From the NCBI GenBank assembly GCA_964642545.1, contig CAZXQU010000001.1, positions 111,797 to 175,796 on the forward strand: DNA of 64,000 nt. The letters are read 5' to 3'. The translations under genes and the position numbers were made by a program. Every line of letters starts with the position of its first letter. Positions within the stretch are counted from its first letter, which is position 1. Shown piece after piece: positions 1-64,000 of this stretch. The notes beneath the pieces are model-generated. The model did not search any database and was not told the DNA's origin. It saw only the letters and a program-made list of their open reading frames with translations. The DNA comes from an uncultured Prolixibacteraceae bacterium (GTDB taxonomy: Bacteria > Bacteroidota > Bacteroidia > Bacteroidales > FEN-979).

Positions 1-726
1 TGTCAACTGCGGATTCGATTTAAGTACGTTAGCATCCAGTGATATTCTGGCTATTGAGTCCACTACTATCTTTAGGGGGTTCTTACTGATCTTCCTGCTT
101 CTTCTGGCATCCAGTTTCGGGTTGTCTTTCAATACTGTTCCAATACCAACCATGATCGCCGAATATTCGTGCCGAAGCCTGTGTGCCAGTTTCCTGGAGG
201 CTTCTCCCGAAATCCAGCGAGAGTCGCCAGTTGCTGAGGCAATCTTCCCATCCAGGGTCATCGCTCCCTTGTACAAGCAAAATGGCTTCCGGGTAGTAAT
301 GAATTTGATAAACGTTTCGTTTAACAGGGCAGCTTCGTCGGCCAGAAGGCCGGTCTCCACGATAATGCCATGATTGATCAGATATTCGATCCCTTTCCCA
401 TTCACTTTTGGGTTCGGGTCTTTCATGGCAACTACAACTTTCCGGATGCCTTTTTCTATAATCAGGTCAACGCAGGGAGGTGTCTTCCCCATGTGAGCAC
501 AGGGCTCAAGGTTGATATACAGCGTAGCTCCATGCGGAGATTGGATACAGGAGTTGATGGCATTTACTTCGGCGTGCGGACCGCCAAAATGCTCGTGATA
601 CCCTTTTCCGATGATGGTGTTGTTTTTTACAATAACGGCTCCCACCATCGGGTTTGGATTGACCCACCCGGCACCTTTTTTTGCCAGCTTCAGCGCCAGC
701 TTCATGTATTTGACCTCATCCTTCAT
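1..726 (-). CDS. ribD: Bifunctional riboflavin biosynthesis protein RibD (pyrimidine deaminase/reductase), C-terminal part cut by window edge
   Basis: Absent from the ORF track because it runs off the left edge. My minus-strand translation from the ATG (rc of 724-726) reads MKDEVKYMKLALKLAKKGAGWVNPNPMVGAVIVKNNTIIGKGYHEHFGGPHAEVNAINS...LEPCAHMGKTPPCVDLII. That carries the CMP/dCMP deaminase zinc motifs HAE and PCxxC. It continues into reductase-domain sequence (YKGAMTLDGKIASATGDSRWISGE). An FMN riboswitch lies directly upstream. Confidence 0.9.
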   Translation of the reverse strand, partial: MKDEVKYMKLALKLAKKGAGWVNPNPMVGAVIVKNNTIIGKGYHEHFGGPHAEVNAINSCIQSPHGATLYINLEPCAHMGKTPPCVDLIIEKGIRKVVVAMKDPNPKVNGKGIEYLINHGIIVETGLLADEAALLNETFIKFITTRKPFCLYKGAMTLDGKIASATGDSRWISGEASRKLAHRLRHEYSAIMVGIGTVLKDNPKLDARRSRKISKNPLKIVVDSIARISLDANVLKSNPQLT

Positions 727-770
727 AAAAAAACCCTGAAAATTGATCGCATTTCAGCGCATTTCCAGGG
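727..770 (-). terminator. Intrinsic terminator hairpin, candidate expression platform of the FMN riboswitch
   Basis: On the minus strand, arm CCCTGGAAA (rc of 762-770) pairs with TTTTCAGGG (rc of 734-742). A T7 run (727-733) follows and abuts the ribD ATG. Confidence 0.5.
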
Positions 771-821
771 CTATAATAACTTATATATCAGCATCGCCCA
801 ATAAGAGCAATCCCATTATTA

Positions 822-967
822 TTCTTCTTCCATCCAGACTATACTGTCGGTGCCGTAATTGCAACGGCTCGGCTCTGTTTTGTATAGACGAAGCATGCCG
901 CGTCTTTACAAAACAGGGTTAGCGGACTATACCGCCGGTCGGGAATTTCACCCTGCCCTGAAGAAAC
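822..967 (-). promoter_or_regulatory. FMN riboswitch (RFN element)
   Basis: The minus strand reads TTCTTCAGGGCAGGGTGAAATTCCCGACCGGCGGTATAGTCCGC...GAGCCGTTGCAATTACGGCACCGACAGTATAGTCTGGATGGAAGAAG. Both conserved RFN cores and the closing CTTC/GAAG P1 helix are present. The variable arm is a long hairpin (CTGTTTTGTA..AGACG / CGTCT..TACAAAACAG). It lies upstream of ribD. Confidence 0.9.
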
Positions 968-1018
968 TAATTTATGCTAAGAACATCATGTGAGATTGAC
1001 CCCGACAAATTACGGCTA

Positions 1019-1026
1019 CAAAGATA
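1019..1026 (-). promoter_or_regulatory. Bacteroidota -7 promoter box TATCTTTG (TAnnTTTG) upstream of the riboswitch
   Basis: The rc of 1019-1026 is TATCTTTG, about 50 nt upstream of the aptamer 5' end. This is a motif match only. Confidence 0.4.
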
Positions 1027-1035
1027 CGATTATAT

Positions 1036-2085
1036 TCAATTAGTTTTTATAATCTTCCGGCTGATTTGTTTTTTGCCGTCCCGGATTTGCAGGATATAGG
1101 ATCCGGCTGGCAATGCACTCAAATCAACTTGAACAGATGAATCGGTCAGTTCAATCCTGAGCCGCCTGGAAATGAGGGGCTCTCCTGACAGAGAATAGAT
1201 GGTCATCTCTGCAGTTACCATCTCAGTTCCCGATACCATGATGTTCGCATAATGGGTGACCGGGTTTGGGTAAAGTGAGAGTCCCATCCCTGAAGTCATC
1301 TCTTCAGTTCCAACACCGTAGATGGTCACTTCAACTGAATCAGTTTCTAAGGTAAACCCATCAGATACCTCTACAAAATAGAATGTATCCTCTTCCGGGA
1401 TGACCCATGGATCGGGAAGGGATGAGGTGAACCCGGCTGGATTAGATGTCCAAAAATAGGTGTAGGAGCCTGATCCTCCTGATACTGTTACACCAAGATG
1501 GGTTGAATCACCGATATGCACGTTGGTGGGATCGGCTGTTGCATTTACAGTCAAAGGAACGAGCACGTTCTCTGCGACGATGAGCGTGGATGTCTTTGTC
1601 GTTGACTTGTTAACACAGAATGCGCCCCAGAAAGTCACTTCACCAGTTCCGGGGGCGGGAGCTGTCCAGGTAAAGTTCCAGACTTTCGGATTAGCTGTTG
1701 AACCGGAGCTTTGTGTGACATATTTGCCACTGCCTACCAGTTTGTTCCCCGAGCCGGCAACCAGGGTTCCGAGGAGAGTTCCACTCAAGTCGTGGGGAGA
1801 AACCTCAAATCCCTTTTCACCCGATCCGGTTACCGTTACCGTCATTGTATAACTGGCTCCAGGCGTATATCCTTCAAGTGGAATATCAGAGGTGATCCAG
1901 CCATCCACGAATGCAGTAGAGCCACCATGGCAGTTGTGGCAATCTTTGGCATCGTATGGTGACCCGGTATAGCCGGCCGGACTGCCGCTGGGGTAATCAG
2001 AGTTTTCGTTGCCACCAAAGGAAGAGAAGAGCATCAGGCTAGTTACAAGCACCGGGATGCTGAGAAGGAGTAAATGTTTTTTCAT
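1036..2085 (-). CDS. Secreted protein with one CxxCH motif and a T9SS C-terminal sorting domain
   Basis: 349 aa with a signal peptide (MKKHLLLLSIPVLVTSLMLF). It has the motif DCHNCHGG. The C-terminal 80 aa (LSLYPNPV...GSYILQIRDGKKQISRKIIK) follow the T9SS CTD pattern. Confidence 0.7.
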   Translation of the reverse strand: MKKHLLLLSIPVLVTSLMLFSSFGGNENSDYPSGSPAGYTGSPYDAKDCHNCHGGSTAFVDGWITSDIPLEGYTPGASYTMTVTVTGSGEKGFEVSPHDLSGTLLGTLVAGSGNKLVGSGKYVTQSSGSTANPKVWNFTWTAPAPGTGEVTFWGAFCVNKSTTKTSTLIVAENVLVPLTVNATADPTNVHIGDSTHLGVTVSGGSGSYTYFWTSNPAGFTSSLPDPWVIPEEDTFYFVEVSDGFTLETDSVEVTIYGVGTEEMTSGMGLSLYPNPVTHYANIMVSGTEMVTAEMTIYSLSGEPLISRRLRIELTDSSVQVDLSALPAGSYILQIRDGKKQISRKIIKTN

Positions 2086-2186
2086 ACATGTACATAGTTA
2101 GATGATGAGATGCAAATGTAAAAAATTTACCTCTGAGGCGGCAGTGAAAAAAAAGAAAAAAAGGAGATATCTATCGTTTTTACAGT

Positions 2187-2222
2187 AATAAAAAAGGTTG
2201 TCCCGATGTTTTAAGACAACCT
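2187..2222 (-). terminator. Rho-independent terminator after the frameshifted T9SS gene
   Basis: On the minus strand, an 8-bp stem AGGTTGTC (rc of 2215-2222) / GACAACCT (rc of 2195-2202) with a 12-nt loop is followed by TTTTTATT. Confidence 0.55.
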
Positions 2223-2245
2223 CTTTATTATGATTCGTGAAAGGA

Positions 2246-3302
2246 TTATTCAATAACCAGTTTCTGAACTATGTTACCAAGCTGACTTTGAATCCTTACA
2301 AGGTAAATCCCGCCTGGGTATCCGTTGAGGTCAACCTGATTGATTGTTGCATTTTGTCCGGAAGGGATCATTTCGCGATGCACATACTTGCCCTGGATAG
2401 TGGTATAGAGACGGCGGTCTCGAATCCACCCAAACCTTTCAGGTTCATCGTTACAAGGCCTTTGGTAGGATTTGGCATCAGAGAAAGACTAAAGGCATCT
2501 GCTCCGGCTTCCGGTACGCCGACACCAGGAACGAAGAAGATGATTACTTCGTCTGCGACCAAAATCGTCCAGTTTTACAGTCGTGTTCTTCTGCAGAATT
2601 CCATTGGGAATGTTTCCGGAGAAGGTTGCGACATTGAGATAACCCCATTGGGTAAAGGTTGAGTTCGCTGTGTTGTTCCAATCTACTTCAAATTCATAAA
2701 TACCCAAACGATCAGGATTATCATTGAGATAGATAAAATAACTGGGGGTGCCGGCAGGGGGGGTAGATCCCCATCACAATCAGATGGCAATAAGCTATAT
2801 GCAGATCAGCATCCTCATCGTAGAGTACAATAGCGTCTCCATCGTTGGAATTTGACCAAGGACCGGGGAAACCATTCCAAATCGTCTTGTTGAGTGAAGG
2901 ACCTAGTACAGAGACTCCACTCTTGCTAAAAATCTGGAAAGATAAATTGACACACTGAAAATAGTGGTTGGGGCCAACATCTCCATCTGTGTCAGGAGGA
3001 ACCAAATTACCGCTACCTGAGACACCTGCAATATTTACGATGATGGTATCGGTCACTGCATCGCCAAAAAAGAATTGCCGTACCGGATCATTACCTTGCA
3101 TATTAACATCAGCAGGCCTGCCAAACGGATAAAGAATATTCTTTACAACCCCATCTTTCCAGGTATTATCAACTTTTCCAGGGTTCATCTGAACGATGTC
3201 ACGCAATGGAGATGAGATATTGAAATAAACAGCTTTTGAGACAATAGGCTGGGAGGCCTCCCCCTGAGCAAATAGACTTCCAATGGAGATCACCATCCCC
3301 AT
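2246..3302 (-). pseudogene. Frameshifted T9SS-sorted secreted protein (at least three frame changes)
   Basis: Four consecutive minus-strand ORF pieces in different frames (2721-3302, 2489-2707, 2368-2562 and 2246 to about 2400) join into one protein. The joined reading is ...DGDAIVLYDEDAD...GIYPP|AGTPSYFIYLNDNPDRLGIYEFEVDWNN...KLDDFG|VADEVIIFFVPGVG...FSLSLMPNPTKGLVTMNL...|YTTIQGKYVHREMIPSGQNATINQVDLNGYPGGIYLVRIQSQLGNIVQKLVIE (T9SS CTD). The first shift sits in a G7 run at 2757-2763. The apparent signal peptide reads HKKLFFLIMGMVISIGSLFAQ, with no Met in front of the KK. Confidence 0.6.
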
Positions 3303-3424
3303 AATGAGAAAGAATAATTTTTTATGGTTAAGTTTTAAGAATCCACTGCAAAGATAAATAAATCTTGTTTGGAATGATTCTACACATAAAAGATGTACTT
3401 TTATCTTCTCAAACAGATTTTTGT

Positions 3425-4129
3425 ATGAATATTATAGTCACAGGAGCCAGTCAAGGTATTGGAAACGAAATCGTTAAAGTTTTCTCGAGGTCGAAGAAAA
3501 ATCATATTATTGCCATTTCACGCAACGAGAAACAACTTCAGGCATTGGTTGACGAATGCAAAAAAAATAATCCTGAAGCCAATGTAACGCCCTATGCGTT
3601 TGATCTCACTCAGTTCGATTTTTATCCACTGGTGATCCAACGTATCGAAACTTACATGCCGCATTGCGATATCCTGATTAATAATGCCGGCTACCTGATC
3701 CAAAAATCGTTCAAGAAGATCGATCAGAACTCCTTCGATGAAGTCTTCAATGTGAATGTAAAAGGACTGTTTTTTTTCACCCAAGCTATCCTGCCTATGA
3801 TGGGCAAAGGAGCACATATCGTAAATATCGGCAGTATAGGAGGAGTGCAGGGAAGCAAGAAGTTCAAAGGTCTATCAGTTTACAGTGCCAGTAAAGGTGC
3901 TGTTGCCGTCCTCACGGAAGCCCTTGCTGAGGAGTTGATAGATGAGGAGATCCGGGTCAACTGCCTGGCTCTTGGCGGAGTTGAGACGGAAATGTTCAAG
4001 CGGGCTTTCCCTCATGCGGAAGCCTCCTATAGTCCCAATCACATGGCACAATATATTGCCGACTTCGCCCTGAATGGCTGGAAACACTACAATGGGAAGG
4101 TGTTGCAGGTGTCGTTGGGAACGCCCTGA
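3425..4129 (+). CDS. SDR family oxidoreductase (short-chain dehydrogenase)
   Basis: It starts MNIIVTGASQGIGNEI (TGxxxGxG NAD(P) motif), has NNAG, and has the catalytic YSASK (YxxxK). The ORF-track start at 3365 is a TTG extension; the ATG at 3425 fits the family N-terminus. Confidence 0.85.
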   Translation: MNIIVTGASQGIGNEIVKVFSRSKKNHIIAISRNEKQLQALVDECKKNNPEANVTPYAFDLTQFDFYPLVIQRIETYMPHCDILINNAGYLIQKSFKKIDQNSFDEVFNVNVKGLFFFTQAILPMMGKGAHIVNIGSIGGVQGSKKFKGLSVYSASKGAVAVLTEALAEELIDEEIRVNCLALGGVETEMFKRAFPHAEASYSPNHMAQYIADFALNGWKHYNGKVLQVSLGTP

Positions 4130-5322
4130 AACGGGTTCACCGCCCTCTCAAAGATTCCATGCACCCAGGCGATTGTCATGCCGTAGTTGGTGACAGGGAT
4201 GCCAGCGTCGATAGCTGGTTTGAGGCGCTGACGGATCTGCTTACGGGTGATCATGCAACCACCACATTGGACGATTAATGAATAATCCGTAATCGGTCTT
4301 TCAATATTGCTCAGTCCGGCCACTACGTCAAACTCAAGTCTCTTTTTTGTATAGTCGCGAAGCCATCGCGGGATCTTTATCCGCCCGATGTCGTCGCAGG
4401 TGACATGATGAGAGCAGGATTCGAGAACCAACACGCGGTCGCCATCCTTCAGATCCTCTATTTTTGGTGTCCCTTTCAGGTACTCGGTGAAGTCGCCTTT
4501 CTGGCGTGCCAAAACGATGCTGAAACTGGTGAGCATGATATCGTTGGGAATCGCTGCGTTGGCTTTAGGGAAGACCTGGCTGTCGGTGATCGCGAGCACC
4601 GGCTTCGGGCTCATTATTTTTACATAGTCAGCCACCATGCCCTCTTTCAGAACCACGCATATACCATCATAATCCAGCACGTCGCGGATCACCTGCATCT
4701 GTGGCAGGATCATTCTCCCTTCGGGGGCTTCCGTATCAACAGGGGTAATCAAAACAACCGTATCACCTGGTTTGATAAGGTCCCCAACAAGTGTCCGTTT
4801 TCTGTAAGCAGTTTCAGGAATCGTATCCCGGATCAGAGAAGCCACTTGAGCCTGATTCATTGGGTGAGTAGCACAAAAATTGATGACCGGGACCTGGTAC
4901 TTCTCCACGATGACGCGCTCGAGATCAGGGTCTATTGGTTCTTCATCTGATTTATTATGCAGGATGAGGAAAGGAACTTCGTGATGATTGAAATCACTGA
5001 TCAACTTTTTCTCTGTTTCATCAAAGTCGTTGTGGGAGATTACCAGGATTGCCAGGTCGATAATTTTGAGAATCTCTTTGCTTTTCGAGATTCGCTTTTC
5101 GCCAAGGGGACCGCTATCATCAATTCCGGCTGTATCAATGAGGATGGCTGGTCCAACGCCGGCGATTTCGAGGGATTTTTTAACCGGGTCGGTTGTGGTG
5201 CCTGCCACTTCAGAGACAATGGCCACATCCTGTCCGGTCAATGCATTGATAAGGGAACTCTTCCCGTTGTTTCGCCGGCCGAAGATGCCGATGTGTGGTT
5301 TGGTGTCGCGGGCTTTTTTCAT
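4087..5322 (-). CDS. hydF: [FeFe]-hydrogenase H-cluster maturation GTPase HydF
   Basis: 411 aa. The single N-terminal GTPase domain has GRRNNGKSSLINAL, DTAG and NKSD. The C-terminal cluster-binding region has CSHH...QCGGC, resembling the HydF CxH...HCxxC signature. Confidence 0.75.
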   Translation of the reverse strand: MKKARDTKPHIGIFGRRNNGKSSLINALTGQDVAIVSEVAGTTTDPVKKSLEIAGVGPAILIDTAGIDDSGPLGEKRISKSKEILKIIDLAILVISHNDFDETEKKLISDFNHHEVPFLILHNKSDEEPIDPDLERVIVEKYQVPVINFCATHPMNQAQVASLIRDTIPETAYRKRTLVGDLIKPGDTVVLITPVDTEAPEGRMILPQMQVIRDVLDYDGICVVLKEGMVADYVKIMSPKPVLAITDSQVFPKANAAIPNDIMLTSFSIVLARQKGDFTEYLKGTPKIEDLKDGDRVLVLESCSHHVTCDDIGRIKIPRWLRDYTKKRLEFDVVAGLSNIERPITDYSLIVQCGGCMITRKQIRQRLKPAIDAGIPVTNYGMTIAWVHGIFERAVNPFQGVPNDTCNTFPL

Positions 5323-5475
5323 GAAGGATTACATTTTCATCTGCAAAGGTATAGATATCCGGTCATGCAGATACAAAATGAACCTCCTGGATGACACCGT
5401 TGAATCACGAATATCCTTGAAAATATTTATTACGACTTCGACAAGTGGGATATATCATAGACCCTTCAGTAGATT

Positions 5476-7266
5476 CTATTTAAGCACTACCCATCTAACC
5501 ACCTTCTCTTTCTCGTTGAAACGAACCCGGAGAAGATAGATTCCCGATGGGATCCTATTAGCGGAAAGAGGGATTGAATAATTTGCCCTGTCCAGACTTC
5601 TTGTTAAGTGTTCTATCGGTTGGCCGAAGGAGTTAAATACCTCAACCTCTACCGTTCCCGAAACCGCCTCAGTGAATTCCAACCAGGAATTGCTGCCAGT
5701 CGGATTTGGATAGAGTAAAATACCCGATTCGTCAGCAGGGTAAACTGGGATACCAAGCGGACCAAGTTGTCCGTTAAGGCTGATGTTCTGGGCTAAGATC
5801 ACCCCGTTCGGATTGAAGGCATCATCACGGTTTTCGGCCCAGGTAACCACAAAAATATTCTCTGAGAGATCCGATAAATCCGGATAGAATTTGGTTCCAC
5901 GGGTCGCAGCCATCAATACCGTGGGTTTGGTCCAGGTCTGTAAGCCTGAGGTATCGATTTGTGTGGCAAAAAGCTGGTCGAAAAGTAGCGTGTCGGGGCC
6001 AACGATGGAGTCATACTCCTGGTCCATCAGCAGTACAAACTTGTTGTTGGGGCAAGGCGCAACACCTTCGATGTACCACATTGTGTCCATGATGAATACC
6101 GACATCTGTTTCCCCAGATCACCCCATGCGACACTACCATCGGGCTTGATTTTCTGCCCAAGTATCCCGAATGAATCAAAAGCTCCCACTGCCCTGTACT
6201 CTTCCCAAAAGACAAACAAATCCTGGTTCCCTGGGTCTAATCCAACCATCGGGTCCACGCGATCGTATCCATAATTTTCAGGAGAGACGGCTATACCGTT
6301 CATAGGCCATTGAAGTTTACCGGATGTATCAATGTGTTGCACATACACATTTGAAAAGTTATTTTTGGATCTTCCATCAAACCAAGTGACGTAAACACCC
6401 TGGTTATTGTCCTGAACAGGTCTCAGCTTCAGAAACTCCGGAACAACGTATGCTGAATCACCGTGATCGCAAATCCGCGCAACATCAGGCCAAACCATCG
6501 ATCCATCTGCACCAAAGCGCATAGCATAAATGTAGGAGAACATCTCATATCCTGTGCCCATGCCAATCTCAAATTTCTTCTGCCATACCATGATAAAATC
6601 ATCCGTTCCAACAGGCATCAGGTTTGGGAAGATATAGTTACTGTCGGGTCCTGCTACTGTTAATGGCTCGGTCCATAAAGGAACACCTGCAGGAGAGAGT
6701 TTCTGGACCTTGATAAAAATTCCGGCATTGGTATCCTTGGCGCTAATGTCTGCATTCCAGGCAACAAGAACGTTGTTGCTGTTCGTAAGGCAAATGGTTG
6801 GGGAGAATGCCATTAACGGATCGGTAGTCAACTGGATCCCGTTTGTATCCCATACTGCGTGACCGTCAGGAGCTACCGAGTAAACCGAAACATGGCTGAA
6901 CCCGCTTCCTCCCCGCATATCTTCAAAAGCCAGGATGGCATTACCGTTTGGATTGGTTACCAGTGAATAATCCGAGATCCATGAACGGCTTGGATTATCG
7001 CTGATCAGGACACCATCAGTCCCCCATTGAACATACCCATCATGATTGAGATATTGCAACCACACCTCATAATATACATTTGTATCAGGAACACTCCTCC
7101 AGCTCGAAATATAAAAATTCCCGTCAGAGGTGGTAGCAATTTTCGGGAAGGTGTGGGCGTATTCCGTCCCCAAAACCATGGTGTTAACATCGGGATCATC
7201 CACCCACTGAGCAATGGCAAACATTGGGATCCCAATGAGAAGTCCCAGGAGTAAACGTAATTTCAT
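5476..7266 (-). CDS. Secreted hypothetical protein with T9SS C-terminal sorting domain
   Basis: It has a signal peptide (MKLRLLLGLLIGIPMFAIAQ) from the ATG at 7266. The C-terminus LLYPNPTGSNSW...GIYLLRVRFNEKEKVVRWVVLK follows the T9SS CTD pattern. The body is rich in W/G/D, suggestive of beta-propeller-like repeats. Confidence 0.7.
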   Translation of the reverse strand: MKLRLLLGLLIGIPMFAIAQWVDDPDVNTMVLGTEYAHTFPKIATTSDGNFYISSWRSVPDTNVYYEVWLQYLNHDGYVQWGTDGVLISDNPSRSWISDYSLVTNPNGNAILAFEDMRGGSGFSHVSVYSVAPDGHAVWDTNGIQLTTDPLMAFSPTICLTNSNNVLVAWNADISAKDTNAGIFIKVQKLSPAGVPLWTEPLTVAGPDSNYIFPNLMPVGTDDFIMVWQKKFEIGMGTGYEMFSYIYAMRFGADGSMVWPDVARICDHGDSAYVVPEFLKLRPVQDNNQGVYVTWFDGRSKNNFSNVYVQHIDTSGKLQWPMNGIAVSPENYGYDRVDPMVGLDPGNQDLFVFWEEYRAVGAFDSFGILGQKIKPDGSVAWGDLGKQMSVFIMDTMWYIEGVAPCPNNKFVLLMDQEYDSIVGPDTLLFDQLFATQIDTSGLQTWTKPTVLMAATRGTKFYPDLSDLSENIFVVTWAENRDDAFNPNGVILAQNISLNGQLGPLGIPVYPADESGILLYPNPTGSNSWLEFTEAVSGTVEVEVFNSFGQPIEHLTRSLDRANYSIPLSANRIPSGIYLLRVRFNEKEKVVRWVVLK

Positions 7267-7360
7267 ACCTAACAATGCTTATAGTTAAAGCATCGAAATA
7301 TAATACATGTCTGGAGAATATGCAAATAAAACTTCAGATTAATGACGAAAAAGAGTTAAG

Positions 7361-7402
7361 AATGACGAATTAATTTCCTAATTTCGTATTACGTATTTTG
7401 TA
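7361..7402. repeat. Heptamer array (6 units) in a divergent promoter region
   Basis: The units are AATGACG AATTAAT TTCCTAA TTTCGTA TTACGTA TTTTGTA in one register, ending on the ORF-track ATG at 7402. Confidence 0.5.
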
Positions 7403-7425
7403 TGTCAATTTTCAATATACCCCCC

Positions 7426-7896
7426 ATGAAAATAGTATTTTATCTCCTCGCCATTGCAGCCGTCGTTCTGCTTCTCTGGTCGGGTTGTTCAAGAAATAAC
7501 CCTACTCCCCCCTCTACGGCAGTTTACTCTGTTAATGGCGGGACCACCAGCCATAATAATGGTCAGGTTTGTTTAACCTGTCACAGGACTGGAGGAACCG
7601 GCAAATACAACTTTATTATTGCCGGGTCTGTTTTTAAACAAGATCTTTCCACACCGTCACCAAACGGGATTCTGTACTTCTGGTCGGGATCAGGTGGCAC
7701 GGGAGACCTTATTGCTACGCTACAGGTTGATGCCAACGGTAATTTTTTCACAACATCCTCACTCTTGCCCGGCGAGGGAGCCTATCTACAAATGAGAGGT
7801 ATCTCAGGGGCAGTAAAGACAATGCCTATACTGGCTTATACAGGAGATTGCAACTCCTGTCATGGTGTAAATGAGGATCCGATCTGGATAAACTAA
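7426..7896 (+). CDS. Small lipoprotein with two CxxCH motifs
   Basis: It has a lipobox signal MKIVFYLLAIAAVVLLLWSGC. It carries CLTCHRTGG and CNSCHG. The ATG at 7426 is preferred over the one at 7402. Confidence 0.6.
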   Translation: MKIVFYLLAIAAVVLLLWSGCSRNNPTPPSTAVYSVNGGTTSHNNGQVCLTCHRTGGTGKYNFIIAGSVFKQDLSTPSPNGILYFWSGSGGTGDLIATLQVDANGNFFTTSSLLPGEGAYLQMRGISGAVKTMPILAYTGDCNSCHGVNEDPIWIN

Positions 7897-7915
7897 CCCC
7901 CAAAAATGAGAAGTC

Positions 7916-7956
7916 ATCCCCTTCAGGGGATTTAAGGGCGAGTCGGGGGATTTAGG
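7916..7956 (-). repeat. Two copies of the AAATCCCC(T/C) motif plus a short hairpin, directly after the ftcD stop
   Basis: The minus strand after the ftcD stop reads AACTCCTAAATCCCCCGACTCGCCCTTAAATCCCCTGAAGGGGAT. The hairpin is ATCCCC (7916-7921) / GGGGAT (7926-7931). Confidence 0.4.
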
Positions 7957-7958
7957 AG

Positions 7959-9644
7959 TTATGCGATTTTTGCAGCAACAATCCCCAGGATCTCCTCCTC
8001 TTTGACTTTTGTCTTTTCCACAATTTCGTCAGCTTCTTTCAGCAAGGCATCCAGGAATGTTTTGTCTTTCAGTCCGGAAGCGTTGATCTTCACATTGAGG
8101 TAGGCGCCAATTACAGCAGAACGGGCACAGAGGGCTCCCACGCCGGCATCGGAAACTGAATTCGGATTTCCTGTTTCAGCCATTGCCTGGATGATCTCCA
8201 TTGATTCATAAGCACGTTTCATTGTGCGGAAGGGAATATCGATGGCATATTTCGTCGCCTCCTGGATGGCAGTAGAACGAGCAGTTTTCTCTTCGTCTGT
8301 TCCTTTAGGGAGGCTGAAAGCATCCATGATGCGGTTGAATGCGCGGGTATCTTCATCTACCAGGTAGAGCAGTTCGTCCTTGATCTTCTGACCTTTTTCG
8401 GCCCAGTCGGAGAACTCTTTCCACCGATCGTCCCAACCGGCTTTATGTGAGGAGAGGTTAGCTACCATTGTAGCGAGAGAGATTCCCAGCGCTCCGATGT
8501 AAGCAGAAACGGATCCACCGCCAGGTGCCGGAGATTCGGAAGCGGTTTCGTTGGCAAACCCTTTGCAGGTCATGCTGATCAGTTTCTCCTGCAAGGGATC
8601 TTCCAGCAGGTATTCAATGATCTTCTCTTTCGGGTTGAATGGCTTCAGGTCATCGAGCCCGAGCGACTTCACTGCGATTTTGATGATTTCCTCTTCTGAG
8701 ACACCCGTTGACCGATTCTGTTTTTCCAGGAAATATTTTCCGGCATCAATCATCGCTTTTTTGGGAACGAGCCCTACCAGTTCCGATCCGGTGACGCGCA
8801 TTCCTCTCTCCTGGGCCTTTTTACAGGTCTCTTCGAAGGCTACATGCACGGGAGTAATGCTGATATTGGTGAGGTTGATCGAGATCTGGGCGATGCCATA
8901 CTCCTCGATGAACCAGCCGATTGCTTTACATGCTTTCAATGACCCAGGGATCCATATCTCCTTCCCGTTTGCATCCAGTTTCTTTCTCCCGGTAATCGAA
9001 TTCCCTTCCCGTACAGGGCGTCCTCTCTCGCGGATATCATAAGCGACAGAATTAGCACGGCGTGTAGAAGTGGTATTAAGATTTATGTTGTAGGCAACCA
9101 GGAAATCCCTGGCGCCAATGGCGATTGCGCCAGTATGCGGGTTGAATTTGGCAGGGCCGAAGTCGGGTTTCCATTTCGGATCTTTCAACTTTTCGGGCAA
9201 CCCTTCGTATTCACCGGCACGACAGGTAGCCAGGTTGGTGCGTTCGGGAGTGAAGGCGGCATTTTCGTAGCAATAGACTGGAATCTCCAACTCATTCCCA
9301 ACCCCTTCGGCCAGCTTATGTGCATACGCAGCAGTCTCTTCCATGGTTATGTTTGCAATTGGCACCAGAGGGCATACATCGGTAGCCCCGAAACGGGGAT
9401 GTTCCCCATGATGCTTGCTCATGTCAATGATCTGGCCTGCTTTTTTAACAGCCTGAAAAGCAGCTTCAATTACGGCATCCGGAGTTCCTACAAATGTCAC
9501 AACAGTGCGGTTAGTAGCCTTACCGGGATCGACATCCAGGAGTTTCACCCCTTCGATCTTCTCAATTTCGTCGGTGATTTGTTTTATGACGGCCATATCG
9601 CGGCCTTCTGAGAAGTTGGGGACGCATTCGATGAGTTGTTTCAT
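7959..9644 (-). CDS. ftcD: Bifunctional glutamate formimidoyltransferase / formimidoyltetrahydrofolate cyclodeaminase
   Basis: 561 aa. The N-terminus MKQLIECVPNFSEGRD matches formiminotransferase. The C-terminal domain with SPAPGGGSVSAYIGALG matches cyclodeaminase. Confidence 0.9.
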   Translation of the reverse strand: MKQLIECVPNFSEGRDMAVIKQITDEIEKIEGVKLLDVDPGKATNRTVVTFVGTPDAVIEAAFQAVKKAGQIIDMSKHHGEHPRFGATDVCPLVPIANITMEETAAYAHKLAEGVGNELEIPVYCYENAAFTPERTNLATCRAGEYEGLPEKLKDPKWKPDFGPAKFNPHTGAIAIGARDFLVAYNINLNTTSTRRANSVAYDIRERGRPVREGNSITGRKKLDANGKEIWIPGSLKACKAIGWFIEEYGIAQISINLTNISITPVHVAFEETCKKAQERGMRVTGSELVGLVPKKAMIDAGKYFLEKQNRSTGVSEEEIIKIAVKSLGLDDLKPFNPKEKIIEYLLEDPLQEKLISMTCKGFANETASESPAPGGGSVSAYIGALGISLATMVANLSSHKAGWDDRWKEFSDWAEKGQKIKDELLYLVDEDTRAFNRIMDAFSLPKGTDEEKTARSTAIQEATKYAIDIPFRTMKRAYESMEIIQAMAETGNPNSVSDAGVGALCARSAVIGAYLNVKINASGLKDKTFLDALLKEADEIVEKTKVKEEEILGIVAAKIA

Positions 9645-9652
9645 AATATGAA

Positions 9653-9684
9653 GTGATGGAGTGATGGAGTGATGAGGTGATGAT
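9653..9684. repeat. Octamer array (4 units) in the ftcD leader
   Basis: The units are GTGATGGA GTGATGGA GTGATGAG GTGATGAT. Confidence 0.7.
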
Positions 9685-9727
9685 TATAAATAGTGATTTA
9701 GCGAAATTATGAATTCAATATTTCAAG

Positions 9728-9735
9728 CAAAATTA
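9728..9735 (-). promoter_or_regulatory. -7 promoter box TAATTTTG for ftcD
   Basis: The rc of 9728-9735 is TAATTTTG (TAnnTTTG consensus), about 85 nt upstream of the ftcD ATG. Confidence 0.4.
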
Positions 9736-9803
9736 GTAAAAAGGGATTATCTGTGAAAATCAGTTTCATCTGTGCCATCTGTGTTCCATATTTTTTTAAT
9801 TCT

Positions 9804-9811
9804 TAAATTTG
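9804..9811 (+). promoter_or_regulatory. -7 promoter box TAAATTTG
   Basis: It matches TAnnTTTG, 24 nt upstream of the ATG at 9835. Confidence 0.45.
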
Positions 9812-9834
9812 AGCCCCAATCAATAAACAAAACC

Positions 9835-11880
9835 ATGAAAAAGTATTTATTCCTATTGCTGATTCCGGCAATCTTCGTTCTTACCCAATGTCAGGAAGCC
9901 AAAAAAGAGCAAACTGTGCGGTATATAACCCAAAACGTGATCGACTCTGTTGTCGACCGGATTGTGGCAAATTACGACGAAGAAGAGTATTTCTATGTCT
10001 CCATGGGCGTAACCCAGGTCGCGAACCTCTGGCGGGAGAGTGACGGGACTGTTGCCGACTTTGAGGCCTTCTGTGAGAAGAATTACATCTATGACGGCGT
10101 TGCACGCAGAAACCTGTTTCTCAGGCTCTCCTCTAATTTCGAGACCATTTTCGGCCACAACAATATGGTCAGCCTGCGGTTGAAAGAGCCTGTGCATCTC
10201 TCCACCTACGAGATGCTGGACGTAGATGAGACCTTTGCCGCCTATGAGCCTGGAGCCCACTTTACGGATGACTTTTTTGCCATCAAGATCGCATTCATCA
10301 CGGCACTCAACTTCCCGAACTATACGCTGGAGCAAAAGACCAAATATGCAGACCGGTGGAAACGCCTCGAGTGGGGATATGTCCGGATGGGAGACATGTT
10401 TACATCACGGGTTCCTGCAGAGGTCAATCAGAAAGTCGCCGAAGCCCTTTCGGCATCCGACAACTACATCTCCGGATACAACATTTGGGTAGGGAACCTG
10501 GTGGACGACCAGATGCAGACCCATTTTGCAAAGGATATGAAACTCCTCTCCCACTGGAACCTCCGCGACGAGCTGAAGGCAAACTATAATGGCGGCGACG
10601 AAGGACTGCTGAAACAGCAGATGATCTATGAAGTGATGCTCCGTATCATCAGCCAGGAGATCCCTGAAGCCGTAATCGATAATCCCGACCTTCAGTGGAA
10701 TCCAACTACAAACAAAGTCTACAAGGATGGACAGGAAGAGGCAGTAACTCCTGAACCGGATACTCGGTACCGGACGCTTCTGAACAACTTTAAGGCCATG
10801 GAACTTGTTGACCCATATACGCCCGATTATCCTACTTTCATCCAACGGGCATTCGACGGGGGTATGGAGATCTCCCAAGCCGATGTAGAAAAGGCCTTCA
10901 CGGAGCTTTGTTCTTCGGAGCAGGTAAAGAAAGTGGCTGATCTGATCAAAAGCCGGCTGGGTCGCGACCTGCAGCCCTTCGATATCTGGTACGACGGCTT
11001 CAAGGCTCGCAGTGGACTCGACCAGGAGATGCTCACGAGGATGACCCGGGAGAAATATCCCAATACGGCAGCGTTTGAAAAAGACATTCCGAATATGCTG
11101 ATGAAGCTAGGATTTAAACCCGACAAAGCCAAAGAGATCGCCTCTCATATCACCGTAGATCCCGCCAGGGGTTCGGGCCATGCCTGGGGAGCCTCCATGA
11201 AGGGGGACAAGGCGCATTTACGCACACGAATCGGTCCTGATGGGATGGACTACAAAGGGTATAATATTGCCATTCATGAGCTGGGACATAATGTGGAGCA
11301 GACCATCTCCCTCTACTTTGTGGATTATTACATGCTGCAGGGGGTTCCTAACACCGCTTTTACTGAAGCATTAGCTTTTACATTCCAGAAACGCGATCTG
11401 GAGCTGCTGGGTTTTCCCAACAGGGATCCCAACAAGGATGCTATGGAGGCGCTTGATATCTTCTGGGGCGCCTATGAGATTATGGGTGTTTCGCTGGTTG
11501 ACATGGCCGTATGGAAATGGCTCTATGAGCACCCGGATGCCACTGCATCAGAGCTGAAAGAGATTGTAATCACCACTGCAAAAGAGGTGTGGAACAAGTA
11601 CTTTGCAGAAGCTTTCGGTGTAACCGATTCCCCAATCCTTGCGATCTACTCCCACATGATCGACAATCCACTTTACCTCTCTAACTACCCGGTAGGCCAC
11701 CTGATCGACTTCCAGCTGGATGGTTACCTGAAAAGGAAGAACTTTGCCGATGAAGTACTCAGGATATACACACAGGGCGACATCATCCCACAGTATTGGA
11801 TGCAAAAGGCAGTAGGTTCACCGATCAGTATTCAGCCGTTGCTGGAGGCCACGGAGGAAGCGCTTAATGTTGTCAAGTAA
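9835..11880 (+). CDS. Lipoprotein, putative zinc metallopeptidase (HExxH)
   Basis: It has a lipobox signal (MKKYLFLLLIPAIFVLTQC) from the ATG at 9835; the track start at 9772 is a GTG extension. It has a single HELGH motif (NIAIHELGHNVEQT). The family is not recognised beyond that. Confidence 0.55.
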   Translation: MKKYLFLLLIPAIFVLTQCQEAKKEQTVRYITQNVIDSVVDRIVANYDEEEYFYVSMGVTQVANLWRESDGTVADFEAFCEKNYIYDGVARRNLFLRLSSNFETIFGHNNMVSLRLKEPVHLSTYEMLDVDETFAAYEPGAHFTDDFFAIKIAFITALNFPNYTLEQKTKYADRWKRLEWGYVRMGDMFTSRVPAEVNQKVAEALSASDNYISGYNIWVGNLVDDQMQTHFAKDMKLLSHWNLRDELKANYNGGDEGLLKQQMIYEVMLRIISQEIPEAVIDNPDLQWNPTTNKVYKDGQEEAVTPEPDTRYRTLLNNFKAMELVDPYTPDYPTFIQRAFDGGMEISQADVEKAFTELCSSEQVKKVADLIKSRLGRDLQPFDIWYDGFKARSGLDQEMLTRMTREKYPNTAAFEKDIPNMLMKLGFKPDKAKEIASHITVDPARGSGHAWGASMKGDKAHLRTRIGPDGMDYKGYNIAIHELGHNVEQTISLYFVDYYMLQGVPNTAFTEALAFTFQKRDLELLGFPNRDPNKDAMEALDIFWGAYEIMGVSLVDMAVWKWLYEHPDATASELKEIVITTAKEVWNKYFAEAFGVTDSPILAIYSHMIDNPLYLSNYPVGHLIDFQLDGYLKRKNFADEVLRIYTQGDIIPQYWMQKAVGSPISIQPLLEATEEALNVVK

Positions 11881-11886
11881 TTGAAA

Positions 11887-11928
11887 GATACGAGATGCGG
11901 GATACGCGATGGGAGTCAGGAGGTGGTA
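11887..11928. repeat. Heptamer array (6 units)
   Basis: The units are GATACGA GATGCGG GATACGC GATGGGA GTCAGGA GGTGGTA, starting 7 nt after the stop at 11880. Confidence 0.5.
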
Positions 11929-11995
11929 GTTTTACATTTATATTATCCTAATTATTGAATTTAGCTGTATCTTTATGGAGTAAATAATAATCTTC

Positions 11996-13492
11996 ATGAA
12001 ACGGATCCTATACATCCTTCTTCTCTGCTTTCCCTTTGCATTATCAGCCCAAAACTGGCAGAATATCTGTTCGCCAGGGGTGACACTCTATCAAAACTCC
12101 GGAGGAGAGATTCAGGCATTCAGGCTGGATTCCATTCAGGTGCCAGGCAATGGGGATACCATTTTTTATTCATACCATACCATCAGGGAGACGCAACCGT
12201 GTGCCGACACCTCCCATGGGTCCGTCCTGGGGTTCAAGGTATACAAGACATCTAATGGCTGGTTCTACTTTTTTAACAAATCCTGGGATACGTTGAAGAT
12301 TAACACCAATGCATCATTAAGTGATTCCTGGAAATTCTGTAACCTGCCGGATTCAGGTTTCGTTGAGGCAACAGTTTCAGAGATCGTGACTGACACCATC
12401 CTGGGCATGGCTGATTCAGTGAAAACCATTCTTTTTCAAGCCTACGACTCCACGGGGAATGTTTTAACTCATGTCATCAACGGCCGGACAGTTTCCCTCA
12501 GTAAATCTCATGGCATGACCGTGATGGCAGAGGTCTACCTCCTCCCCGGTGCCTTTTCGAAGTATAAACTTGCAGGAACTACAATTCCGGAAGCCGGTAT
12601 CCCAAATCTGAATGAGCGGTTGGTCTATGATTTTAATGTGGGAGACGAGTTCCATTACCAGGGTGCTGATACATACCAAACTGGGCATGTTACCTGGACC
12701 TACTGGAAAAGGATAATTACGATCCTTTCCAAGCAGATTTCAGCCACCGGTAACGCTTTTATTTACCAGGCAAAGCGATGCACACACTTGGATATCGTCC
12801 CTCCTTTTACCTGGGGACCTCCCTATGTCGAAAATTACCATGACACTATTATACTCGTGTTCCCACGCTCTTCTTCCATTACTGATACTTCACGACTGAA
12901 ACTACCTGGAACGTTTTTTAGAAATGACTTCAGCGTGGCTGCAAATAACTATTTGAGGGATTTCAATGGTCCAAACAACAGACAAAGGCAAATCATCCGA
13001 AAAAATTTCTACCGTTGCCAGGATAGCTGCTGGCTCCCTGAACAGGCGTACCGTGGCTGGAATGAATATGCAGAAGGGATTGGCTGTTTGTTCGATGGAT
13101 GGGGTGTTGAATATACAACAGTCGGTCTACGCATGTTTTACGAAGATAAGCTTGTCTACTATAGGAAAGGAGATGAAGAGTGGGGAACACGACTTGCTGC
13201 TGATTGCGATCAATTGCTGGGAACAGATGAGCTTCAGGTTTCAGGTTCCTGGTTTCAGGTTTTTCTTTATCCAAACCCTCTTCATAACCAGATGACGTTG
13301 ACTATCGAAGGATTTAAACCGGGAATCCGCACCGATTTCATTTTATACGATTTCCTGGGAAGGGAAGTCTACCAAACAGTCATCCGGCAGAATGAGGTAA
13401 CACTAAATCGACCGCCAATACCCAATGGTTTATATATCTGGAAGGTGACAGGCGATCTGGGAACAGCTACGGGGAAGCTGGTGTTGGAATAA
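11996..13492 (+). CDS. Secreted hypothetical protein with T9SS C-terminal sorting domain
   Basis: It has a signal peptide (MKRILYILLLCFPFALSAQ). The C-terminus is FLYPNPLHNQMTL...GLYIWKVTGDLGTATGKLVLE. Confidence 0.7.
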   Translation: MKRILYILLLCFPFALSAQNWQNICSPGVTLYQNSGGEIQAFRLDSIQVPGNGDTIFYSYHTIRETQPCADTSHGSVLGFKVYKTSNGWFYFFNKSWDTLKINTNASLSDSWKFCNLPDSGFVEATVSEIVTDTILGMADSVKTILFQAYDSTGNVLTHVINGRTVSLSKSHGMTVMAEVYLLPGAFSKYKLAGTTIPEAGIPNLNERLVYDFNVGDEFHYQGADTYQTGHVTWTYWKRIITILSKQISATGNAFIYQAKRCTHLDIVPPFTWGPPYVENYHDTIILVFPRSSSITDTSRLKLPGTFFRNDFSVAANNYLRDFNGPNNRQRQIIRKNFYRCQDSCWLPEQAYRGWNEYAEGIGCLFDGWGVEYTTVGLRMFYEDKLVYYRKGDEEWGTRLAADCDQLLGTDELQVSGSWFQVFLYPNPLHNQMTLTIEGFKPGIRTDFILYDFLGREVYQTVIRQNEVTLNRPPIPNGLYIWKVTGDLGTATGKLVLE

Positions 13493-13562
13493 ATTAGCGA
13501 TTAGGGATTAGGGATTTATATTAGGCATCTGTCATCTGGCATCCGGTATCCGGTATCTACTT
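13493..13562. repeat. Heptamer array (10 units) filling the whole spacer between two convergent stop codons
   Basis: The units are ATTAGCG ATTAGGG ATTAGGG ATTTATA TTAGGCA TCTGTCA TCTGGCA TCCGGTA TCCGGTA TCTACTT. It starts at the base after the TAA at 13490-13492 and runs into the hutI stop at 13561-13563. Confidence 0.8.
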
Positions 13563-14964
13563 ACAGAACGACCTTTCCATTGAGTATTACGGATTCCACC
13601 TTATTACTTCCATACGCGTATGGCATGAACTCATAGGTCGACATTGGCTTGGTAATAAACAGGTTGGCCTTTTTCCCTCTTGCGATGCTTCCAAGCTCAT
13701 CGCTCACTCCCATTGCATAAGCGCCATTAAGGGTAGTGGCAAAAATGGCCTCTTCGGGAAGAAGCCGGTAGGTGATGCAGGCCATGGAAAGAATCAGTTG
13801 CATATTTCCGGAAGGGCTGGAACCTGGATTGAAATCGCTTGCGAAGGCAACCGGTAATCCAGCATCGATCATCCTGCGGGCTGGTGCGGCGATCATGTTG
13901 AGGAAGAAGGCTGCGCCAGGAAGAATAACCGGCATGGTTTCAGAATTTGCCAGGGAGGCTATCTCCCTTTTGCCTGTGTATTCGAGGTGGTCGACCGAAA
14001 GGGCATTGTACTTCACCCCTACCTGGATGCCACCTGAGTAGTCGAGTTCGTTGGCATGGATCTTCGGCCTCAACCCATACTTCATTCCGGCATTGAGTAT
14101 CCTGTCAGTCTCATCCACGGTAAAGAAGCCTTTGTCGCAGAATACGTCGATATAGTCGGCCAACTCTTCGGAGGCCACCTGTGGAATCATCTCATGGATC
14201 ACCAGGTCGACATACTCCCCCTGCCTCCCTTTGTATTCAGCCGGAACGGCATGAGCTCCCAAAAAGGTAGAGACGATCGTCAACGGTGATAACTCCTTTA
14301 ATTTCCTGATCACCCGGAGCATCTTCAGTTCATCCTCAACAGTCAGCCCATAACCGCTTTTGATCTCAACTGCTCCTGTTCCAAAAGCAATGATCTCGTT
14401 CAATCGCCCCATCGCCTGCTCAACCAGTTCCTCTTCAGAGGTATGGTGAAGCAGTTTTGCCGAGTTCAGTATCCCTCCTCCCCGTTTGGCGATCTCTTCA
14501 TAGCTCAGCCCCTTGATTTTATCAACATATTCGATCTCCCGGCTTCCAGCGTAGACCAAGTGTGTATGGGCGTCGCAGAAAGAGGGGAAGACGAAACAAC
14601 CGGAGGCGTCGACGATCTGAATGTCATTGTATTGACGAAGGTTGTGGAATATTGTGGCCTGTGACTCGTGACCCATGACTGGCGGTGAAGGTGGAGAAAG
14701 TGAAGTAGGTGGAGAAAGTAGTGAAGGTGGTGAGTTGTTTTCAAAGAGTTCATAATGCTTTATTCCGGTAGCAGAGAGACTGGATTGGATTTCAGATGGT
14801 ATCGTGTCCATCGATCCGAAATCCTTAATCTTGTCTCCTTCGATCAGCAACCAGGCATTTTTAAGTGTTTTCAGATGCGACATCTCTTTCCCGGCCACAA
14901 GGGGTTTGGGGTTTTCTTCGATGTTAACAAGCTCTTTGATGTTGGTGATGAGGATCGACTTCAT
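13561..14964 (-). CDS. hutI: Imidazolonepropionase
   Basis: It has the amidohydrolase metal motif CDAHTHLVYAGSREIEY and KGLSYEEIAKRGGGILNS, and family-like sequence through the C-terminus. At 467 aa it is longer than I expect for the family because of a low-complexity insert near the N-terminus. Confidence 0.9.
   Translation of the reverse strand: MKSILITNIKELVNIEENPKPLVAGKEMSHLKTLKNAWLLIEGDKIKDFGSMDTIPSEIQSSLSATGIKHYELFENNSPPSLLSPPTSLSPPSPPVMGHESQATIFHNLRQYNDIQIVDASGCFVFPSFCDAHTHLVYAGSREIEYVDKIKGLSYEEIAKRGGGILNSAKLLHHTSEEELVEQAMGRLNEIIAFGTGAVEIKSGYGLTVEDELKMLRVIRKLKELSPLTIVSTFLGAHAVPAEYKGRQGEYVDLVIHEMIPQVASEELADYIDVFCDKGFFTVDETDRILNAGMKYGLRPKIHANELDYSGGIQVGVKYNALSVDHLEYTGKREIASLANSETMPVILPGAAFFLNMIAAPARRMIDAGLPVAFASDFNPGSSPSGNMQLILSMACITYRLLPEEAIFATTLNGAYAMGVSDELGSIARGKKANLFITKPMSTYEFMPYAYGSNKVESVILNGKVVL
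14680..14733. repeat. In-frame 18-nt x3 tandem repeat inside hutI, encoding SPPSLL SPPTSL SPPSPP
   Basis: The plus strand reads GGTGAAGGTGGAGAAAG / TGAAGTAGGTGGAGAAAG / TAGTGAAGGTGGTGAG. It corresponds to hutI residues 78-95. Confidence 0.65.
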
Positions 14965-15018
14965 GGTTGTTAAATTTCAGGGAGTTGACGCAAAGGTAGA
15001 GAATTTTGATTTTTTCTT

Positions 15019-15026
15019 TACCTTTG
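15019..15026 (+). promoter_or_regulatory. -7 promoter box TACCTTTG
   Basis: It matches TAnnTTTG, 44 nt upstream of the ATG at 15070. Confidence 0.45.
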
Positions 15027-15069
15027 CAATTGAAACCCAAAGCCATAATCCTAAATTAAATCATTAATA

Positions 15070-17196
15070 ATGAAAAGAATCACCCTTCTCTTTTCCCTTT
15101 TATTTTTAGTGATCACCTTGTCTGTATTTGCTAAAAAAGTCGAGGTAAGCCAGGCCCGTCAGGCCGGTCTGAACTTCTATTACGAACGTGCCAATATCAA
15201 TCAGAACATATCCTTTGATGCCCTGCTGATTACCGGTGAAACAATTGTTACAGAAAACGATATCACGGCCTACTACATTTTTGACATCGGTGACAACGGA
15301 TATATCATCGTTACGGCCGACGACCAGCTTTATCCTGTGATCGGGTATTCTTTCGAGACATCCTGGTCGAATGAAGAGTTACCTGCTCACGTGCAATTCT
15401 GGCTTAACAACTACAAAGGCGAAATCCTTGAAGCCATTACTCAGGGATATCCTGCTGATCAACAGATCACTGGTGCCTGGGAACGTTACAGTTCACCCAA
15501 TCCCGTTACCCTTCCCGATGAACCATTACTGGATGTGGAACCAATGATCACCAACACCTGGAACCAGGACTTCCCCTACAACGCAATGTGTCCGGAAGAC
15601 CCAGCACCGGGTGGTTCCTATTACGGACACGTACCGGTTGGTTGCGTTGCCACGGCTATGAGCCAGATCATGCATTACTGGCGCTGGCCCGAAACAGGAG
15701 TTGGTTCGCACTGCTACACACCCCCACAATCTCAGTATGGACAACAGTGCGCCGATTTTGGCAATACCACCTACGAATGGGACGGAATAGTTGATCACAC
15801 CTCAAAACAGTGCGATCCTGTTGCTTTGCTCTCATGGCATTGCGGCATCTCGGTGAATATGATGTACGGACCAACCGGATCCGGGGCATACACTGACGAC
15901 GTACCTAATGCCCTTAAGAACTATTTCAAGTACTCCACAAGTGCTTATTACGCTCATAAATATGCTTATCCCACCACACAATGGAATAACCTACTTAAAA
16001 CTGACCTGGATGCCGGCAGACCAATTGAATATTCGGGAACTGGTGGCGGCGAGGGCCATGCCTGGGTTTGCGACGGATATCAGGGAACTGATTACTACCA
16101 TATGAACTGGGGTTGGGGTGGTAACTACAACGGCTATTTCTACCTGAATGGCCTAAATCCCGGAGGATACACGTTCAACAGTGACCAAGGAGCCGTATTG
16201 CAGATCCATCCTGATCCTTCGATGTACCCTACCTATTGCAGTGGGCAGACCGACCTAATCACAAATGATTTCGGAGCATTTGAGGATGGAAGCGGGCCAC
16301 TGGAAAATTACGAGAGCGATGCCAACTGCTCATGGTTGATCGCCCCGGATGATGGTGTGGAAAGTGTATCTGTTTCGTTCCTTCGTTTCGACCTGGCTTC
16401 GGGCGATGAACTCAACATTTACGATGGCAACTCTGCCAGCGCTACCCTGATCGGAACTTACACCGGCACCTCGTTGCCTCCCACTGTCACCTCTACCGGC
16501 CCTGAAATGTTTATTGCCTTTACTACCAATGAAACAGGAACCGCACAAGGATTTCTTGCTGAGTATGACTGCAACATGATCACTTTCTGCGCATCCAGCA
16601 CCAACCTTACTGACCCGTCAGGAGATATCAGCGACGGAAGCGGCGACTTAGATTACCGCAATAGTACATTGTGCAAATGGTACATCAAACCAACCAATGC
16701 TGAAACCGTGATTCTGAATTTTAGCAGTATCAATACGGAAGAGACGAATGACAGAATCCAGGTCTATGATCTTGGCTCCGGAACTCTTTTAGGTAATTTC
16801 TCCGGCAATATGACCAACCCGCCAACAGGACTTGTTGCCCCGAGTGGCGAGATGTTACTCTTGTGGAGCAGTAACAAAACCATCAGAGGTATTGGTTGGG
16901 AAGCAAGCTATACAATTACTGTAAGCACTGAAGAGTCGGCAGCCGTGGATAACCTCTATGTCTATCCCAACCCGGTCCATGATTATCTGATGGTGAAATT
17001 TGACGGAACTTCGCTTCGTACGGTTCAGATCGATCTTTACTCGCTGAAGGGAACGAAAATCTACAGTGGTGTTCGATCGAATGTGAACGGACAGGTGGAA
17101 GAGCGTATCAACCTGAGTGGCGTTTCAAAAGGCGTATACATGCTCCGGATTACCAGCGAGCAAGGAGTATCGAATACGAAAGTAGTCGTACAATAG
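15070..17196 (+). CDS. Peptidase C10 (streptopain-like cysteine protease) with CUB-like domains and T9SS CTD
   Basis: 708 aa with a signal peptide and an N-terminal propeptide-like region. The catalytic Cys context is VGCVATAMSQIMHYWRWPETGVG and the His context is GHAWVCDGY. It has CUB-like modules (NCSWLIAP...LNIYDG; LCKWYIKP...IQVYD). The CTD is YVYPNPVHDYLMV...GVYMLRITSEQGVSNTKVVVQ. Confidence 0.85.
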   Translation: MKRITLLFSLLFLVITLSVFAKKVEVSQARQAGLNFYYERANINQNISFDALLITGETIVTENDITAYYIFDIGDNGYIIVTADDQLYPVIGYSFETSWSNEELPAHVQFWLNNYKGEILEAITQGYPADQQITGAWERYSSPNPVTLPDEPLLDVEPMITNTWNQDFPYNAMCPEDPAPGGSYYGHVPVGCVATAMSQIMHYWRWPETGVGSHCYTPPQSQYGQQCADFGNTTYEWDGIVDHTSKQCDPVALLSWHCGISVNMMYGPTGSGAYTDDVPNALKNYFKYSTSAYYAHKYAYPTTQWNNLLKTDLDAGRPIEYSGTGGGEGHAWVCDGYQGTDYYHMNWGWGGNYNGYFYLNGLNPGGYTFNSDQGAVLQIHPDPSMYPTYCSGQTDLITNDFGAFEDGSGPLENYESDANCSWLIAPDDGVESVSVSFLRFDLASGDELNIYDGNSASATLIGTYTGTSLPPTVTSTGPEMFIAFTTNETGTAQGFLAEYDCNMITFCASSTNLTDPSGDISDGSGDLDYRNSTLCKWYIKPTNAETVILNFSSINTEETNDRIQVYDLGSGTLLGNFSGNMTNPPTGLVAPSGEMLLLWSSNKTIRGIGWEASYTITVSTEESAAVDNLYVYPNPVHDYLMVKFDGTSLRTVQIDLYSLKGTKIYSGVRSNVNGQVEERINLSGVSKGVYMLRITSEQGVSNTKVVVQ

Positions 17197-17225
17197 CATT
17201 CTGAGAAGAATTTTTTGTAATTTAC

Positions 17226-19385
17226 ATGAAAAGGATTTGTTTGCTTCTCGTCGCCATCACAACTCTGGGATTCAACACGTTTCCAGGTACTATATCCGCC
17301 GACAAGGCTTCCATGGCAGCTATCCGGTTTATCTCTGAACGGATCTCCCCGGATCTTTTATCAGATGTTGGTGATGTTGCCGTTACGGAAAGTTTTATTA
17401 TCAAGGATCAGGAGATACCTCTTTATTATATTTTCAACCTGATGCCTGAAGGGTGGATTGCCGTTGCTGCTAATGATGCAGTATTCCCAATTCTTGCATA
17501 CTCCTATGAAGGCAGGTATGATGAATTGCGTCAGGCGCCACAATTCCTCGCCTGGATGAAGCAATACGAAGATCAGATCCTGTATGCGATCCGCGGAAAC
17601 GTTTCCCCTTTCCCCGAGACTGTAGAGATGTGGAACAGGCTGTCAGATGCCAGATACCAGATGCCGGATGCCGGATCTAATCCACTCGTCTCTCGTCCAT
17701 CGTCCATCGTCCATCGCAGTATCGAGCCCCTGATAACAACCCACTGGGACCAGAGCCCCTGGTACAATGAACTTTGTCCGGGTGACAATGGAAGCCATTG
17801 TCCGGCCGGGTGCGTTCCCGTTTGCATGGCCCAGGTCATGTACTACTTCAGATGGCCCGAAACCGGAGTGGGTTCGTATACCTACACTGAACCAACATTT
17901 GGCGTATTATCTGCTGATTTCGGGGCCACAACCTACCGGTGGAACGAGATGACCACCAGCATTAACCGGAGTAACCTGGCCATCGCTGAGCTTATTTATC
18001 ACCTGGGAGTCTCATGTGATCTGGAGTATACCCCATCTGGATCGGGCATGTATAACCATAAGGCTGCCTTTTCGTTAAGGACATATTTCAAATATGCTCC
18101 CGAAACCCAATACCTATACCGCGACAGCACCACCCTCAACTGGGACAGCGTTTTGATTGCACACCTCGACAGAAAAATCCCGATGTACTATGCGGGCTGG
18201 TCGGTTCCTAATAGCGACGGCCATGCTTTTGTTTGCGACGGTTACCAAGACTCCTCCTTCTTTCATTTTAACTTTGGATGGGGTGGTAGTAGTGATGGCT
18301 ACTTCTACACGAGCGACCTCACCCCAGGCGGCTACAACTTCAACCTGGCCCAGGAAGTTGTGATCAACTGCTTCCCCGATACGGTAAACTACACCTACCC
18401 CTCGCAGTGCGCCGGCGACCTGGAGTTTACTGCAAAAGTGGGTTCATTTGAAGATGGAAGTGGTCCAGTTGATGATTACTCCCCTGATGCCAATTGCAGC
18501 TGGATGATTGGCCCCCAAACTTTGATCGACTCGGTAACCAGTATCACGTTGACGTTCGACCGGTTTGCCACCAATCCGGCAGATTTTGTTACTGTGTATG
18601 ACGGGAAAACAACAGGCGCGCCTGTTCTGGGTTCCTTTTCCGGAAGCCTTCTTCCTCCCGAAATCACCTCTTCAGGGAATAACATGTTGGTCACTTTTGA
18701 AGCAGGGGAACAACCTCCAGATAATGGCTTTCTAGCCCACTACAAAGCCAACTTGCCGGTTTGGTGCAGCGGAACCACTACAATAACTGCCGACTCAGCG
18801 GAAGTCTCGGATGGTAGCTTCGATTTCAACTATTATAACAACTCCTCTTGTAAATGGAGATTAGAGACCGAAACAGGGGACCCTCTTACCATCTACTTTG
18901 ACTATTTTGATACCGAGGCTAATCATGATTTCCTGACCATTTACGACCTGGAGACAGGAGATACTCTGGTGAGTTTATCAGGAGAATACACTTCGGGCAA
19001 CCATCCTGATTCAGTTACCTCACCCAGCGGAAAGATGTTTCTCATCTTCACGACGAATAGTACCATTACATTTAATGGCTGGAAGATCCACTACCCGAAA
19101 AAGTCCAACATCGGCATCACAGAACAAAACGGCATCCGGAACCTTCAGCTCTTCCCAAATCCGGCATCAGAGGTTGTTACTATCTCTTTCACTTCAGCCA
19201 AAACATCACACATTCACTTGACCCTTCTCTCTTCTGATGGGCGTATCGTTCGTGAATTAAGCTTGGAAGCGATTTCAGGGAAGAATACAAAAGAGACTGA
19301 TATTTCAGAGATAAAGCCTGGAATCTACATCCTGCAACTTACAGGTGACTTGGGAACAGCGGTAGAGAAGCTGGTGGTTAACTAA
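17226..19385 (+). CDS. Peptidase C10 paralogue with CUB-like domains and T9SS CTD
   Basis: 719 aa with the same architecture as the upstream gene. It has PAGCVPVCMAQVMYYFRWPETGVG and GHAFVCDGY, CUB-like modules (NCSWMIGP; SCKWRLET), and the CTD LFPNPASEVVTISF...GIYILQLTGDLGTAVEKLVVN. Confidence 0.85.
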   Translation: MKRICLLLVAITTLGFNTFPGTISADKASMAAIRFISERISPDLLSDVGDVAVTESFIIKDQEIPLYYIFNLMPEGWIAVAANDAVFPILAYSYEGRYDELRQAPQFLAWMKQYEDQILYAIRGNVSPFPETVEMWNRLSDARYQMPDAGSNPLVSRPSSIVHRSIEPLITTHWDQSPWYNELCPGDNGSHCPAGCVPVCMAQVMYYFRWPETGVGSYTYTEPTFGVLSADFGATTYRWNEMTTSINRSNLAIAELIYHLGVSCDLEYTPSGSGMYNHKAAFSLRTYFKYAPETQYLYRDSTTLNWDSVLIAHLDRKIPMYYAGWSVPNSDGHAFVCDGYQDSSFFHFNFGWGGSSDGYFYTSDLTPGGYNFNLAQEVVINCFPDTVNYTYPSQCAGDLEFTAKVGSFEDGSGPVDDYSPDANCSWMIGPQTLIDSVTSITLTFDRFATNPADFVTVYDGKTTGAPVLGSFSGSLLPPEITSSGNNMLVTFEAGEQPPDNGFLAHYKANLPVWCSGTTTITADSAEVSDGSFDFNYYNNSSCKWRLETETGDPLTIYFDYFDTEANHDFLTIYDLETGDTLVSLSGEYTSGNHPDSVTSPSGKMFLIFTTNSTITFNGWKIHYPKKSNIGITEQNGIRNLQLFPNPASEVVTISFTSAKTSHIHLTLLSSDGRIVRELSLEAISGKNTKETDISEIKPGIYILQLTGDLGTAVEKLVVN

Positions 19386-19417
19386 TTTCCTACTTTCCTA
19401 CTTTCCTACTCACTCTC
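19386..19417. repeat. Octamer array bridging two convergent stop codons
   Basis: The units are TTTCCTAC TTTCCTAC TTTCCTAC TCACTCTC. It starts at the base after the TAA at 19383-19385 and contains the minus-strand stop (rc of 19406-19408). Confidence 0.7.
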
Positions 19418-19825
19418 CGGCGTATAAAGGATATCAATCTCCCCCTTATTCTCCAGACACTCCATCAACTTGCTTTTAAGTTTCCAGCAGGTCATCTGGC
19501 GGATTTCAAGTTGACGGGAGAGCTCGTATGAGGATATTTTCGGGTTGGAGCAAACCATGTAGACCATGTTGAATGCCTCTGTAATAGGGATATGGCATCG
19601 GTGAAAAATGGTGTTCGCAGTAGCCGATTCTTCGCTTTTACAGCGAGTACAACGTCTTGAGTAAGGTGTCTTTCCCTTGCAGTAATTTGAATGTCCGCAT
19701 TTCTTACAGACAAATCCCTTTGCCCATTTTTGCTCGGAAAGAAACTGAAGGCACTCTTCGTCGGTTGCAAATCGGACCGCAAATTTTTCAATATCTAGAG
19801 ACTTGAACAAATGTTTCAATTTCAT
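19406..19825 (-). CDS. IS1595-type transposase zinc-ribbon domain protein lacking a DDE catalytic domain
   Basis: 139 aa. CKKCGH...CTRC is a four-Cys ribbon followed by a helix-rich segment, as in the N-terminal region of IS1595-family transposases. No DDE domain ORF and no terminal inverted repeats were seen nearby. Confidence 0.55.
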   Translation of the reverse strand: MKLKHLFKSLDIEKFAVRFATDEECLQFLSEQKWAKGFVCKKCGHSNYCKGKTPYSRRCTRCKSEESATANTIFHRCHIPITEAFNMVYMVCSNPKISSYELSRQLEIRQMTCWKLKSKLMECLENKGEIDILYTPESE

Positions 19826-19884
19826 TTTTTTACAAAAATAAAAATAATTAGTGATACTTATGCGATTTATATTTAAAAATGTTT

Positions 19885-19892
19885 TATCTTTG
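19885..19892 (+). promoter_or_regulatory. -7 promoter box TATCTTTG
   Basis: It matches TAnnTTTG, 24 nt upstream of the ATG at 19916. Confidence 0.45.
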
Positions 19893-19915
19893 CAGTGTCA
19901 TTTAAAACAAAAATT

Positions 19916-20413
19916 ATGAAAAAATACTCATTTCTTATAGGATTTGCACTGGCAATCAGCCTTACGGCTTGCAGCAGTAACGATGGGACCAAGAGTGCCA
20001 ACTCTGAATCCAAAACTGAAGCTGTTGGTGACGAAAACCTCACTGATGAGGGAAAAGTGATGTACCTGAATGCCGAACAATTTAAATCACTTGTTTGGAA
20101 TTACAGCAAAAATGCTGACAACTGGATATTTAAAGGAGATCTACCGGTAATTATCGACTTCTATGCTGACTGGTGTCGCCCGTGTAAAATGGTAGCGCCT
20201 ATCATGGATGAACTTGCAGCCGAATACAAAGGAAAGATCCGGGTTTATAAAATAGATACGGACAAGGAAAAAGAACTTGCACAATTATTTAACATCCGGT
20301 CGATTCCGGCAGTCCTCTTTGTTCCTAAAGACGGCAAACCACAGATGTCGGTTGGCGCCCTTCCGAAACCTACTTTCGTAACAGCGATCACTGATGTCTT
20401 AATGGTGAAGTAG
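19916..20413 (+). CDS. Thioredoxin-family lipoprotein
   Basis: It has a lipobox signal MKKYSFLIGFALAISLTAC, the active site DFYADWCRPCKM (WCxPC), and a thioredoxin fold C-terminal half (IRSIPAVLF). Confidence 0.85.
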   Translation: MKKYSFLIGFALAISLTACSSNDGTKSANSESKTEAVGDENLTDEGKVMYLNAEQFKSLVWNYSKNADNWIFKGDLPVIIDFYADWCRPCKMVAPIMDELAAEYKGKIRVYKIDTDKEKELAQLFNIRSIPAVLFVPKDGKPQMSVGALPKPTFVTAITDVLMVK

Positions 20414-20416
20414 ATA

Positions 20417-20448
20417 TCATCACCTTCATCACTCCATGACTTCATGAC
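20417..20448. repeat. Imperfect 8-9 nt array after the thioredoxin stop
   Basis: The units are TCATCAC CTTCATCAC TCCATGAC TTCATGAC, which is the reverse complement of the GTGATG family. Confidence 0.5.
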
Positions 20449-20491
20449 AAAGAATTAACAATAAAAAAATAACAATAAAAAATATCAAACA

Positions 20492-20857
20492 ATGGCACTG
20501 GAACATTTAACCAAAGAGACTTTTGTAGAAAAGGTCTTCAACTTTGAAACAAACAAAGACTGGAAATTTGAAGGGGATTTACCCTGTATCATCGACTTTT
20601 ATGCCGATTGGTGTGGCCCATGCAAAATGGTAGCCCCGGTATTGGAAGAACTTTCAAAAGAGTATAATGGAAAGATCAACATCTACAAAGTAGATACTGA
20701 AGACCAGCAGGAGCTTTCGGCCGCTTTTGGCATCCGTAGCATCCCTTCAATGCTCTTCTGCCCGAAAGACGGACAACCCCAGATGGCAGTCGGAGCCCTT
20801 CCGAAAGACTCATTAATAAAGGCAATTGATGACGTGTTGTTGAGTACAAAGAACTAA
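20492..20857 (+). CDS. trxA: Thioredoxin
   Basis: 121 aa with DFYADWCGPCKM and IRSIPSMLF. It is a close paralogue of the upstream lipoprotein's thioredoxin domain. Confidence 0.9.
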   Translation: MALEHLTKETFVEKVFNFETNKDWKFEGDLPCIIDFYADWCGPCKMVAPVLEELSKEYNGKINIYKVDTEDQQELSAAFGIRSIPSMLFCPKDGQPQMAVGALPKDSLIKAIDDVLLSTKN

Positions 20858-20893
20858 TAAACTACACCAAAATACTACACTAGCTGCTTTATA

Positions 20894-20929
20894 CCGCAGT
20901 GGGACTTGTGCCTGCTGCGGTTTTTTTTT
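20894..20929 (+). terminator. Rho-independent terminator
   Basis: The stem CCGCAG (20894-20899) / CTGCGG (20915-20920) is followed by T9 (20921-20929), downstream of trxA. Confidence 0.75.
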
Positions 20930-20930
20930 A

Positions 20931-20970
20931 CTTTCGTATTTTCCTAATTTCCTATTTTCCTAATTCCCTA
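20931..20970. repeat. Octamer array (5 units) abutting a start codon
   Basis: The units are CTTTCGTA TTTTCCTA ATTTCCTA TTTTCCTA ATTCCCTA, followed immediately by the ATG at 20971. Confidence 0.7.
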
Positions 20971-21579
20971 ATGACCCTACTCCTCCCCACCGCCTATCTC
21001 CCTCCCATCTCATACATTTCCACTTGTGCTGCTGCGGATGAGATCCTGATTGAAGCGTGGGAAACCTATCCCAAACAAACACTACGGAACCATTGTGAAA
21101 TTGGCGGGCCCAACGGCAGATTAAGGCTGACAATTCCGGTTAACAAACCCAACGGGAATCGTACCAAAACAAAGGATGTCAGGATTGCTTCTCACCTCCA
21201 TTGGCAGAAGATCCATTGGAGATCGTTTGAGGCCGCATACAACAAATCACCATTTTTCCTTTATTACCAGGATTATCTTGTTCCATTTTACGAGAAGAAC
21301 TTTGATTTTCTCCTGGATTTTAACCTGCAACTTCTTGAAACTCTCTTCCAGGCTATCCGCCTTTACAAATCTGTAACAACAACAGATTCATTTGAGGATG
21401 CCCCCCCAGGTATAACCGACCTCAGAAATCAATGGGTAGTTGGCAGTCGGCAGTCAGCAGTCGGCGGTCTTCCGGAGTATTACCAAGTGTTTGCTGACCG
21501 ACAGGGGTTTCTTAAAGATCTGAGTATCGTGGATTTGCTGTTTAATTTAGGTCCGGAGACCTTGGCTTATCTCGAATAA
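20971..21579 (+). CDS. WbqC-like family protein
   Basis: MTLLLPTAYLPPISYI...WETYPKQTLRNHCEIGGPNGRLRLTIPV...WQKIHWRSFEAAYNKSPFFLYY resembles the WbqC family. The track start at 20899 lies inside the terminator and array, so the ATG at 20971 is preferred. Confidence 0.7.
   Translation: MTLLLPTAYLPPISYISTCAAADEILIEAWETYPKQTLRNHCEIGGPNGRLRLTIPVNKPNGNRTKTKDVRIASHLHWQKIHWRSFEAAYNKSPFFLYYQDYLVPFYEKNFDFLLDFNLQLLETLFQAIRLYKSVTTTDSFEDAPPGITDLRNQWVVGSRQSAVGGLPEYYQVFADRQGFLKDLSIVDLLFNLGPETLAYLE
21437..21471. repeat. Heptamer array inside the wbqC-like coding sequence
   Basis: The units are TAGTTGG CAGTCGG CAGTCAG CAGTCGG CGGTCTT. They encode WVVGSRQSAVGGL. Confidence 0.6.
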
Positions 21580-21747
21580 GCTATTCATTTGATATTTCTT
21601 TAATCAGATTTTAAAACAACTACCCTATATTTGCATCAATTTATATACAGTGAGATTGACTTTTTTTCCCTCCCCTTTTGTTTTGTTGACCCTCACCACT
21701 TGCATAGATTCTCATAAAATGCTTGTTTTATTAAAATGAAAAAATGA

Positions 21748-22920
21748 ATGAAAATAGTTATTGTAATAGACAGTTGGAATAAAGGAAATGGATGTATTGT
21801 TACAACACACAGATTGGTGGATGAGCTACAGTTAAGAGGACATCAGGTATCACTCGTATCTACCTCAGGAGAAGAGGCACGGAAGTTTAATGGGCCTTTT
21901 TATGAAGTCCCCGGTTTTTATCTTCCGGGAGTAAAAGAATCCATGAAAAATATGGAGTTTCTTTTTGCAAAAGGAAAGAAAAAGACACTGAAAAAAGCCT
22001 TTAAAGGAGCCGACCTCGTTCAAATTCAATTTCCCTATTTTATTGCCAAATATGCAGTACGGGTTGCAAATAAAATGAATATTCCGGTGATTGGAGCTTG
22101 CCATATCCAGTCTCAGAACATGACTGGGGCCATGGGAAAAGATAACAAAGTTTTGGATTGGTTCTTTAATACCTGGTTCAACTTTGAACTTTTCAAAAGA
22201 GTAAAAGCAGTACACTGTCCTTCGGTATTTGCAGCAGATTTAATTAAGTCGAAGGGTAGTAATTCTCATTTCAGAGTTATTTCTAACGGCATTCCAAAGA
22301 GATTTATCCCAATAGAAAATCCTGTCAGACCTGATTTTTTTGAAGACAAGTTTGTTCTGATGAACGTTGGTCGTCATGCATTGGAGAAAAACCAGGAGAT
22401 AATGATTGATGCTGTCCTTAAATCGAAATACCAGGACAACATCAAACTATTAATCTGTGGAAAAGGTGAAACAAGTGACAGTCTCATACACCGTGGGAAT
22501 GAGCTTCGTGTAAAACCTCTTGTCAGATACATCTCAGAGGAAGAAAAACATCTTTTCTTAAATACTGCTGATATGTATATTCATACCTCTGGTATTGAAT
22601 TGGAAAGTCTATCTTGTTTAGAAGCAATCGGGTGTGGACTTCCTTGCCTAATAGAAGATTCGCCTCTTAGTGCTACTTCTCAATTCGCAATAGACGAAAG
22701 TTTTATCTTCAAAACGATTGAAGAACTTACTGCAAAAATTGATTATTGGTACGAAAACAGAGACTCTCTTCCTAAAGTAAGAGAGCAAACACTTTTGGGT
22801 GCTGAAAAATACAGAATAGAAAATTCAATTAATGCAATGGAAGAGTTGTATAACGATGTTATAAAAACGTATAACGGCGCTAAGGGCTTACTTCCAAAAG
22901 GAGAAAAAATTATCTCTTGA
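21748..22920 (+). CDS. Glycosyltransferase family 4 (GT-B fold)
   Basis: 390 aa with a GT4-like layout (N-terminal MKIVIVIDSW, VGRHALEKNQ, and a C-terminal E...E region ELESLSCLEAIGCGLP). The gene is visibly more AT-rich than its neighbours. Confidence 0.8.
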   Translation: MKIVIVIDSWNKGNGCIVTTHRLVDELQLRGHQVSLVSTSGEEARKFNGPFYEVPGFYLPGVKESMKNMEFLFAKGKKKTLKKAFKGADLVQIQFPYFIAKYAVRVANKMNIPVIGACHIQSQNMTGAMGKDNKVLDWFFNTWFNFELFKRVKAVHCPSVFAADLIKSKGSNSHFRVISNGIPKRFIPIENPVRPDFFEDKFVLMNVGRHALEKNQEIMIDAVLKSKYQDNIKLLICGKGETSDSLIHRGNELRVKPLVRYISEEEKHLFLNTADMYIHTSGIELESLSCLEAIGCGLPCLIEDSPLSATSQFAIDESFIFKTIEELTAKIDYWYENRDSLPKVREQTLLGAEKYRIENSINAMEELYNDVIKTYNGAKGLLPKGEKIIS

Positions 22921-22935
22921 TGATTTCTTTTTTCG

Positions 22936-22943
22936 TAATTTTG
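22936..22943 (+). promoter_or_regulatory. -7 promoter box TAATTTTG
   Basis: It matches TAnnTTTG, 26 nt upstream of the TTG start at 22969. Confidence 0.4.
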
Positions 22944-22968
22944 CACTCCCTTATTTAATCTAAATTAA

Positions 22969-25371
22969 TTGTCAACTCTTCTCGATTTACGTCAAGGTGA
23001 ATCTGCAGAGATCATCAAGATCAGAGGGCGGGGGCATTTCCGCCGTCGCCTGATGGAGATGGGATTTGTAAAAGGGAAAGAGATCACCGTAGTCAAATCA
23101 GCACCCCTGCAGGATCCAATCGAGTACAAATTAATGGGTTATCATGTGTCGTTAAGGCAGAGTGAAGCCCAACTTGTTGAAGTACTCAAGGTGAACGATA
23201 CAAGGCATGATGAAGAGTCCGTGGAAACTGTCGGAAATTTAAATGTGACACTTCAGGAAGAGTTACAGAAAGCTAAAGCCAGGGAAAAGGGAAAGACGAT
23301 TGAGGTCGCCCTGGTTGGAAATCCAAACTGCGGAAAAACGACGTTATTCAATTTCATCTCAAAGTCGAAAGAGCATGTTGGCAACTTCGGCGGAGTAACG
23401 GTCGACTCTAAAACAGCCTCTTTTAAGCAAAACGGATACAGGTTCGAGATCACCGATCTGCCTGGCACCTATTCGCTGTCGGCTTACTCACCAGAAGAAT
23501 TATTCGTGCGAACCCATATATTTATGGAGATGCCCGACATTGTGGTCAACGTTGTGGATGCTTCAAACCTGGAGCGAAACCTTTTCCTCACTACACAGCT
23601 GATTGACATGGATATTCGGGTAGTACTGGCGCTTAACATGTACGATGAGTTAACCGGCGGCGGTGATATTCTGGATCATGAAGAGCTTGGGAAACTACTC
23701 GGGATTCCGGTAATTCCTACCGTGAGTTCCAAAGGCAAAGGGGTAAGGGAGCTCTTCGACCGGATCATTGAAGTATATGAAGACCGCGACCCGGTGATGC
23801 GTCACATCCATATCAATTATGGTATTGAGATAGAACGCTCGTTAGCTAGAATACAGGATGTAATCTGGCAAGACAAAACACTAACACTAAAGGTCTCATC
23901 ACGATATTATGCCATCAAACTCCTGGAGAAAGATCCTAATATCTCCAGAAATCTGATGAAGAGTAGTATTTATAATGAATTGCTGGGAGTTGTTGATCAG
24001 GAAATAGAGCGCCTGGAGCGGATCTATCGTGAAGACTCAAATACCCTCATCACTGATGCCCGATACGGGTTTATTGCAGGTGCTTTGAAGGAGACGCTGA
24101 AAGTGGATGCATCAGGTCAGAAAATTCGTAGAAAGAGCGATTCCATTGACCGGCTATTAACAGGCAAATACTTCGGGTTTCCACTTTTTCTGTTCTTCCT
24201 CTGGTTCATGTTCCAAACTACTTTTTCATTGGGAGAGTACCCCAAACATTGGATCGAAATTGGTGTCGGATGGCTTGCTGGTGAAGTTAGTACCCTGATG
24301 CCTCCAGGGCCCCTTAAAGACCTGCTGGTAGATGGGGTAATCAACGGGGTAGGTAGTGTGATCGTGTTCCTGCCGAATATCCTTATACTTTTCTTCTTTA
24401 TCTCGATCATGGAGGATACCGGGTACATGTCCAGGGCAGCCTTTATCATGGATAAATTGATGCACAAGATGGGGCTTCACGGACAATCTTTCATCCCCCT
24501 GATCATGGGATTTGGCTGCAATGTCCCCGCCATCATGGTCACACGAACCATCCGAAACCGGAATGACCGTCTGGCCACAATGCTCATCAACCCATTCATG
24601 TCTTGTAGTGCACGGTTACCAGTATACATACTGATTGCAGGAGCCATCTTCCCCGACCACGCCGGGACAGTCATATTCCTGATCTATTTGACTGGGATTG
24701 TCCTGGCTGTATTGGTTTCACTGATTTTCAAGAAAACACTCTTTAAAAGTACTGAAGCCCCCTTTGTGATGGAACTTCCACCCTACCGCATCCCAACCCT
24801 TCGCGTCAGTTTGCGCCACATGTGGGAAAAAGGGCAACAATACCTTAGAAAGATGGGTGGGATTATCCTTGTTGCTGTCATCATCATCTGGGCTCTGGAA
24901 TATTTTCCTGCCGGAAGCCAGGTGCCACACCAGGAACGATTGGAAAGATCCTATATCGCCAAAATCGGAAAGTTCATTGAACCAGTGATAAAGCCTCTTG
25001 GCTTTGACTGGAAAATGGGAGTAAGTCTGATAACGGGGGCAGCAGCCAAAGAGGTTGTAGTAAGCACCATGGGAGTTCTTTATGGCTCTAACCACCAACC
25101 CGATGGCAGCCCGAAACAGAACCTCCCACTCATCCTTCAGAACGCCAGGTATGCCGACGGGCCTCAGATCGGCAAGCCGATTTTCACACCACTTGCCGGT
25201 ATATCATACCTGCTCTTTATCCTGGTTTACATGCCATGTGTTGCTGTGATCATCACCGTTAGCCGTGAGTCGGGAAGCTGGAAGTGGGCCCTTTTCCTAA
25301 TCCTCTATACAACGGTTCTAGCCTGGCTCTTATCTTTTTCTGTATACCAACTGGGAAGCCTTCTCACCTGA
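22969..25371 (+). CDS. feoB: Ferrous iron transporter, FeoA-FeoB fusion
   Basis: 800 aa. The N-terminal FeoA domain has LRQGESAEIIKI...GFVKGKEITV. The FeoB G-domain has VALVGNPNCGKTTLFN and DLPG. A multi-pass permease follows. Confidence 0.9.
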   Translation: MSTLLDLRQGESAEIIKIRGRGHFRRRLMEMGFVKGKEITVVKSAPLQDPIEYKLMGYHVSLRQSEAQLVEVLKVNDTRHDEESVETVGNLNVTLQEELQKAKAREKGKTIEVALVGNPNCGKTTLFNFISKSKEHVGNFGGVTVDSKTASFKQNGYRFEITDLPGTYSLSAYSPEELFVRTHIFMEMPDIVVNVVDASNLERNLFLTTQLIDMDIRVVLALNMYDELTGGGDILDHEELGKLLGIPVIPTVSSKGKGVRELFDRIIEVYEDRDPVMRHIHINYGIEIERSLARIQDVIWQDKTLTLKVSSRYYAIKLLEKDPNISRNLMKSSIYNELLGVVDQEIERLERIYREDSNTLITDARYGFIAGALKETLKVDASGQKIRRKSDSIDRLLTGKYFGFPLFLFFLWFMFQTTFSLGEYPKHWIEIGVGWLAGEVSTLMPPGPLKDLLVDGVINGVGSVIVFLPNILILFFFISIMEDTGYMSRAAFIMDKLMHKMGLHGQSFIPLIMGFGCNVPAIMVTRTIRNRNDRLATMLINPFMSCSARLPVYILIAGAIFPDHAGTVIFLIYLTGIVLAVLVSLIFKKTLFKSTEAPFVMELPPYRIPTLRVSLRHMWEKGQQYLRKMGGIILVAVIIIWALEYFPAGSQVPHQERLERSYIAKIGKFIEPVIKPLGFDWKMGVSLITGAAAKEVVVSTMGVLYGSNHQPDGSPKQNLPLILQNARYADGPQIGKPIFTPLAGISYLLFILVYMPCVAVIITVSRESGSWKWALFLILYTTVLAWLLSFSVYQLGSLLT

Positions 25372-25372
25372 T

Positions 25373-25570
25373 ATGTGGCAATACCTCATCACCGGACTGA
25401 TTGTCACTGCTGCAATAACTTATACAGTTTATCGCCTGATCAAATATTTCACTGATCCCCTTCGGAAGTGCAAGAACTGCGCCAACTCATGTGGGGGCTG
25501 CGCCCTTGAGGAGTTGAAAAAGACGAGGGACGAAGGACGAGGGACGAAGGACGTGAGACGTGAGACGTGA
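25373..25570 (+). CDS. FeoB-associated Cys-rich membrane protein
   Basis: 65 aa. It has one TM helix followed by CKNCANSCGGC, and starts 2 nt after feoB. The last 16 residues (RDEGRGTKDVRRET) are encoded by the heptamer array. Confidence 0.7.
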   Translation: MWQYLITGLIVTAAITYTVYRLIKYFTDPLRKCKNCANSCGGCALEELKKTRDEGRGTKDVRRET

Positions 25571-25584
25571 GACGTGAGACGTTT
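25522..25584. repeat. Heptamer array (9 units) followed by a T8 run
   Basis: The units are GACGAGG GACGAAG GACGAGG GACGAAG GACGTGA GACGTGA GACGTGA GACGTGA GACGTTT, then TTTTT. TGA occurs in all three frames, and the third TGA (25568-25570) is the stop of the preceding gene. Confidence 0.85.
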
Positions 25585-25619
25585 TTTTTCCCGATCTTCG
25601 CGAAACAAATATTTTCCCT

Positions 25620-27563
25620 ATGAGTTTTAGATTTTCCCGGATTTTGGTGTGGATAGCTATGTTTGTTTTTCCGGCAACCTTCACACTGCAGGCTCAAGAT
25701 ACCGAATACACCGACTTTACTGTCGCCAAACCCTTAACGCGCTGGTGGTGGTTTGCTTCTGAAATCGACACCAATGATATTCAATACCAACTCGACTGGC
25801 TTAAAGCAAATGAATTCGGTGGAGTAGAGATCGCCTGGGTCTATCCTCAGGGCGGTAATTCAACTGCGAAACGTGACTCCTGGCTATCGCACAACTGGAC
25901 CCGCACGACTACTTTCGCCAAGAGGTATGCCAACAGCATCGGGCTTGCCTGCGACTTCACCTTAGGCACACTCTGGCCATTCGGCGACAGCCAGGTACCA
26001 ACCGAAGATGGAACAATTTTCTCTGATGATACGATTTCGAAACCTTCTATGAGGCTCACATGGGAACATCCTCTGAAAGGAAGGGTAGTAAACCACCTCG
26101 ATCGGGATGCCATGATACGTTATTCCAAACGTTTGATCAGTGAACTCAGGCCGGCTCTTCTGGGCAGCTACTCCGGACTATTTTGTGATTCTTGGGAAGT
26201 AGAGACCCGGAAGCTATGGACAAGAGGATTCGGTGAAGAGTTCACCCGACAGTTCGGGTACAACATTCTGCCGTTGATGGACAGTCTGTATAAACCAGGC
26301 TTCGAACCAGTCTACTATGATTACATGAAGCAGCTCTCCGACTATGTGCTGAACAATTTCTATGCACCGTTTACCGAAGTAGCACATCGGTATGGTGCCT
26401 TCACTCGTGTGCAATGTGGCGGGTCACCCACCGACCTGCTAACAGCCTTCTCCCTGGTTGATATCCCGGAAACTGAAGCAATGCTTTTTCAACCCGCTTT
26501 TGCCCGGATACCAGCTTCTGCAGCAATCCTAACCTCCAAACCAGTTATTTCGGCCGAAGCGTTTACTTGTCTCTATGGCTGGAAAGGCTGGCCCGGTCCG
26601 GGTCCATACCAGAAACAGGAGCAGGTTGCTGATATGAAACTTGTCGCTGATGCACTCTTCGCCAATGGTGTGAACCAGATCATCTGGCACGGGATGCCCT
26701 TCAATCCTAAGGGTGGAATAAACCAGTTCTATGCTTCAGTATATGTGGGCGAGGATGCCGCATTTGCTCAGGAACTTCCGCCATTCAACAAATACCTGGA
26801 ACGGGTAACCACATTTATGCGAGCCGGCAAACCCTACACTTCAATGGCTATTTACCTGCCACTGGAGGACAGTTGGATGGGTGTTGAATATCCCGATTCA
26901 CTGCAACTTCCCTGGGCATGGGGCGAGTATGAACTTCGCTATGTTTCGGCTCCGGAAGAGACCCGCGGTTACCAACCTGTTTGGATCAACCAGAACTTCC
27001 TTCTCTCCATCACCCAGGATGAGGCAGGAAACTTTTCCTGTGGCGACGCCCGGATCAACTCACTGTATATCGATGTGGAGTATATGGAGTATAAATCGCT
27101 TCGCTGGATCATGCTCCTGGCGCAACATCGGTTGCCCATTTGCCTGAAACGCGATCCTGCTGAACCGGGAACCACGCTCTCTCCCCAATACATGCAAGCC
27201 CTTTCAGCACTGAAGTCGTTACCCAATGTTTCCACCGACCTGCAAGCTATCATTCCGGAACCCCCTCTCATCGAAGGAGTTGACATCCCCGAATTCTGGT
27301 GTCGAGAGACTGCTGACGGTCTGCTAATCTTCTTCGCCAACCCTAAAACAAGGGAGTTGAAATACCCGTTAAGTTATGGTCAGTCCTACACTGAATCGGC
27401 CGTAACGCGGCAGGTGAGAATTAACTTCAACGGACATCTTGTAAATGGCACCCTTACTTTTGAACCCTATCAGTCGGTTATGCTGCATATCAATAATCTG
27501 GGAGAGATAGACCCGGTAAGCATCGCCTTCTTCCCCACCCCTCCGACAACAGTTGAAAAGTGA
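25620..27563 (+). CDS. Secreted glycoside-hydrolase-like protein (family uncertain)
   Basis: 647 aa with a signal peptide. The N-terminal region RWWWFASEIDTNDIQYQLDWLKANEFGGVEIAWVYP resembles Bacteroidota proteins annotated as glycosyl hydrolase. No catalytic motif was verified. Confidence 0.45.
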   Translation: MSFRFSRILVWIAMFVFPATFTLQAQDTEYTDFTVAKPLTRWWWFASEIDTNDIQYQLDWLKANEFGGVEIAWVYPQGGNSTAKRDSWLSHNWTRTTTFAKRYANSIGLACDFTLGTLWPFGDSQVPTEDGTIFSDDTISKPSMRLTWEHPLKGRVVNHLDRDAMIRYSKRLISELRPALLGSYSGLFCDSWEVETRKLWTRGFGEEFTRQFGYNILPLMDSLYKPGFEPVYYDYMKQLSDYVLNNFYAPFTEVAHRYGAFTRVQCGGSPTDLLTAFSLVDIPETEAMLFQPAFARIPASAAILTSKPVISAEAFTCLYGWKGWPGPGPYQKQEQVADMKLVADALFANGVNQIIWHGMPFNPKGGINQFYASVYVGEDAAFAQELPPFNKYLERVTTFMRAGKPYTSMAIYLPLEDSWMGVEYPDSLQLPWAWGEYELRYVSAPEETRGYQPVWINQNFLLSITQDEAGNFSCGDARINSLYIDVEYMEYKSLRWIMLLAQHRLPICLKRDPAEPGTTLSPQYMQALSALKSLPNVSTDLQAIIPEPPLIEGVDIPEFWCRETADGLLIFFANPKTRELKYPLSYGQSYTESAVTRQVRINFNGHLVNGTLTFEPYQSVMLHINNLGEIDPVSIAFFPTPPTTVEK

Positions 27564-27618
27564 AAAGGCTTTGATATTGCTCATATGTTCGTAATTTTGA
27601 TGATCTAAAAAAACCTCC

Positions 27619-28428
27619 ATGGAATTCGGCATCAACTTACAAAGCATCGTTTCCGTCAGGAAAGAACCCTCACATCTCTCTGAGATCACAACACAGCTCT
27701 TGTTTGGCGAACTCTTTCGCATCTATGAAACACGTGATGGCTGGCACCAGGTGCGCCTTGCCTGGGACAACTATGAAGGGTGGATCCCAGAGAAACAGGT
27801 CTGCATGATCGACGAACAGGAATTTCTACGCCTGCTGAATGCCGACACGCCGTTCGTGATGGACCTCGTGCAGTTGATCGCCAACGAAACACAGAAGACG
27901 ATGTTTGCTATCCCGCTTGGGAGCTCTCTGCCAGGATTGGAAGGGCAGTTTCTCACGATCGCCGGCGAGAATTTCCGCTTTGAGGGACAAGTATCCATTA
28001 CCTCCGGCATCGAGGAGATAGAGACACCCCAGGAGAAGAAAGAGTTCTGCCATGATCTTGTTGAAGATGCCATGATGTACCTTCACGCCCCCTACTTCTG
28101 GGGAGGAAGGTCGCCTTTCGGAATCGATTGCTCAGGATTGGTTCAGATGGTTTACCGACTGCGTCAGATCAAGCTTCTACGGGATGCTTCACAACAGGCA
28201 ACGCAGGGTGAAGTAATTTCGTTACTCGATGAAGCGGAACCTGGCGACATTGTATTTTTTGATGATGAAGAGGGTAACATCGACCATGTAGGAATCCTGG
28301 CCGACAGGTTCCGCGTGATTCACGCCTCCGGCAGTGTACGCTTCGATGCCATTGATCACCAGGGCATCTTCGATGGAAAACAGGAAAAGTACACGCATAA
28401 GCTACGGCTTATCAAACGGATAATTTAG
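27619..28428 (+). CDS. C40 (NlpC/P60) family peptidase with N-terminal SH3-like domain
   Basis: It has YFWGGRSPFGIDCSGLVQMVY (catalytic Cys) and IDHVGIL (His). The N-terminal half is SH3b-like (GWHQVRLAWDNYEGWIP). Confidence 0.85.
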   Translation: MEFGINLQSIVSVRKEPSHLSEITTQLLFGELFRIYETRDGWHQVRLAWDNYEGWIPEKQVCMIDEQEFLRLLNADTPFVMDLVQLIANETQKTMFAIPLGSSLPGLEGQFLTIAGENFRFEGQVSITSGIEEIETPQEKKEFCHDLVEDAMMYLHAPYFWGGRSPFGIDCSGLVQMVYRLRQIKLLRDASQQATQGEVISLLDEAEPGDIVFFDDEEGNIDHVGILADRFRVIHASGSVRFDAIDHQGIFDGKQEKYTHKLRLIKRII

Positions 28429-28448
28429 CCCCTAAATCCCCTAAAGGG
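28429..28448 (+). repeat. AAATCCCCT motif copy immediately after a stop codon
   Basis: CCCCTAAATCCCCTAAAGGG starts at the base after the TAG at 28426-28428. Confidence 0.4.
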
Positions 28449-28510
28449 TACTTACTCCTGTTAAGAGGGATTTCCTTCCTGAGTGCTCGGGAGAGGATTA
28501 AGGAGGGGTC

Positions 28511-28559
28511 AATAATCATAATTCGTAATTCATAATTCGTAATTCGTCATTGATAATAT
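28511..28559. repeat. Heptamer array (7 units) running into a start codon
   Basis: The units are AATAATC ATAATTC GTAATTC ATAATTC GTAATTC GTCATTG ATAATAT. The AT of the ATG at 28558 belongs to the last unit. Confidence 0.75.
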
Positions 28560-29715
28560 GATTCTCTCCGACCTCATCGCCCAGGCTTTAATCGACGCTA
28601 ACGTCAAGGTAATTAACTATGTCCCGGGATACGGTGGGACAGCTATCTATAAAGCGCTGGCTCAAAAGACCGGGAAGCCGGGTTTCATCTCTTTCCACGA
28701 AGAGGTGGCTTTTACCGTATCTCATGGGGCCAGTCTGGTGGGAACCCGCTCGGCACTGTTGTGCAAGACTCATGGCATCATGAAAGCAGCCAACAGCCTC
28801 TCCGACGCCCTACAGTGCGGAACAACAGCCGGGATGGTTGTGATCATCTCCGAGGACAAAGGAGGAACCCACTCCGATACTATCATTGATACCAAGCCCT
28901 TCCTCGACGGCATCGGGATGCCCAACTTCTGGAGCTCGCCGGAGAAAATTTACGATGACATCCATCGGGCATATGAACTATCAGAGACATACCGTCTCCC
29001 TTGGGGGATTATTCTGGATGCCGATGATATCAATAACAACAGGCCGTATATTCCACGATATGCAAAACCCTCCCCTGTATACAAGCGAGATATCGTACAG
29101 CATGTTCTTTGCCCACTCTTCAATCCCTATCAGCGCAACGTCTATGATGCCAAGATGAAAGACCAGGCGTGGCAATCCATTTCCCGACCATTTATCCCAA
29201 ATATACCGGAAGGAACCTCCGAGAACTGGAAGAGAGCGGTTGAGAACTATATCCCTTTCTTCAACGTATACAAAAAGTTCAGGGGAAATATTGTAACTGG
29301 TGAGACCGGTATCTCCAGTCAATTTTGTGCGAATCCCTGGCACTGTATCGACATGGTGACATACATGGGAGGCAGCATCCCTCTGGCAATGGGGGCATCC
29401 CTCGCCGGGAGGAAAAATGTATGGGCCATAATGGGTGATTTCTCCTTCATCTCGGCCGGACCATTAGCCTTGCTCGAAGCCAAGCTCCGGGACCTGCCTC
29501 TAAAGGTGGTGATTCTCGACAATGGTAAAGCAGTAACTACCGGTGGACAGGAGATTGCATCCGGAGCACTGGATCTTTGTCTGGCCCCCTACCGGAAGCA
29601 AATCGTCGGTGAGGTAAACCCGCATGATCCAATCGAACTGGAACGAGCGTTTGAAACAATGACGAGAAGTAATACGTTAAAGATCCTGGTGGTAAATTAC
29701 AGGGATGCGGATTGA
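28558..29715 (+). CDS. Thiamine-pyrophosphate-dependent enzyme, indolepyruvate/2-oxoacid:ferredoxin oxidoreductase alpha-like, stand-alone
   Basis: 385 aa. The C-terminal TPP-binding signature is GDFSFISAGPLALLEA...VVILDNGKAVTTGGQ. The N-terminal part is pyrimidine-binding-like. It has no ferredoxin Cys clusters and no partner subunit adjacent. Confidence 0.55.
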   Translation: MILSDLIAQALIDANVKVINYVPGYGGTAIYKALAQKTGKPGFISFHEEVAFTVSHGASLVGTRSALLCKTHGIMKAANSLSDALQCGTTAGMVVIISEDKGGTHSDTIIDTKPFLDGIGMPNFWSSPEKIYDDIHRAYELSETYRLPWGIILDADDINNNRPYIPRYAKPSPVYKRDIVQHVLCPLFNPYQRNVYDAKMKDQAWQSISRPFIPNIPEGTSENWKRAVENYIPFFNVYKKFRGNIVTGETGISSQFCANPWHCIDMVTYMGGSIPLAMGASLAGRKNVWAIMGDFSFISAGPLALLEAKLRDLPLKVVILDNGKAVTTGGQEIASGALDLCLAPYRKQIVGEVNPHDPIELERAFETMTRSNTLKILVVNYRDAD

Positions 29716-29718
29716 TTT

Positions 29719-30423
29719 TTACTTCGCTTTTTTCGATCTTGCATCACGCGGCCTTACATAAGGATCGTTGAAGATATAGGTAAGCCTGAAAGTGATCACA
29801 TTATTATGCTGCTTGCGTTCCCAAACCTGATGACCGGTTTCATTGGTAAAATCACGCGTGCGGATTGGTACCAGTGAGTAAGAGTATCGAAGGTTCGCCC
29901 ACAGTCGTTTCCAGATTCGTAACCTGACATCGGCGAGTATCTGAAAATCGGCTAATGTATAAGGCCCCTGCAGACTCGTTGTGGTTTTAACACCATCCTC
30001 CCATTCTGACACGCCTACAAGTTGCCCATAGGCAAAACCTGCCCCCGCCGCAATGATTTTCTTGTCGGTAAAATGGACCAGTAAGGGGACCTGTATATAA
30101 TTCAGGTTCAGCTTGTAGCCATAGTATGAAGCCGGCTGATTGGTATCAGGGACAACCGTGTCGGGGACGTAGGTTTTCTCGTAAGAACCATTCATAGAGA
30201 AGAGAATCTCCATGGTTACCGACCATTTTCCATCTTTCCCGAATGGTACGATAACAGAGGGGCCTCCATTGAAGCCTATTTTTTTAAATCCGTAAACTTC
30301 GTCACCATCAACCTGGGAGAGATTTATCCCCGCCGAAATAGCCCCCAAAAATCGTTGGGAAAATACCGAAGAGGTAAATAGAAGAAGCAGCAGGAGTGTC
30401 AGGTAAAGGAAAAATTTCTTCAT
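29719..30423 (-). CDS. Outer-membrane beta-barrel (porin-family) protein
   Basis: 234 aa with a signal peptide and an alternating hydrophobic beta-strand pattern. The segment ending in aromatic residues (ITFRLTYIF) is followed by a basic tail. Confidence 0.65.
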   Translation of the reverse strand: MKKFFLYLTLLLLLLFTSSVFSQRFLGAISAGINLSQVDGDEVYGFKKIGFNGGPSVIVPFGKDGKWSVTMEILFSMNGSYEKTYVPDTVVPDTNQPASYYGYKLNLNYIQVPLLVHFTDKKIIAAGAGFAYGQLVGVSEWEDGVKTTTSLQGPYTLADFQILADVRLRIWKRLWANLRYSYSLVPIRTRDFTNETGHQVWERKQHNNVITFRLTYIFNDPYVRPRDARSKKAK

Positions 30424-30469
30424 TCGTAATTCTTCATTCGTAATTCGTAATTTGTCTAACGTCTAATTT
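30421..30469. repeat. Heptamer array (7 units) spanning from a start codon to the preceding gene's stop codon
   Basis: The units are CATTCGT AATTCTT CATTCGT AATTCGT AATTTGT CTAACGT CTAATTT. The first CAT is the start (rc) of the OMP gene. The CTA at 30463-30465 is the tex stop (rc). Confidence 0.75.
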
Positions 30470-32616
30470 TCCCCGTTATTATTCATCCCTTTCATCGAAA
30501 GCTGAATGCGTTTGCGATTGATATCCACATCAAGCACCTCTACCATCACTTTCTGATTGATCTTCACGATGTCGTTAGGATCTTTCACAAACCTGTCGGC
30601 CAATTGGCTGATATGGACGAGCCCATCCTGGTGCACGCCAAGATCTATAAAAGCACCGAATGCCGTGATATTGGTCACGATGCCGGGAAGTTTCATGCCA
30701 GGGTGCAGATCATCGATTGTATGAATATTGCGGTCAAATTCGAAAATCTCAAACTGCTTTCGTGGATCGCGACCAGGTTTTGCCAACTCCAACACAATAT
30801 CCTGGAGGGTTGGAAGACCGGTTTTCGCTGTCACATACTCCTTCAGGTCTATCTGTTTGCGTAATTCGTTCTTGGATATAAGATCGGAAATTGAGCAATT
30901 CAACTTTTTTACCATTTTATCAACCACGTGATAACTTTCGGGATGCACTGAACTTCCGTCAAGCGGGTTTTTGGCATCCCTGATCCGCAGAAAGCCTGCT
31001 GCCTGTTCAAATACCTTTTGGCCAAACCGCGGCACTTTCATCAACTCCTTCCGCGATGAAAATGGTCCGTGTTCATTCCTGTAGGTGATGATGTTTTTCG
31101 CCAGTACAGGACCAACCCCCGAAACATAGGTAAGCAGCTGTTCACTGGCTGTATTCACCTCTACGCCAACCATATTCACAGAACTCTCCACGGTATCGGC
31201 AAGGCTTTGCTGTAGCGCTATCTGATCTACATCATGCTGGTACTGCCCAACTCCAATCGATTTCGGATCAATCTTCACCAACTCGGCCAATGGGTCCATC
31301 AAACGACGGCCGATGCTTACCGATCCCCTGACGGTGATGTCATAGTCGGGAAACTCCTGTCTTGCCACCACACTAGCCGAATAGACCGAAGCGCCACTTT
31401 CATTTACTACCAGGGCTATCAGGTCGGTATCAAACCGGATAGCGCGAACCAGGCGCTCGGTTTCACGGCCGGCAGTACCATTTCCGATGGCGATGGCTTC
31501 AATCTTGTAGGCATTGGCGAGAGTTTTTATCTTGTGGATTGACTCTTTCACTTCATTCTGCGGTGGATGGGGATAGATGGTTTCATTATGCAGAAGTTTC
31601 CCCTGGGCGTCAAGGCATACAATCTTGCAACCAGTTCTGAAACCGGGATCGATGGCAAGCACCCGTTTCTGTCCCAGAGGGGATGCCATCAGAAGCTGTC
31701 GGAGATTTTCGGCAAAGACGCGTATCGCCTCTTCATCAGCCCTCTCTTTGATCCACTGCCGCATCTCAGTCTCCATTGATGGGTAGAGGAGACGTTTGGC
31801 ACTGTCGGTGATGGCTCCCTTAACCAGTTCGGCTGAGGCATTATTTCCTTTGATGAAGATCCGTTCAAGGATTTCGGCACCCCGATCTCCATCCACCTCC
31901 AGGCTCACCTTGAGAAATCCCTCTTTCTCCCCGCGAAACATCGCCAGGATCCGGTGTGATGGCGCTTTGTTGAGTAGTTCATGAAAGTCAAAATAGGTTT
32001 CGAATTTTACGCCATCCTCTTCCTTTCCTTTCGCAACTTTGGATGTAATCACACATTCCCGTTGAAAAAGGCTCCGGATTCGTTTCCGGGCATAGGCATC
32101 TTCATTGACCCACTCGGCGATAATATCGCTGGCACCCTGGAGCGCCTCCTTAACATTGTTGACGCCTTTCTCGGGGTCGATAAAGGATTCGGCGCGGTGT
32201 TCAATGTCATCAAACCGTTGCAACATGATCAGTTTGGCAAGGGGTTCCAGTCCTTTTTCACGGGCGATGCTGGCACGGGTCTTTCGTTTGGGCTTGTATG
32301 GAAGGTAAATATCTTCCAACTCGGCCATGGTAAAAGCATTCATCACCGCACTCTCCAGTTCATCCGTAAGCTTCTCCTGGTCCCGAAGCGACTTGAGGAT
32401 CGTCTCCCGGCGGGCATTCATATCCTTGAGTTGTTGTAGCCTGTCCCGTACCCGTGCGATAATGGTCTCATCCATGCTTCCGGTCATCTCTTTCCGATAT
32501 CTGGCGATGAAGGGAATCGTGGCTCCACTCTCCAGCAACTGGATGGTATTCTTAATAAAAGTCTCAGCCACACTAAGTTCTGTGGCAATAATTTTCGAAA
32601 ATGTTTCGGTGCTCAT
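30463..32616 (-). CDS. tex: Tex-like RNA-binding transcription accessory protein
   Basis: 717 aa with an N-terminal Tex domain (TIPFIARYRKEMTGS), a YqgF/RNase H-like core (VLAIDPGFRTGCK), HhH motifs and a C-terminal S1 domain (GIVTNITAFGAFIDLG). Confidence 0.9.
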   Translation of the reverse strand: MSTETFSKIIATELSVAETFIKNTIQLLESGATIPFIARYRKEMTGSMDETIIARVRDRLQQLKDMNARRETILKSLRDQEKLTDELESAVMNAFTMAELEDIYLPYKPKRKTRASIAREKGLEPLAKLIMLQRFDDIEHRAESFIDPEKGVNNVKEALQGASDIIAEWVNEDAYARKRIRSLFQRECVITSKVAKGKEEDGVKFETYFDFHELLNKAPSHRILAMFRGEKEGFLKVSLEVDGDRGAEILERIFIKGNNASAELVKGAITDSAKRLLYPSMETEMRQWIKERADEEAIRVFAENLRQLLMASPLGQKRVLAIDPGFRTGCKIVCLDAQGKLLHNETIYPHPPQNEVKESIHKIKTLANAYKIEAIAIGNGTAGRETERLVRAIRFDTDLIALVVNESGASVYSASVVARQEFPDYDITVRGSVSIGRRLMDPLAELVKIDPKSIGVGQYQHDVDQIALQQSLADTVESSVNMVGVEVNTASEQLLTYVSGVGPVLAKNIITYRNEHGPFSSRKELMKVPRFGQKVFEQAAGFLRIRDAKNPLDGSSVHPESYHVVDKMVKKLNCSISDLISKNELRKQIDLKEYVTAKTGLPTLQDIVLELAKPGRDPRKQFEIFEFDRNIHTIDDLHPGMKLPGIVTNITAFGAFIDLGVHQDGLVHISQLADRFVKDPNDIVKINQKVMVEVLDVDINRKRIQLSMKGMNNNGEN

Positions 32617-32649
32617 TTTACCAGAGTAACAGTTCCTTTCAGTACAACA

Positions 32650-33369
32650 TCACCAACCAGATGCTAACACGTCAATGATATGAATAGTTTTGATTGGTAT
32701 GTTATGTTTGTTGATGTACCCCTGAAGGTGCATCAGGCAGGAAGAATCAGTCGAAACGATGTATTCAGCCCCTGTTTCCATCGCATGTTTGACCTTCTGT
32801 TCAGCCATTGCCGTTGAGATAGGTTCAAATTTCACCGAAAAGGTCCCACCGAAGCCGCAGCAAACATCATGTTCCTTCATCTCCCTCAATTCCAGTCCTT
32901 TCACATGTGAAAGAAGCTTCATAGGTTCATCTTTTAGTCCATATTCTCTCAATGAGGCGCAAGAACTGTGATAGGTCACAACATGTTCGAATACGGCTCC
33001 AACATCTTCTCTCTTGAGGATGTTCACGACAAAATCGGTAAATTCATAAATGTTCTTCCGCAACTGTTTGTACTCGTAATGCAATGCCGTATTGTGAAAC
33101 AGCATCGGAAAGTAGTTCCGCACATAGCCAATACAGGATGCCGACGGACCAACAATTGGCCGGTCGTTCTGAAAATCCCTGATGAACTTCTCTCCCATCG
33201 CTTTTGCCTCATCCCAGAAGCCACTGTTGAATGCCATCTGGCCACAACAGGTCTGGTTTCCATTGTAATGTGCCGAAACACCCAGCTTCTCCAGAACTTT
33301 TACCATATTAATCCCTGTTTCGGGATAGACCTGATCGATGAAGCAGGGGATGAAGATGTCGACAAGCAT
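32650..33369 (-). CDS. (Fe-S)-binding protein with two CCG domains (LutA/GlcF-like)
   Basis: 239 aa with two CCG motifs (QTCCGQMAFNSG and DVCCGFGGTF). No lutB or lutC is adjacent. Confidence 0.8.
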   Translation of the reverse strand: MLVDIFIPCFIDQVYPETGINMVKVLEKLGVSAHYNGNQTCCGQMAFNSGFWDEAKAMGEKFIRDFQNDRPIVGPSASCIGYVRNYFPMLFHNTALHYEYKQLRKNIYEFTDFVVNILKREDVGAVFEHVVTYHSSCASLREYGLKDEPMKLLSHVKGLELREMKEHDVCCGFGGTFSVKFEPISTAMAEQKVKHAMETGAEYIVSTDSSCLMHLQGYINKHNIPIKTIHIIDVLASGW

Positions 33370-33373
33370 TTGT

Positions 33374-33401
33374 AAGGGATTAGCGATTAGGGATTAGGGA
33401 C
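33374..33401. repeat. Heptamer array (ATTAGGG family)
   Basis: The units are AAGGGAT TAGCGAT TAGGGAT TAGGGAC, 5 nt upstream (gene sense) of the start codon at 33367-33369. Confidence 0.7.
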
Positions 33402-33456
33402 AAAATTAGTAAAATTATAGGACTGCTCATCATTGCTTATCATTGATCATCTCAGC

Positions 33457-33496
33457 GATTTTCATATTTTCCTAATTTCCTAATTTCCATCACGTC
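33457..33496. repeat. Octamer array running into the aroA stop codon
   Basis: The units are GATTTTCA TATTTTCC TAATTTCC TAATTTCC ATCACGTC. The last unit is the rc of GACGTGAT, whose TGA is the aroA stop (33490-33492). Confidence 0.7.
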
Positions 33497-34815
33497 TCGC
33501 TTACTTCAAACCCCAACCTCCCCATCTCTTCCCAGAAGCCAGGATAAGATTTTGCTACAACCGCAGGGTCTGAGATGCGGATGGTTCCGGTTCTGATCGC
33601 AAGCAATGCAAAGGCCATTGCGATGCGGTGGTCACTGTAGGTCTTTATGATCTCTTGAGGATAAGCTCCTGGGGCAGGGTCAATAGATTGAGATGCGTCG
33701 GTTTCAATGATGCCGAATGCCGGATGCCGGATATCAATCTGCAATCGGCCCAACTCTTTGACAAGGGCTTCAAGGCGGTCACTCTCTTTGGTTTTCAAAT
33801 GATGAAGTCCGGTAAATCGGGCAGCTATCCCAAGCACAGCATAAGTTACAATGAGGGATGGGGCGAGATCGGGATAAGCAGCAAGGTCAAAAGCAGGCTG
33901 CCAACTGCCAACTGCTAACTGCCCACTGCCCACTGCCCACTTCCCACTGATCAATCGTATTCCATCACTTTCAAAAACAGTCTCTACTCCCAATGGCCGG
34001 AAAAGCTCTGCCAACACGGCATCTCCCTGCAGGCTGTTTTTATGCAGACCGGGTAGTGTGAGTTCCGCGGAGCCGGCAAGGGCTGCAGCTTCATACCAGA
34101 AAGCGGCTGAGGACCAGTCGGCCTCCACAGTGTACTTTTCTGTTAGTCGTGCTTCAGCCTGGTAACTTCCGTGTTTGACGAGCAGGAGCTCCTCGTTTCT
34201 CTTGATAACTGCTCCAAACTCCTCCATAATGCGCAGCGTCATATCTACATATGGAAAAGAGACCTGATCACCCACCATACGGATCGTGAGACCTTCGGGA
34301 AGTAACGGAGCTATTAAAAGAAGAGCCGAAACAAACTGGCTGCTCACCGAAACATCTACTGTCACCTCCCCTCCAGAAAGCTGCCTGCCAATGATGCGCA
34401 GCGGAGGATACCCTGCTATTCCTTCATAGTCGATCTCTGCACCCAGGCTTCTGAGTGCCTCCACCAGGATGCCGATTGGCCTTCTTTGCATCCGTTCACT
34501 GCCGGAAAGAAGCCATGTTCCCGGTTGAATTGCGAGGTATGCAACGAGGAAACGCATCACGGTACCGGCATTGCAGCAGTTAAGAGAAATATGCTGATTG
34601 GGCTGAGCCGATTCAATCTGCTTCAATAACTCCTGAAGCAATAAGGTATCTTCGGCTTTGGAGAGGTTTTCAAACTGGAAGTCGGAACGAGCCAGTGCGC
34701 GGATGATAAGGAGTCTGTTGCTGATACTCTTTGACGAAGGGAGTGATATTCTGCCAGCCAGGTTTACCCCTTCAACTTCGTGGATATTTTTTCCTGTAAT
34801 CGTGTAGCTGGTCAT
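33490..34815 (-). CDS. aroA: 3-phosphoshikimate 1-carboxyvinyltransferase (EPSP synthase)
   Basis: It has LPSSKSISNRLLIIRALA, GTVMRFL and KESDRLEAL. The start is moved to the ATG at 34815 (MTSYTITGK), which avoids a 32-nt overlap with aroB. Confidence 0.9.
   Translation of the reverse strand: MTSYTITGKNIHEVEGVNLAGRISLPSSKSISNRLLIIRALARSDFQFENLSKAEDTLLLQELLKQIESAQPNQHISLNCCNAGTVMRFLVAYLAIQPGTWLLSGSERMQRRPIGILVEALRSLGAEIDYEGIAGYPPLRIIGRQLSGGEVTVDVSVSSQFVSALLLIAPLLPEGLTIRMVGDQVSFPYVDMTLRIMEEFGAVIKRNEELLLVKHGSYQAEARLTEKYTVEADWSSAAFWYEAAALAGSAELTLPGLHKNSLQGDAVLAELFRPLGVETVFESDGIRLISGKWAVGSGQLAVGSWQPAFDLAAYPDLAPSLIVTYAVLGIAARFTGLHHLKTKESDRLEALVKELGRLQIDIRHPAFGIIETDASQSIDPAPGAYPQEIIKTYSDHRIAMAFALLAIRTGTIRISDPAVVAKSYPGFWEEMGRLGFEVSET
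33894..33949. repeat. Heptamer array (8 units) inside the aroA coding sequence
   Basis: The plus strand reads CAGGCTG CCAACTG CCAACTG CTAACTG CCCACTG CCCACTG CCCACTT CCCACTG. In the aroA sense this is the CAGTGGG family and encodes SGKWAVGSGQLAVGSWQPA. Confidence 0.85.
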
Positions 34816-34825
34816 TGAGCGGCTA

Positions 34826-35929
34826 TCAGAGGTTATAATAGCTTGCAAAGGCATCACGGATTTGATCCGGTGTACAAACCTGATTGATCCTGCCTTTCCC
34901 GATTTCGGAGAGCAGGGTGAACCGGATCTCCTGCTGCCTGTTTTTCTTATCGTGCTGCATCATATCCATGCGTACCGCTTCATCTTCCTGAAGGAGTGGA
35001 AGCTTACCGAATCCCTGGATAATCCACTTAGTAACTTCTTCCAGTTGTTGGGGGTCGAATCCGGCTCGTTGTATGGATAAAAAGCCCTCGCAGAGCATGC
35101 CGGCAGCCACTGCATCACCATGCAGAACCGGAGTTTCCCGCCGAAGTGCGAGCGACTCAATCGCATGGCCGATGGTATGGCCGAAGTTCAGTAATTTCCT
35201 CTGGTTCTGTTCAAATGGATCATGCTTCACGATCTCAAGTTTTATCCGGATCGTCTTCAGAAGAATATCTTTCCAGAAATTCTCTGTAAACGGAATCTCA
35301 AGGATCTCTGATAATGGCTTCCGTGAAAGCCATCTCCAGAACTGCTCATCCCGGATCAATGCTGTTTTGAGAACTTCGGCTAGCCCGGATCGTATCTGTT
35401 CTGCAGGAAGTGTTTTTAGAAATCCTGGCCAGATATAAACCGCTCTGGGGGTATAAAAAGTTCCAACCTGATTTTTCAGGACATCCATGTTTACACCGGT
35501 CTTTCCTCCAATTGAAGCATCGATCTGTCCTATCAGAGATGTAGGGACATGAATGGTGTCAATACCTCGATGATAAGAGGATGCGACGAAACCTCCCAGG
35601 TCGGTCACCACACCACCACCCAGATTGATGAGGAGAGAATCTCTGTCGGCCTGATGAGATCCCAACTCTTTCCAAAGGTACTCTGCGGTTCGCAGGCTCT
35701 TAACTTCCTCTCCGGTATCAATGCTAAATACTGTTGCAGTATCCAACTCAGGGATGTGGCCGAGGAGCTCGGGAAGGCAGAAACGTTGGGTATTGGCATC
35801 AGTAAGAATAAAAATCCGCGGTTTCAACTTCCTAAGTCGCTTCAGATCCTTCTGAAATTGTTCCATAATCCCATCGCCAATCAGGACAGGGTATTTGGAG
35901 GTATTTACGGTACGGATTGAAAGCTTCAT
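34826..35929 (-). CDS. aroB: 3-dehydroquinate synthase
   Basis: It has GGGVVTDLGGFVASSYHRGIDTIHVPTSLIGQIDASIGGKTGVN and the metal ligands HTIGHAIE. Confidence 0.9.
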   Translation of the reverse strand: MKLSIRTVNTSKYPVLIGDGIMEQFQKDLKRLRKLKPRIFILTDANTQRFCLPELLGHIPELDTATVFSIDTGEEVKSLRTAEYLWKELGSHQADRDSLLINLGGGVVTDLGGFVASSYHRGIDTIHVPTSLIGQIDASIGGKTGVNMDVLKNQVGTFYTPRAVYIWPGFLKTLPAEQIRSGLAEVLKTALIRDEQFWRWLSRKPLSEILEIPFTENFWKDILLKTIRIKLEIVKHDPFEQNQRKLLNFGHTIGHAIESLALRRETPVLHGDAVAAGMLCEGFLSIQRAGFDPQQLEEVTKWIIQGFGKLPLLQEDEAVRMDMMQHDKKNRQQEIRFTLLSEIGKGRINQVCTPDQIRDAFASYYNL

Positions 35930-35932
35930 ATA

Positions 35933-37183
35933 TTAGCGAAAAGCTGCCATCAGGAGTTCGATATCCTGAAAGGGTAGTTTAAAGGTTTTGCTGACTGCAA
36001 GATTAGTAATGGTCCCATTATAAAGATAAACCCCCTGTCTGACACCATAATCCTTTTTAATCAGGGATTCGATGCCTCCTTCGGAACAGACATCGAGTAT
36101 GACCGGTACAAAAATGTTGTTGAGTGCCTGTGAAGCCGTATGCGGGACACGGGAAGCGATATTGGGGACACAGTAATGTGTCACCCCATGTTCTTTGAAA
36201 ACCGGATTGCTGTGCGTTGTGGGCCGTGAGGTTTCGAAACAACCTCCCTGGTCGATGCTAACATCAATAATGATCGACCCATCCTTCATGTCTTTTATCA
36301 TCTCCCCGGTGATCAGGCAAGGGGATTTTCCTCCGGGTGAGTGGATGGCTCCGATCACTACGTCGGCCGTCTTCATAGATTCGAGCAGCACCTTCGGATG
36401 AAGTATCGACGTAAATATCCTGATTCCCAAGTTATTCTGCAGTCTGCGAAGCCGGTAAACCGAATTATCGAATACTTTGACAACGGCACCGAGGCCAAGC
36501 GCAGAACGAGCGGCAAACTCTCCCACCGTTCCGGCGCCGAGGATCACAACCTCCGAGGGACCTATTCCTGTAAATCCTCCAAACATCTTTCCACGCCCAT
36601 AGTCGGGACTGGACAGATACTCAGCTGCAATGAATATGGATGTGCATCCTGCGATCTCACTCATTGCTCTCACGACCGGAAACGATTGCGTTTTATCCCT
36701 AATCAGCTCATAACCAAGAGCTGTGATCTTTTTGGTCATCAGTGTTCGGAAATAACTCTCCTTCTGTATCGCCATCTGAAGCGCCGACACCAGTGTTTGT
36801 TTCGGATGCATCAGGTCAACCTCGTCAGGTGTAGGTGGGGCCACTTTAAGGAGCAGATCCGACTTGTAGACCTCTTCCGGAGAGTAAACGATTTGAGCGC
36901 CTGCTTCACTGTATTGATGATCAAGAAAATGGGAAGCCTTTCCTGCTCCCGCCTCAACCAACACATGATGTCCTTGATGAGTCAACAGAGTAACTCCATC
37001 AGGAACCAATGCAACCCGTTTTTCTTCCAGGGTAACCTCTCTGGGAACGCCAATAACCATCTGGCTTTTCCGATGGGTCACCTCCAGCATCTCCTCCTGA
37101 GGCATCAGACGTTCAGCTTTAGAACGCCTGGTTAGCTCCGATAACGGATCTTCCATAAAGGGAAATTTTGAACGAAGATACAA
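35933..37183 (-). CDS. ald: Alanine dehydrogenase family protein (N-terminally extended form)
   Basis: It has VIGVPREVTLEEKRVALVP and the NAD site VVILGAGTVGEFAA. The exact start is uncertain (M1, M10 or M42 of the track ORF). Confidence 0.8.
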   Translation of the reverse strand: MYLRSKFPFMEDPLSELTRRSKAERLMPQEEMLEVTHRKSQMVIGVPREVTLEEKRVALVPDGVTLLTHQGHHVLVEAGAGKASHFLDHQYSEAGAQIVYSPEEVYKSDLLLKVAPPTPDEVDLMHPKQTLVSALQMAIQKESYFRTLMTKKITALGYELIRDKTQSFPVVRAMSEIAGCTSIFIAAEYLSSPDYGRGKMFGGFTGIGPSEVVILGAGTVGEFAARSALGLGAVVKVFDNSVYRLRRLQNNLGIRIFTSILHPKVLLESMKTADVVIGAIHSPGGKSPCLITGEMIKDMKDGSIIIDVSIDQGGCFETSRPTTHSNPVFKEHGVTHYCVPNIASRVPHTASQALNNIFVPVILDVCSEGGIESLIKKDYGVRQGVYLYNGTITNLAVSKTFKLPFQDIELLMAAFR

Positions 37184-37191
37184 AAAATGTT

Positions 37192-37309
37192 GGTCATGAA
37201 GTCATGGGGTGATGGGGTGATTGGTCATTAAGAAATTAGGAAATTAGGAAATACACAAATAGGCTTTTCACCATTTCACCATCTCACCATCTCACCTCTC
37301 ACCTTCCCC
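37192..37309. repeat. Octamer array (about 15 units, 118 nt) filling the whole intergenic spacer
   Basis: The units are GGTCATGA AGTCATGG GGTGATGG GGTGATTG GTCATTAA GAAATTAG GAAATTAG GAAATACA CAAATAGG CTTTTCAC CATTTCAC CATCTCAC CATCTCAC CTCTCAC CTTCCCC. There is a single register until the last two 7-nt units. It overlaps the stop at 37292-37294. Confidence 0.85.
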
Positions 37310-37777
37310 GGTTTCTCCTTGAGGTGCTTCCTCCTTCACGGGTTTCAGGTTAGCATGAGCAGCCCATCTCCAGATGCCGTCATCCTTTACAAAGATTGTC
37401 ATCCGGGGTGCCGGGTCGTGAGAAAGACGCTCGCCATCAATGGTCTCCGACACGGCCACAAAATAGGTCGCAATGATCAGATGTTCCTCATTGGTGATCT
37501 TCAGGTCGCTGATCTCAAATTCAGTGATAGCGAGCCCACGAAGCAACTCCAGCTCTTCATCCAAGTTGAATGCCCCGAAATCGTGCACCGATTGAAAACC
37601 AGGGGCCATGTTTTGCTTAATCCCTTCCAGATCCTGGTTCCTGAAGGCGTCCCAGAGTTGATAAACCAATGCTTCCCCTTTAGCAGGATCCGGCATCTCT
37701 TCATTACAAGATGGTGCCATCATGATTATGGCGAGAAGAAGTAACCATAAACTTAAATGTGATTTAATTTCTTTCAT
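37292..37777 (-). CDS. NTF2/SnoaL-like (DUF4440-type) lipoprotein
   Basis: 161 aa with a lipobox (MAPSC). The core LVYQLWDAFRNQDLEGI...IWRWAAHANL fits an NTF2-like fold. The C-terminal tail GETGEGER is encoded by the array. Confidence 0.55.
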   Translation of the reverse strand: MKEIKSHLSLWLLLLAIIMMAPSCNEEMPDPAKGEALVYQLWDAFRNQDLEGIKQNMAPGFQSVHDFGAFNLDEELELLRGLAITEFEISDLKITNEEHLIIATYFVAVSETIDGERLSHDPAPRMTIFVKDDGIWRWAAHANLKPVKEEAPQGETGEGER

Positions 37778-37805
37778 CTTAACCTCCTTTTTTGTTCTGA
37801 GTTCT

Positions 37806-37813
37806 CAAATATA
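37806..37813 (-). promoter_or_regulatory. -7 promoter box TATATTTG
   Basis: The rc of 37806-37813 is TATATTTG, 29 nt upstream of the ATG at 37777. Confidence 0.45.
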
Positions 37814-37917
37814 TAAAAAGATACGTTCATAATTGCTATTTTTGTGACCTTATAATGTGCGCTAAATCACATTAAAGAACAACGTAAATCACATGACAAA
37901 TACATACATGCAACGAA

Positions 37918-37929
37918 TTCAGGGGATTT
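37918..37929 (-). repeat. AAATCCCCTGAA motif copy downstream of tsaE
   Basis: The minus strand reads GGGATGAACTCATCGGAAATCCCCTGAA, with a possible GGGAT/ATCCC hairpin. It lies about 95 nt past the tsaE stop. Confidence 0.35.
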
Positions 37930-38023
37930 CCGATGAGTTCATCCCTTCGATCTGTAAAATGGATGAGCTTGACTCAATTGTGGCTGTAGATGACGGCGAA
38001 CGACTATGCCGATGCAAATTACA

Positions 38024-38482
38024 CTAAAGCTTCGGAGATGTTCGACCTGCCATGTTGTCCAGGGAGGAAGTAATTATCCGGGATGTTGTTCCCTCAATCT
38101 TAACCTTCACGGTTTCCGTAGGTAGCAATTCCTCCACCAGTTCAGGCCATTCGAGGAAACAGTAGTTACCGCTATAGAGGTACTCTTCGTAACCAATGTC
38201 GTATACCTCTTCCAGTTTGTTGATCCGGTAAAAGTCGAAGTGATAAACAGGAATTCCATTGAAGGTATGGTATTCATTAATAATGGCGAACGTTGGACTC
38301 AAGGCTTTATCCTCAACACCGAGTTCCCTGCAAATTGCTTTTATGAATGTAGTTTTTCCTGCTCCCATTTCTCCATAGAAGGCAAAAATCCGATCTTCGG
38401 GATACGCACTTATAAGCTTCCTCGCAATTTCGGGAAGGTCGCTTTCGGATTTAGCGGAATATTCGTGTGCCATTTCCTTCAA
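38024..38482 (-). CDS. tsaE: tRNA threonylcarbamoyladenosine biosynthesis ATPase TsaE
   Basis: 152 aa with Walker A GEMGAGKTTFIK, SPTFAIINEY and HFDFYRI. Confidence 0.9.
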   Translation of the reverse strand: MKEMAHEYSAKSESDLPEIARKLISAYPEDRIFAFYGEMGAGKTTFIKAICRELGVEDKALSPTFAIINEYHTFNGIPVYHFDFYRINKLEEVYDIGYEEYLYSGNYCFLEWPELVEELLPTETVKVKIEGTTSRIITSSLDNMAGRTSPKL

Positions 38483-38488
38483 TACTAT

Positions 38489-40042
38489 TTACCTATTCTT
38501 GAGAATAATAAACGGTATCAATATCTCCTCCATCGAAATACCGCCGTGCTGGAATGTATCCTTGTAATAGTTCACGAAGTGGTTATAGTTGTTGGGGTAG
38601 GCGAAGAAGTCGGTGTTGCGGCAGAAGGCAAAGCTGGAACTTACGTTGGTGCGGGGAAGGAAAATATCGGCCGGATTCCTCACCTCGAACACTTCGTTGC
38701 GCTCATATTTAAGGGCTTTTCCTGTTTTGTAACGAAGGTTTGTGTTGGTGTTGCGGTCGCCCAGGATCTTCACGGGATTGCTGACGCGAATAGAGCCGTG
38801 ATCAGTGGTGATGACCAGATTCACATCTTTTTCGGCGAGGTAGCGGAAAATCTCAATCAGCGGACTGTGGTTAAACCACGAGAGGGTGAGAGAACGGTAA
38901 GCACCGTCGTCACTGGCCAGCTCTCGGATGATCTCCATTTCCGTACGGGCGTGCGATAGCATGTCCACAAAGTTGTATACGATGAAGTTGAGCTTGTTGA
39001 CCATCAGATTTGGCATTAGCTCCACCAACTTCTTACCGTATGACATGTTGAGGACTTTATAATAGGAATACCTGATATCGCGGCCATAGCGTTTCAGCAG
39101 CTCGCCCAGCAGTTCCGACTCGTAATTGTTTTTAGTACCCTCCTCATCTTCACTCACCCAATATTTAGGATATTTCTTCTCAATCTCAGTAGGCAGGAGT
39201 CCAGCGAAAAGTGAATTCCGTGCATATTGAGTAGTAGTGGGTAGAATGCTGTAGTAGATCTCTTCCTCTTCCACCCTGAAACCCTCCTCAATAACAGGCT
39301 GTAGAATCTTCCACTGGTCGTAACGAAGATTATCGATCAGGATCACGAAAGTGGGACGGTTATCTTCCAGAAGTGGGAAGATCCAATCCTTGACAAGAGT
39401 ATGTGACTGAACCGGCCTTTCTCCTTTTATGCCATTGATCCAATCGATGTAGTTCCGCTCAACAAATTTGCTGAAGACCTGATTCGCTTCCGTTTTCTGC
39501 ATCTGGAGGACCTGGTTCATCCCTTCATCCTGCGACCTTTCCAACTTCAGTTCCCAGCCAATGATCTTTTTATAGATTTCGATCCACTCCTTGTAGTCGA
39601 GCCGATTGCTGATCTCCATCCCGATGTTGCGAAATTCCTGCTGGTACTGGAAGCTGGTCTTTTCGCTTACGATCTTTTTATTCTCCAGGGTTTTCTTCAG
39701 GGAGAGTAGTATCTGGTTTGGGTTGACGGGTTTAATGAGGTAATCGGCAATGTTGCTTCCAATTGCCTCTTCCATGATTGACTCCTCTTCGCTCTTTGTG
39801 ATCATCACAACCGGCAGGTTCGTGGTTCGGTTCTTTATCTTCTCCAATGTTTCAATTCCCGACATCCCTGGCATCTGTTCGTCAAGAAAAATAATATCGA
39901 AATTATGTTGATCCAGCAATTCCAGTGCATCGTGCCCGTTATTGGCAGTATGAACGGTATATCCTTTCTGATCCAGGAATAGCAGGTGAGGCTTTAAAAG
40001 ATCTATTTCATCATCCACCCACAATATTGTTATCTTCTCCAT
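38489..40042 (-). CDS. porX: Response-regulator receiver + PglZ (alkaline-phosphatase superfamily) protein, PorX-type T9SS regulator
   Basis: 517 aa. The CheY-like receiver has ILWVDDE...IIFLDEQMPGMSG. It is followed by a PglZ-like domain (ITTDHGS). The size and architecture match PorX. Confidence 0.7.
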   Translation of the reverse strand: MEKITILWVDDEIDLLKPHLLFLDQKGYTVHTANNGHDALELLDQHNFDIIFLDEQMPGMSGIETLEKIKNRTTNLPVVMITKSEEESIMEEAIGSNIADYLIKPVNPNQILLSLKKTLENKKIVSEKTSFQYQQEFRNIGMEISNRLDYKEWIEIYKKIIGWELKLERSQDEGMNQVLQMQKTEANQVFSKFVERNYIDWINGIKGERPVQSHTLVKDWIFPLLEDNRPTFVILIDNLRYDQWKILQPVIEEGFRVEEEEIYYSILPTTTQYARNSLFAGLLPTEIEKKYPKYWVSEDEEGTKNNYESELLGELLKRYGRDIRYSYYKVLNMSYGKKLVELMPNLMVNKLNFIVYNFVDMLSHARTEMEIIRELASDDGAYRSLTLSWFNHSPLIEIFRYLAEKDVNLVITTDHGSIRVSNPVKILGDRNTNTNLRYKTGKALKYERNEVFEVRNPADIFLPRTNVSSSFAFCRNTDFFAYPNNYNHFVNYYKDTFQHGGISMEEILIPFIILKNR

Positions 40043-40201
40043 TGTTCTCCTTACTTTTGTAAGAGTAAATGCCTTATCCGGCTTTTTATTGCCCGGAAAC
40101 CGTAATTTTACGTATTATTAACAAAGATACCCGAAATCATCAACAAAAAGAAAAACATAAACGACCCGATCTACGGTTTCATCACTATCCCCAACGAGTT
40201 T

Positions 40202-41371
40202 TTGTTTGATGTGATGGAGCATCCCTGGTTCCAGCGTATGCGGCGGATCCGACAGCTGGGGTTAACAGATTATGTCTACCCTTCTGCAACGCACACCCGT
40301 TTTCAACATGCTCTCGGATGCCTTTTCCTGATGAAGCAGGCTATCAAACTACTTCGCGAAAAGAGAGTAGAAATTACCCCAAAAGAGGAGCAGGGGGCTT
40401 GGCTGGCGATCCTGTTGCACGACATCGGGCACGGGCCCTATTCCCATACCCTGGAACGGTCGATTGTCACGGGTATTTCACACGAGGAGATATCCCTCCT
40501 CTTCATGGAAAAAATGAACCAACAGTTTTCGGGGGAACTGGATGTGGCAATCCGTATTTTTTCAGACACCTATCCGAAACATTTTTTGCACCAGCTTGTA
40601 TCGAGTCAGCTTGATATGGACCGGCTCGACTACCTGTCGCGCGATAGCTTCTTTACAGGAGTGGCCGAAGGAGTGATCAATACCGACCGGATCATCAACA
40701 TGCTTACAGTTGTTGACGATGAATTGGTGGTGGAGGAGAAAGGGATCTATTCGATTGAAAAATTCATCCTGGCCCGCCGTCTGATGTATTGGCAAGTATA
40801 TCTTCATAAAACGGTGCTGGCTGCCGATTTCATGCTTTCCAACATCCTTCGCCGCTCAAAATATCTGGGGGGGCAGGGAAGCGACCTTTTCGCTACGCCT
40901 GCCCTGAAACGATTTCTTCAAGATCCTGTGAAGGGGAAAGAGATGCTTTGTAGGGGCGATTGCCTGGAGACCTTCTCACAGCTTGATGATTTTGATATTT
41001 TCTCGGCAATGAAGGTGTGGAGTGCTCACCCTGATCCCGTTTTATCCCTGCTCTGCAAGCGCCTTGTGGACCGGCATCTTTTCCGTGCCGAATTACGTAA
41101 CCAACCGTTTGATGCCCCCTATGTCGCCAGTATCAAAGAGAATGCTGTTAATAAATTTGGAATCAAACCTGAGGATACTGGTTATCTCGTAACGGAAGAG
41201 GCAGTATCCAACGAATCATATGATCCTGATCACGACAGAATCAAGATCAGGACACGTGACGGAGAGTTACTCGATATCTCAGAATCTTCAGACCAACTGA
41301 ACATCTCAATCCTCTCAACACGCACTAAAAAGTATCTGCTCTCTTATCCAAAGGAATTAACTGTTAAGTAG
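40202..41371 (+). CDS. HD-domain phosphohydrolase (dNTPase-like)
   Basis: It has FQRMRRIRQLG...TRFQHALG and LLHDIGHGPYSH (HD motif). The start is a TTG at 40202, but family-like sequence (KKKNINDPIYGFITIPNEF) continues in frame upstream to 40106 with no ATG, GTG or TTG. Confidence 0.8.
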   Translation: MFDVMEHPWFQRMRRIRQLGLTDYVYPSATHTRFQHALGCLFLMKQAIKLLREKRVEITPKEEQGAWLAILLHDIGHGPYSHTLERSIVTGISHEEISLLFMEKMNQQFSGELDVAIRIFSDTYPKHFLHQLVSSQLDMDRLDYLSRDSFFTGVAEGVINTDRIINMLTVVDDELVVEEKGIYSIEKFILARRLMYWQVYLHKTVLAADFMLSNILRRSKYLGGQGSDLFATPALKRFLQDPVKGKEMLCRGDCLETFSQLDDFDIFSAMKVWSAHPDPVLSLLCKRLVDRHLFRAELRNQPFDAPYVASIKENAVNKFGIKPEDTGYLVTEEAVSNESYDPDHDRIKIRTRDGELLDISESSDQLNISILSTRTKKYLLSYPKELTVK

Positions 41372-41463
41372 CCATTGCGTTGGAAAAAAATCCTTCCTGT
41401 ATCGAAATATTTTGGTATCTTGCGCCACTCTTTTACAAAGTAAAAACCTCTAAATCAAGTTAA

Positions 41464-42510
41464 ATGGAATTCTCTGCCCGACAAATTGCCGAGCTGCTTG
41501 GAGGCACCATAGAAGGGAATCAAGATGTAACGGTTTCAAGCCTTGCAAAGATCGAAGAGGGGACTCCCGGCACACTCACATTCCTGGCCAATCCTGCATA
41601 TACTCAGTACATATACAAAACCGGAGCATCCCTGGCTATCGTCAGGAACAACTTTACTCCCGATAAACCACTACCGGAAGGTCTTACGCTGATCCGTGTT
41701 GAGGATCCCTATAATGCATTTGCCAGTATCCTTGAGGTCCATGCAAGTATGACCGCGAAGAAATCGGGAGTCTCCACCCAATCGTTCATTTCTCCATCAG
41801 CAAAGCTTGGCAACGACCTCTACATCGGGGAGTTTGCATACATTGGCGATGGGGTTGTGATTGGCGATGGGGTACAAATCTATCCGCAGGTATACCTGGG
41901 CGATAACATAAAGATTGGTGCCGGAACAAAACTTTATCCGGGAGTTAGAATTTACCACGATTGCATCATCGGGAAAGATTGCACTATTCACGGAGGTGCT
42001 GTGATCGGAAGCGATGGCTTTGGTTTTGCGCCACAGGATGACAAGAATTACCGGAAGGTTCCACAGGTGGGAAATGTAATTCTGGAAGACAATGTTGAGA
42101 TCGGAGCCAATACAACGATCGACAGGGCAACCATCGGCTCAACCATCCTTCGTCGCGGGGTAAAACTTGACAACCTCATACAGGTTGCCCACAATGTTGA
42201 GATTGGCGAAAATACGGTGATCGCTGCCCAATCGGGATTATCCGGGTCGCTGAAGATGGGAAAGAACGTGATGGTTGGAGGCCAGGTAGGTTTTGTCGGG
42301 CATATCGTGATAGCCGACAACGTTAAGGTTGGAGCAAGGTCGGGTGTTGAAAACAGCCTGACTCAAGAGGGAGGTATCTTTTTCGGCGCTCCTGCCATAG
42401 ATGTCATGCGGGCCCGAAAGAACTATGTGCATTGGAGAAACCTCGACGATATCGTCAGAAAACTGAATTCATTAGAGAAACAGGTGAAAAAATTAATGCC
42501 CGATGAGTGA
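41464..42510 (+). CDS. lpxD: UDP-3-O-acylglucosamine N-acyltransferase
   Basis: 348 aa. The N-terminus is MEFSARQIAELLGGTIEGN. It has left-handed beta-helix hexapeptide repeats and GSDGFGF. Confidence 0.9.
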   Translation: MEFSARQIAELLGGTIEGNQDVTVSSLAKIEEGTPGTLTFLANPAYTQYIYKTGASLAIVRNNFTPDKPLPEGLTLIRVEDPYNAFASILEVHASMTAKKSGVSTQSFISPSAKLGNDLYIGEFAYIGDGVVIGDGVQIYPQVYLGDNIKIGAGTKLYPGVRIYHDCIIGKDCTIHGGAVIGSDGFGFAPQDDKNYRKVPQVGNVILEDNVEIGANTTIDRATIGSTILRRGVKLDNLIQVAHNVEIGENTVIAAQSGLSGSLKMGKNVMVGGQVGFVGHIVIADNVKVGARSGVENSLTQEGGIFFGAPAIDVMRARKNYVHWRNLDDIVRKLNSLEKQVKKLMPDE

Positions 42511-43894
42511 AAAACAGAAGACGATCAAGCATTCCATCAGCATTGATGGTATTGGTCTGCATACGGGAAAAAAAGTCACGCTGACGTTCAAACCAGCCCC
42601 TGAGAACTACGGATATAAGTTTGCCCGAACCGACTTGAACTCCGGAGTTCTCGTGGATGCAGATGTTGACAATGTTGTTGACACCTCCCGGGGTACGAGT
42701 CTGGAGCATGAAGGAGTTCGTATCGACACGGTGGAACATGTGCTGGCAGCGCTGGCAGGTCTTGAGATCGATAATGTGTTGGTAGAGTTAACCGCCTCGG
42801 AGACGCCCATCCTCGATGGGAGCGCTAAAATTTATGTGGATAAGTTGCTGAAGGCTGGCATCGTGGAGCAAAAGGCTCTTAAAAGGTATATTGAATTAAA
42901 GTCAAACCTCATCTATTCTGATCCTGAGAAGAAGGTTGAAATTGTTGCCATTCCATCAAAAGAGTTCAAGGTTTCTGTAATGATTGATTACGAATCGAAG
43001 ATTCTTACTACCCAAAATGCCACCCTCAGCGACATTAAATATTTCCCGAAAGAGATTGCCCCTTGCCGCACCTTTGTCTTTCTTCATGAGTTGGAGTACC
43101 TGCTCAATAACAACCTCATCAAAGGGGGTGACCTGAACAACGCTATCGTTTTCGTGGACAGGCTTATCGGGCAGGATGAACTGGATAATCTGGCTAAAAT
43201 CTTCAACAAACCCCGGGTGGAGGTACTCCGAGAGGGGATCCTGAACAACCTGGAGTTGCTTCATCCTAACGAGCCCGCACGGCACAAATTATTGGATATC
43301 ATAGGCGACCTGGCTTTGGTGGGAATGCCTATCAAGGCACACATCATCGCAACACGGCCCGGGCATTTTTCGAATATTCAGTTTGCCAAGCTTGTAAAGG
43401 ATCAGATCCGTAAATCTAAGAAAAGTGAGGCGATCCGAACGTTTGACCTGAATAAGCCTCCCCTCTATGATGTTAAACAGATCCAGGAACTACTCCCACA
43501 TCGCCCTCCGTTTCTCTTCATTGACCGCATCCTGGAGATGGGCCCTGACTATGTTGTAGGAATGAAGAATGTGACCATGAACGAAACCTTTTTTGTCGGT
43601 CACTTCCCCGGCGATCCAGTGATGCCTGGTGTGATCCAGATTGAAGCAATGGCTCAAACCGGTGGCATCCTGGCATTGAAAACCGTGGATGATCCCCAAA
43701 ACTATACCACACTCTTTCTTAAAATTGACCATGTAAAATTCAGGCACAAAGTTGTCCCTGGTGATACGATCATCTTTTACAACCAGCTCAATGCACCTAT
43801 CCGAAGGGGTTTGATCTCCATGAAAGGCATTGCTTATGTAGGCCAGAAGGTGGTGATGGAAGCAGAGATGATGGCACAGATCCAACGTAAATAA
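42503..43894 (+). CDS. lpxC: Bifunctional UDP-3-O-acyl-GlcNAc deacetylase / 3-hydroxyacyl-ACP dehydratase (LpxC-FabZ fusion)
   Basis: 463 aa. The LpxC N-terminal part has QKTIKHSISIDGIGLHTGKKV and HKLLDIIGDLAL. The FabZ C-terminal part has LPHRPPFLFIDRI and FFVGHFPGDPVMPGV. Confidence 0.9.
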   Translation: MSEKQKTIKHSISIDGIGLHTGKKVTLTFKPAPENYGYKFARTDLNSGVLVDADVDNVVDTSRGTSLEHEGVRIDTVEHVLAALAGLEIDNVLVELTASETPILDGSAKIYVDKLLKAGIVEQKALKRYIELKSNLIYSDPEKKVEIVAIPSKEFKVSVMIDYESKILTTQNATLSDIKYFPKEIAPCRTFVFLHELEYLLNNNLIKGGDLNNAIVFVDRLIGQDELDNLAKIFNKPRVEVLREGILNNLELLHPNEPARHKLLDIIGDLALVGMPIKAHIIATRPGHFSNIQFAKLVKDQIRKSKKSEAIRTFDLNKPPLYDVKQIQELLPHRPPFLFIDRILEMGPDYVVGMKNVTMNETFFVGHFPGDPVMPGVIQIEAMAQTGGILALKTVDDPQNYTTLFLKIDHVKFRHKVVPGDTIIFYNQLNAPIRRGLISMKGIAYVGQKVVMEAEMMAQIQRK

Positions 43895-43900
43895 CAACCA

Positions 43901-44695
43901 ATGAATCAACCTCTAGCATACGTACACCCGCAAGCCAGACTGGCCCCGAATGTAGTGATCGAACCCTTTGTGACGATTGATAAAAACGTTGAAATCGCAG
44001 AAGGCACCTGGATCGGCTCAAACGTTACCATCATGGAGGGAGCCCGGATCGGTAAAAATTGCAGAATCTTTCCTGGAGCTGTGATCTCCGCTATCCCACA
44101 GGATCTGAAATATGCCGGTGAGGAGACCACCGTTAAAATCGGCGATAACGTCACGATCCGTGAATATGTAACTGTTAACCGCGGTACCAAAGCCAACAAC
44201 GAAACCGTAATCGGCAACAATACCTTACTGATGGCATACGTACATATTGCTCACGACTGTATTATAGGAAACAACGTTATTTTAGGGAATGCGACGAACC
44301 TGGCTGGCCATATTCAGATCGATGACTGGGCGATTATCGGCGGGATGGTTGCTGTACATCAATTCTCGCATATCGGCGTTCATACCATGATCTCGGGCGG
44401 GAGCCTCGTTCGTAAAGATGTTCCGCCATTCACCAAGGCAGCCAGGGAACCAATCTCTTACGTTGGTGTCAACTCTATCGGGCTTCGCCGTCGCGGTTTC
44501 ACTGCCGAACAGATCAACCAGATCCAGGATATCTACCGAACGATTTACCTGAGAGGATATAACGTTTCGCGGGCTGTGGAGATGATCGAAGCAGATGTGC
44601 CGGCGACACCGGAACGGGATGAGATCCTCAGTTTCATTGCCAATTCAAGCCGAGGCATCATGAAGGGATTTGGAAAAAATAACCGAGAGAAATAA
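43901..44695 (+). CDS. lpxA: Acyl-ACP--UDP-N-acetylglucosamine O-acyltransferase
   Basis: 264 aa with hexapeptide repeats and a C-terminal helical domain (GLRRRGF). Confidence 0.9.
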   Translation: MNQPLAYVHPQARLAPNVVIEPFVTIDKNVEIAEGTWIGSNVTIMEGARIGKNCRIFPGAVISAIPQDLKYAGEETTVKIGDNVTIREYVTVNRGTKANNETVIGNNTLLMAYVHIAHDCIIGNNVILGNATNLAGHIQIDDWAIIGGMVAVHQFSHIGVHTMISGGSLVRKDVPPFTKAAREPISYVGVNSIGLRRRGFTAEQINQIQDIYRTIYLRGYNVSRAVEMIEADVPATPERDEILSFIANSSRGIMKGFGKNNREK

Positions 44696-44707
44696 GCTAT
44701 TTCCTGT

Positions 44708-45328
44708 ATGACGATCACCCTCAACGGGATAGGTAAAAAGTTCAATACTGAGTGGATCTTCAGGAACCTCACCAGCCAGTTTGAAGCAGGAGAGCGAACT
44801 GTTATTACAGGCCGTAACGGATCGGGAAAGTCAACCCTGTTACAGGTTATCGCCGGGAACATTCACCCCACTCAGGGAAGTATTGAATACAAACTAAACG
44901 GAAAGGTAATCCCCGACACAGAGATATTTCGACACCTTGCTCTTGTTGCCCCCTACCAAGAGCTGATCGAAGAGTTCACCCTGAAAGAGATGCTGGAGTT
45001 CCACTTTTCATTCAAACCGCTGGTCGAAGGCTTTACAATCCCGAAAATCATCGATCTCCTCTCCTTCTCTCAGGTAAAGACCAAACCTATCCTAAAATAC
45101 TCTTCCGGCATGAAGCAACGGGTAAAACTTGTTTGCGCCCTGCTGAGTGATACTCCCTTGCTCTTCCTGGATGAGCCAACAACCAACCTCGACAAAGCCG
45201 GGATTGACTTCTACCTTCAGCTGGTCGACGACCACGCTAAAAGCCGTACCATCCTCGTTTGCTCAAATATGCAGTTGGTTGAGAGTAGATTTTGTGAAAG
45301 GGAGATCCGGATTGAAGACTACAAGTAG
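44708..45328 (+). CDS. ABC transporter ATP-binding protein
   Basis: It has Walker A GRNGSGKST, the signature SSGMKQR and Walker B LLFLDEP. Confidence 0.8.
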   Translation: MTITLNGIGKKFNTEWIFRNLTSQFEAGERTVITGRNGSGKSTLLQVIAGNIHPTQGSIEYKLNGKVIPDTEIFRHLALVAPYQELIEEFTLKEMLEFHFSFKPLVEGFTIPKIIDLLSFSQVKTKPILKYSSGMKQRVKLVCALLSDTPLLFLDEPTTNLDKAGIDFYLQLVDDHAKSRTILVCSNMQLVESRFCEREIRIEDYK

Positions 45329-45412
45329 CGAAATCAGTGGGCAGTGGGCAGTGAACAGTGGGCAGTGGAGAAGAATATCTCGAATTACGTCTCACGTCTT
45401 ACGTCTCACTCC
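45329..45412. repeat. Heptamer array (12 units, 84 nt) filling the spacer between convergent stop codons
   Basis: The units are CGAAATC AGTGGGC AGTGGGC AGTGAAC AGTGGGC AGTGGAG AAGAATA TCTCGAA TTACGTC TCACGTC TTACGTC TCACTCC. It starts at the base after the TAG at 45326-45328. The last unit carries the lpxD-paralogue stop (rc of 45406-45408). Confidence 0.85.
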
Positions 45413-46323
45413 TCCCCAATAAGTCTCCTCAGTTTCGCCATCTCTTTCCACTTTTTACGGGCTTCACCAACAGGGACACCCCAGTATGTTTTTCCACCTT
45501 CGATGGATTTGTCGATGCCCGACATGGCGTAAACGATTGCACCTTTGCCAATTACTAGGTCTTTGTTGACTGAGACACGTGCCCAGAGGATGACATCGTC
45601 TTCAATTCGGGTGACACCGGCAATGGCACAATGGGAACCTATCAAACAGTTACGGCCAACAAACGTGTCGTGGCCGATCTGCACATGATTGTCAATTTTG
45701 GTGCCGGCAGAGATGATTGTATCCCCTGAAACACCCTTGTCGATAGAGGTAAGGGCTCCTATTTCAACCCTCTCTTCCAGCACAGTCCTGCCACACGATT
45801 CCAACTTTTTCCAACCATCGGGACGACGTTGAAAATAGTAGGCATCGGCACCGATCACAGCACCTGAGTGGATGATCACCTGATCGCCAATTACCGAATA
45901 GTCGTAGATGCTTGCATTGGCATGGATCAGGCAATTTTTGCCAATGACGACATGGTTTCCAATAAATGCACCAGGCTGGATCACAGTTCCTTCACCAATA
46001 GTAGCCGAGGGACTTACCATGACTGCTGCAAATTCGAACGGGCGAAACCGGACTGCTAGCGAAACATAGTCGTCGAATGGCCGTTCGGAGATGATTAATG
46101 CTTTCCCAGCAGGGCAATCAACCTCCTTGTTGATGAGGATCGTTGTTGCTTTTGAGTTGAGTGCTTTGGAGTAGTATTTGGGATGATCGACGAAGGTTAG
46201 ATCGCCCTCTTCAACCATATGGATCTCATTGATCCCTGTAACCTGATGAGCAGAATCCCCGATAAACCGGGCACCGAGGGAACTGGCGAGCTCTTTAACT
46301 GTGAGGGGTTGGGGGAATTTCAT
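45406..46323 (-). CDS. lpxD: Second, shorter LpxD-like UDP-3-O-acylglucosamine N-acyltransferase
   Basis: 305 aa. The N-terminus is LTVKELASSLGARFIGD. It has hexapeptide beta-helix repeats. It is convergent with the lpxD-lpxC/fabZ-lpxA-ABC operon. Confidence 0.7.
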   Translation of the reverse strand: MKFPQPLTVKELASSLGARFIGDSAHQVTGINEIHMVEEGDLTFVDHPKYYSKALNSKATTILINKEVDCPAGKALIISERPFDDYVSLAVRFRPFEFAAVMVSPSATIGEGTVIQPGAFIGNHVVIGKNCLIHANASIYDYSVIGDQVIIHSGAVIGADAYYFQRRPDGWKKLESCGRTVLEERVEIGALTSIDKGVSGDTIISAGTKIDNHVQIGHDTFVGRNCLIGSHCAIAGVTRIEDDVILWARVSVNKDLVIGKGAIVYAMSGIDKSIEGGKTYWGVPVGEARKKWKEMAKLRRLIGEE

Positions 46324-46325
46324 AA

Positions 46326-46892
46326 TTAACTTTTAACTCTCTCCCCGTACTCTCCCGTCCTTGTATCGATCCGTATGACCTCACCGGTTTCGATAAAGAG
46401 AGGTACTTTAACGATTGCGCCCGTCTCCATGGTAGCTTCTTTCAGGGCATTGGTAGCAGTATTACCCCGAAAACCAGGTTCGGTATAGGTAATGGCAAGT
46501 TCAACGTAGGCAGGGAGATCACAACTGAGAGGTGTCTCCGTATCGGCATGAAAAACAATCTCCACCTCCTGTCCCTCTTTCAGGAATTGAGGAGCACTGA
46601 TAATCCCTTCTGGAATAGGGGTCTGCTCGAAGGTCTCTGTATGCATGAAATGATACCCTGTATCATCTTTATAAAGGTACTGATGAGGTCGGCGTTCAAC
46701 CCGGGCGATATCAATTTTTTCGCCGGAGTTGAAGGTGTTTGGAATCACCCGGCCGGTGCGCAGGCTCTTCAGTTTTGTACGAACGAAAGCTCCGCCTTTA
46801 CCAGGTTTCACATGCTGAAATTCAATGATTGAAAAGAGATCGTTGTTAAAATCTATTACCAATCCATTTCGGATATCTGAGGTTGTTGCCAT
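46326..46892 (-). CDS. efp: Elongation factor P
   Basis: 188 aa with MATTSDIRNGLVIDFNNDLFSIIEFQHVKPGKGGAFVRTKLKSL. Confidence 0.95.
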   Translation of the reverse strand: MATTSDIRNGLVIDFNNDLFSIIEFQHVKPGKGGAFVRTKLKSLRTGRVIPNTFNSGEKIDIARVERRPHQYLYKDDTGYHFMHTETFEQTPIPEGIISAPQFLKEGQEVEIVFHADTETPLSCDLPAYVELAITYTEPGFRGNTATNALKEATMETGAIVKVPLFIETGEVIRIDTRTGEYGERVKS

Positions 46893-46963
46893 AACTTAAA
46901 TTAATCGTAACTGGTTCTTAAAAGGGGTGCAAAGTTAAAGGAAAATATCGAGGGAAAAAAGTA

Positions 46964-46998
46964 CTGCCTACTGCCCACTGCCAACTGAAGACTGCTCC
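46964..46998. repeat. Heptamer array encoding the C-terminal tail and stop of the O-antigen-ligase-like gene
   Basis: The plus strand reads CTGCCTA CTGCCCA CTGCCAA CTGAAGA CTGCTCC. In the gene sense this is the CAGTGGG family, encoding EEQSSVGSGQ and the stop. Confidence 0.65.
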
Positions 46999-48497
46999 TC
47001 TGCTTTGTTCTGGTACATGTCTAATGCGACAAGCATGGCAATAAATGCCCACACAGGGACAGAAGCTTTATCAGTATCGAGGAAGTTGTTGAGGGTTCCA
47101 TGGAGGAAGTAGGTTATTAATCCGAGAAGTACGGTGAGGCTTATAAGTTTCGTTTCAGGGGTTGTCGCCTGTTTATGGACTTTGATTCCATATACGACTA
47201 CCATGATGACCAGGATTAACATAATTAGCATACCAGGCAACCCCTCCTCTGAGAGAGGGCCAATGAATTCACTATGTGCATTCCCCCTGTCGCCGGCGTT
47301 GGTACTGATCAACGTCTTCTCTTTGGAGAGCTGAAATGGGGCGTATTCAAACTGATATGTACCTGGGCCAAAACCGAAAACCGGTCTTTCGCTAAACATC
47401 CTGAAAGCCGATTGCCACCTGTTGATTCGTTCAAGGTTGGAGTCGTCTGTAGAAATGTTGGACATGGACTGTACATGTTCGGTAAAGTCGCCGGAGGTTC
47501 CCTGTTTATTTCGTTCCAGACCATCCCAAATCTGCTGCTGAAACATAAAAAAGAAAATAAGCAATCCACCTGTGATCACAGCGATCCATTTGAACTTAAT
47601 CCTGAAAAGGATCACGAAATAAACCATCAGCGTAGCTACAATGCTGATCCAGGCAGCCCGGCAGAAGGAGAGATAAAGAGCTGCCAACAGAATTACCATG
47701 ACAATGAAAGCAAAAAAGCGTGTGGTTTTTCCATAAACCCTGCTAAAGGTAAAACCAACAAAGACAGGCAGGAATAGGGCCAATATCGCACCATATGCAG
47801 TATGGTCATTGTAGAACGGTTCCATCACCCAGTGCCCGGCCTCCTCTTCGAAGCCAAAGGATGAATGATGTATGACCGTATAAAAGATCACCCCCATCAG
47901 AGGAATAGCATAGAGCCAGATAAAAAGGCGGATGTTAAGTGTCTTTCGGAAAAGAAGGATGCCGAGGAAATAAAAAGGAATCACAAACCATAACCTGGCC
48001 AGCAGGTATTTGAATGATACCAGGGGGATTTGGCTGGTTAAGCTGGTGATAAACATCCAGGTAAGTGAAACAATAACAATGATGCTTACCGGATGAGTCC
48101 AAATCTTTTTGTCGAAATCATTTTTATAAAACAGTTTCAGGATAAAGATCAGGACCACTCCAAAAAGTAACGGTTCGGTAGGAACTGAGATCCCTGCCCC
48201 TAACTCATACTGCACCATGTTCACAGCAATCGGCGTAGTAAAGGCGATCAGTAAAAGAATCCAGTCAAGTCTTGTGAAATAAAAGTAGAGAAGCACCAAT
48301 AAAACAGGGATGGCCAGTGAATAATAAATATCCTTATACACCATGTAGGCATTAAGCAAGATATAGGCCAGGCTGATGATGTATACCCACACCACTTTAT
48401 ATCTCTCCATCAGTCCGGAGATTCCCGTTCCTGAAAGGATGTTAGGCATGTTTCGGTGGAAACTGTTTTGAAAATCTGGATCGTTCAATAAGTCCAA
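46968..48497 (-). CDS. O-antigen ligase / Wzy-like polymerase family membrane protein
   Basis: It has about 12 TM segments and a Wzy_C-like loop (SFCRAAWISI...GFGPGTYQFEY). The true start is probably an internal Met (MPNIL or MERYK), because the track ORF overlaps the upstream gene by 56 nt. Confidence 0.7.
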   Translation of the reverse strand: MDLLNDPDFQNSFHRNMPNILSGTGISGLMERYKVVWVYIISLAYILLNAYMVYKDIYYSLAIPVLLVLLYFYFTRLDWILLLIAFTTPIAVNMVQYELGAGISVPTEPLLFGVVLIFILKLFYKNDFDKKIWTHPVSIIVIVSLTWMFITSLTSQIPLVSFKYLLARLWFVIPFYFLGILLFRKTLNIRLFIWLYAIPLMGVIFYTVIHHSSFGFEEEAGHWVMEPFYNDHTAYGAILALFLPVFVGFTFSRVYGKTTRFFAFIVMVILLAALYLSFCRAAWISIVATLMVYFVILFRIKFKWIAVITGGLLIFFFMFQQQIWDGLERNKQGTSGDFTEHVQSMSNISTDDSNLERINRWQSAFRMFSERPVFGFGPGTYQFEYAPFQLSKEKTLISTNAGDRGNAHSEFIGPLSEEGLPGMLIMLILVIMVVVYGIKVHKQATTPETKLISLTVLLGLITYFLHGTLNNFLDTDKASVPVWAFIAMLVALDMYQNKAEEQSSVGSGQ

Positions 48498-49404
48498 TCA
48501 CAATGAGAGCCAGTGCGAACATTGCCAACATGGAGCCAACCACGATGAGCCAACGGATTGGAGAAGCTTTCTTATCAGAAACATACGGTTTGGTGAGAAT
48601 GTTCATGTGGGTGTATTCACGGTTATAATTGAGCAAGGCCCTGTCATAGTCAAGTTTGAAGAAGGCAAACTCTTCCGTTTCTGCAACCAGCATCTCCTGG
48701 ATGAGCAGCATCTCCGGTCCTTTTTCTTCAATATTTTTTTTGTATTTAATCGCTTCATTGTAACGTCCGGCCTGGGTTCCGGTACCCAGCAGGGCACGCA
48801 TCACCTCACGGGTTTGTGCCTGGTACTCCATCAATCCGAATTTTGTTCCCAACTCTTCAGCGCGTTGCCGCAATGAGTCGATTTTCAGCTTTTTTTCATT
48901 GACAACAATCTCGTAGTTAATCAATACCTCATAAAATTTATCCTTATGCATTTTCCTCACTTTCATGTTGTAGAAGTCAAGGATGGCGTTAACCATATCA
49001 CAGGCCATCCGGGGATCAGGATCGAGCACCTCGATATTCACAGCCTCGTTGGGAGTTTTACTGATCTTCACCCGTTGGATATAGATCCAATAGAGAGTGC
49101 TGAGGAAATGGGTATAGTTAGAGTCGACCTTCCAATGTGCAGCAAGGTCAAATTTTCCAATCACGCTATCTCGGATATCTCCGGAGCTGAGGATCTCAAT
49201 CATCTGTTCAGTCTCGTTCTCATCTGAATATGGCGCTATGTTGGAAGGATAAACCACAGCGTAGGATTTATAGAGTGGAGTAATCACCATAGGGCCCGAG
49301 AAGATAATCGAAATGACGAGAGCAAGGACTACGATGACCGCCAGGTGAATCTTCCACCGGAATAGGATATCAACGATATTCTTGCTGTTGAAAAAGGGTT
49401 CCAT
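48442..49404 (-). CDS. Polysaccharide chain-length-determinant (Wzz-like) protein
   Basis: 320 aa with N- and C-terminal TM helices flanking a coiled, charged periplasmic region. It is a paralogue of the next gene. Confidence 0.55.
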   Translation of the reverse strand: MEPFFNSKNIVDILFRWKIHLAVIVVLALVISIIFSGPMVITPLYKSYAVVYPSNIAPYSDENETEQMIEILSSGDIRDSVIGKFDLAAHWKVDSNYTHFLSTLYWIYIQRVKISKTPNEAVNIEVLDPDPRMACDMVNAILDFYNMKVRKMHKDKFYEVLINYEIVVNEKKLKIDSLRQRAEELGTKFGLMEYQAQTREVMRALLGTGTQAGRYNEAIKYKKNIEEKGPEMLLIQEMLVAETEEFAFFKLDYDRALLNYNREYTHMNILTKPYVSDKKASPIRWLIVVGSMLAMFALALIVIGLIERSRFSKQFPPKHA

Positions 49405-49439
49405 ATATATTTCTTTTGAGTTTACTAAAATTGGTTTGG

Positions 49440-50486
49440 TTACGACTGTCCTAACTGAAATTTCTTCTGGGCGTTAGCGGCAGAGATCTTCTCAACAACC
49501 ATGATAATGATGATTGTTAAAAATAGTGAGGAGATGATAGAAACAAGCATAATGAGCCAACGGATCGGATAGGACTTTCTTTCCGCTTTGTAGGCATCAC
49601 TTACGATAAATTTTTGAGGGATATTCTCCTGGGCATCAACTTTTGCCTCTTTTAATCTTGATTGAAGGAGGGTAAGCTGTTCGGTTTTGAACTCCAGGGA
49701 ATTCTTCAACGACATGTAAATGCCTCCATATTTCCCTAGTACATCTAATCGTTTCTGAAGAGCTTTTTGTGCCTCAACGTTGCCGTTCATAATGGCGATA
49801 GCCATCTGCTGGTTCATAACCTGAGATTGGTACTCTACATCATTCACCCCCAGTTTACCCAAGGTAACAATGGAATCAACAACGACATAAATCTCGCTTT
49901 GAAGATTGTTATATTCTTCCTCCACGATTGATAACCCCTGGATGGCCCGAAGGTGCTGCATATCGTTTTTTGTAGAGTCAAGCAAAGCTGCAATGGTGTT
50001 GGCAATGTCAGCAGCCAACTGTGGGTCGGTATCGTAGACTGTGATCTGAACGGCCATAAACGGTGTCCTGCGAAAACTAATATTCCGGTCATACTCATCA
50101 AAGAGCCTGGAATATTTATATTTTGTAGCAGAGTCAATCCCGTAATGGTCCATCAAGTTGAACTTCAAAATCACACGGTCGCGAATTTTGTTGGAATTGA
50201 GAATCTGCATCAGTTGTTCGGCCTGCTCATCCTCACCAAACGACATCAGGTCTTCACCTTTCTGATTGTTCTCAGTCAACAGCGCTTTGGATACCGAATT
50301 GGTACTCGCCGGAAACATGATGACAGTTGACCTAAACTTTGGTGTAATAAACCAGGGCAGGGAGAAAAACCAGGAACCGGCGAACGCCACAATCATTACG
50401 ATGAAGAGGGGTTTACGCCATTTATAAAGAAAGATCACGATGTTGGAAGAGTCGAAATCTTCCCTTCTTATAGGGTCATGGATCAT
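49440..50486 (-). CDS. Polysaccharide chain-length-determinant (Wzz-like) protein
   Basis: 348 aa with the same topology and shared motifs (SYPIRWLIM vs SPIRWLIV near the C-terminal TM helix). Confidence 0.55.
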   Translation of the reverse strand: MIHDPIRREDFDSSNIVIFLYKWRKPLFIVMIVAFAGSWFFSLPWFITPKFRSTVIMFPASTNSVSKALLTENNQKGEDLMSFGEDEQAEQLMQILNSNKIRDRVILKFNLMDHYGIDSATKYKYSRLFDEYDRNISFRRTPFMAVQITVYDTDPQLAADIANTIAALLDSTKNDMQHLRAIQGLSIVEEEYNNLQSEIYVVVDSIVTLGKLGVNDVEYQSQVMNQQMAIAIMNGNVEAQKALQKRLDVLGKYGGIYMSLKNSLEFKTEQLTLLQSRLKEAKVDAQENIPQKFIVSDAYKAERKSYPIRWLIMLVSIISSLFLTIIIIMVVEKISAANAQKKFQLGQS

Positions 50487-50566
50487 AGCAAGTTGATCAA
50501 AATTTTGCCAAAGGTAGAGAATTTTGGGAAATGAACAAGAGGAGTTGCCATATTTGATATTCCCAA

Positions 50567-52045
50567 TTAGCTGTCTCTGCGGAGGATGCCAATGAGTGCC
50601 CGGAAGTGAAGAAGCCGAAGAATGACAGCAAGGAATAAGGAGATGATGAGCGCCAGTGTAAAGTTAGAAATCCAGGCCAGATTTGCCGGGAGTCCGGGAA
50701 TGGTGATCGTAATCTGGCGTGAAAGCCAGGTGAAGAGAATCACTCCACAAACGAAGAAGAAGAGGGTTAAAAGGAAACGGTAATTTACCTTGAATTTAAA
50801 GATCCGTTGAACCAGAATAACCTGTGCAAAAGCAGCAAAAATCTGTGTTGAGAGACTGGATATCGCACTTCCATAAGCCATAAGTCGAGGGATCAACAGG
50901 ATGTTTACGGCAAGGTTAATTATCAGGCTAATGGCAGCGATGATATTCAACTCTTTTAGGTTCCCGTTTGCGGTAAGGAGGGTTCCGAAAATGTATGTAG
51001 TAGAAATTGCTATAAATCCCAGCATCAAGAGCTGGAATACTGGTGCCGATTGAGTGGTGTCGGAGTCATAAAGCAGATTCATCATCTCGCTGCTATAAAA
51101 GAATGATAATACGGCAACAATAGTCGCCACGGTGATGATCAGGGTATAGGATAGCTTCAGCATCTCTTCCACCGACTCTTTGAGCTTGATCATCCTGGAG
51201 AAGATTGGAATCAGGAGTACAGCAAAGAGAAACGAGATCATCGTAGCAGCATCCAGCAGCCTGAAACCATGGGCATAAATACCAGCTTGTTCACTCCCCA
51301 GTGTTTTGCCAAGAATCTTCCCAAGCATGACCGGATCAAGACGGTTGTACAATGTCATCAGGAGAACCATCAACGCAAACGGCATGCTTTTCTTGATAAT
51401 CATCAGAAAGAAGGGCCAATGCCAATTCAATTTCTGGAACTTCGATTTTCGAATAACGATAAACAGCGCAATAAGGGCAGTAAAAAAATAAGCGGCCGTT
51501 TGGCTGTAAACGAACCATTCGATGCGGAAAGGTATATCTGTAAGTTGCCCCCAAAGCAACACGCTGCAAAAGAGAATCATGAGCAGTCGATCTAGAATAG
51601 AAAGCAGACTGTCTGTTTTAAAAAGCAAAAGTCCAGAGATATTTGACCGAAGGTAGAGGATGAACGAGGAGAGAAACTGATTGAATGCCAGAAAAGCAAG
51701 CAAGAAAAGCTGATCGCCGGAGTATCCCATGATAAAAACCGCGATCACATAGGTGATAAGGATGTAAAGAATTCCCAGCAGGAATTTCAGCACCAGGATG
51801 CCTGAAAAGTGTTTATTCAGCAGGTGGTTGTGCTGGGCAATGTTTCTGTTGTTGAAGTTGGTGATTCCCAGATCCAGCAGAATATTGAAAAGAAAAGAGA
51901 AGTTGAAGATCACAAAATAGAAGCCATAATCCTCCACGCCTACAGTATTCTGAACGGTTCTGTCGATCCCAAAAATCCAGAAAGGCTTCACGAGAAGGTT
52001 CAAAAAAAGAAGCAGTCCCAGATTTGTCAGAAATTTACGTTGCAT
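50567..52045 (-). CDS. Oligosaccharide flippase (Wzx / MOP superfamily)
   Basis: 492 aa with about 12-14 TM helices and a typical polysaccharide-biosynthesis flippase layout. Confidence 0.75.
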   Translation of the reverse strand: MQRKFLTNLGLLLFLNLLVKPFWIFGIDRTVQNTVGVEDYGFYFVIFNFSFLFNILLDLGITNFNNRNIAQHNHLLNKHFSGILVLKFLLGILYILITYVIAVFIMGYSGDQLFLLAFLAFNQFLSSFILYLRSNISGLLLFKTDSLLSILDRLLMILFCSVLLWGQLTDIPFRIEWFVYSQTAAYFFTALIALFIVIRKSKFQKLNWHWPFFLMIIKKSMPFALMVLLMTLYNRLDPVMLGKILGKTLGSEQAGIYAHGFRLLDAATMISFLFAVLLIPIFSRMIKLKESVEEMLKLSYTLIITVATIVAVLSFFYSSEMMNLLYDSDTTQSAPVFQLLMLGFIAISTTYIFGTLLTANGNLKELNIIAAISLIINLAVNILLIPRLMAYGSAISSLSTQIFAAFAQVILVQRIFKFKVNYRFLLTLFFFVCGVILFTWLSRQITITIPGLPANLAWISNFTLALIISLFLAVILRLLHFRALIGILRRDS

Positions 52046-52157
52046 GGATTTTATGAAAAATCCCTTGAAGAAGGGGAAAGGGTTTCTTTTTCAAAAAAAT
52101 AGTGTGATATTTGCTACAAAGTTAAGAATTTTCTGAACCAAGAAACGTACTATCCTG

Positions 52158-53288
52158 ATGAATATTGCGGTTAACACCCGACTGCTGCTGAAAGACAAAC
52201 TCGAAGGGATCGGGTGGTTTACTTATGAATCGTTGAAACGAATCACCACACAACATCCCGAGCACCATTTTTATTTTATCTTTGACCGGCCCTTTTCAGG
52301 TGATTTTATCTTCTCTGACAACATCACACCCTTGGTCCAGTACCCACCGGCACGCCATCCATTTCTCTATTATGCCTGGTTCGAATACAGCCTTCCATCT
52401 CTTCTCAACCGTTTGAAGCCCGACCTGTTTCTATCCCCCGACGGTTTTCTTTCCCTTCGCTATAAAGGAAAGTCGATGAATGTGATCCACGATCTCAATT
52501 TCGAACATTACCCCGAAGATCTTCCATTTCTTACACGTAGATACTATCGGCATTACTTTCCAAAATATGCACAGAAGGCAGTACGGATAGCAACCGTTTC
52601 AGAATACTCTCGCCAGGATATTGTCAAGCAATACCATGTGAGCGAAGACAAAATCGACATCGTCTACGACGGAGCCAATGAGATCTACAAACCGCTTACT
52701 GAAGAGGAGAAGGTGATGACCAGGCAGTTCTATTCTGATGGCAAGCCATTTTTTCTCTTCATCGGGTCACTTCACCCACGTAAAAATCTTTCCAACCTTT
52801 TCAGGGCATTCGACCTTTTCAAAAAGACCAATCCCTCAGACATACAGCTGCTGATCGTTGGCGCACGGAAGTGGTGGACTCCCGAGATCGACTCAGCATA
52901 CCAGCGGATGATCTATTCGAGGGATGTGGTTTTCACAGGCCGTCTCAATATCGAACACCTCCGGTATGTTCTGGGTGCTGCGACTGCACTCACCTATGTC
53001 TCCTATTTTGAGGGTTTTGGCATTCCCATTGTCGAAGCCTTCCGTTGTGGCACCCCCGTGATCACATCCGATGTCACCTCCATGCCTGAAGTTGCCGGTG
53101 ATGGCGCCCTTCTGGTCGACCCTTTTGATCCCGAAACCATCGCTATGGCGATGTATAAGATCTACCAGTACAAAACCATGCGTGAGGAACTTGTCCAAAG
53201 AGGCCATGCCCGTGAAGGGCTCTTTACATGGCAAAATACCACCGACCATCTATGGGAATCGATCCAAAAAGCATTGAAAACCAAATAA
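52158..53288 (+). CDS. Glycosyltransferase family 1/4
   Basis: 376 aa with [10 protein letters not shown] and a C-terminal [10 protein letters not shown] (E-x7-E-like) motif. Confidence 0.85.
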
Positions 53289-53292
53289 TTGC

Positions 53293-54564
53293 ATGAACAT
53301 TCTCCTATTAGGTTCGGGAGGGCGGGAGCATACCCTCGCCTGGAAACTTTCACAAAGCCCTCGATTGACAGCCCTCTTTATCGCCCCTGGTAATGCCGGG
53401 ACTGCCACCGTAGGAACCAACCTCCCCATCGCTGTCAACAACTTCCCCGCTATCAATGAAGCCTGTCAGCTTCACAAAATCGAAATGGTGATTGTTGGAC
53501 CGGAAGACCCCCTCGTTCACGGAATTCATGATTTTTTCCTCGCAAGCCCTTATCTCCGTAACATCCCGGTGATAGGTCCCACAAAGCAAGCAGCCATGCT
53601 GGAGGGAAGCAAAGATTTTGCGAAAGCATTCCTTAAGAAATACAACATCCCAACTGCTTGTTATGAGACCTTTGTGCCAGAGAGCCTTGATGCAGGAATC
53701 TCTTTTCTCCGGTCACTTAATCCCCCTTATGTTTTGAAAGCCGACGGACTCGCTGCGGGCAAAGGGGTGGTGATCTGCTCTTCGTTGGATGAGGCCATTG
53801 CAGAGCTAACATCAATGCTTTCGGATGCCAAATTCGGAGAAGCTTCAAGCAAAGTGGTGATTGAAGAATTCCTGGATGGGATAGAACTTTCGGCATTTGT
53901 GATTACCGATGGTCTTCATTACCGTATATTTCCCGAAGCCAAAGACTATAAAAAGATCGGTGTAGGAGATACTGGACCGAATACCGGAGGGATGGGATCG
54001 GTCTCTCCCGTTTCCTTTGCACAGGGGGAATTCCTTGAGAATGTGGAACGACTGGTAATACGCCCTACGCTGGAGGGGCTCAACACCGAAGGAATCTCTT
54101 ACCAGGGCTTCATTTTTTTCGGATTGATGAATGTTAAGGGCGTACCTTATGTAATTGAATACAACTGCCGCTTGGGAGATCCCGAAACCGAGTCGGTATT
54201 GCCTAGGATCCAGGGCGATTTCGTGGAACTCTGTCAGGCTGTGGCCAATGGCTCCCTTGATCAAGTTGTCATGGAACTGGATTCTCGGTTCACCGCCAGT
54301 GTGATGCTGGTTGCAGAAGGTTACCCGGGTGCTTATGAAAAAGGGAAAGAGATCACCGGCCTTGACCGTGTAAGCGGAAGTTTCGTGTTTCATGCCGGGA
54401 CCAAACACGCCGATGGACGGATTGTAACCAACGGCGGCCGGGTCCTTGCCGTCACATCTTTCGGAGAAACAATGGAAGAAGCATTGAAAAAATCTTACGA
54501 AAATGCTGAGAAAATCCATTATGAGGGAAAATATTACCGAAGGGATATTGGCTTTGATTTGTGA
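53293..54564 (+). CDS. purD: Phosphoribosylamine--glycine ligase
   Basis: 423 aa with [19 protein letters not shown] and ATP-grasp motifs ([20 protein letters not shown]). Confidence 0.95.
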
Positions 54565-54570
54565 AAAATA

Positions 54571-54586
54571 AAATCCCCTTTAGGAG
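54571..54586 (+). repeat. AAATCCCCT motif copy just after the purD stop
   Basis: AAATCCCCTTTAGGAG begins 7 nt after the TGA at 54562-54564. Confidence 0.35.
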
Positions 54587-54589
54587 CTT

Positions 54590-54624
54590 ATTCGTAACTC
54601 TTAATTCGTAATTCGTAATTTAAA
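54590..54624. repeat. Heptamer array (5 units) abutting a GTG start
   Basis: The units are ATTCGTA ACTCTTA ATTCGTA ATTCGTA ATTTAAA, followed by the GTG at 54625. Confidence 0.7.
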
Positions 54625-55620
54625 GTGGTTCGCTATTTTAAATCAAGTTTTCCAGGGCAGTTCATCACCATTGGTGTGATCGGCTTGTTGCTTTGGGGCA
54701 TCGGGGCTCTCCATCCCCCTGCCATGCCTGAACCTCAGGGGCCGGTACCACTCTATACCATTTTATTCGATTGGTTTTCGGGTACTCCATATCTCGCAAT
54801 GGGTATTGGCTTTTTGCTGGTTCTTTTTCAAGCCTTTTGGCTCAATTACATCGTTTTACGCCACGACCTGGTTCCACACAACACTTCGCTTGCAGCGCTG
54901 CTATTCCTGCTCTTCATCAGCCTTCTTCCTTCCTACCTGACGCTCACACCTGTGAACATCAGCACCCTATTCCTGCTTTTTATCCTGCGCGCTCTTTTAG
55001 AAGCATATAACCAGACCGAACCAATTGAGCTGGTCTATACTGCCGGCTTCTTTATAGCCCTCTCATCCTTTTTCTACTTCCCTTCCTTGCTTCTCTACGG
55101 CTTATTGATCATCTCTTTCCTGGTTTACCGTTCCATGAAATGGCGGGAGTGGGTTAGTTCCTTTATCGGACTGGCTACCCCTTTTCTTTACCTTGTGGTA
55201 GTATTTTTTCTTACCGACCGCCTGCCAGGACTAGTCGCGCTCTATTCCGATTATTTCGGACAGTTGGATGTCACTCTGTTTGAAGCAGGATGGAACACAT
55301 GGACTCTTTTTGGCATGATGGGATTGTTCTCCATTTTGGGGCTATGGGATACTATACGACATATCGGCGAGAAGAACGTTGAGCAAAGGAAAAAGAATAT
55401 CGTAGTGTTGTGGATCTTTTTCTGGTCTATACTAACCCTCCTTTATGCCGGCTCACTATTGATCTATTTTCCAGCCCTGCTCAGCATTTGCCTCTCCATC
55501 TTTGTCACCAACTTTTACTTGCGACTCAGGAAGCTTTTCTGGTTTGAATTGCTGCTTTGGCTCCTGATCATCATTCTCTTTTCCAACATGGCCCTTTGGC
55601 CTTATCTTCCGGTAAGTTAA
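54625..55620 (+). CDS. Integral membrane protein, unknown function
   Basis: 331 aa with about 9 predicted TM helices. No recognisable motif. Confidence 0.55.
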
Positions 55621-55621
55621 G

Positions 55622-56218
55622 ATGCTCCAAAGCCACTATACCAAAGATCTTGTTGAAGCGGGGTGTGACGAGGCCGGAAGAGGCTGCCTGGCCGGGCCAC
55701 TGTTTGCTGCTGCCGTGATCCTCCCAAAAGGGTATAAACACCCTTTGCTCAACGACTCTAAACTACTATCAAAACTCCAACGCGAAAGATTACGGAAGGA
55801 GGTAGAGAAAGATGCCCTCGCTTTTGCAATCAGCTGTATAGAGGCTCAAACCGTTGATGAAATTAATATCCTCAATGCCTCTTTCCTGGGGATGGAGGAG
55901 GCCGTCAAACAGCTAACGCTGACGCCAGAATTTCTGCTGATTGATGGGAACCGATTTCGGACAAAACTTGAAATTCCTTACCATTGTATTGTGAAGGGCG
56001 ATGGGAAATTCCTCTCCATCGCTGCTGCATCGATACTTGCCAAGACCTACCGCGACGACTACATGGAGCTTCTGCACGAATCTTTCCCGGTTTATCGGTG
56101 GAATGAGAACAAAGGATACCCGACGCCGGCACACAGGAAAGCCATCTCGACACACGGAATCTCACCGCATCACCGCATCAGCTTCCGGCTGAAACCTCAA
56201 GTGAAAATTTTATTTTAA
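55622..56218 (+). CDS. rnhB: Ribonuclease HII
   Basis: It has [27 protein letters not shown] and ASILAK. Confidence 0.9.
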
Positions 56219-56253
56219 TACCTTTGTTGTTTCCGCTTCTATCAGCCAAAACA

Positions 56254-59028
56254 ATGAGGATCATCAGGCGTATAATTCAGGCAACCATCATCATGATTCT
56301 TATTGTAGGGATCCCCTATCTCTGCTATCTACTCTATGTATCCCTGGATCGCCCCGTCAAAGACCCGGTTCAGGCGATCCCCGACCGTACAGCACTCATC
56401 ATACAGGTTAACAATCCACTGGGACTTTTGGGTGAGTTGACGCGCAACAACCTCATCTGGAAAGAACTTCTTACTTACCCGGGAATCAGACCTATCCAGG
56501 ACCAGTTGCTACTGATAGACTCCATGTCGCGCTGGAGCCCCAACATCAGGGAAATCCTCAACGACGCACCGTTAACTATAGCCCTCTCTCTGCATAGTCG
56601 TACGAAGTTCGATCCTCTTTTTCTAATGCCAGTTCCATCTTCACTCGAAGGAGCCTCCTTTACCTCTTTTATTGAGGAACACTATCCGGGAAAGGTAACC
56701 ATTCTCCAAAGCCCTTATGGCCAGACAGAAATCTGCAGGATTCATTTTGAGAACCAGCGAAACACACTCTTTGCCTCGGTTTGGGAAGGAGTATGTATCT
56801 TCAGCTTCACCGATGCACTGGTGAAACGAGCGATTGACCAGTTATCATTGAATACAACGATATCGGTGATGAAAGGGTTCAATACCGTTTCACTAACCAC
56901 CGGGAAGAAAGTTGATGCCAACCTCTATGTCAATTTTCCTTACCTCTCACTTGCCCTCTGGAAAGGTGTTAACGAAACACATAATAAAGGATTGGTAAAA
57001 TTTGCACGTTATGCTGACTGGAGTGGGATGGACCTCTATCTTAAAAAGGATGAACTCCTGTTCAACGGGTATACAATTGCATCCGACAGTGCTATGCAAA
57101 CTCTGGCTTTGATGAATGACCAGGTACCTCTCCTCCTGACGATGACCAACATTCTTCCTTCCAATACTGAGGCTTACCTCCTCTATGCCATGATCGGGTA
57201 TCCCGACTATTTCCAACGTTGGCAATTCAGGCTACAGCGAGCTGTCTTCTCGGCTGACAACATTGACCTTTTCAAAAGTTTGAATACCCGGTATGACACG
57301 TTGGTTCTCCCCTTCCTTGAGTCTTGGATCGGCGGGCAGTTGGGAAGGTGTTGGATCAAGCCATCACAAAGGAGAAATGGTCTGTTTCCTGTAACAATCC
57401 TCCAGGCAATAAATCCCGATTCAGCCCGCAAGAGCCTTCTCTCCCTCGCACTGATAACCGGAAAGAGAACTGATTCTACCCTCTATGAGGGAGTGCCGAT
57501 TTACCAAACCGGCCTCTCCGAGATTCTAAACATCTGGCTCAGCCCGCTTTTTGAACAGGAGGAGCTTACATATTTTACTATTATCGGTGATTTTGTCTGT
57601 TTTTCACACAGCAGTGAAACGTTGAAAGCGATGCTCAAAAGTAACCTTCATAAAGAGTTACTTATTGAGAACAAAGTATATCAGGATATCTCAGAAAATA
57701 TTTCCGATCAGGCCAATTTCTCCTTCTACTGCAACTCCAACCATATTCTTGATGAACTTCCTGCAGTGCTTAATGCTGAGTACCTTTCGCTTTTCAGCCC
57801 TATCCTCGACTCGCTAAAGAAATTTCAATCATTTACCCTTCAACTATCTGCTGAGGATGGGATGTTTTACACCAGTTTTCAGTTACGATTCAATCCAAAG
57901 AGAACAGAAGTGGGCCCTCTCTTATGGCAATCGAATCTTGACACCCTCGTCTCGGGACGCCCGCAAATCGTCCTTTCCGGTGCCGGAGACACCTTTGCAG
58001 TGCTGGCTACAGACACCATGAACACCCTGTATAAAATTGATCCCGAAGGGCAAATAGCCTGGAAGCAGAAACTCTATGGAAAAGTGCTCGGAAGTTTTCA
58101 TGAAGTGGTTTTCCCCAGTAGCGACACCTTGTTTTACCTGTTCAACACTGAAAACCATCTCTATCTGATCAGAAGTGATGGCAAAATTTCCCCACGTTTC
58201 CCCATGAAGTTTCCCACACAAGCTTCAAATGGGTTATCCATCATTACACCAGGCGAATTCAAGGTTATAATCGCATTCAGGAATAAACGTATTTACAGTT
58301 TTAATTTGGACGGATTGTTGAGTGAGGGTTGGACCTCTCCTGCGGTGGAGGAGTTGGTCATAACCCCTGTTCAGGTTTTAAAGGGCGGAGGCAGGTTACT
58401 TCCTGGCACTGCCTACCATGAGGACAATGGTTCTTCTGTAACCTTGGTTGTAACGATGAAAAGTGGGAAGATACTGATCACAGATGGTTTTGGTGTTAAG
58501 AAAGTGGATCCTGACAAAGGATTCAACAACTCCCCAAATTCGGCGTTTTACCAGAACCATACCAACTCAAAATCTCCATGGTTAACAACGGATATGCAAG
58601 GGAAGGTGACCTATTTTGAAGAGAGTGGACGTGTCAGCCGTGTCAGCTTTAACATTTTCTCTGCAAATCATCATTTCCTTTACGAAGATATTCTGGGTGA
58701 CGGCGCGCCTGAGTTTATCTTTTTCGACAACAATACCCTCTATTATTACAACCGGTTTTTCAAACTGATCTATTTTTATACTTTCCGGCACAATGTTTCT
58801 CCGCCATGCCTGATAAAGAAGATCCATGGCAAAACATACATCGGATTTACATCCCAAACTACGAATGAGGTATTTCTATTTGACCGGCAAGGATATGTTG
58901 AGATTGAATCAGGTGTCAAAGGAACCACACCATTTGACATCGGGTTTATGAACAATGATTCTATTCTGGACCTTGTGATTGGTAGCAACAGGAGTGTAAA
59001 AAGATTTAGTTTGGGAACCATTCCCTAG
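56254..59028 (+). CDS. Large membrane-anchored hypothetical protein with C-terminal beta-propeller-like repeats
   Basis: It has an N-terminal TM helix (IIQATIIMILIVGIPYLCYLLYV) from the ATG at 56254. The C-terminal half has repeated strand motifs (LYKIDPEGQIAW, LYLIRSDGKI, IYSFNLDGLL, ILITDGFG) and FG-GAP-like DILGDGAPEFIFFD. Confidence 0.55.
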   Translation: MRIIRRIIQATIIMILIVGIPYLCYLLYVSLDRPVKDPVQAIPDRTALIIQVNNPLGLLGELTRNNLIWKELLTYPGIRPIQDQLLLIDSMSRWSPNIREILNDAPLTIALSLHSRTKFDPLFLMPVPSSLEGASFTSFIEEHYPGKVTILQSPYGQTEICRIHFENQRNTLFASVWEGVCIFSFTDALVKRAIDQLSLNTTISVMKGFNTVSLTTGKKVDANLYVNFPYLSLALWKGVNETHNKGLVKFARYADWSGMDLYLKKDELLFNGYTIASDSAMQTLALMNDQVPLLLTMTNILPSNTEAYLLYAMIGYPDYFQRWQFRLQRAVFSADNIDLFKSLNTRYDTLVLPFLESWIGGQLGRCWIKPSQRRNGLFPVTILQAINPDSARKSLLSLALITGKRTDSTLYEGVPIYQTGLSEILNIWLSPLFEQEELTYFTIIGDFVCFSHSSETLKAMLKSNLHKELLIENKVYQDISENISDQANFSFYCNSNHILDELPAVLNAEYLSLFSPILDSLKKFQSFTLQLSAEDGMFYTSFQLRFNPKRTEVGPLLWQSNLDTLVSGRPQIVLSGAGDTFAVLATDTMNTLYKIDPEGQIAWKQKLYGKVLGSFHEVVFPSSDTLFYLFNTENHLYLIRSDGKISPRFPMKFPTQASNGLSIITPGEFKVIIAFRNKRIYSFNLDGLLSEGWTSPAVEELVITPVQVLKGGGRLLPGTAYHEDNGSSVTLVVTMKSGKILITDGFGVKKVDPDKGFNNSPNSAFYQNHTNSKSPWLTTDMQGKVTYFEESGRVSRVSFNIFSANHHFLYEDILGDGAPEFIFFDNNTLYYYNRFFKLIYFYTFRHNVSPPCLIKKIHGKTYIGFTSQTTNEVFLFDRQGYVEIESGVKGTTPFDIGFMNNDSILDLVIGSNRSVKRFSLGTIP

Positions 59029-59035
59029 TCTCTAT

Positions 59036-59980
59036 CTATCTCATTCTCAATACTTTTCCTGTCGGAGGTTCATAACCGTCAGGAAGAAGATTTTTACGAT
59101 AGAGGTTTTCCAGGCGGATTCCATAAACCTGGGAAATTTCCCACAAGGTTTGATTGGTTCCAACAACGTGCACTTTTTGGATGGCTTTTCGCTTCTTTTT
59201 CTCAAGGTAAACCGCTTGTCCTGATTTCAAGCCACCGGCACGTTTTAGATCATTAAAATCCATCAGGTCTGATGCACTAAGCCGAAAATCACGTGCAATC
59301 TTCAGAAGGTCGTCGTTATCGAGGGCAAAGGTACATTGGACATGATTATTGATATAGACTTTCCGGTTGTTTGGACCCGGGCCAAAGTAGGTAAATAAGG
59401 ACTTGTAGGCCTCCATCAGGTTGCCATCGGCCACAGTAGTTATTATTGCCGGAACCTCTCCTTCGGGAAGATCATATGCTTGAAGGGAGTAACGTTCGAT
59501 CAGACTGATCAGCAGATCAGGATATTTAGGGTTAGTGGCATAGCCAGCTGTTTTCAGTCCATAAGCCCATGCCCGGTAGTTTTGAACATCAATTGAGAAG
59601 AGAAAATTATACCGATCACGGGTTGACAGGAACTCTGAATGATCGCGAAATGACTCAACTGCATTATCGTATTTCCGGAAGCATTCATCTGGTGAATCAT
59701 CATCCATCCGGTAGGTTTTACCCGTCCACTCATTATGACATTTGATCCCGAAATGGTTGTTGGCTTCCCTGGCAAGTGTACTCTGGCCAGCTCTTGACTC
59801 CAGAATAGCCTGGGCTAGTTTGATGCTGGCAGGGATACCATACGTTCGCATGTCCTGTATCGAGATTCCCTTATAGGCATCAATGTATGCACGAACCTTC
59901 TCATCGTACGAGGATTGAGAAAGCGCTGAGAGGGATGAGAAGACCAGGATTAGCAGGAGGTAGCGGGAGAAGGAGGTCAT
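59036..59980 (-). CDS. Glucosaminidase-domain peptidoglycan hydrolase with LysM domains
   Basis: It has a signal peptide and GIPASIKLAQAILESRAGQSTLAREANNHFGIKC (mannosyl-glycoprotein endo-beta-N-acetylglucosaminidase domain). C-terminal LysM-like segments are present (HVVGTNQTLWEISQVYG). Confidence 0.85.
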   Translation of the reverse strand: MTSFSRYLLLILVFSSLSALSQSSYDEKVRAYIDAYKGISIQDMRTYGIPASIKLAQAILESRAGQSTLAREANNHFGIKCHNEWTGKTYRMDDDSPDECFRKYDNAVESFRDHSEFLSTRDRYNFLFSIDVQNYRAWAYGLKTAGYATNPKYPDLLISLIERYSLQAYDLPEGEVPAIITTVADGNLMEAYKSLFTYFGPGPNNRKVYINNHVQCTFALDNDDLLKIARDFRLSASDLMDFNDLKRAGGLKSGQAVYLEKKKRKAIQKVHVVGTNQTLWEISQVYGIRLENLYRKNLLPDGYEPPTGKVLRMR

Positions 59981-60127
59981 AGTTTCGGGTTTCGTGTTTC
60001 GGGTTTCGTGTTTCGGTTCACTAGTTAACGGTTATCCGTATTTCGTATTTCGTATTTCTCTTCACGTCTCACATCTCACGTCTCACATCTCACGTCTTAC
60101 GTCTTACGTCTTACGTCTTACGTCCCC
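59981..60127. repeat. Heptamer array, 21 units (147 nt) in one unbroken register
   Basis: The units are AGTTTCG GGTTTCG TGTTTCG GGTTTCG TGTTTCG GTTCACT AGTTAAC GGTTATC CGTATTT CGTATTT CGTATTT CTCTTCA CGTCTCA CATCTCA CGTCTCA CATCTCA CGTCTTA CGTCTTA CGTCTTA CGTCTTA CGTCCCC. It begins at the base after the start codon (rc of 59978-59980). It contains the murD-like stop (rc of 60104-60106) and its last 7 codons. Confidence 0.9.
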
Positions 60128-61498
60128 TATTACAAGTTCAATGAACCTGAATCCACGTTCTTCAAAGCTCCTGAATTCGTCGTAGCTAGATGCAGCCGGT
60201 GACAGCAGGCAAGTCGCCCCAGCCCTCGTATTCTCCAGTGCAAGTGGTAAGAGGTGGTCGAATCGGTTGATATAAAACAGGTTTTTCCTCGATTTTATTG
60301 TTTCGTCTGTCTTTTCAATTACGTTTCCAATCCTTCGGCCTGCTGCTCCAATGAAAATCAACGTACGCACCTGTGAATGGATCAGGAATCGGGCAAACGC
60401 CTCATAGCTAACACCTCGGTCAAATCCTCCCAGGATCAGGGTATCCACATCGGAGAGAGATTGTACAGCGGCTATGGAAGCTTCGGGAATCGTTGCAATA
60501 GAGTCGTTCACCCAATGAATGGCGTGGTGATACCCCACGTATTCCATCCGATGAGCCAGCCCTTTGAAGGAAGCCAGTCCATCGAGGATCGCTTCTTCTT
60601 TGACTCCCAGAAGCCAGCTGGCAGTGACAGCTGCCATGATATTCCTGAAGTTGTGCTCCCCTTTCAGATAACGGTTGTGGAATTCGTGTACAACAAGTTC
60701 ATCCCTCCCCGGCACCCTGATAATAAGTTCGTCTCTCCTTTTAAAAGCGCCTGTTTCGAATTCGTGCTGCAGGGAAAGGGGGATGAGTGATGGGGGGATA
60801 GTTTGAATATGTGCTGCAATGATTGGGTCGTCGGCATTGTAAAGAAGGAAATCGCCGATAGCCTGGGTTGTTGCTATCTTCATTTTGGCCTTCTGGTAAT
60901 CGTAGTATGAGTTGTAAGCATCCAGGTGTTCTTCGAAAATATTGAGCAACAACGCGATGTGCGGTCCACGGTGGATATATTCAAGTTGATGTGATGAGAG
61001 TTCGTCGACAATGAAAGTTTGTGGGGTGATCAGATCCAGGAAGTGCCAGGCTGGCGTTCCGATATTGCCCAGCAAGACACTCTCCTTCCCATCGGTAGTT
61101 AGGATGTGTGCAATCAGGCTGCTTGTTGTACTCTTCCCTTTGGTCCCCGTAATACCGATAATTTGTTTAGCAAAGGCTTCAAGGAAGATATCCGTCTGAG
61201 AAGTGATTCTGGACATGTCAACGGAGGGCTTCAACTTTGCGAGTGAAATGCCGGGTGATTTAAGGATTAATTCGAACCTGTCCAATCCGTAGAGGTAATC
61301 TTTGCCGCACTGGAATTCAATGTTGTGATCATCAACAAGAAGTGAACTTTTCGCCACATCGGGGTTGCTGTCGGCAATCCATATCTTTTGATGGGGACAC
61401 AGTTTCCTGATTGACTGATACGATGACTCCCCTTCCCGGCCGAAGCCTAAGAGAAGAATTTTTTTCCCTTCCAATCGCCGGCGAAGTAAATCAACCAT
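60104..61498 (-). CDS. murD: MurD-family UDP-N-acetylmuramoyl-L-alanine--glutamate ligase (candidate MurD2 type)
   Basis: 464 aa with KILLLGFGREGES (Rossmann-like N-domain) and the Mur ligase P-loop ITGTKGKSTTSSL. It is not in a division/cell-wall cluster. It overlaps the upstream PP-loop gene by 8 nt. Confidence 0.8.
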   Translation of the reverse strand: MVDLLRRRLEGKKILLLGFGREGESSYQSIRKLCPHQKIWIADSNPDVAKSSLLVDDHNIEFQCGKDYLYGLDRFELILKSPGISLAKLKPSVDMSRITSQTDIFLEAFAKQIIGITGTKGKSTTSSLIAHILTTDGKESVLLGNIGTPAWHFLDLITPQTFIVDELSSHQLEYIHRGPHIALLLNIFEEHLDAYNSYYDYQKAKMKIATTQAIGDFLLYNADDPIIAAHIQTIPPSLIPLSLQHEFETGAFKRRDELIIRVPGRDELVVHEFHNRYLKGEHNFRNIMAAVTASWLLGVKEEAILDGLASFKGLAHRMEYVGYHHAIHWVNDSIATIPEASIAAVQSLSDVDTLILGGFDRGVSYEAFARFLIHSQVRTLIFIGAAGRRIGNVIEKTDETIKSRKNLFYINRFDHLLPLALENTRAGATCLLSPAASSYDEFRSFEERGFRFIELVIGDVRRKT

Positions 61499-62903
61499 TG
61501 ACGGCTCCTTTCAGCAGTTCTTCGAATTGGGGAGGAAGGAAGTTTTGAGAGTCCCATGCTTTGAGGAGGGAAGGGAGGGAGGGAGGGAGTATGTCAGTAG
61601 GTTGCTTAGTCGCTATGCTCTTGGCAAAGACAAGGGGTTTGATACTTGCATAGTAGTGAAGGAGTGTGGGTAACGGTTTGTTTCCAAATTGTGCGATTAT
61701 TTCTTGTAGGGCAGCGTTGACTTCAGAGATAGTGCCTACGCATTCGAAGGGTTTTTCGGGGGCTATTCCGGTAAGTTGATCAAGGATCGGGACCAGGTCT
61801 ATGTCGTTAAACAGGTCCCTGTGAAAGATCCCTGTCAGTTGATCAGGAAGCAGGAATGGTGCCACCATAATGCACGTAAAAAGGCATTTTGGGCATTTTC
61901 CACACCATGAATCAGTTTTGCTTCCTACATTACAACTTTTGAAAACAGAGAAATATTTCGGATAGCGACAAAAAATGCTGGCAATCTGAAGTTCGTTTAG
62001 TGGTCGGAGAAGGCTGAAATAATTGATTTCGGGACTGATCCATTTACGTACATAATCCCGGAAATCCTTCTCAAACTCAAATGTTTTAGAGTACTGGTGA
62101 TTGACAGGCAAGCCTGGGATGGTTGATTCGTTGGCGCTTGATTCATTTGAAAGAGCGATATTTCTCTTCCCGGAGAGTGCAGCAGAGAGGATGGTAATAA
62201 ACGCGAGTAAAGCCGAAAAGGGGGTGTGACCATTGAGAAATCCCTGATCATTTAATTGCAAAAGAAGAGGATCAATAGTACGATTGATCCCAATCATTCC
62301 CGAATGGGCGAACCCAGCTATGAATATACTGTGTACACTGGCTCCCCGTGGGTTGAGGATAAGAGGTGTGACACCAGGAAGTTTCCTGAGTATTTCAAGG
62401 CTTACAATAGAATCTTTACCCCCGCCAATAGGGACGATCACATCAGGTTTTAATACACATTGGATTGGAGAAAGAAATTCGTCAGAAGCCACTATAACAT
62501 CCATAAATTGGTCAATATCTGTCGGGATTGAGTTGAGGAAAAAAAACTCTCCCAAACCGTTAAACCAGCATTTTTTCCACCATGATATTTGTTCTTGAGT
62601 GATGGCATGTGCCTTGATTATCAGCTGTTTCGGACAAGCTGACTTCCAATAACTGATGAGTTCAATCAGCCCCAGATGAAAGACAAGGTTCGGGAGGAGA
62701 TCCATGACCTCCTCTTCGGGAATGAAAAATTCTTTGTGCGGAATAAAAATGGTTGGTGAAAAATGGTACCGATCGGCCAGGTTGAAATAATAACGAATAT
62801 CTAATCCATGCCCTGAGTAGCTATAATCATACCCTTCATAGGAAAAAAAAGGAAATTCATCCCTGAGTTGCAGGAATTTATCATAACGGTTTGACTTCTC
62901 CAT
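61491..62903 (-). CDS. PP-loop ATP-pyrophosphatase-like protein, candidate MurL (UDP-MurNAc-L-Ala-L-Glu epimerase)
   Basis: 470 aa with a PP-loop-like PIGGGKDS and a CGKCPKC cysteine motif. It is translationally coupled (8-nt overlap) to the murD-like gene. The assignment rests on gene context and the ATP-utilising motif, not on a similarity search. Confidence 0.45.
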   Translation of the reverse strand: MEKSNRYDKFLQLRDEFPFFSYEGYDYSYSGHGLDIRYYFNLADRYHFSPTIFIPHKEFFIPEEEVMDLLPNLVFHLGLIELISYWKSACPKQLIIKAHAITQEQISWWKKCWFNGLGEFFFLNSIPTDIDQFMDVIVASDEFLSPIQCVLKPDVIVPIGGGKDSIVSLEILRKLPGVTPLILNPRGASVHSIFIAGFAHSGMIGINRTIDPLLLQLNDQGFLNGHTPFSALLAFITILSAALSGKRNIALSNESSANESTIPGLPVNHQYSKTFEFEKDFRDYVRKWISPEINYFSLLRPLNELQIASIFCRYPKYFSVFKSCNVGSKTDSWCGKCPKCLFTCIMVAPFLLPDQLTGIFHRDLFNDIDLVPILDQLTGIAPEKPFECVGTISEVNAALQEIIAQFGNKPLPTLLHYYASIKPLVFAKSIATKQPTDILPPSLPSLLKAWDSQNFLPPQFEELLKGAVNG

Positions 62904-62913
62904 GAAATGGTAC

Positions 62914-62921
62914 TATATTTG
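62914..62921 (+). promoter_or_regulatory. -7 promoter box TATATTTG
   Basis: It matches TAnnTTTG, 37 nt upstream of the ATG at 62958. Confidence 0.45.
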
Positions 62922-62957
62922 CTAGGTGGCTCTCGCAAATGTAACAAATTTTAGATT

Positions 62958-63521
62958 ATGACCGAGCGTCAGATCATAAAACCAAAGCAGGGAATCATTC
63001 TGATTTCTGAACCTTCATTAAAGGATTTTTATTTTCGTCAGTCGGTAGTTCTGTTAGCCGATCATAATGAAGATGGGACCTTTGGAGTAATTGTGAATAA
63101 GCCAATTGAAGTGCGTCTTGAAGAAGTTATCACAGGGTTTTCAGGATTTGAACACCAGGTTTACCTGGGGGGACCGGTAATGACTGACAGTATTTTTTTC
63201 ATCCACACTCTTCCCATAATTGAGAGCAGCTTTAAGATCATGGATGGCCTCTTCTGGGGAGGAAATATTGATGAGATCAGAAACCTGATGGAAGCCGGTC
63301 TCCTGAGTGAAGACAATATCCGGTTTTTCCTTGGCTATTCGGGATGGGACCCCAACCAGCTTGACCGGGAGATTAGTGAAAAATCATGGGTATTGTCTCA
63401 TGCCTCTGTTAAGGAGGTAATCAATGAAAATCCTGAAGCTCTGTGGACGAATTACCTGAGAAACATGGGTAACGATTACTCTATCTGGGCCAACTTTCCA
63501 TCCGATCCAACACTGAATTAA
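62958..63521 (+). CDS. YqgE/AlgH family protein
   Basis: 187 aa with ILISEPSLKDFYFRQSVVLLADHNEDGTFGVIVNKP and GGPV. Confidence 0.85.
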   Translation: MTERQIIKPKQGIILISEPSLKDFYFRQSVVLLADHNEDGTFGVIVNKPIEVRLEEVITGFSGFEHQVYLGGPVMTDSIFFIHTLPIIESSFKIMDGLFWGGNIDEIRNLMEAGLLSEDNIRFFLGYSGWDPNQLDREISEKSWVLSHASVKEVINENPEALWTNYLRNMGNDYSIWANFPSDPTLN

Positions 63522-63615
63522 CAATGCATAGTTCATAAGTCCTGGAATCCTTCCTTTTACGTAAATTTTCTCCTCTTATATTTGTTTCCAACGGCACTCT
63601 TATCAGAGCCATTAT

Positions 63616-64000
63616 ATGGTATTAAAGCAATCTGTTATCTTATTGATTACAGGAGGTATGTGGTTGGCTGTAAGTATTAACGCAGTACAGTCACAGGAAT
63701 CATCATGGTCGCACCGACAAGATTTTTCATCTCCTCCGAGGATTCAGGCTGTCGGATTTTCCATTGGTGACAAAGGGTATATAGCCACCGGAACTGATGG
63801 AATGAGCGACCATCTCCTTCAGGATTTACAGGAATATGATCCGGGCACGAACAGTTGGACGTTTAAATCGAGTCTTCCTTTCCCCCTGCGCGGCAGTGTA
63901 GCATTTTCGATTGGTTCTAAAGCGTATGTAACAACTGGTGGAGGTTCATATGGCTTGAATTATCAGACGCAGGAGTGGGATCAGGGAACCAATATCTGGC
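63616..64000 (+). CDS. Secreted Kelch-repeat-like protein, N-terminal part (runs off window)
   Basis: This is my translation from the ATG at 63616: MVLKQSVILLITGGMWLAVSINAVQSQ..AVGFSIGDKGYIATG...EYDPGTNSWTFKSSLPFPLRGSVAFSIGSKAYVTTGG. It shows a Kelch-like periodicity. It is not in the ORF track because it is open at the right edge. Confidence 0.55.
   Translation, partial: MVLKQSVILLITGGMWLAVSINAVQSQESSWSHRQDFSSPPRIQAVGFSIGDKGYIATGTDGMSDHLLQDLQEYDPGTNSWTFKSSLPFPLRGSVAFSIGSKAYVTTGGGSYGLNYQTQEWDQGTNIW

Follow-up and report, generated by a model that had tools for sequence, protein, structure and literature searches.

Strand-polar arrays of 7- and 8-nt tandem repeats at gene borders in an uncultured Prolixibacteraceae bacterium

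Introduction

Why some bacteria carry hundreds of heptamer arrays is a question that has stood since the STRR repeats of cyanobacteria (STRR1–3 units CCCCAGT, TTGGTCA and CAACAGT) were described in 1990. The question is raised again by 64,000 nucleotides from an uncultured Prolixibacteraceae bacterium of the order Bacteroidales (GenBank assembly GCA_964642545.1, contig CAZXQU010000001.1, positions 111,797–175,796), referred to here as the window. An initial annotation of its sequence listed 20 starts of drifting 7- or 8-nt arrays. Here we consider what these arrays are, where they reside and which process might have produced them.

Results and Discussion

Census of the arrays

A TRF search combined with a lag-autocorrelation scan yielded 29 arrays in the window, 20 of period 7 and nine of period 8 (Table 1), heptamers being the commonest unit length. 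Dinucleotide-preserving shuffles of the window (n = 20) contained no array of any period. Within the window enrichment was absent at periods 2–6 and 9–13, with no array of period 5, 6 or 9–13, and the scan signals at 14, 16 and 21 correspond to multiples of the two enriched periods. Arrays account for 17% of intergenic bases (606/3605) versus 0.6% of coding bases (about 362 array bases inside ORFs), and several spacers are 69–100% occupied by them. The sequence of the unit drifts stepwise within arrays, and higher-order blocks of 14 and 21 nt are present. Stepwise drift with such blocks is what slippage predicts; the period specificity and the empty shuffles also speak in its favour. CRISPR arrays consist of 24–48-nt repeats with unique spacers; the units found here are 7–8 nt long and contiguous.

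Sixteen of the 20 initially listed starts mark clear arrays, whereas four are weak or degenerate; arrays absent from that list are indicated in Table 1. The run of 147 nt said to be in register (59981–60127) is in reality three different arrays with gaps of 21 nt and 3 nt. The longest stretches that stay in register without a break measure 63 nt (60062–60124) and 61 nt (25522–25582). Likewise, the GACGTGA reported at 33489 amounts to a lone stretch of 1.3 units at the stop codon of aroA and is not an array.

Table 1. Tandem arrays of the window. The last column gives the standing of the array in the list of the initial annotation (clear, weak or absent).
Position	Strand	Array	Location and remarks	Initial list
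7381..7403	+	Weak heptamers, ATTTCGT-like, 3.3 units	Abuts start codon at 7402 on upstream side; TRF score 32	weak
9648..9683	-	8-nt array, sense TCATCACC, no G	5' leader of FTCD gene (7959-9644), between -7 box TAnnTTTG and ATG; unstructured, folding energy -0.2 kcal/mol	clear
11887..11914	+	Degenerate heptamers GATACGA GATGCGG GATACGC GATGGGA	Shortly after stop of ORF 9772-11880; purine-rich; under TRF threshold, read from sequence	weak
13233..13262	+	Coding heptamers TTCAGGT	Linker (aa 413-422) before T9SS C-terminal sorting domain (Pfam Por_Secre_tail, aa 424-496), ORF 11996-13492	absent
13493..13516	+	ATTAGGG	Begins at base one past stop of ORF 11996-13492	clear
13526..13557	-	Heptamers, sense GATACCG/GATGCCA	4 nt past stop of amidohydrolase gene 13561-14964	absent
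14685..14730	-	Period-18 repeat, not clean 7/8-nt	Within amidohydrolase ORF; TRF period 18, 2.6 copies	weak
17644..17716	+	Two adjoining coding heptamer arrays, CAGATGC then ATCGTCC (starts 17644, 17685)	Linker (aa 140-164) from I69 inhibitor domain (Pfam, aa 22-118) to C10 peptidase domain (Pfam, aa 174-360)	absent (both)
19382..19410	.	8-nt array CTACTTTC	Occupies entire 20-nt convergent-gene spacer, overlaps both stop codons	clear
20424..20448	+	Weak 8-nt array CATCACTC/CATGACTT	Between two thioredoxin genes; TRF score 36	weak
20932..20972	+	8-nt array TTTCCTAA, 5 units, G-poor	Upstream of likely true start of WbqC-like gene	clear
21438..21469	+	CAGTCGG-family heptamers	Within WbqC-like ORF, beyond Pfam-matching part	clear
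25522..25582	+	GACGAGG/GACGAAG drifting into GACGTGA	C-terminal end of 65-aa FeoB-associated ORF 25373-25570, encoding final ~15 residues and TGA stop; then T8	clear
28519..28551	+	TAATTCG (ATTCGTA family)	7 nt upstream of start at 28558	clear
30422..30452	-	ATTCGTA family, sense AATTACG	Fills 39-nt spacer from Tex stop to OMP gene start	clear
33378..33400	-	Sense TCCCTAA x3.3	5' UTR of CCG-domain gene, conserved -7 box to ATG	clear
33458..33488	-	8-nt array, sense GGAAATTA	2 nt past aroA stop	clear
33710..33732	-	In-frame ATCCGGC x3	Inside aroA; common to L004 and L010	absent
33898..33948	-	In-frame 51-nt CAGTGGG-family array encoding WAVGSGQLAVGSWQ	AroA loop	clear
37193..37296	-	Three 8-nt arrays; sense order GGTGAGAT (post-stop), ATTTCCTA (middle), ATCACCCC/ATGACTTC (pre-start)	Fill DUF4440-to-AlaDH spacer	clear
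45335..45368	+	CAGTGGG x5	7 nt past stop of ABC ATPase gene; identical in L001	clear
45387..45406	-	Sense GACGTAA/GACGTGA x3	Adjoins LpxD stop	absent
46962..46987	-	CAGTGGG family	Overlaps 3' end of Wzy_C-type gene	clear
54595..54620	+	TAATTCG (ATTCGTA family)	5 nt upstream of start at 54625; identical in L001-L003	clear
56162..56180	+	TCACCGCA x2.4, minor	Close to C-terminus of RNase HII	absent
59982..60015	-	Sense CGAAACA/CGAAACC x5	Ends 2 nt ahead of glucosaminidase gene start	clear
60037..60058	-	Sense GAAATAC x3	Mid-spacer; GAAATAC arrays also in L004	
60062..60124	-	Sense GACGTAA x4 then GACGTGA/GATGTGA x5	Longest array of window; encodes final 7 residues and TAA stop of Mur ligase gene	

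Independent assemblies and stability of the arrays

Contigs from six samples (JGI 3300028298, SRR8437274, SRR8437247, SRR8437217, ERZ27248962 and ERZ27248920), produced by three pipelines, are 99.96–100% identical to the window and display no indel in any array that they cover; the arrays are present and unchanged in independent assemblies. Several contigs begin or stop inside arrays, two of them (L002 and L370) within the array at 60062–60124, which might be taken as a sign of an assembly or sequencing artefact. That reading is hardly conceivable, considering the identity of the arrays across six samples and three pipelines, their in-frame position within conserved genes and the occurrence of homologous arrays in MAGs of other species. 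Such arrays break short-read assemblies, which is of relevance to MAG quality.

The absence of copy-number change among the six assemblies indicates that slippage is slow at these lengths. It also distinguishes the arrays from phase-variable contingency SSRs, such as the tetranucleotide and heptanucleotide repeats of Haemophilus (PMC2651432). Both consist of short tandem units that can be located in ORFs or upstream regions, but the window arrays comprise 3–9 units and are concentrated at the ends of genes as opposed to promoters or 5' coding regions, and those in aroA are fixed in frame.

Placement at gene ends and strand polarity

The arrays were initially assigned to intergenic spacers, and many indeed lie there; others overlap stop codons or lie in protein linkers and loops. 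They directly follow or span stop codons, directly precede start codons (eight arrays of the window end ≤12 nt upstream of one) or, when coding, occupy linkers and loops. Placement is strict, a start or stop codon being no more than about 12 nt away, and it is strand-polar: after stops the sense strand is the G/purine-rich one, and before starts it is the G-poor one. Post-stop arrays have G>C on the sense strand in 10/11 cases in the window, in 11/14 in relatives and in 22/23 scorable arrays of metagenome loci, and pre-start arrays have G<C in 6/7 cases in the window. The rule is symmetric, a spacer reading purine-rich and then pyrimidine-rich on either strand.

Stop triplets are found on the sense strand of 21 of 23 post-stop arrays versus 12 of 23 on the antisense strand, and ATG or GTG occurs in four of 24 pre-start arrays in sense and in nine of 24 in antisense. 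A filter acting on stop and start codons is nevertheless not the sole cause of the polarity: arrays with stops on both strands still display G>C, by 20 to 3. Orientation relative to replication was also rejected, one family being found on both strands of the window. Arrays of arbitrary heptamers in unrelated metagenomic and viral contigs show the same polarity, and so do the repeats of Xanthomonas and Nostoc considered below, which points to a general process and not to a lineage-specific factor.

The initial annotation described the arrays as non-palindromic and distinct from hairpin terminators, and this holds. RNA folds of ten spacers were no more stable than those of shuffles (z from −2.3 to +1.5), and terminator-like sites occurred at chance level overall and in none of the array spacers. 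Searches with Rfam covariance models gave no match at arrays, the only match in the window being an FMN riboswitch at 818–969. Hairpin, terminator and riboswitch readings were rejected on these grounds; the stable inverted repeats characteristic of REP/BIME, MITE or intrinsic terminators are not found in the arrays. Pairing of a purine-rich left array with a pyrimidine-rich right array was likewise dismissed, as it would involve just 4–5 bp per unit and gave no significant fold.

Could the arrays replace hairpin terminators as transcriptional insulators at gene borders? A polymerase leaving a gene would make G-rich RNA, favouring a stable hybrid, an R-loop or a pause, and one entering a gene from either side would make C-rich, G-poor, unstructured RNA on which Rho might load unless a ribosome follows. 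The symmetry of the strand rule, the array-filled convergent spacers devoid of hairpin terminators and the C>G, unstructured pre-start arrays are all consistent with this scheme. Many arrays, however, are found within operons, and terminating transcription there would be detrimental; the arrays, with 20–60 nt, are also shorter than a typical Rho loading site of ~70–80 nt. Cyanobacteria are not known to possess Rho. The same polarity is nevertheless displayed by Nostoc (PMC4692102). Such a role is quite unlikely.

A broader proposal is a conserved 'gene-border code', in which unit families would be held constant across large evolutionary distances by dedicated factors reading the transcript or the DNA. 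The polarity holds for units unable to form G-quadruplexes and in viral contigs; if the proposal were true, strand polarity would be a general marking of gene starts and ends in Bacteroidota, Proteobacteria, Cyanobacteria and phages. We regard it as unlikely.

Recurrence of unit families

All 20 heptamer arrays of the window fall into seven unit families. Nine pairs of arrays share a unit exactly versus 0.31 expected, and 21 pairs are within one mismatch versus 3.7 expected, bearing out the earlier claim that families recur at unlinked loci. The families also extend beyond the window: two recur just outside it, and among 15 arrays of the closest relatives seven have a unit identical to that of a window family, where 0.33 would be expected. 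The unit repertoire is a lineage-specific 'library' common to relatives. The wide spread of GACGTGA, found at at least 120 metagenome loci with a GC content of 29–72%, is not special, given that two letter-shuffled control heptamers have 83 and 87 loci in viral contigs compared with two for GACGTGA; the notion of a special, universally spread unit was therefore abandoned. Loci of the control GGATCAG are mostly inside ORFs.

Identical units at unlinked loci and in relatives, together with the recurrence of window families outside the window, might suggest templated or mobile spread, whereby an existing array or an RNA template would supply units to new sites at gene ends in the manner of a non-autonomous element or telomerase-like synthesis. 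A hint of exchange between arrays comes from contig L147, which diverges from the window exactly inside the ATTCGTA-family array at 28519–28551, but this divergence may be an assembly tip. The arrays have neither terminal inverted repeats nor target-site duplications nor conserved flanking ends, and they lack a linked reverse transcriptase or transposase. Viral contigs seldom carry the window families (2, 13 and 32 loci), and some arrays have visibly grown out of the coding sequence next to them. Spread of this kind is accordingly very unlikely.

Comparison of orthologous arrays

Strong synteny with relatives allows orthologous arrays to be compared, some units having been kept and others replaced or expanded 20-fold. 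Exact units are retained in two pre-start arrays, TCCCTAA in the 5' UTR of the CCG-domain gene (3.3 units in the window, 5.7 in L004) and CCCATGAC upstream of AlaDH (nine units in L005), at 27–52% identity of four-fold degenerate sites in those comparisons. Neutral slippage alone does not predict this, and the retention of units close to synonymous saturation leaves room for a binding-site or copying mechanism. Relatives of intermediate divergence were not found in the protein database, the nearest non-self AroA being 65–69% identical.

Turnover is evident downstream of aroA, where the units differ in five genomes (GGAAATTA, GAAATAGC, CGTGAGA, AGGTGAG and GATTTGT). In L004, the GAAATAGC array starts within the last codons of aroA itself, and in L010 GACGTGA is present in 20 copies at the aroA stop versus the single GAGACGTGA of the window; copy number between species thus differs as much as 1 versus 20 or 3.3 versus 5.7 units. 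Seeding in L004 and expansion in L010 indicate that local slippage does operate. The statement that recurrence of units argues against local slippage consequently stands in part: recurrence exceeds chance, but seeding at the aroA stop is local. Seeding from the Bacteroidetes −7 promoter box was considered as well; it is suggestive in L006 and L008 but misfits the families of the window.

The arrays might instead be functional cis-elements, that is, multivalent mRNA or DNA sites for lineage-specific sequence-reading proteins. They would tune translation initiation in the gene that follows, or stability or termination in the gene that precedes. A post-transcriptional model has previously been proposed for TAACTGA repeats (PMC4679880), with S1, Csp or CsrA as binding candidates (MacGregor 2015, PMC4679880), and for Nostoc heptamers, deletion of which is reported in a preprint to give reporter effects (10.1101/2022.06.06.494920). 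Such a role would accord with the limited repertoire common to relatives, the pre-start units retained at near-saturated synonymous divergence, the strict polar placement next to start and stop codons and the location of arrays within 5' UTRs, downstream of a conserved −7 box. Set against this are relatives with a different unit or none at the same junction (in L006 and L008 the −7 box and the ATG are 6 nt apart), the 1-to-20 range of copy number at one site and the presence of the same families in both orientations and within coding loops. Moreover, the neighbourhood of the arrays encodes no candidate for such a protein, and polar arrays of arbitrary heptamers in unrelated bacteria and phages are hard to square with dedicated readers. 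Overall, we consider a cis-acting function possible though doubtful.

Relation to known heptamer repeats

The initial annotation compared the arrays with the STRR heptamers, which is apt at the level of class. Both comprise several heptamer families in many short, dispersed, mostly non-coding arrays; STRR repeats are cyanobacterial, whereas the window encodes T9SS sorting domains and its closest genomes are Bacteroidales MAGs. No tandem STRR1–3 units were found in the window. As STRR repeats are defined by sequence and taxon, the window arrays are an analogue and not a member. They also resemble prokaryotic LSSRs (units of 5–11 nt), in being head-to-tail 7–8-nt units longer than composition predicts, with heptamers dominant, and in their mainly intergenic and taxonomically scattered occurrence, as far as the LSSR survey is quoted in later work. 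That survey reportedly did not highlight Bacteroidota, nor describe unit families common to several species. Over-representation of heptamers in prokaryotes has been recognized since this work, and slippage with a polymerase footprint of ~7 nt was proposed as the cause (Mrazek 2007, as cited in PMC4679880 and PMC4692102).

The assertion that such repeats were undescribed in Bacteroidota does not stand: TAACTGA arrays, which also occur in Beggiatoaceae and Cyanobacteria, have been reported in five Bacteroidetes genomes, e.g. Flexibacter litoralis and Gramella forsetii, together with 'other heptamer direct repeats' located in the same spacers (MacGregor 2015, PMC4679880). TAACTGA repeats, like those studied here, form short arrays a few nucleotides upstream of starts in one orientation, with some after stops, and have a sporadic taxonomic distribution; in the window, by contrast, arrays after stops and arrays before starts are equally common. 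Tandem TAACTGA is absent from the window (four single copies) and from close relatives, the nearest being eight copies of AACTGAG in L010, and no alternate RNA polymerase beta-prime gene was seen in the window.

In position the arrays parallel the GGGAATC repeats of Xanthomonas and the GGGGAYT repeats of Nostoc PCC 7120, for which the positional and strand rule that they obey has been described (Rehm 2015, PMC4692102). These too are dispersed intergenic heptamers, most frequent between ORFs of like orientation, rare where ORFs diverge or in coding sequence, nearest to the 5' neighbouring ORF, with the G-rich strand sense at stops and antisense before starts, and of varying length and sequence among related species. 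They differ in phylum and in representing one family, compared with at least seven in the window, where one third of the arrays are 8-nt; tandem GGGAATC or GGGGAYT was not found in the window, L004, L005 or L010. Most window units (GACGTGA, ATTCGTA, TTTCCTAA, CGAAACA) lack a G-tract. Four consecutive G3+ tracts do not occur: GGG is confined to the CAGTGGG and ATTAGGG families, never with four intact. A G-quadruplex therefore cannot be the common denominator, and units without G-tracts that obey the Xanthomonas/Nostoc polarity argue against it as a general explanation.

The arrays thus fall into one class with cyanobacterial STRR, the Xanthomonas/Nostoc heptamers and the TAACTGA repeats of Beggiatoaceae. 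Repeats of this kind have been described in cyanobacteria, in Xanthomonas and in a few Bacteroidetes, and the present lineage adds its own unit repertoire.

A proposed origin by slippage in permissive transcribed slots

The explanation that we favour, with about even confidence, is that the arrays are 7-/8-nt long simple-sequence repeats generated by slippage, which fill permissive transcribed slots and whose orientation is subject to a filter acting on the mRNA. The mechanism we infer is replication slippage or unequal exchange, which would act on short local seeds to create arrays and change their length, the preference for 7–8 nt presumably being a property of the slippage process. In a genome as compact as this one, arrays would persist only where transcribed DNA tolerates extra bases: directly after or across stops, in 5' leaders or junctions within operons as far as the start codon and, in frame, in protein linkers, loops and termini. 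A deletion bias, also inferred, would strip ordinary spacer DNA, so that self-renewing arrays end up abutting functional boundaries. Selection on the mRNA may then pick the sense strand, G/purine-rich with stop triplets in three frames after a stop, and G-poor, depleted of ATG/GTG and unstructured before a start. The unit library could be kept constant by exchange between arrays or by weak selection.

Several observations count against the slippage explanation: the confinement of 20 heptamer arrays to just seven families with exact matches in relatives' arrays (7/15), the two pre-start units retained near synonymous saturation, the insufficiency of the stop-codon filter (20 versus 3) and the constancy of copy number among the six population assemblies. 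The favoured period of 7–8 nt is left without explanation by the present data.

Arrays within coding sequences

Two arrays inside aroA are read through in frame. The one at 33898 corresponds to an insertion, hypervariable and specific to the clade, in a loop of AroA, where relatives encode 7-residue peptide repeats such as RPSSLVP in P0003. When AroA was looked up by exact protein sequence, the 441-aa form was matched and the long GTG-start ORF form was not. The 65-aa ORF following FeoB, whose end is encoded by an array, has a weak, sub-threshold Pfam match (PF12669, E 5e-4) and no match in an NCBIfam search. In-frame 7-residue repeats in a housekeeping protein such as AroA show how arrays create protein length variation.

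Detection of the arrays and their presence in independent assemblies

A lag-autocorrelation scan of the window revealed eight strong arrays of period 7 and five of period 8, with none at periods 2–3, 5–6 or 9–13; 20 dinucleotide-preserving shuffles of the window yielded no strong array of any period. At a looser threshold the same scan returned 29 arrays, of which 20 have period 7 and nine period 8. The enrichment over dinucleotide shuffles that the initial annotation had proposed as a check was found within the window. Tandem Repeats Finder reported 57 rows, mostly with periods 7, 8 and their multiples. Among the 20 start points originally listed, 16 correspond to clear arrays, but the other four, mapped to 7381, 11887, 14685 and 20424, are weak or degenerate, the repeat at 14685 having a true period of 18; arrays at 13233, 13526, 17644, 17685, 33710, 45387 and 56162 had been overlooked. 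The run described as staying in register for 147 nt is in fact composed of three distinct arrays separated by gaps of 21 nt and 3 nt (see the table), and the longest uninterrupted in-register runs in the window measure 63 nt and 61 nt.

Contigs from six independent samples match the window with 99.96–100% identity and carry no indels in the arrays that they cover, which rules out an assembly artefact. Unit-number polymorphism, which had been proposed for scoring, was not observed, in that copy numbers did not vary among the population assemblies. The arrays act as assembly breakpoints: two short-read metagenome contigs (L002 and L370) terminate within the 63-nt GACGTAA/GACGTGA array, and another (L150) begins at position 37294, within an 8-nt array. 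A further contig, L147 (ERZ27248962), matches the window over 16.3 kb and then departs from it inside an ATTCGTA array, continuing with 132 nt (L147 16294–16425) that are absent from the whole window. This departure could be an assembly tip, or the product of recombination between two arrays belonging to one family; taken together with the contig ends, it could result from assembly trouble or from inter-array exchange.

Placement of the arrays relative to genes

Arrays cover 606 of the 3605 intergenic bases (17%), and approximately 362 array bases lie within ORFs. Several short spacers are filled to 69–100%, and seven of the nine divergent, promoter-bearing spacers are free of arrays. Post-stop arrays begin a few bases off the stop codon or span it, in which case the array itself supplies the stop. 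Pre-start arrays end no more than 12 nt ahead of the start codon. At the junction between aroA and the gene for a CCG-domain protein, the conserved Bacteroidetes −7 box (TAnnTTTG) precedes a TCCCTAA array of 3.3 units in the window and of 5.7 units in L004, a locus of one of the closest relatives. Because the −7 box lies just 6 nt from the ATG in two further relatives (L006 and L008), the TCCCTAA array is an expansion of the 5' UTR. Most other pre-start arrays reside in spacers devoid of a −7 box and are probably operon-internal.

Arrays within coding regions occupy tolerant sites, including the I69-C10 interdomain linker, the linker preceding a T9SS sorting domain, and a loop of AroA, where the array encodes WAVGSGQLAVGSWQ. 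In the relatives the AroA loop inserts differ widely in length and contain 7-residue repeats such as RPSSLVP, and no insert is found in typical 419-aa homologues or in solved structures. The AroA alignment (A1) places this hypervariable insert, built of heptamer-encoded 7-residue repeats, after the 'GVxL' strand; AroA proteins of the clade range from 434 to 525 aa, compared with ∼419 aa in typical homologues, and those of some relatives possess two additional variable insert sites.

Other ORFs are also in contact with arrays. A WbqC-like ORF matches only positions 3–136 of the 218-position Pfam profile, and a heptamer array follows directly on the matching segment; it is possible that the C-terminal region was disrupted by this array or has given way to it. 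A 65-aa ORF located directly after FeoAB displays a transmembrane segment, a CxxCxxxCGGC motif and a sub-threshold match to PF12669 (FeoB_associated), with its final ∼15 residues and stop codon encoded by a heptamer array. The stop codon of a 139-aa ORF, which contains only the zinc-ribbon domain of IS1595-type transposases, falls inside an 8-nt array.

Coordinates of arrays and associated features in the window
Feature	Position (strand)	Remark
Stop-supplying array	60062–60124	Mur ligase gene; third part of the 147-nt run
Stop-supplying array	46962–46987	Wzy-type gene
Stop-supplying array	25522–25582	65-aa FeoB-associated ORF
Array	59982–60015	first part of the 147-nt run
Array	60037–60058	second part of the 147-nt run
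ATTCGTA array	28519–28551	departure of L147
8-nt array	37266–37296	start of L150
8-nt array	19382–19410	stop of 139-aa ORF
Heptamer array	21438–21469	WbqC-like ORF
Co-oriented spacer	33370–33489	
Co-oriented spacer	37184–37291	
Co-oriented spacer	59981–60103	
AroA	33490–34815 (−)	loop insert
WbqC-like ORF	20899–21579 (+)	
65-aa ORF	25373–25570 (+)	
139-aa ORF	19406–19825 (−)	
FMN riboswitch	818–969 (−)	RF00050, 103.9 bits
AATCCCCTWWAGG	7920–7932 (−)	after stop
AATCCCCTWWAGG	28435–28447 (+)	after stop
AATCCCCTWWAGG	54572–54584 (+)	after stop

The statement that the arrays are not palindromic proved correct: ten spacers folded as RNA were no more stable than shuffled sequences (z from −2.3 to +1.5), pre-start arrays were essentially without structure, and terminator-like sites occurred at chance level in the scan, with none in array spacers. 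An Rfam scan of the window gave no match at the arrays, the sole match being an FMN riboswitch, the spacer of which faces a riboflavin operon (ribD, ribE, ribBA, ribH) that runs on past the left end of the window. A separate short motif, AATCCCCTWWAGG, is present in three copies against 0.37 expected, directly after a stop codon in each case, and forms small CCCCT...AGGGG hairpins; it may be a distinct REP-like or terminator-like repeat.

Strand polarity

The sense strand of stop-adjacent arrays is rich in purines and in G. Scored as arrays with G > C on the sense strand, post-stop arrays conform in 10 of 11 cases in the window, 11 of 14 in the relatives and 22 of the 23 scorable metagenome loci with units outside the GACGTGA family. 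In start-adjacent arrays the sense strand is poor in G (mean of 0.08 in the window), with C > G in 16 versus 7 across all sets. Co-oriented spacers carry a purine-rich array first and a pyrimidine-rich one second (examples are listed in the table). Restated, the G-rich strand, read 5' to 3', points away from whichever ORF end is nearest. For metagenome intergenic arrays oriented as GACGTGA, the 5' gene is on the same strand in 50 cases and on the opposite strand in 17; most arrays are separated from its stop by −21 to +9 nt, and the nearer neighbour is the 5' gene for 48 arrays and the 3' gene for 19. The same polarity is seen in viral contigs for AGGCTGA (55 versus 16) and ATTAGGG (24 versus 8) arrays.

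Rehm et al. (2015; PMC4692102) had already established the rule for the heptamers of Xanthomonas and Nostoc. New here is the extension of the rule to units lacking a G-tract and to another phylum. Since it holds for such units, G-quadruplex formation is unlikely to be its cause. Filtering of codon signals accounts for part of the polarity: stop triplets are present in 21/23 post-stop arrays on the sense strand versus 12/23 on the antisense strand, and ATG or GTG in 4/24 versus 9/24 pre-start arrays. As a full cause this filter was rejected, because the excess of G over C on the sense strand persists (20 versus 3) where both strands of an array carry stop triplets. The symmetry of the rule is compatible with a model invoking Rho loading and R-loops, but this model conflicts with Nostoc, because cyanobacteria are not known to possess Rho.

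Unit families, turnover and origin

All 20 heptamer arrays of the window fall into seven families at ≤1 mismatch, and of the nine octamer arrays, four group together in a single family. Some octamers resemble a heptamer plus one base (TTTCCTAA and TCCCTAA; GAAATAGC and GAAATAC). The reported recurrence of units across arrays holds, in that nine pairs of arrays share a unit exactly (0.31 expected) and 21 pairs agree to within one mismatch (3.7 expected). Beyond the window it holds on one side: the 4.5 kb to the left contain two further arrays (AATTACG and AAACACG), both of window families, but the 8.9 kb to the right contain none. The repertoire is lineage-specific, because 7/15 heptamer arrays of the closest relatives (L004, L005 and L010) have an exact counterpart among the window families (0.33 expected), whereas sharing with Aphodosoma, L006–L008 and a Verrucomicrobiota locus was not significant.

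GACGTGA in three tandem copies was found in at least 120 metagenome contigs with GC contents of 29–72%. As a control, two heptamers with the letters of GACGTGA shuffled were searched in viral contigs and gave 83 and 87 matches, compared with 2, 13 and 32 for the window's own families. The idea that GACGTGA is a specially widespread unit was therefore rejected; heptamers of many different sequences are commonly found in tandem in nature. Some phage and prophage contigs (L282–L361; e.g. IMGVR_UViG_3300044675_004707 and 3300042299_000283) contain several dispersed AGGCTGA arrays each, and viral genomes therefore also host dispersed heptamer families.

Turnover between genomes is evident at the aroA stop, where local slippage can be seen in the sequences: CGTGAGA is repeated 20 times in L010 against a single GAGACGTGA in the window, the L004 array GAAATAGC starts within the final codons of aroA (GAA ATA GC), and five genomes carry five different units. 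Elsewhere the unit of orthologous arrays is kept, as for TCCCTAA in the window and L004 and, in the window and L005, for CCCATGAC ahead of AlaDH, with four-fold degenerate sites just 27–52% identical between the unit-sharing genomes. These two exact matches, against ∼0.1–0.2 expected by chance in ∼10 comparisons according to our estimate, are suggestive of unit conservation above chance. Together with the shared repertoire they sustain the main alternative, itself rather improbable, that trans-acting factors read the unit families. The best explanation, to which we give an about even chance of being right, is slippage-generated filler filtered by selection: replication-type slippage would generate the arrays, and selection acting on the transcript would sort their position and orientation.

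Relation to known heptamer repeats

The STRR repeats are cyanobacterial. Long SSRs dominated by heptamers have been described (Mrazek 2007, cited in both PMC4679880 and PMC4692102), as have GGGAATC and GGGGAYT repeats (PMC4692102), 49 Geobacter sites with GGGACCG ×4 (PMC2700814), and Nostoc heptamer repeats with reporter effects (10.1101/2022.06.06.494920). TAACTGA is known, alongside further heptamer repeats, from Beggiatoaceae, Cyanobacteria and five Bacteroidetes (PMC4679880). The class is thus already known and the window represents an additional member, distinguished by its own multi-family repertoire and its mixture of 7- and 8-nt units. None of the published units STRR1–3, TAACTGA, GGGAATC, GGGGATT and GGGACCG is tandem here, and the window arrays fall outside the STRR, TAACTGA and G4 (GGGAATC/GGGGAYT) sets because the defining units or G-tracts are absent. 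They provide good comparative material for the old question on heptamer repeats.

Host lineage and distribution

T9SS C-terminal sorting domains assign the window to Bacteroidota; judged by its nearest genomes, it belongs to an uncultured Bacteroidales lineage. AroA has its best match, at 64% identity, in 'MAG: Bacteroidales bacterium MAG16'; the neighbouring proteins are 80–95% identical, with gene order kept in L004, L005, L010 and L008. Loci of Cyclobacteriaceae, Chitinophagales, Saprospiraceae and Flavobacteriales have no or nearly no arrays. The density of period-7/8 arrays in L004, L005, L010 and two Candidatus Aphodosoma genomes equals that of the window (2–6.6 per 10 kb); L008 and a Verrucomicrobiota single-cell genome have a somewhat lower density (1.9 per 10 kb). 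Compared with the window, L004 contains ∼7 kb of extra sequence between the CCG gene and Tex (L004 12235–19585), and this insert carries a 116-nt array of GAAATAC ×16.

Follow-up and report, generated by a model that had tools for sequence, protein, structure and literature searches.

Since 2007, abundant heptamer repeats have been described in the intergenic DNA of a scattering of bacteria, but there is no agreement on where they come from or what they do. The locus studied here raises the question in a compact form: in a 64,000-nt stretch of DNA from an uncultured Prolixibacteraceae bacterium (hereafter, the window), the space between a murD gene and a peptidoglycan hydrolase gene is occupied by tandem heptamers running from the start codon of one gene across the stop codon of the other. 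A preliminary description of this region left two options: either the two genes are co-transcribed through the array, or the array itself carries the signals for transcription. We asked what the array is, how it may have arisen, and which of the two options fits the locus and its relatives.

Gene context and unit structure of the array

The array lies between the second and the third gene of a group of three, all encoded on one common strand:

59036–59980, minus strand: gene for a glucosaminidase + LysM peptidoglycan hydrolase with a signal peptide, the downstream cistron
60104–61498, minus strand: murD (UDP-MurNAc-L-Ala--Glu ligase), assigned by profile match, with its tail and stop inside the array
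61491–62903, minus strand: gene for a murL-like epimerase (NF041275, 245 bits, below cutoff; PF26299 and PF26298)

The murL gene is the first cistron of the unit and overlaps murD by 8 nt, while the spacer between murD and the glucosaminidase gene is 123 nt long. The array itself covers 59981–60127 (147 nt, 21 heptads) and begins at the base after the CAT at 59978–59980, which is the complement of the glucosaminidase ATG. Read on the plus strand, the heptads are:

Heptads 1–5, from 59981: AGTTTCG, GGTTTCG, TGTTTCG, GGTTTCG, TGTTTCG
Heptads 6–8: GTTCACT, AGTTAAC, GGTTATC
Heptads 9–12: CGTATTT three times, then CTCTTCA
Heptads 13–16: CGTCTCA, CATCTCA, CGTCTCA, CATCTCA
Heptads 17–21: CGTCTTA four times, then CGTCCCC

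In the sense of the genes, they group as follows:

59981–60015, minus strand: family 1, five units CGAAAC(A/C), i.e., (G/T/A)GTTTCG on the plus strand
60016–60036, minus strand: linker of 21 nt, essentially non-repetitive (unit-to-unit matches 2, 2, 5, and 3 of 7)
60037–60057, minus strand: family 2, AAATACG three times (CGTATTT on the plus strand)
60058–60064, minus strand: degenerate unit (CTCTTCA on the plus strand) with 2/7 and 4/7 matches to its neighbours
60065–60092, minus strand: family 3, alternating GACGTGA and GATGTGA, forming a 14-nt higher-order repeat
60093–60127, minus strand: family 4, GACGTAA four times plus one degenerate unit

The extent, the count of 21 heptads and the four unit families given in the preliminary description are those found in the sequence. 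The lag-7 identity of the array is 0.74, compared to 0.29 ± 0.036 in 5000 shuffles (maximum 0.42), and Tandem Repeats Finder (TRF) scores range from 56 to 84. The region had also been described as one unbroken register with no non-repeat sequence in the spacer, and these two points did not hold. Units 6–8, 12, and 21 match their neighbours at 2–5 of 7 positions (mostly 2–3, with about 2 expected at random); because they are not repeats, TRF splits the region into three arrays (59982–60016, 60037–60058, and 60062–60124), and the spacer contains 21 + 7 nt of non-repeat sequence.

Re-indexing the units, which had been proposed as the test of the register, gave a divided result. Families 2–4 stay in a common phase (CGT.T.., with 4–6 of 7 matches at rotation 0), whereas family 1 matches family 2 at 6/7 positions after a 2-nt rotation and at 3/7 in the phase originally given. 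In sense, the rotated family 1 reads ACGAAAC and family 2 reads ACGAAAT, an ACGAAAn group also found in a relative (L001), where most of the array at the orthologous junction likewise consists of family 2 (AAATACG). Since the L001 array is made of ACGAAAn units, it is the rotated phase that reflects homology, and units indexed in this way fall out of register by 2 nt between the two sides of the 60016–60036 linker.

Two of the families carry a further order. Family 1, which adjoins the glucosaminidase ATG and gives it a leader that is rich in A and C, poor in G, and has A at −3, shows a perfect 14-nt periodicity (TRF: period 14, 2.5 copies, 100% match). The C/T alternation of family 3, which includes two AUGUGA start-stop mini-ORFs, recurs in another relative (L008) as GATGTAA/GACGTAA. 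The linker holds the overlapping palindromes ACTAGT and GTTAAC. The only inverted repeat in the array is one 10-nt palindrome, in the linker, and the units are direct 7-mers, which rules out an array of inverted-repeat, MITE, REP, or CRISPR type. None of the target units contains GGG.

The whole 147 nt were found identical in an ENA k141 contig (L047) and in a JGI contig (L048), and the proximal 111 nt were identical in two Logan contigs (L045 and L046), both of which end inside the GACGTGA/GATGTGA block. Compared as consensus sequences, these four assemblies (about 99.97% identity, 4 differences in 13,897 positions) present the array without copy-number change.

The array supplies the end of murD

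As the preliminary description proposed and the ORF translation confirms, the array encodes the last residues of MurD. The gene ends GAC GTA AGA CGT AAG ACG TAA, wholly made of GACGTAA units, with the DVRRKT codons at 60107–60124 and the TAA at 60104–60106. The match to TIGR01087, the MurD equivalog profile, stops at residue 456 of 464, and in an alignment with two relatives the conservation ends at ...ERGFRFxEL(I/V), beyond which the short tails are all different. Furthermore, any three consecutive GACGTAA units offer a TAA in each of the three frames; since the stop is reached in every frame, the number of units cannot extend MurD or shift its frame.

The same junction in related genomes

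A metagenome scan provided 42 further loci, and a scan of genome contigs only two relatives; the two nearest genome records belong to a Bacteroidales MAG and to a MAG of an uncultured Prolixibacteraceae bacterium. The phylogenetic picture presented here comes mostly from metagenome contigs that carry no taxonomy. Eight of the loci (L001–L008) share with the window the order DUF179 gene, murL, murD, glucosaminidase gene, 934-aa gene, rnhB, DUF6427 gene, and purD. Relatives at about 66–77% MurD identity carry other arrays at the junction between murD and the glucosaminidase gene, and homologous arrays occur there in five other genomes. The junctions compare as follows:

L001: ACGAAAG/ACGAAGT/ACGAAAT, 11–13 units, then about 43 nt of unique sequence
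L002 and L003: a few GACGAAG-type units; CCCGAAAtt before the ATG (CCCGAAAct in the window)
L004: CTGGATGA nine times, CTGGATC three times, CTTGAAC five times; the array fills the spacer and includes the murD TGA
L008: five GATGTAA/GACGTAA units, murD TAA included
L006 and L007: 11-nt spacer, array absent
L009 (50% identity): 9-nt spacer, array absent
More distant relatives: another gene is the neighbour, in convergent orientation, and the hairpin there is an ordinary one

In L004, the period passes from 8 to 7 by the loss of 1 nt, and the homology between units is still visible. L006 has two units, GTTGAAC and CTTGAAT, at the place where L004 has its five CTTGAAC units. The density of arrays varies in a similar way: per 10 kb, we counted 4.1 in the window, 5.2 in L004, 6.0 in L005, 2.2 in L001, 2.3 in L008, and 1.5 in L002, whereas L006/L007 and most relatives at ≤50% identity had none. 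In a rough neighbour-joining tree of four concatenated proteins, drawn without support values, L006 is sister to L004 inside the array-rich clade; this sister genome has no array in the syntenic 17 kb. The density and junction comparisons indicate that arrays grow from, or shrink to, local seeds and turn over fast at each site, and that the tendency to carry arrays differs between sister genomes. Such an all-or-none difference suggests that a trans-acting determinant may be involved.

Not every array behaves in this way. At the purD/DUF6427 junction, the window and L001 have ATTCGTA arrays that agree in their number of units and are 88% identical, versus about 74% for the coding sequence, which shows that arrays are not uniformly hypermutable; some of them may be constrained. 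In addition, an unrelated contig with 66% GC (L040) has a mur operon of its own in which the same two-family composite stands at three junctions in a row, so composite arrays at operon junctions are more general than this lineage.

Probable transcription through the array

The features relevant to transcription lie upstream of murL:

62904–62957, between divergent genes: promoter spacer of the DUF179 gene and murL, array-free and nearly invariant in seven genomes
62936–62943, minus strand: −7 box for murL, TACATTTG, of the TAnnTTTG type
62914–62921, plus strand: −7 box for the DUF179 gene, TATATTTG

Upstream of the glucosaminidase gene, the gene strand bears a single TAnnTTTG, the box TACATTTG; the next one lies inside that gene. 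Indeed, the scan for the Bacteroidetes sigma-A motif (−7 element TAnnTTTG, with TTTG at −33) gave no match on the minus strand from 59981 to 62935, and no sigma-70-like promoter was matched in or beside the array. No intrinsic terminator (G+C-rich hairpin followed by a T-run) was detected on either strand of 59981–60127, no terminator-like hairpin was found near the array, and 59500–60600 gave no Rfam match at E ≤ 1. The sense RNA of the array folds no better than its shuffles (z = −1.4), with a nearly unpaired centroid; the little "structure" that is predicted, self-complementary ACGU tetramers pairing in a weak ladder, does not exceed shuffles either.

Because murL and murD overlap, the spacers of relatives are short, and the array holds neither promoter nor terminator, murL, murD, and the glucosaminidase gene most likely form a single transcript through the array, as judged from motif scans and folding predictions, on which the translational effect proposed below also rests. 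The 9–11-nt spacers of the relatives imply that the arrangement could go back to an ancestral operon. The first of the two options, co-transcription, is thereby favoured by the common strand, the murL/murD overlap, the short spacers of relatives, the single upstream box, and the absent terminator. The second, signals carried by the array itself, agrees poorly with the replacement of unit families in relatives and with the absence of promoter motif, Rfam match, and structure. In particular, the lack of TAnnTTTG and sigma-70-like matches rules out a promoter of these types in the array, and the hairpin scan together with the folding rules out a terminator or attenuator hairpin. As for convergent junctions in the window, three spacers consist entirely of array and two others are 3 and 7 nt long.

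Array census in the window

Far from being singular, as the preliminary description had taken it to be, the array is one case of a genome-wide, lineage-specific habit. The census covered the 64 kb of the target genome and about 70 kb from relatives. At a moderate threshold, the window holds 26 arrays (19 of period 7 and 7 of period 8), compared to about 0.05 in composition-matched block shuffles, and almost none of any other period. The tally across thresholds is 19–21 arrays of period 7, 7–8 of period 8, and one of period 10. With a looser threshold, 22/30 arrays fall in the approximately 7% of the window that is intergenic, and many spacers are almost wholly arrays. The window has a G+C content of 46% and TAnnTTTG boxes in its spacers, in a Bacteroidota-like manner.

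Several unit families recur at separate positions:

ACGTCTC/GACGTGA: 25550, 45387, 60062
ATTCGTA: 28519, 30422, 54590
TTTCCTAA: 20932, 33460, 37227
ATTAGGG: 13493, 33375
CAGTGGG: 33898, 45335

Pairs of the same family at non-orthologous sites numbered 10 for heptamers (0.26 expected) and 3 for octamers (0.008 expected). Recurrence beyond chance is not predicted by pure local slippage; some seeds may be preferred, families may be copied from one locus to another, or a partner may recognize particular sequences. For the ATTCGTA family, a loose idea, prompted by TTCGTAATTTTG at 22936 and 27592, is that it might derive from promoter −7 contexts. At one site at least, a −7 box (33401–33408) is followed directly by an array (33375–33400) and then by the ATG, so that the array makes up the whole predicted 5′ UTR.

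Arrays follow position rules at gene ends and gene starts

For the window and five relatives, we compared the arrays nearest to a stop codon with those nearest to a start codon:

Arrays nearest a stop codon (n = 17): purine-rich in sense, 14; with a stop triplet, 12; with ATG, 4
Arrays nearest a start codon (n = 14): purine-rich in sense, 4; with a stop triplet, 7; with ATG, 0

The contrast in purine richness is significant (Fisher p = 0.004), and the start-proximal arrays are G-poor. Since 7 and 8 are both coprime with 3, a unit that bears a stop triplet closes all three frames within three units. Coherently with what was found for murD, the stop codon, and sometimes the last residues, of several genes are drawn from the first units of an array:

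25373–25570: FeoB-associated-like ORF of 65 aa, ending DVRRET*, from the same unit family as the DVRRKT* of MurD
Other array-derived stops: the lpxD-like gene, the DUF4440 gene, the Wzy_C gene, and the gene at 19406–19825

At the other end of genes, initiation regions (−40 to +20) that follow arrays have a predicted folding energy of −3.9 kcal/mol, compared to −7.2 kcal/mol for ordinary non-coding leaders (p = 0.015). That of the glucosaminidase gene, predicted at −1.15 kcal/mol, is the third least structured of 52 genes and lies below its shuffles in structure (−1.15 vs −4.5 kcal/mol). Array leaders overall do not differ in folding from their own shuffles (p = 0.36), and their predicted low structure is mostly compositional. 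Bacteroidetes ribosomes ignore Shine-Dalgarno sequences, and initiation is set by low structure, A at −3, and the depletion or avoidance of AUG (Baez et al. 2019, PMC6847099; PMC7797042). The folding of the array leaders and the A at −3 fit the pattern described in PMC6847099.

Arrays are also found inside genes:

33490–34857, minus strand: EPSP synthase; compared with PDB 5xwb, it has insertions of 7 aa and ~11 aa exactly where its two arrays lie
Other in-frame arrays: the linker of a peptidase C10 protein, a WbqC-like protein, and a type IX secretion substrate
Octamer arrays in the 3′ part of murL: L002, L004, and L005
Octamer arrays in the signal-peptide region of the glucosaminidase gene: L002 and L008

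Such in-gene arrays are better explained by blind insertion of repeats followed by a reading-frame filter than by spacers made for a purpose.

A proposed origin of the array

Taken together, it is fairly probable that the array is a bacterial microsatellite, a composite of heptameric repeats of the long simple-sequence repeat (LSSR) class known from Xanthomonas, Nostoc, and Beggiatoaceae, and that it was generated by slippage and filtered by selection. A spacer of originally about 10 nt would have been swollen inside an operon by repeats. Replication slippage or unequal exchange would first amplify a 7-nt seed taken from the local sequence; point-mutated units would then be amplified in turn, giving rise to successive families and to the perfect 14-nt repeats; finally, selection would purge the arrays that are harmful to expression. 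The arrays surviving at 3′ ends would be those with a stop triplet on the sense strand, with GACGTAA closing every frame, and those surviving beside start codons would be G-poor, AUG-free, and unstructured, which would suit initiation independent of Shine-Dalgarno sequences. The array would be transcribed as a stretch of a murL-murD-glucosaminidase mRNA that starts at the conserved murL promoter. According to the folding predictions, its main effect is probably that translational coupling is replaced by independent initiation on an open, A/C-rich leader.

We infer slippage as the generator from the sequence. The perfect 14-nt repeats, the succession of unit families, and the two-unit relic in L006 fit such a process, and the perfection of the 14-nt periodicity points to recent block duplication. 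Some observations count against slippage: the recurrent families, the L040 composite, the absence of length change in four assemblies, and the stable ATTCGTA array. For the target genome, the murD-glucosaminidase spacer is an ordinary one, and no special signals are needed to account for it.

Alternative explanations

The alternative that survives best, although unlikely, is that the arrays are post-transcriptional cis-elements: an ssRNA-binding protein of the S1, cold-shock, or KH type, with a footprint of 7–8 nt, would recognize particular unit families within 5′ and 3′ UTRs and thereby govern how the neighbouring cistron, in this case the glucosaminidase, is translated or how stable it is. 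The recurrence of few unit families far above chance, the strand asymmetry of arrays relative to flanking genes, the arrays that adjoin start codons (at 33375–33400, the whole predicted 5′ UTR), and the repetition of the L040 composite at three junctions are all in line with this possibility. A like proposal was made for TAACTGA repeats (PMC4679880), and deletion of heptamer repeats alters reporter output in Nostoc (bioRxiv 10.1101/2022.06.06.494920). However, the families are swapped wholesale at the orthologous junction, where L006/L007 and L009 have no array, and arrays also occur in enzymes as in-frame insertions. Moreover, the filters for stop triplets and AUG avoidance explain most of the asymmetry.

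A somewhat smaller probability was kept for a broader possibility, on account of the recurrent families, the all-or-none difference between sister genomes, and the long-stable arrays: the arrays might be the products and targets of a lineage-specific trans-acting system, either a factor that seeds or copies certain 7/8-nt unit families at gene ends, a reader that binds single-stranded nucleic acid and recognizes them as modules of the 3′ UTR (rich in purines, with stops) and of the 5′ UTR (poor in G, without AUG), or both. If so, the murD-glucosaminidase array would be an operon-internal module of translational control, and comparative genomics of L004 versus L006/L007 could find the determinant.

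It is quite improbable that the array acts as an unconventional promoter or as a terminator/attenuator, for example, as a Rho site on CGAAAC(A/C), with the glucosaminidase gene as a separate transcription unit. The 123-nt length of the spacer would allow it, the family 1 RNA is rut-like (C>G and unstructured), and hairpin terminators are often absent at convergent junctions of the target genome. Conversely, the stop-proximal part has G>C, unlike a rut site; TAnnTTTG, sigma-70-like matches, and hairpin with T-run are all lacking; the array sequence is unconserved in relatives, whereas the true promoter spacer is conserved; and the 9–11-nt spacers of relatives imply an ancestral operon.

Still less credit can be given to a contingency (phase-variation) locus, in which the gain or loss of heptamers would alter the spacing or the MurD tail and switch the hydrolase on and off. 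Tandem repeats are prone to slippage, the downstream gene encodes a cell-envelope enzyme, and array length at this junction varies between species. Nevertheless, the unit count is equal in four assemblies from different samples despite 4 point differences in 13.9 kb, the MurD frame cannot shift because three units are enough to bring a TAA into each frame, no promoter elements flank the array, and similar arrays stand beside housekeeping genes across the window.

Finally, an expansion or collapse artefact of assembly, allowed for in the preliminary description and consistent with the short-read k-mer contigs L045 and L046 ending inside the GACGTGA/GATGTGA block, is hardly credible given the same sequence and length in the independent k141 MEGAHIT and JGI contigs from other samples, the match of the Logan contigs to the proximal 111 nt, and the homologous arrays in five other genomes.

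Relation to known repeat systems

The reading we favour, slippage-made repeats filtered by selection, places the array in a known class. Cyanobacterial STRR1–3 repeats have the units CCCCAGT, TTGGTCA, and CAACAGT. Calothrix heptanucleotide repeats are cited in PMC4692102. The target resembles the STRR heptamers in having several heptamer families dispersed in the intergenic DNA of one genome, while phylum and unit sequences differ; no tandem pair of the three STRR units occurs in the window.

LSSRs, as reported by Mrazek, Guo and Shah (2007) and summarized in PMC4679880 and PMC4692102, have units of 5–11 nt with heptamers dominant, are mostly intergenic and sporadic, and are ascribed to polymerase slippage. 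Against this summary, the target is alike in its tandem repetition in excess of chance, the dominance of period 7, the intergenic bias, and the sporadic, lineage-specific distribution with variation at orthologous sites. It is unlike it, as far as the class is characterized there, in that period 8 forms a strong second class (7/26) and several unrelated families occur per genome, and even per spacer. Bacteroidales/Prolixibacteraceae-like MAGs are absent from the repeat-rich genomes listed in these two papers.

The GGGAATC heptamers of Xanthomonas and the GGGGA(T/C)T heptamers of Nostoc are about 90% intergenic, lie close to the upstream ORF, and recur between the same gene pairs of related genomes, where they differ in length and in sequence (Rehm et al. 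2015, PMC4692102), a behaviour shared by the target. They are, however, single G-rich families capable of forming G-quadruplexes, whereas the target units have no G-tracts, and neither GGGAATC nor GGGGATT occurs in tandem in the window.

The TAACTGA repeats are known from marine Beggiatoaceae, some Cyanobacteria, and five Bacteroidetes, with close relatives lacking them, and other heptamer repeats accompany them in spacers of Gramella and Aequorivita (MacGregor 2015, PMC4679880). The likeness to the target is considerable: heptamers a few nt from start codons, stop-bearing units, few Shine-Dalgarno sites, and a patchy presence among relatives. The difference is that one family dominates in Beggiatoaceae, whereas here there are many families, which are at least as often stop-anchored. 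The 64 kb contain 0 tandem pairs of TAACTGA and 4 singletons. As none of their units stands in tandem in the window, the target belongs to none of the TAACTGA, STRR, and G4 heptamer families.

Phase-variable simple-sequence repeat loci, as in Haemophilus and Neisseria, have units mostly of 1–5 nt, placed in reading frames or between promoter elements, and are length-polymorphic (PMC2651432, PMC12721329). The target shares with them short tandem repeats near gene ends that could in principle slip, but neither the frame or promoter placement nor, among the four assemblies, the length polymorphism. In general, functional evidence for heptamer repeats is thin, consisting of reporter effects in Nostoc (bioRxiv 10.1101/2022.06.06.494920).

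Since none of the named units is found in tandem in the window, the target can be assigned, on sequence grounds, to a new lineage with new unit families within the known LSSR class, outside any named family. For the murD-glucosaminidase array itself, the outcome is deflationary. The genome as a whole is an unusually clear case, with about four arrays per 10 kb, many families, both 7- and 8-nt periods, and positional rules. Its arrays donate stops and short C-terminal tails to unrelated proteins (DVRRKT in MurD and DVRRET in the FeoB-associated small protein), and in-frame insertions hit an essential enzyme. With array-rich and array-free sister genomes at hand, the cause of heptamer proliferation could become testable through comparison of whole genomes. 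The arrays also matter for annotation, as they make spurious ORFs, move predicted stops and starts, and break short-read contigs. The target array makes one such spurious ORF, on the plus strand at 59994–60185.

Heptamer arrays within coding sequences

In the window, heptamer arrays were also found inside genes, as listed below.

13233-13262, in-frame heptamer array within a Por_Secre_tail (type IX secretion) protein
17644-17716, in-frame heptamer array in the linker that joins an I69 inhibitor domain to a C10 peptidase domain
21438-21469, in-frame heptamer array within a WbqC-like protein
33490-34857, minus strand, EPSP synthase gene with two heptamer arrays (33709-33732 and 33898-33949)

The two EPSP synthase arrays insert 7 and ~11 residues in frame, at positions that are gapped when the protein is aligned with PDB 5xwb, and the gene itself ends in ...GAGACGTGA, one GACGTGA unit. 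Among the metagenome loci syntenic with the murD region (L001-L008), octamer arrays were found within two genes, reaching up to 12.5 copies in the murL of L005.

L002 5886-5917, octamer array in the 3' part of murL
L004 7866-7928, octamer array in the 3' part of murL
L005 6633-6732, octamer array in the 3' part of murL
L002 7527-7572, octamer array of the ACCTCGCT family in the signal-peptide region of the glucosaminidase gene
L008 9518-9551, octamer array of the ACCTCGCT family in the same region

Array units can also supply the end of a reading frame, and two ORFs in the window bear on this and on gene annotation.

25373-25570, plus strand, uncalled 65-aa ORF directly 3' of feoB (22969-25371)
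59994-60185, plus strand, 63-aa ORF on the strand opposite to the genes, over the array between murD and the glucosaminidase gene

The first gave a weak match, under the cutoff (20.6 bits), to PF12669 (FeoB-associated Cys-rich membrane protein), and its last ~20 residues and TGA are supplied by a GACGAGG/GACGAAG/GACGTGA array. It ends in ...DVRRET*, a tail almost identical to the DVRRKT* of MurD. The second is almost certainly spurious, as its frame is open solely through the lack of stop codons in the array's antisense strand. Such arrays will mislead gene callers on ORFs, starts, and stops.

Distribution of the arrays in other genomes

Over the syntenic ~17 kb, nine period-7/8 arrays were found in L004 versus none in L006 and L007. 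Since these are sister genomes and their array content is all-or-none, the contrast suggests that a genome-level determinant governs array proliferation.

Between the window (54565-54624) and L001 (12919-12981), the spacer at the purD/DUF6427 junction is 88% identical with its ATTCGTA array included, and the unit count is equal; coding DNA identity between the two is lower (~74%). There may be constraint on the array, or a recent exchange of the region.

In an unrelated 66%-GC metagenome contig (L040), whose MurD is 26% identical, the same composite, [GGA(T/G)ACA]n then [CG(A/G)ACGA]n, lies at three consecutive co-directional mur operon junctions, purine-rich in sense in 3/3 cases.

L040 5187-5247, composite array
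L040 6724-6785, composite array
L040 7893-7965, composite array

Promoter-like elements and arrays

Promoter-like -7 boxes of the Bacteroidetes type (TAnnTTTG) lie next to an array or in a context resembling a repeat unit.

22936-22943, plus strand, promoter-like -7 box in the context TTCGTAATTTTG
27592-27599, plus strand, promoter-like -7 box in the context TTCGTAATTTTG
33401-33408, minus strand, -7 box TAATTTTG, within 33370-33489

On the minus strand, the box at 33401-33408 is directly followed by a CCCTAAT array (33375-33400) and then by the ATG at 33369, an order in which the array appears to be the entire 5' untranslated region. The TTCGTAATTTTG context of the other two boxes resembles the ATTCGTA repeat unit, and that family may have been seeded from it.

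Gene neighborhood

The genes upstream of the array between murD and the glucosaminidase gene overlap by 8 nt.

60104-61498, minus strand, murD
61491-62903, minus strand, murL-like epimerase gene

Pfam MurL_N and MurL_epimerase_C domains were found in the murL-like product, and its match to NCBIfam MurL (245 bits) is well under the cutoff of 700. A route that makes peptidoglycan D-Glu with an L-Glu-ligase plus an epimerase is known from Xanthomonadales, and the pair in the window has the gene arrangement of that route.

Contig L047, from ENA, carries an identical copy of the array between murD and the glucosaminidase gene and extends beyond the window.

L047 3080-3703, gene for a 207-aa cold-shock-domain protein, ~5 kb from murL and just outside the window

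Heptamer repeats have been proposed to be bound by cold-shock proteins (PMC4679880); a link between this gene and the arrays would be speculative.

Other repeats and insertions are present.

7897-7958, REP/MITE-like palindromic element
28429-28510, REP/MITE-like palindromic element
L004 10502-12136, 1.6-kb insertion whose ends are long and inverted, flanked by the glucosaminidase gene and the convergent 934-aa gene

The L004 insertion is absent from the other genomes compared. The REP/MITE-like elements, a repeat class distinct from the heptamer arrays, start with CCCCTAAATCCCCTAAAGGG... and end with ...GGATT(T/A)AGGAG(GGG). They occupy several spacers, also in relatives, and in L002 and L008 one lies between the glucosaminidase and 934-aa genes.
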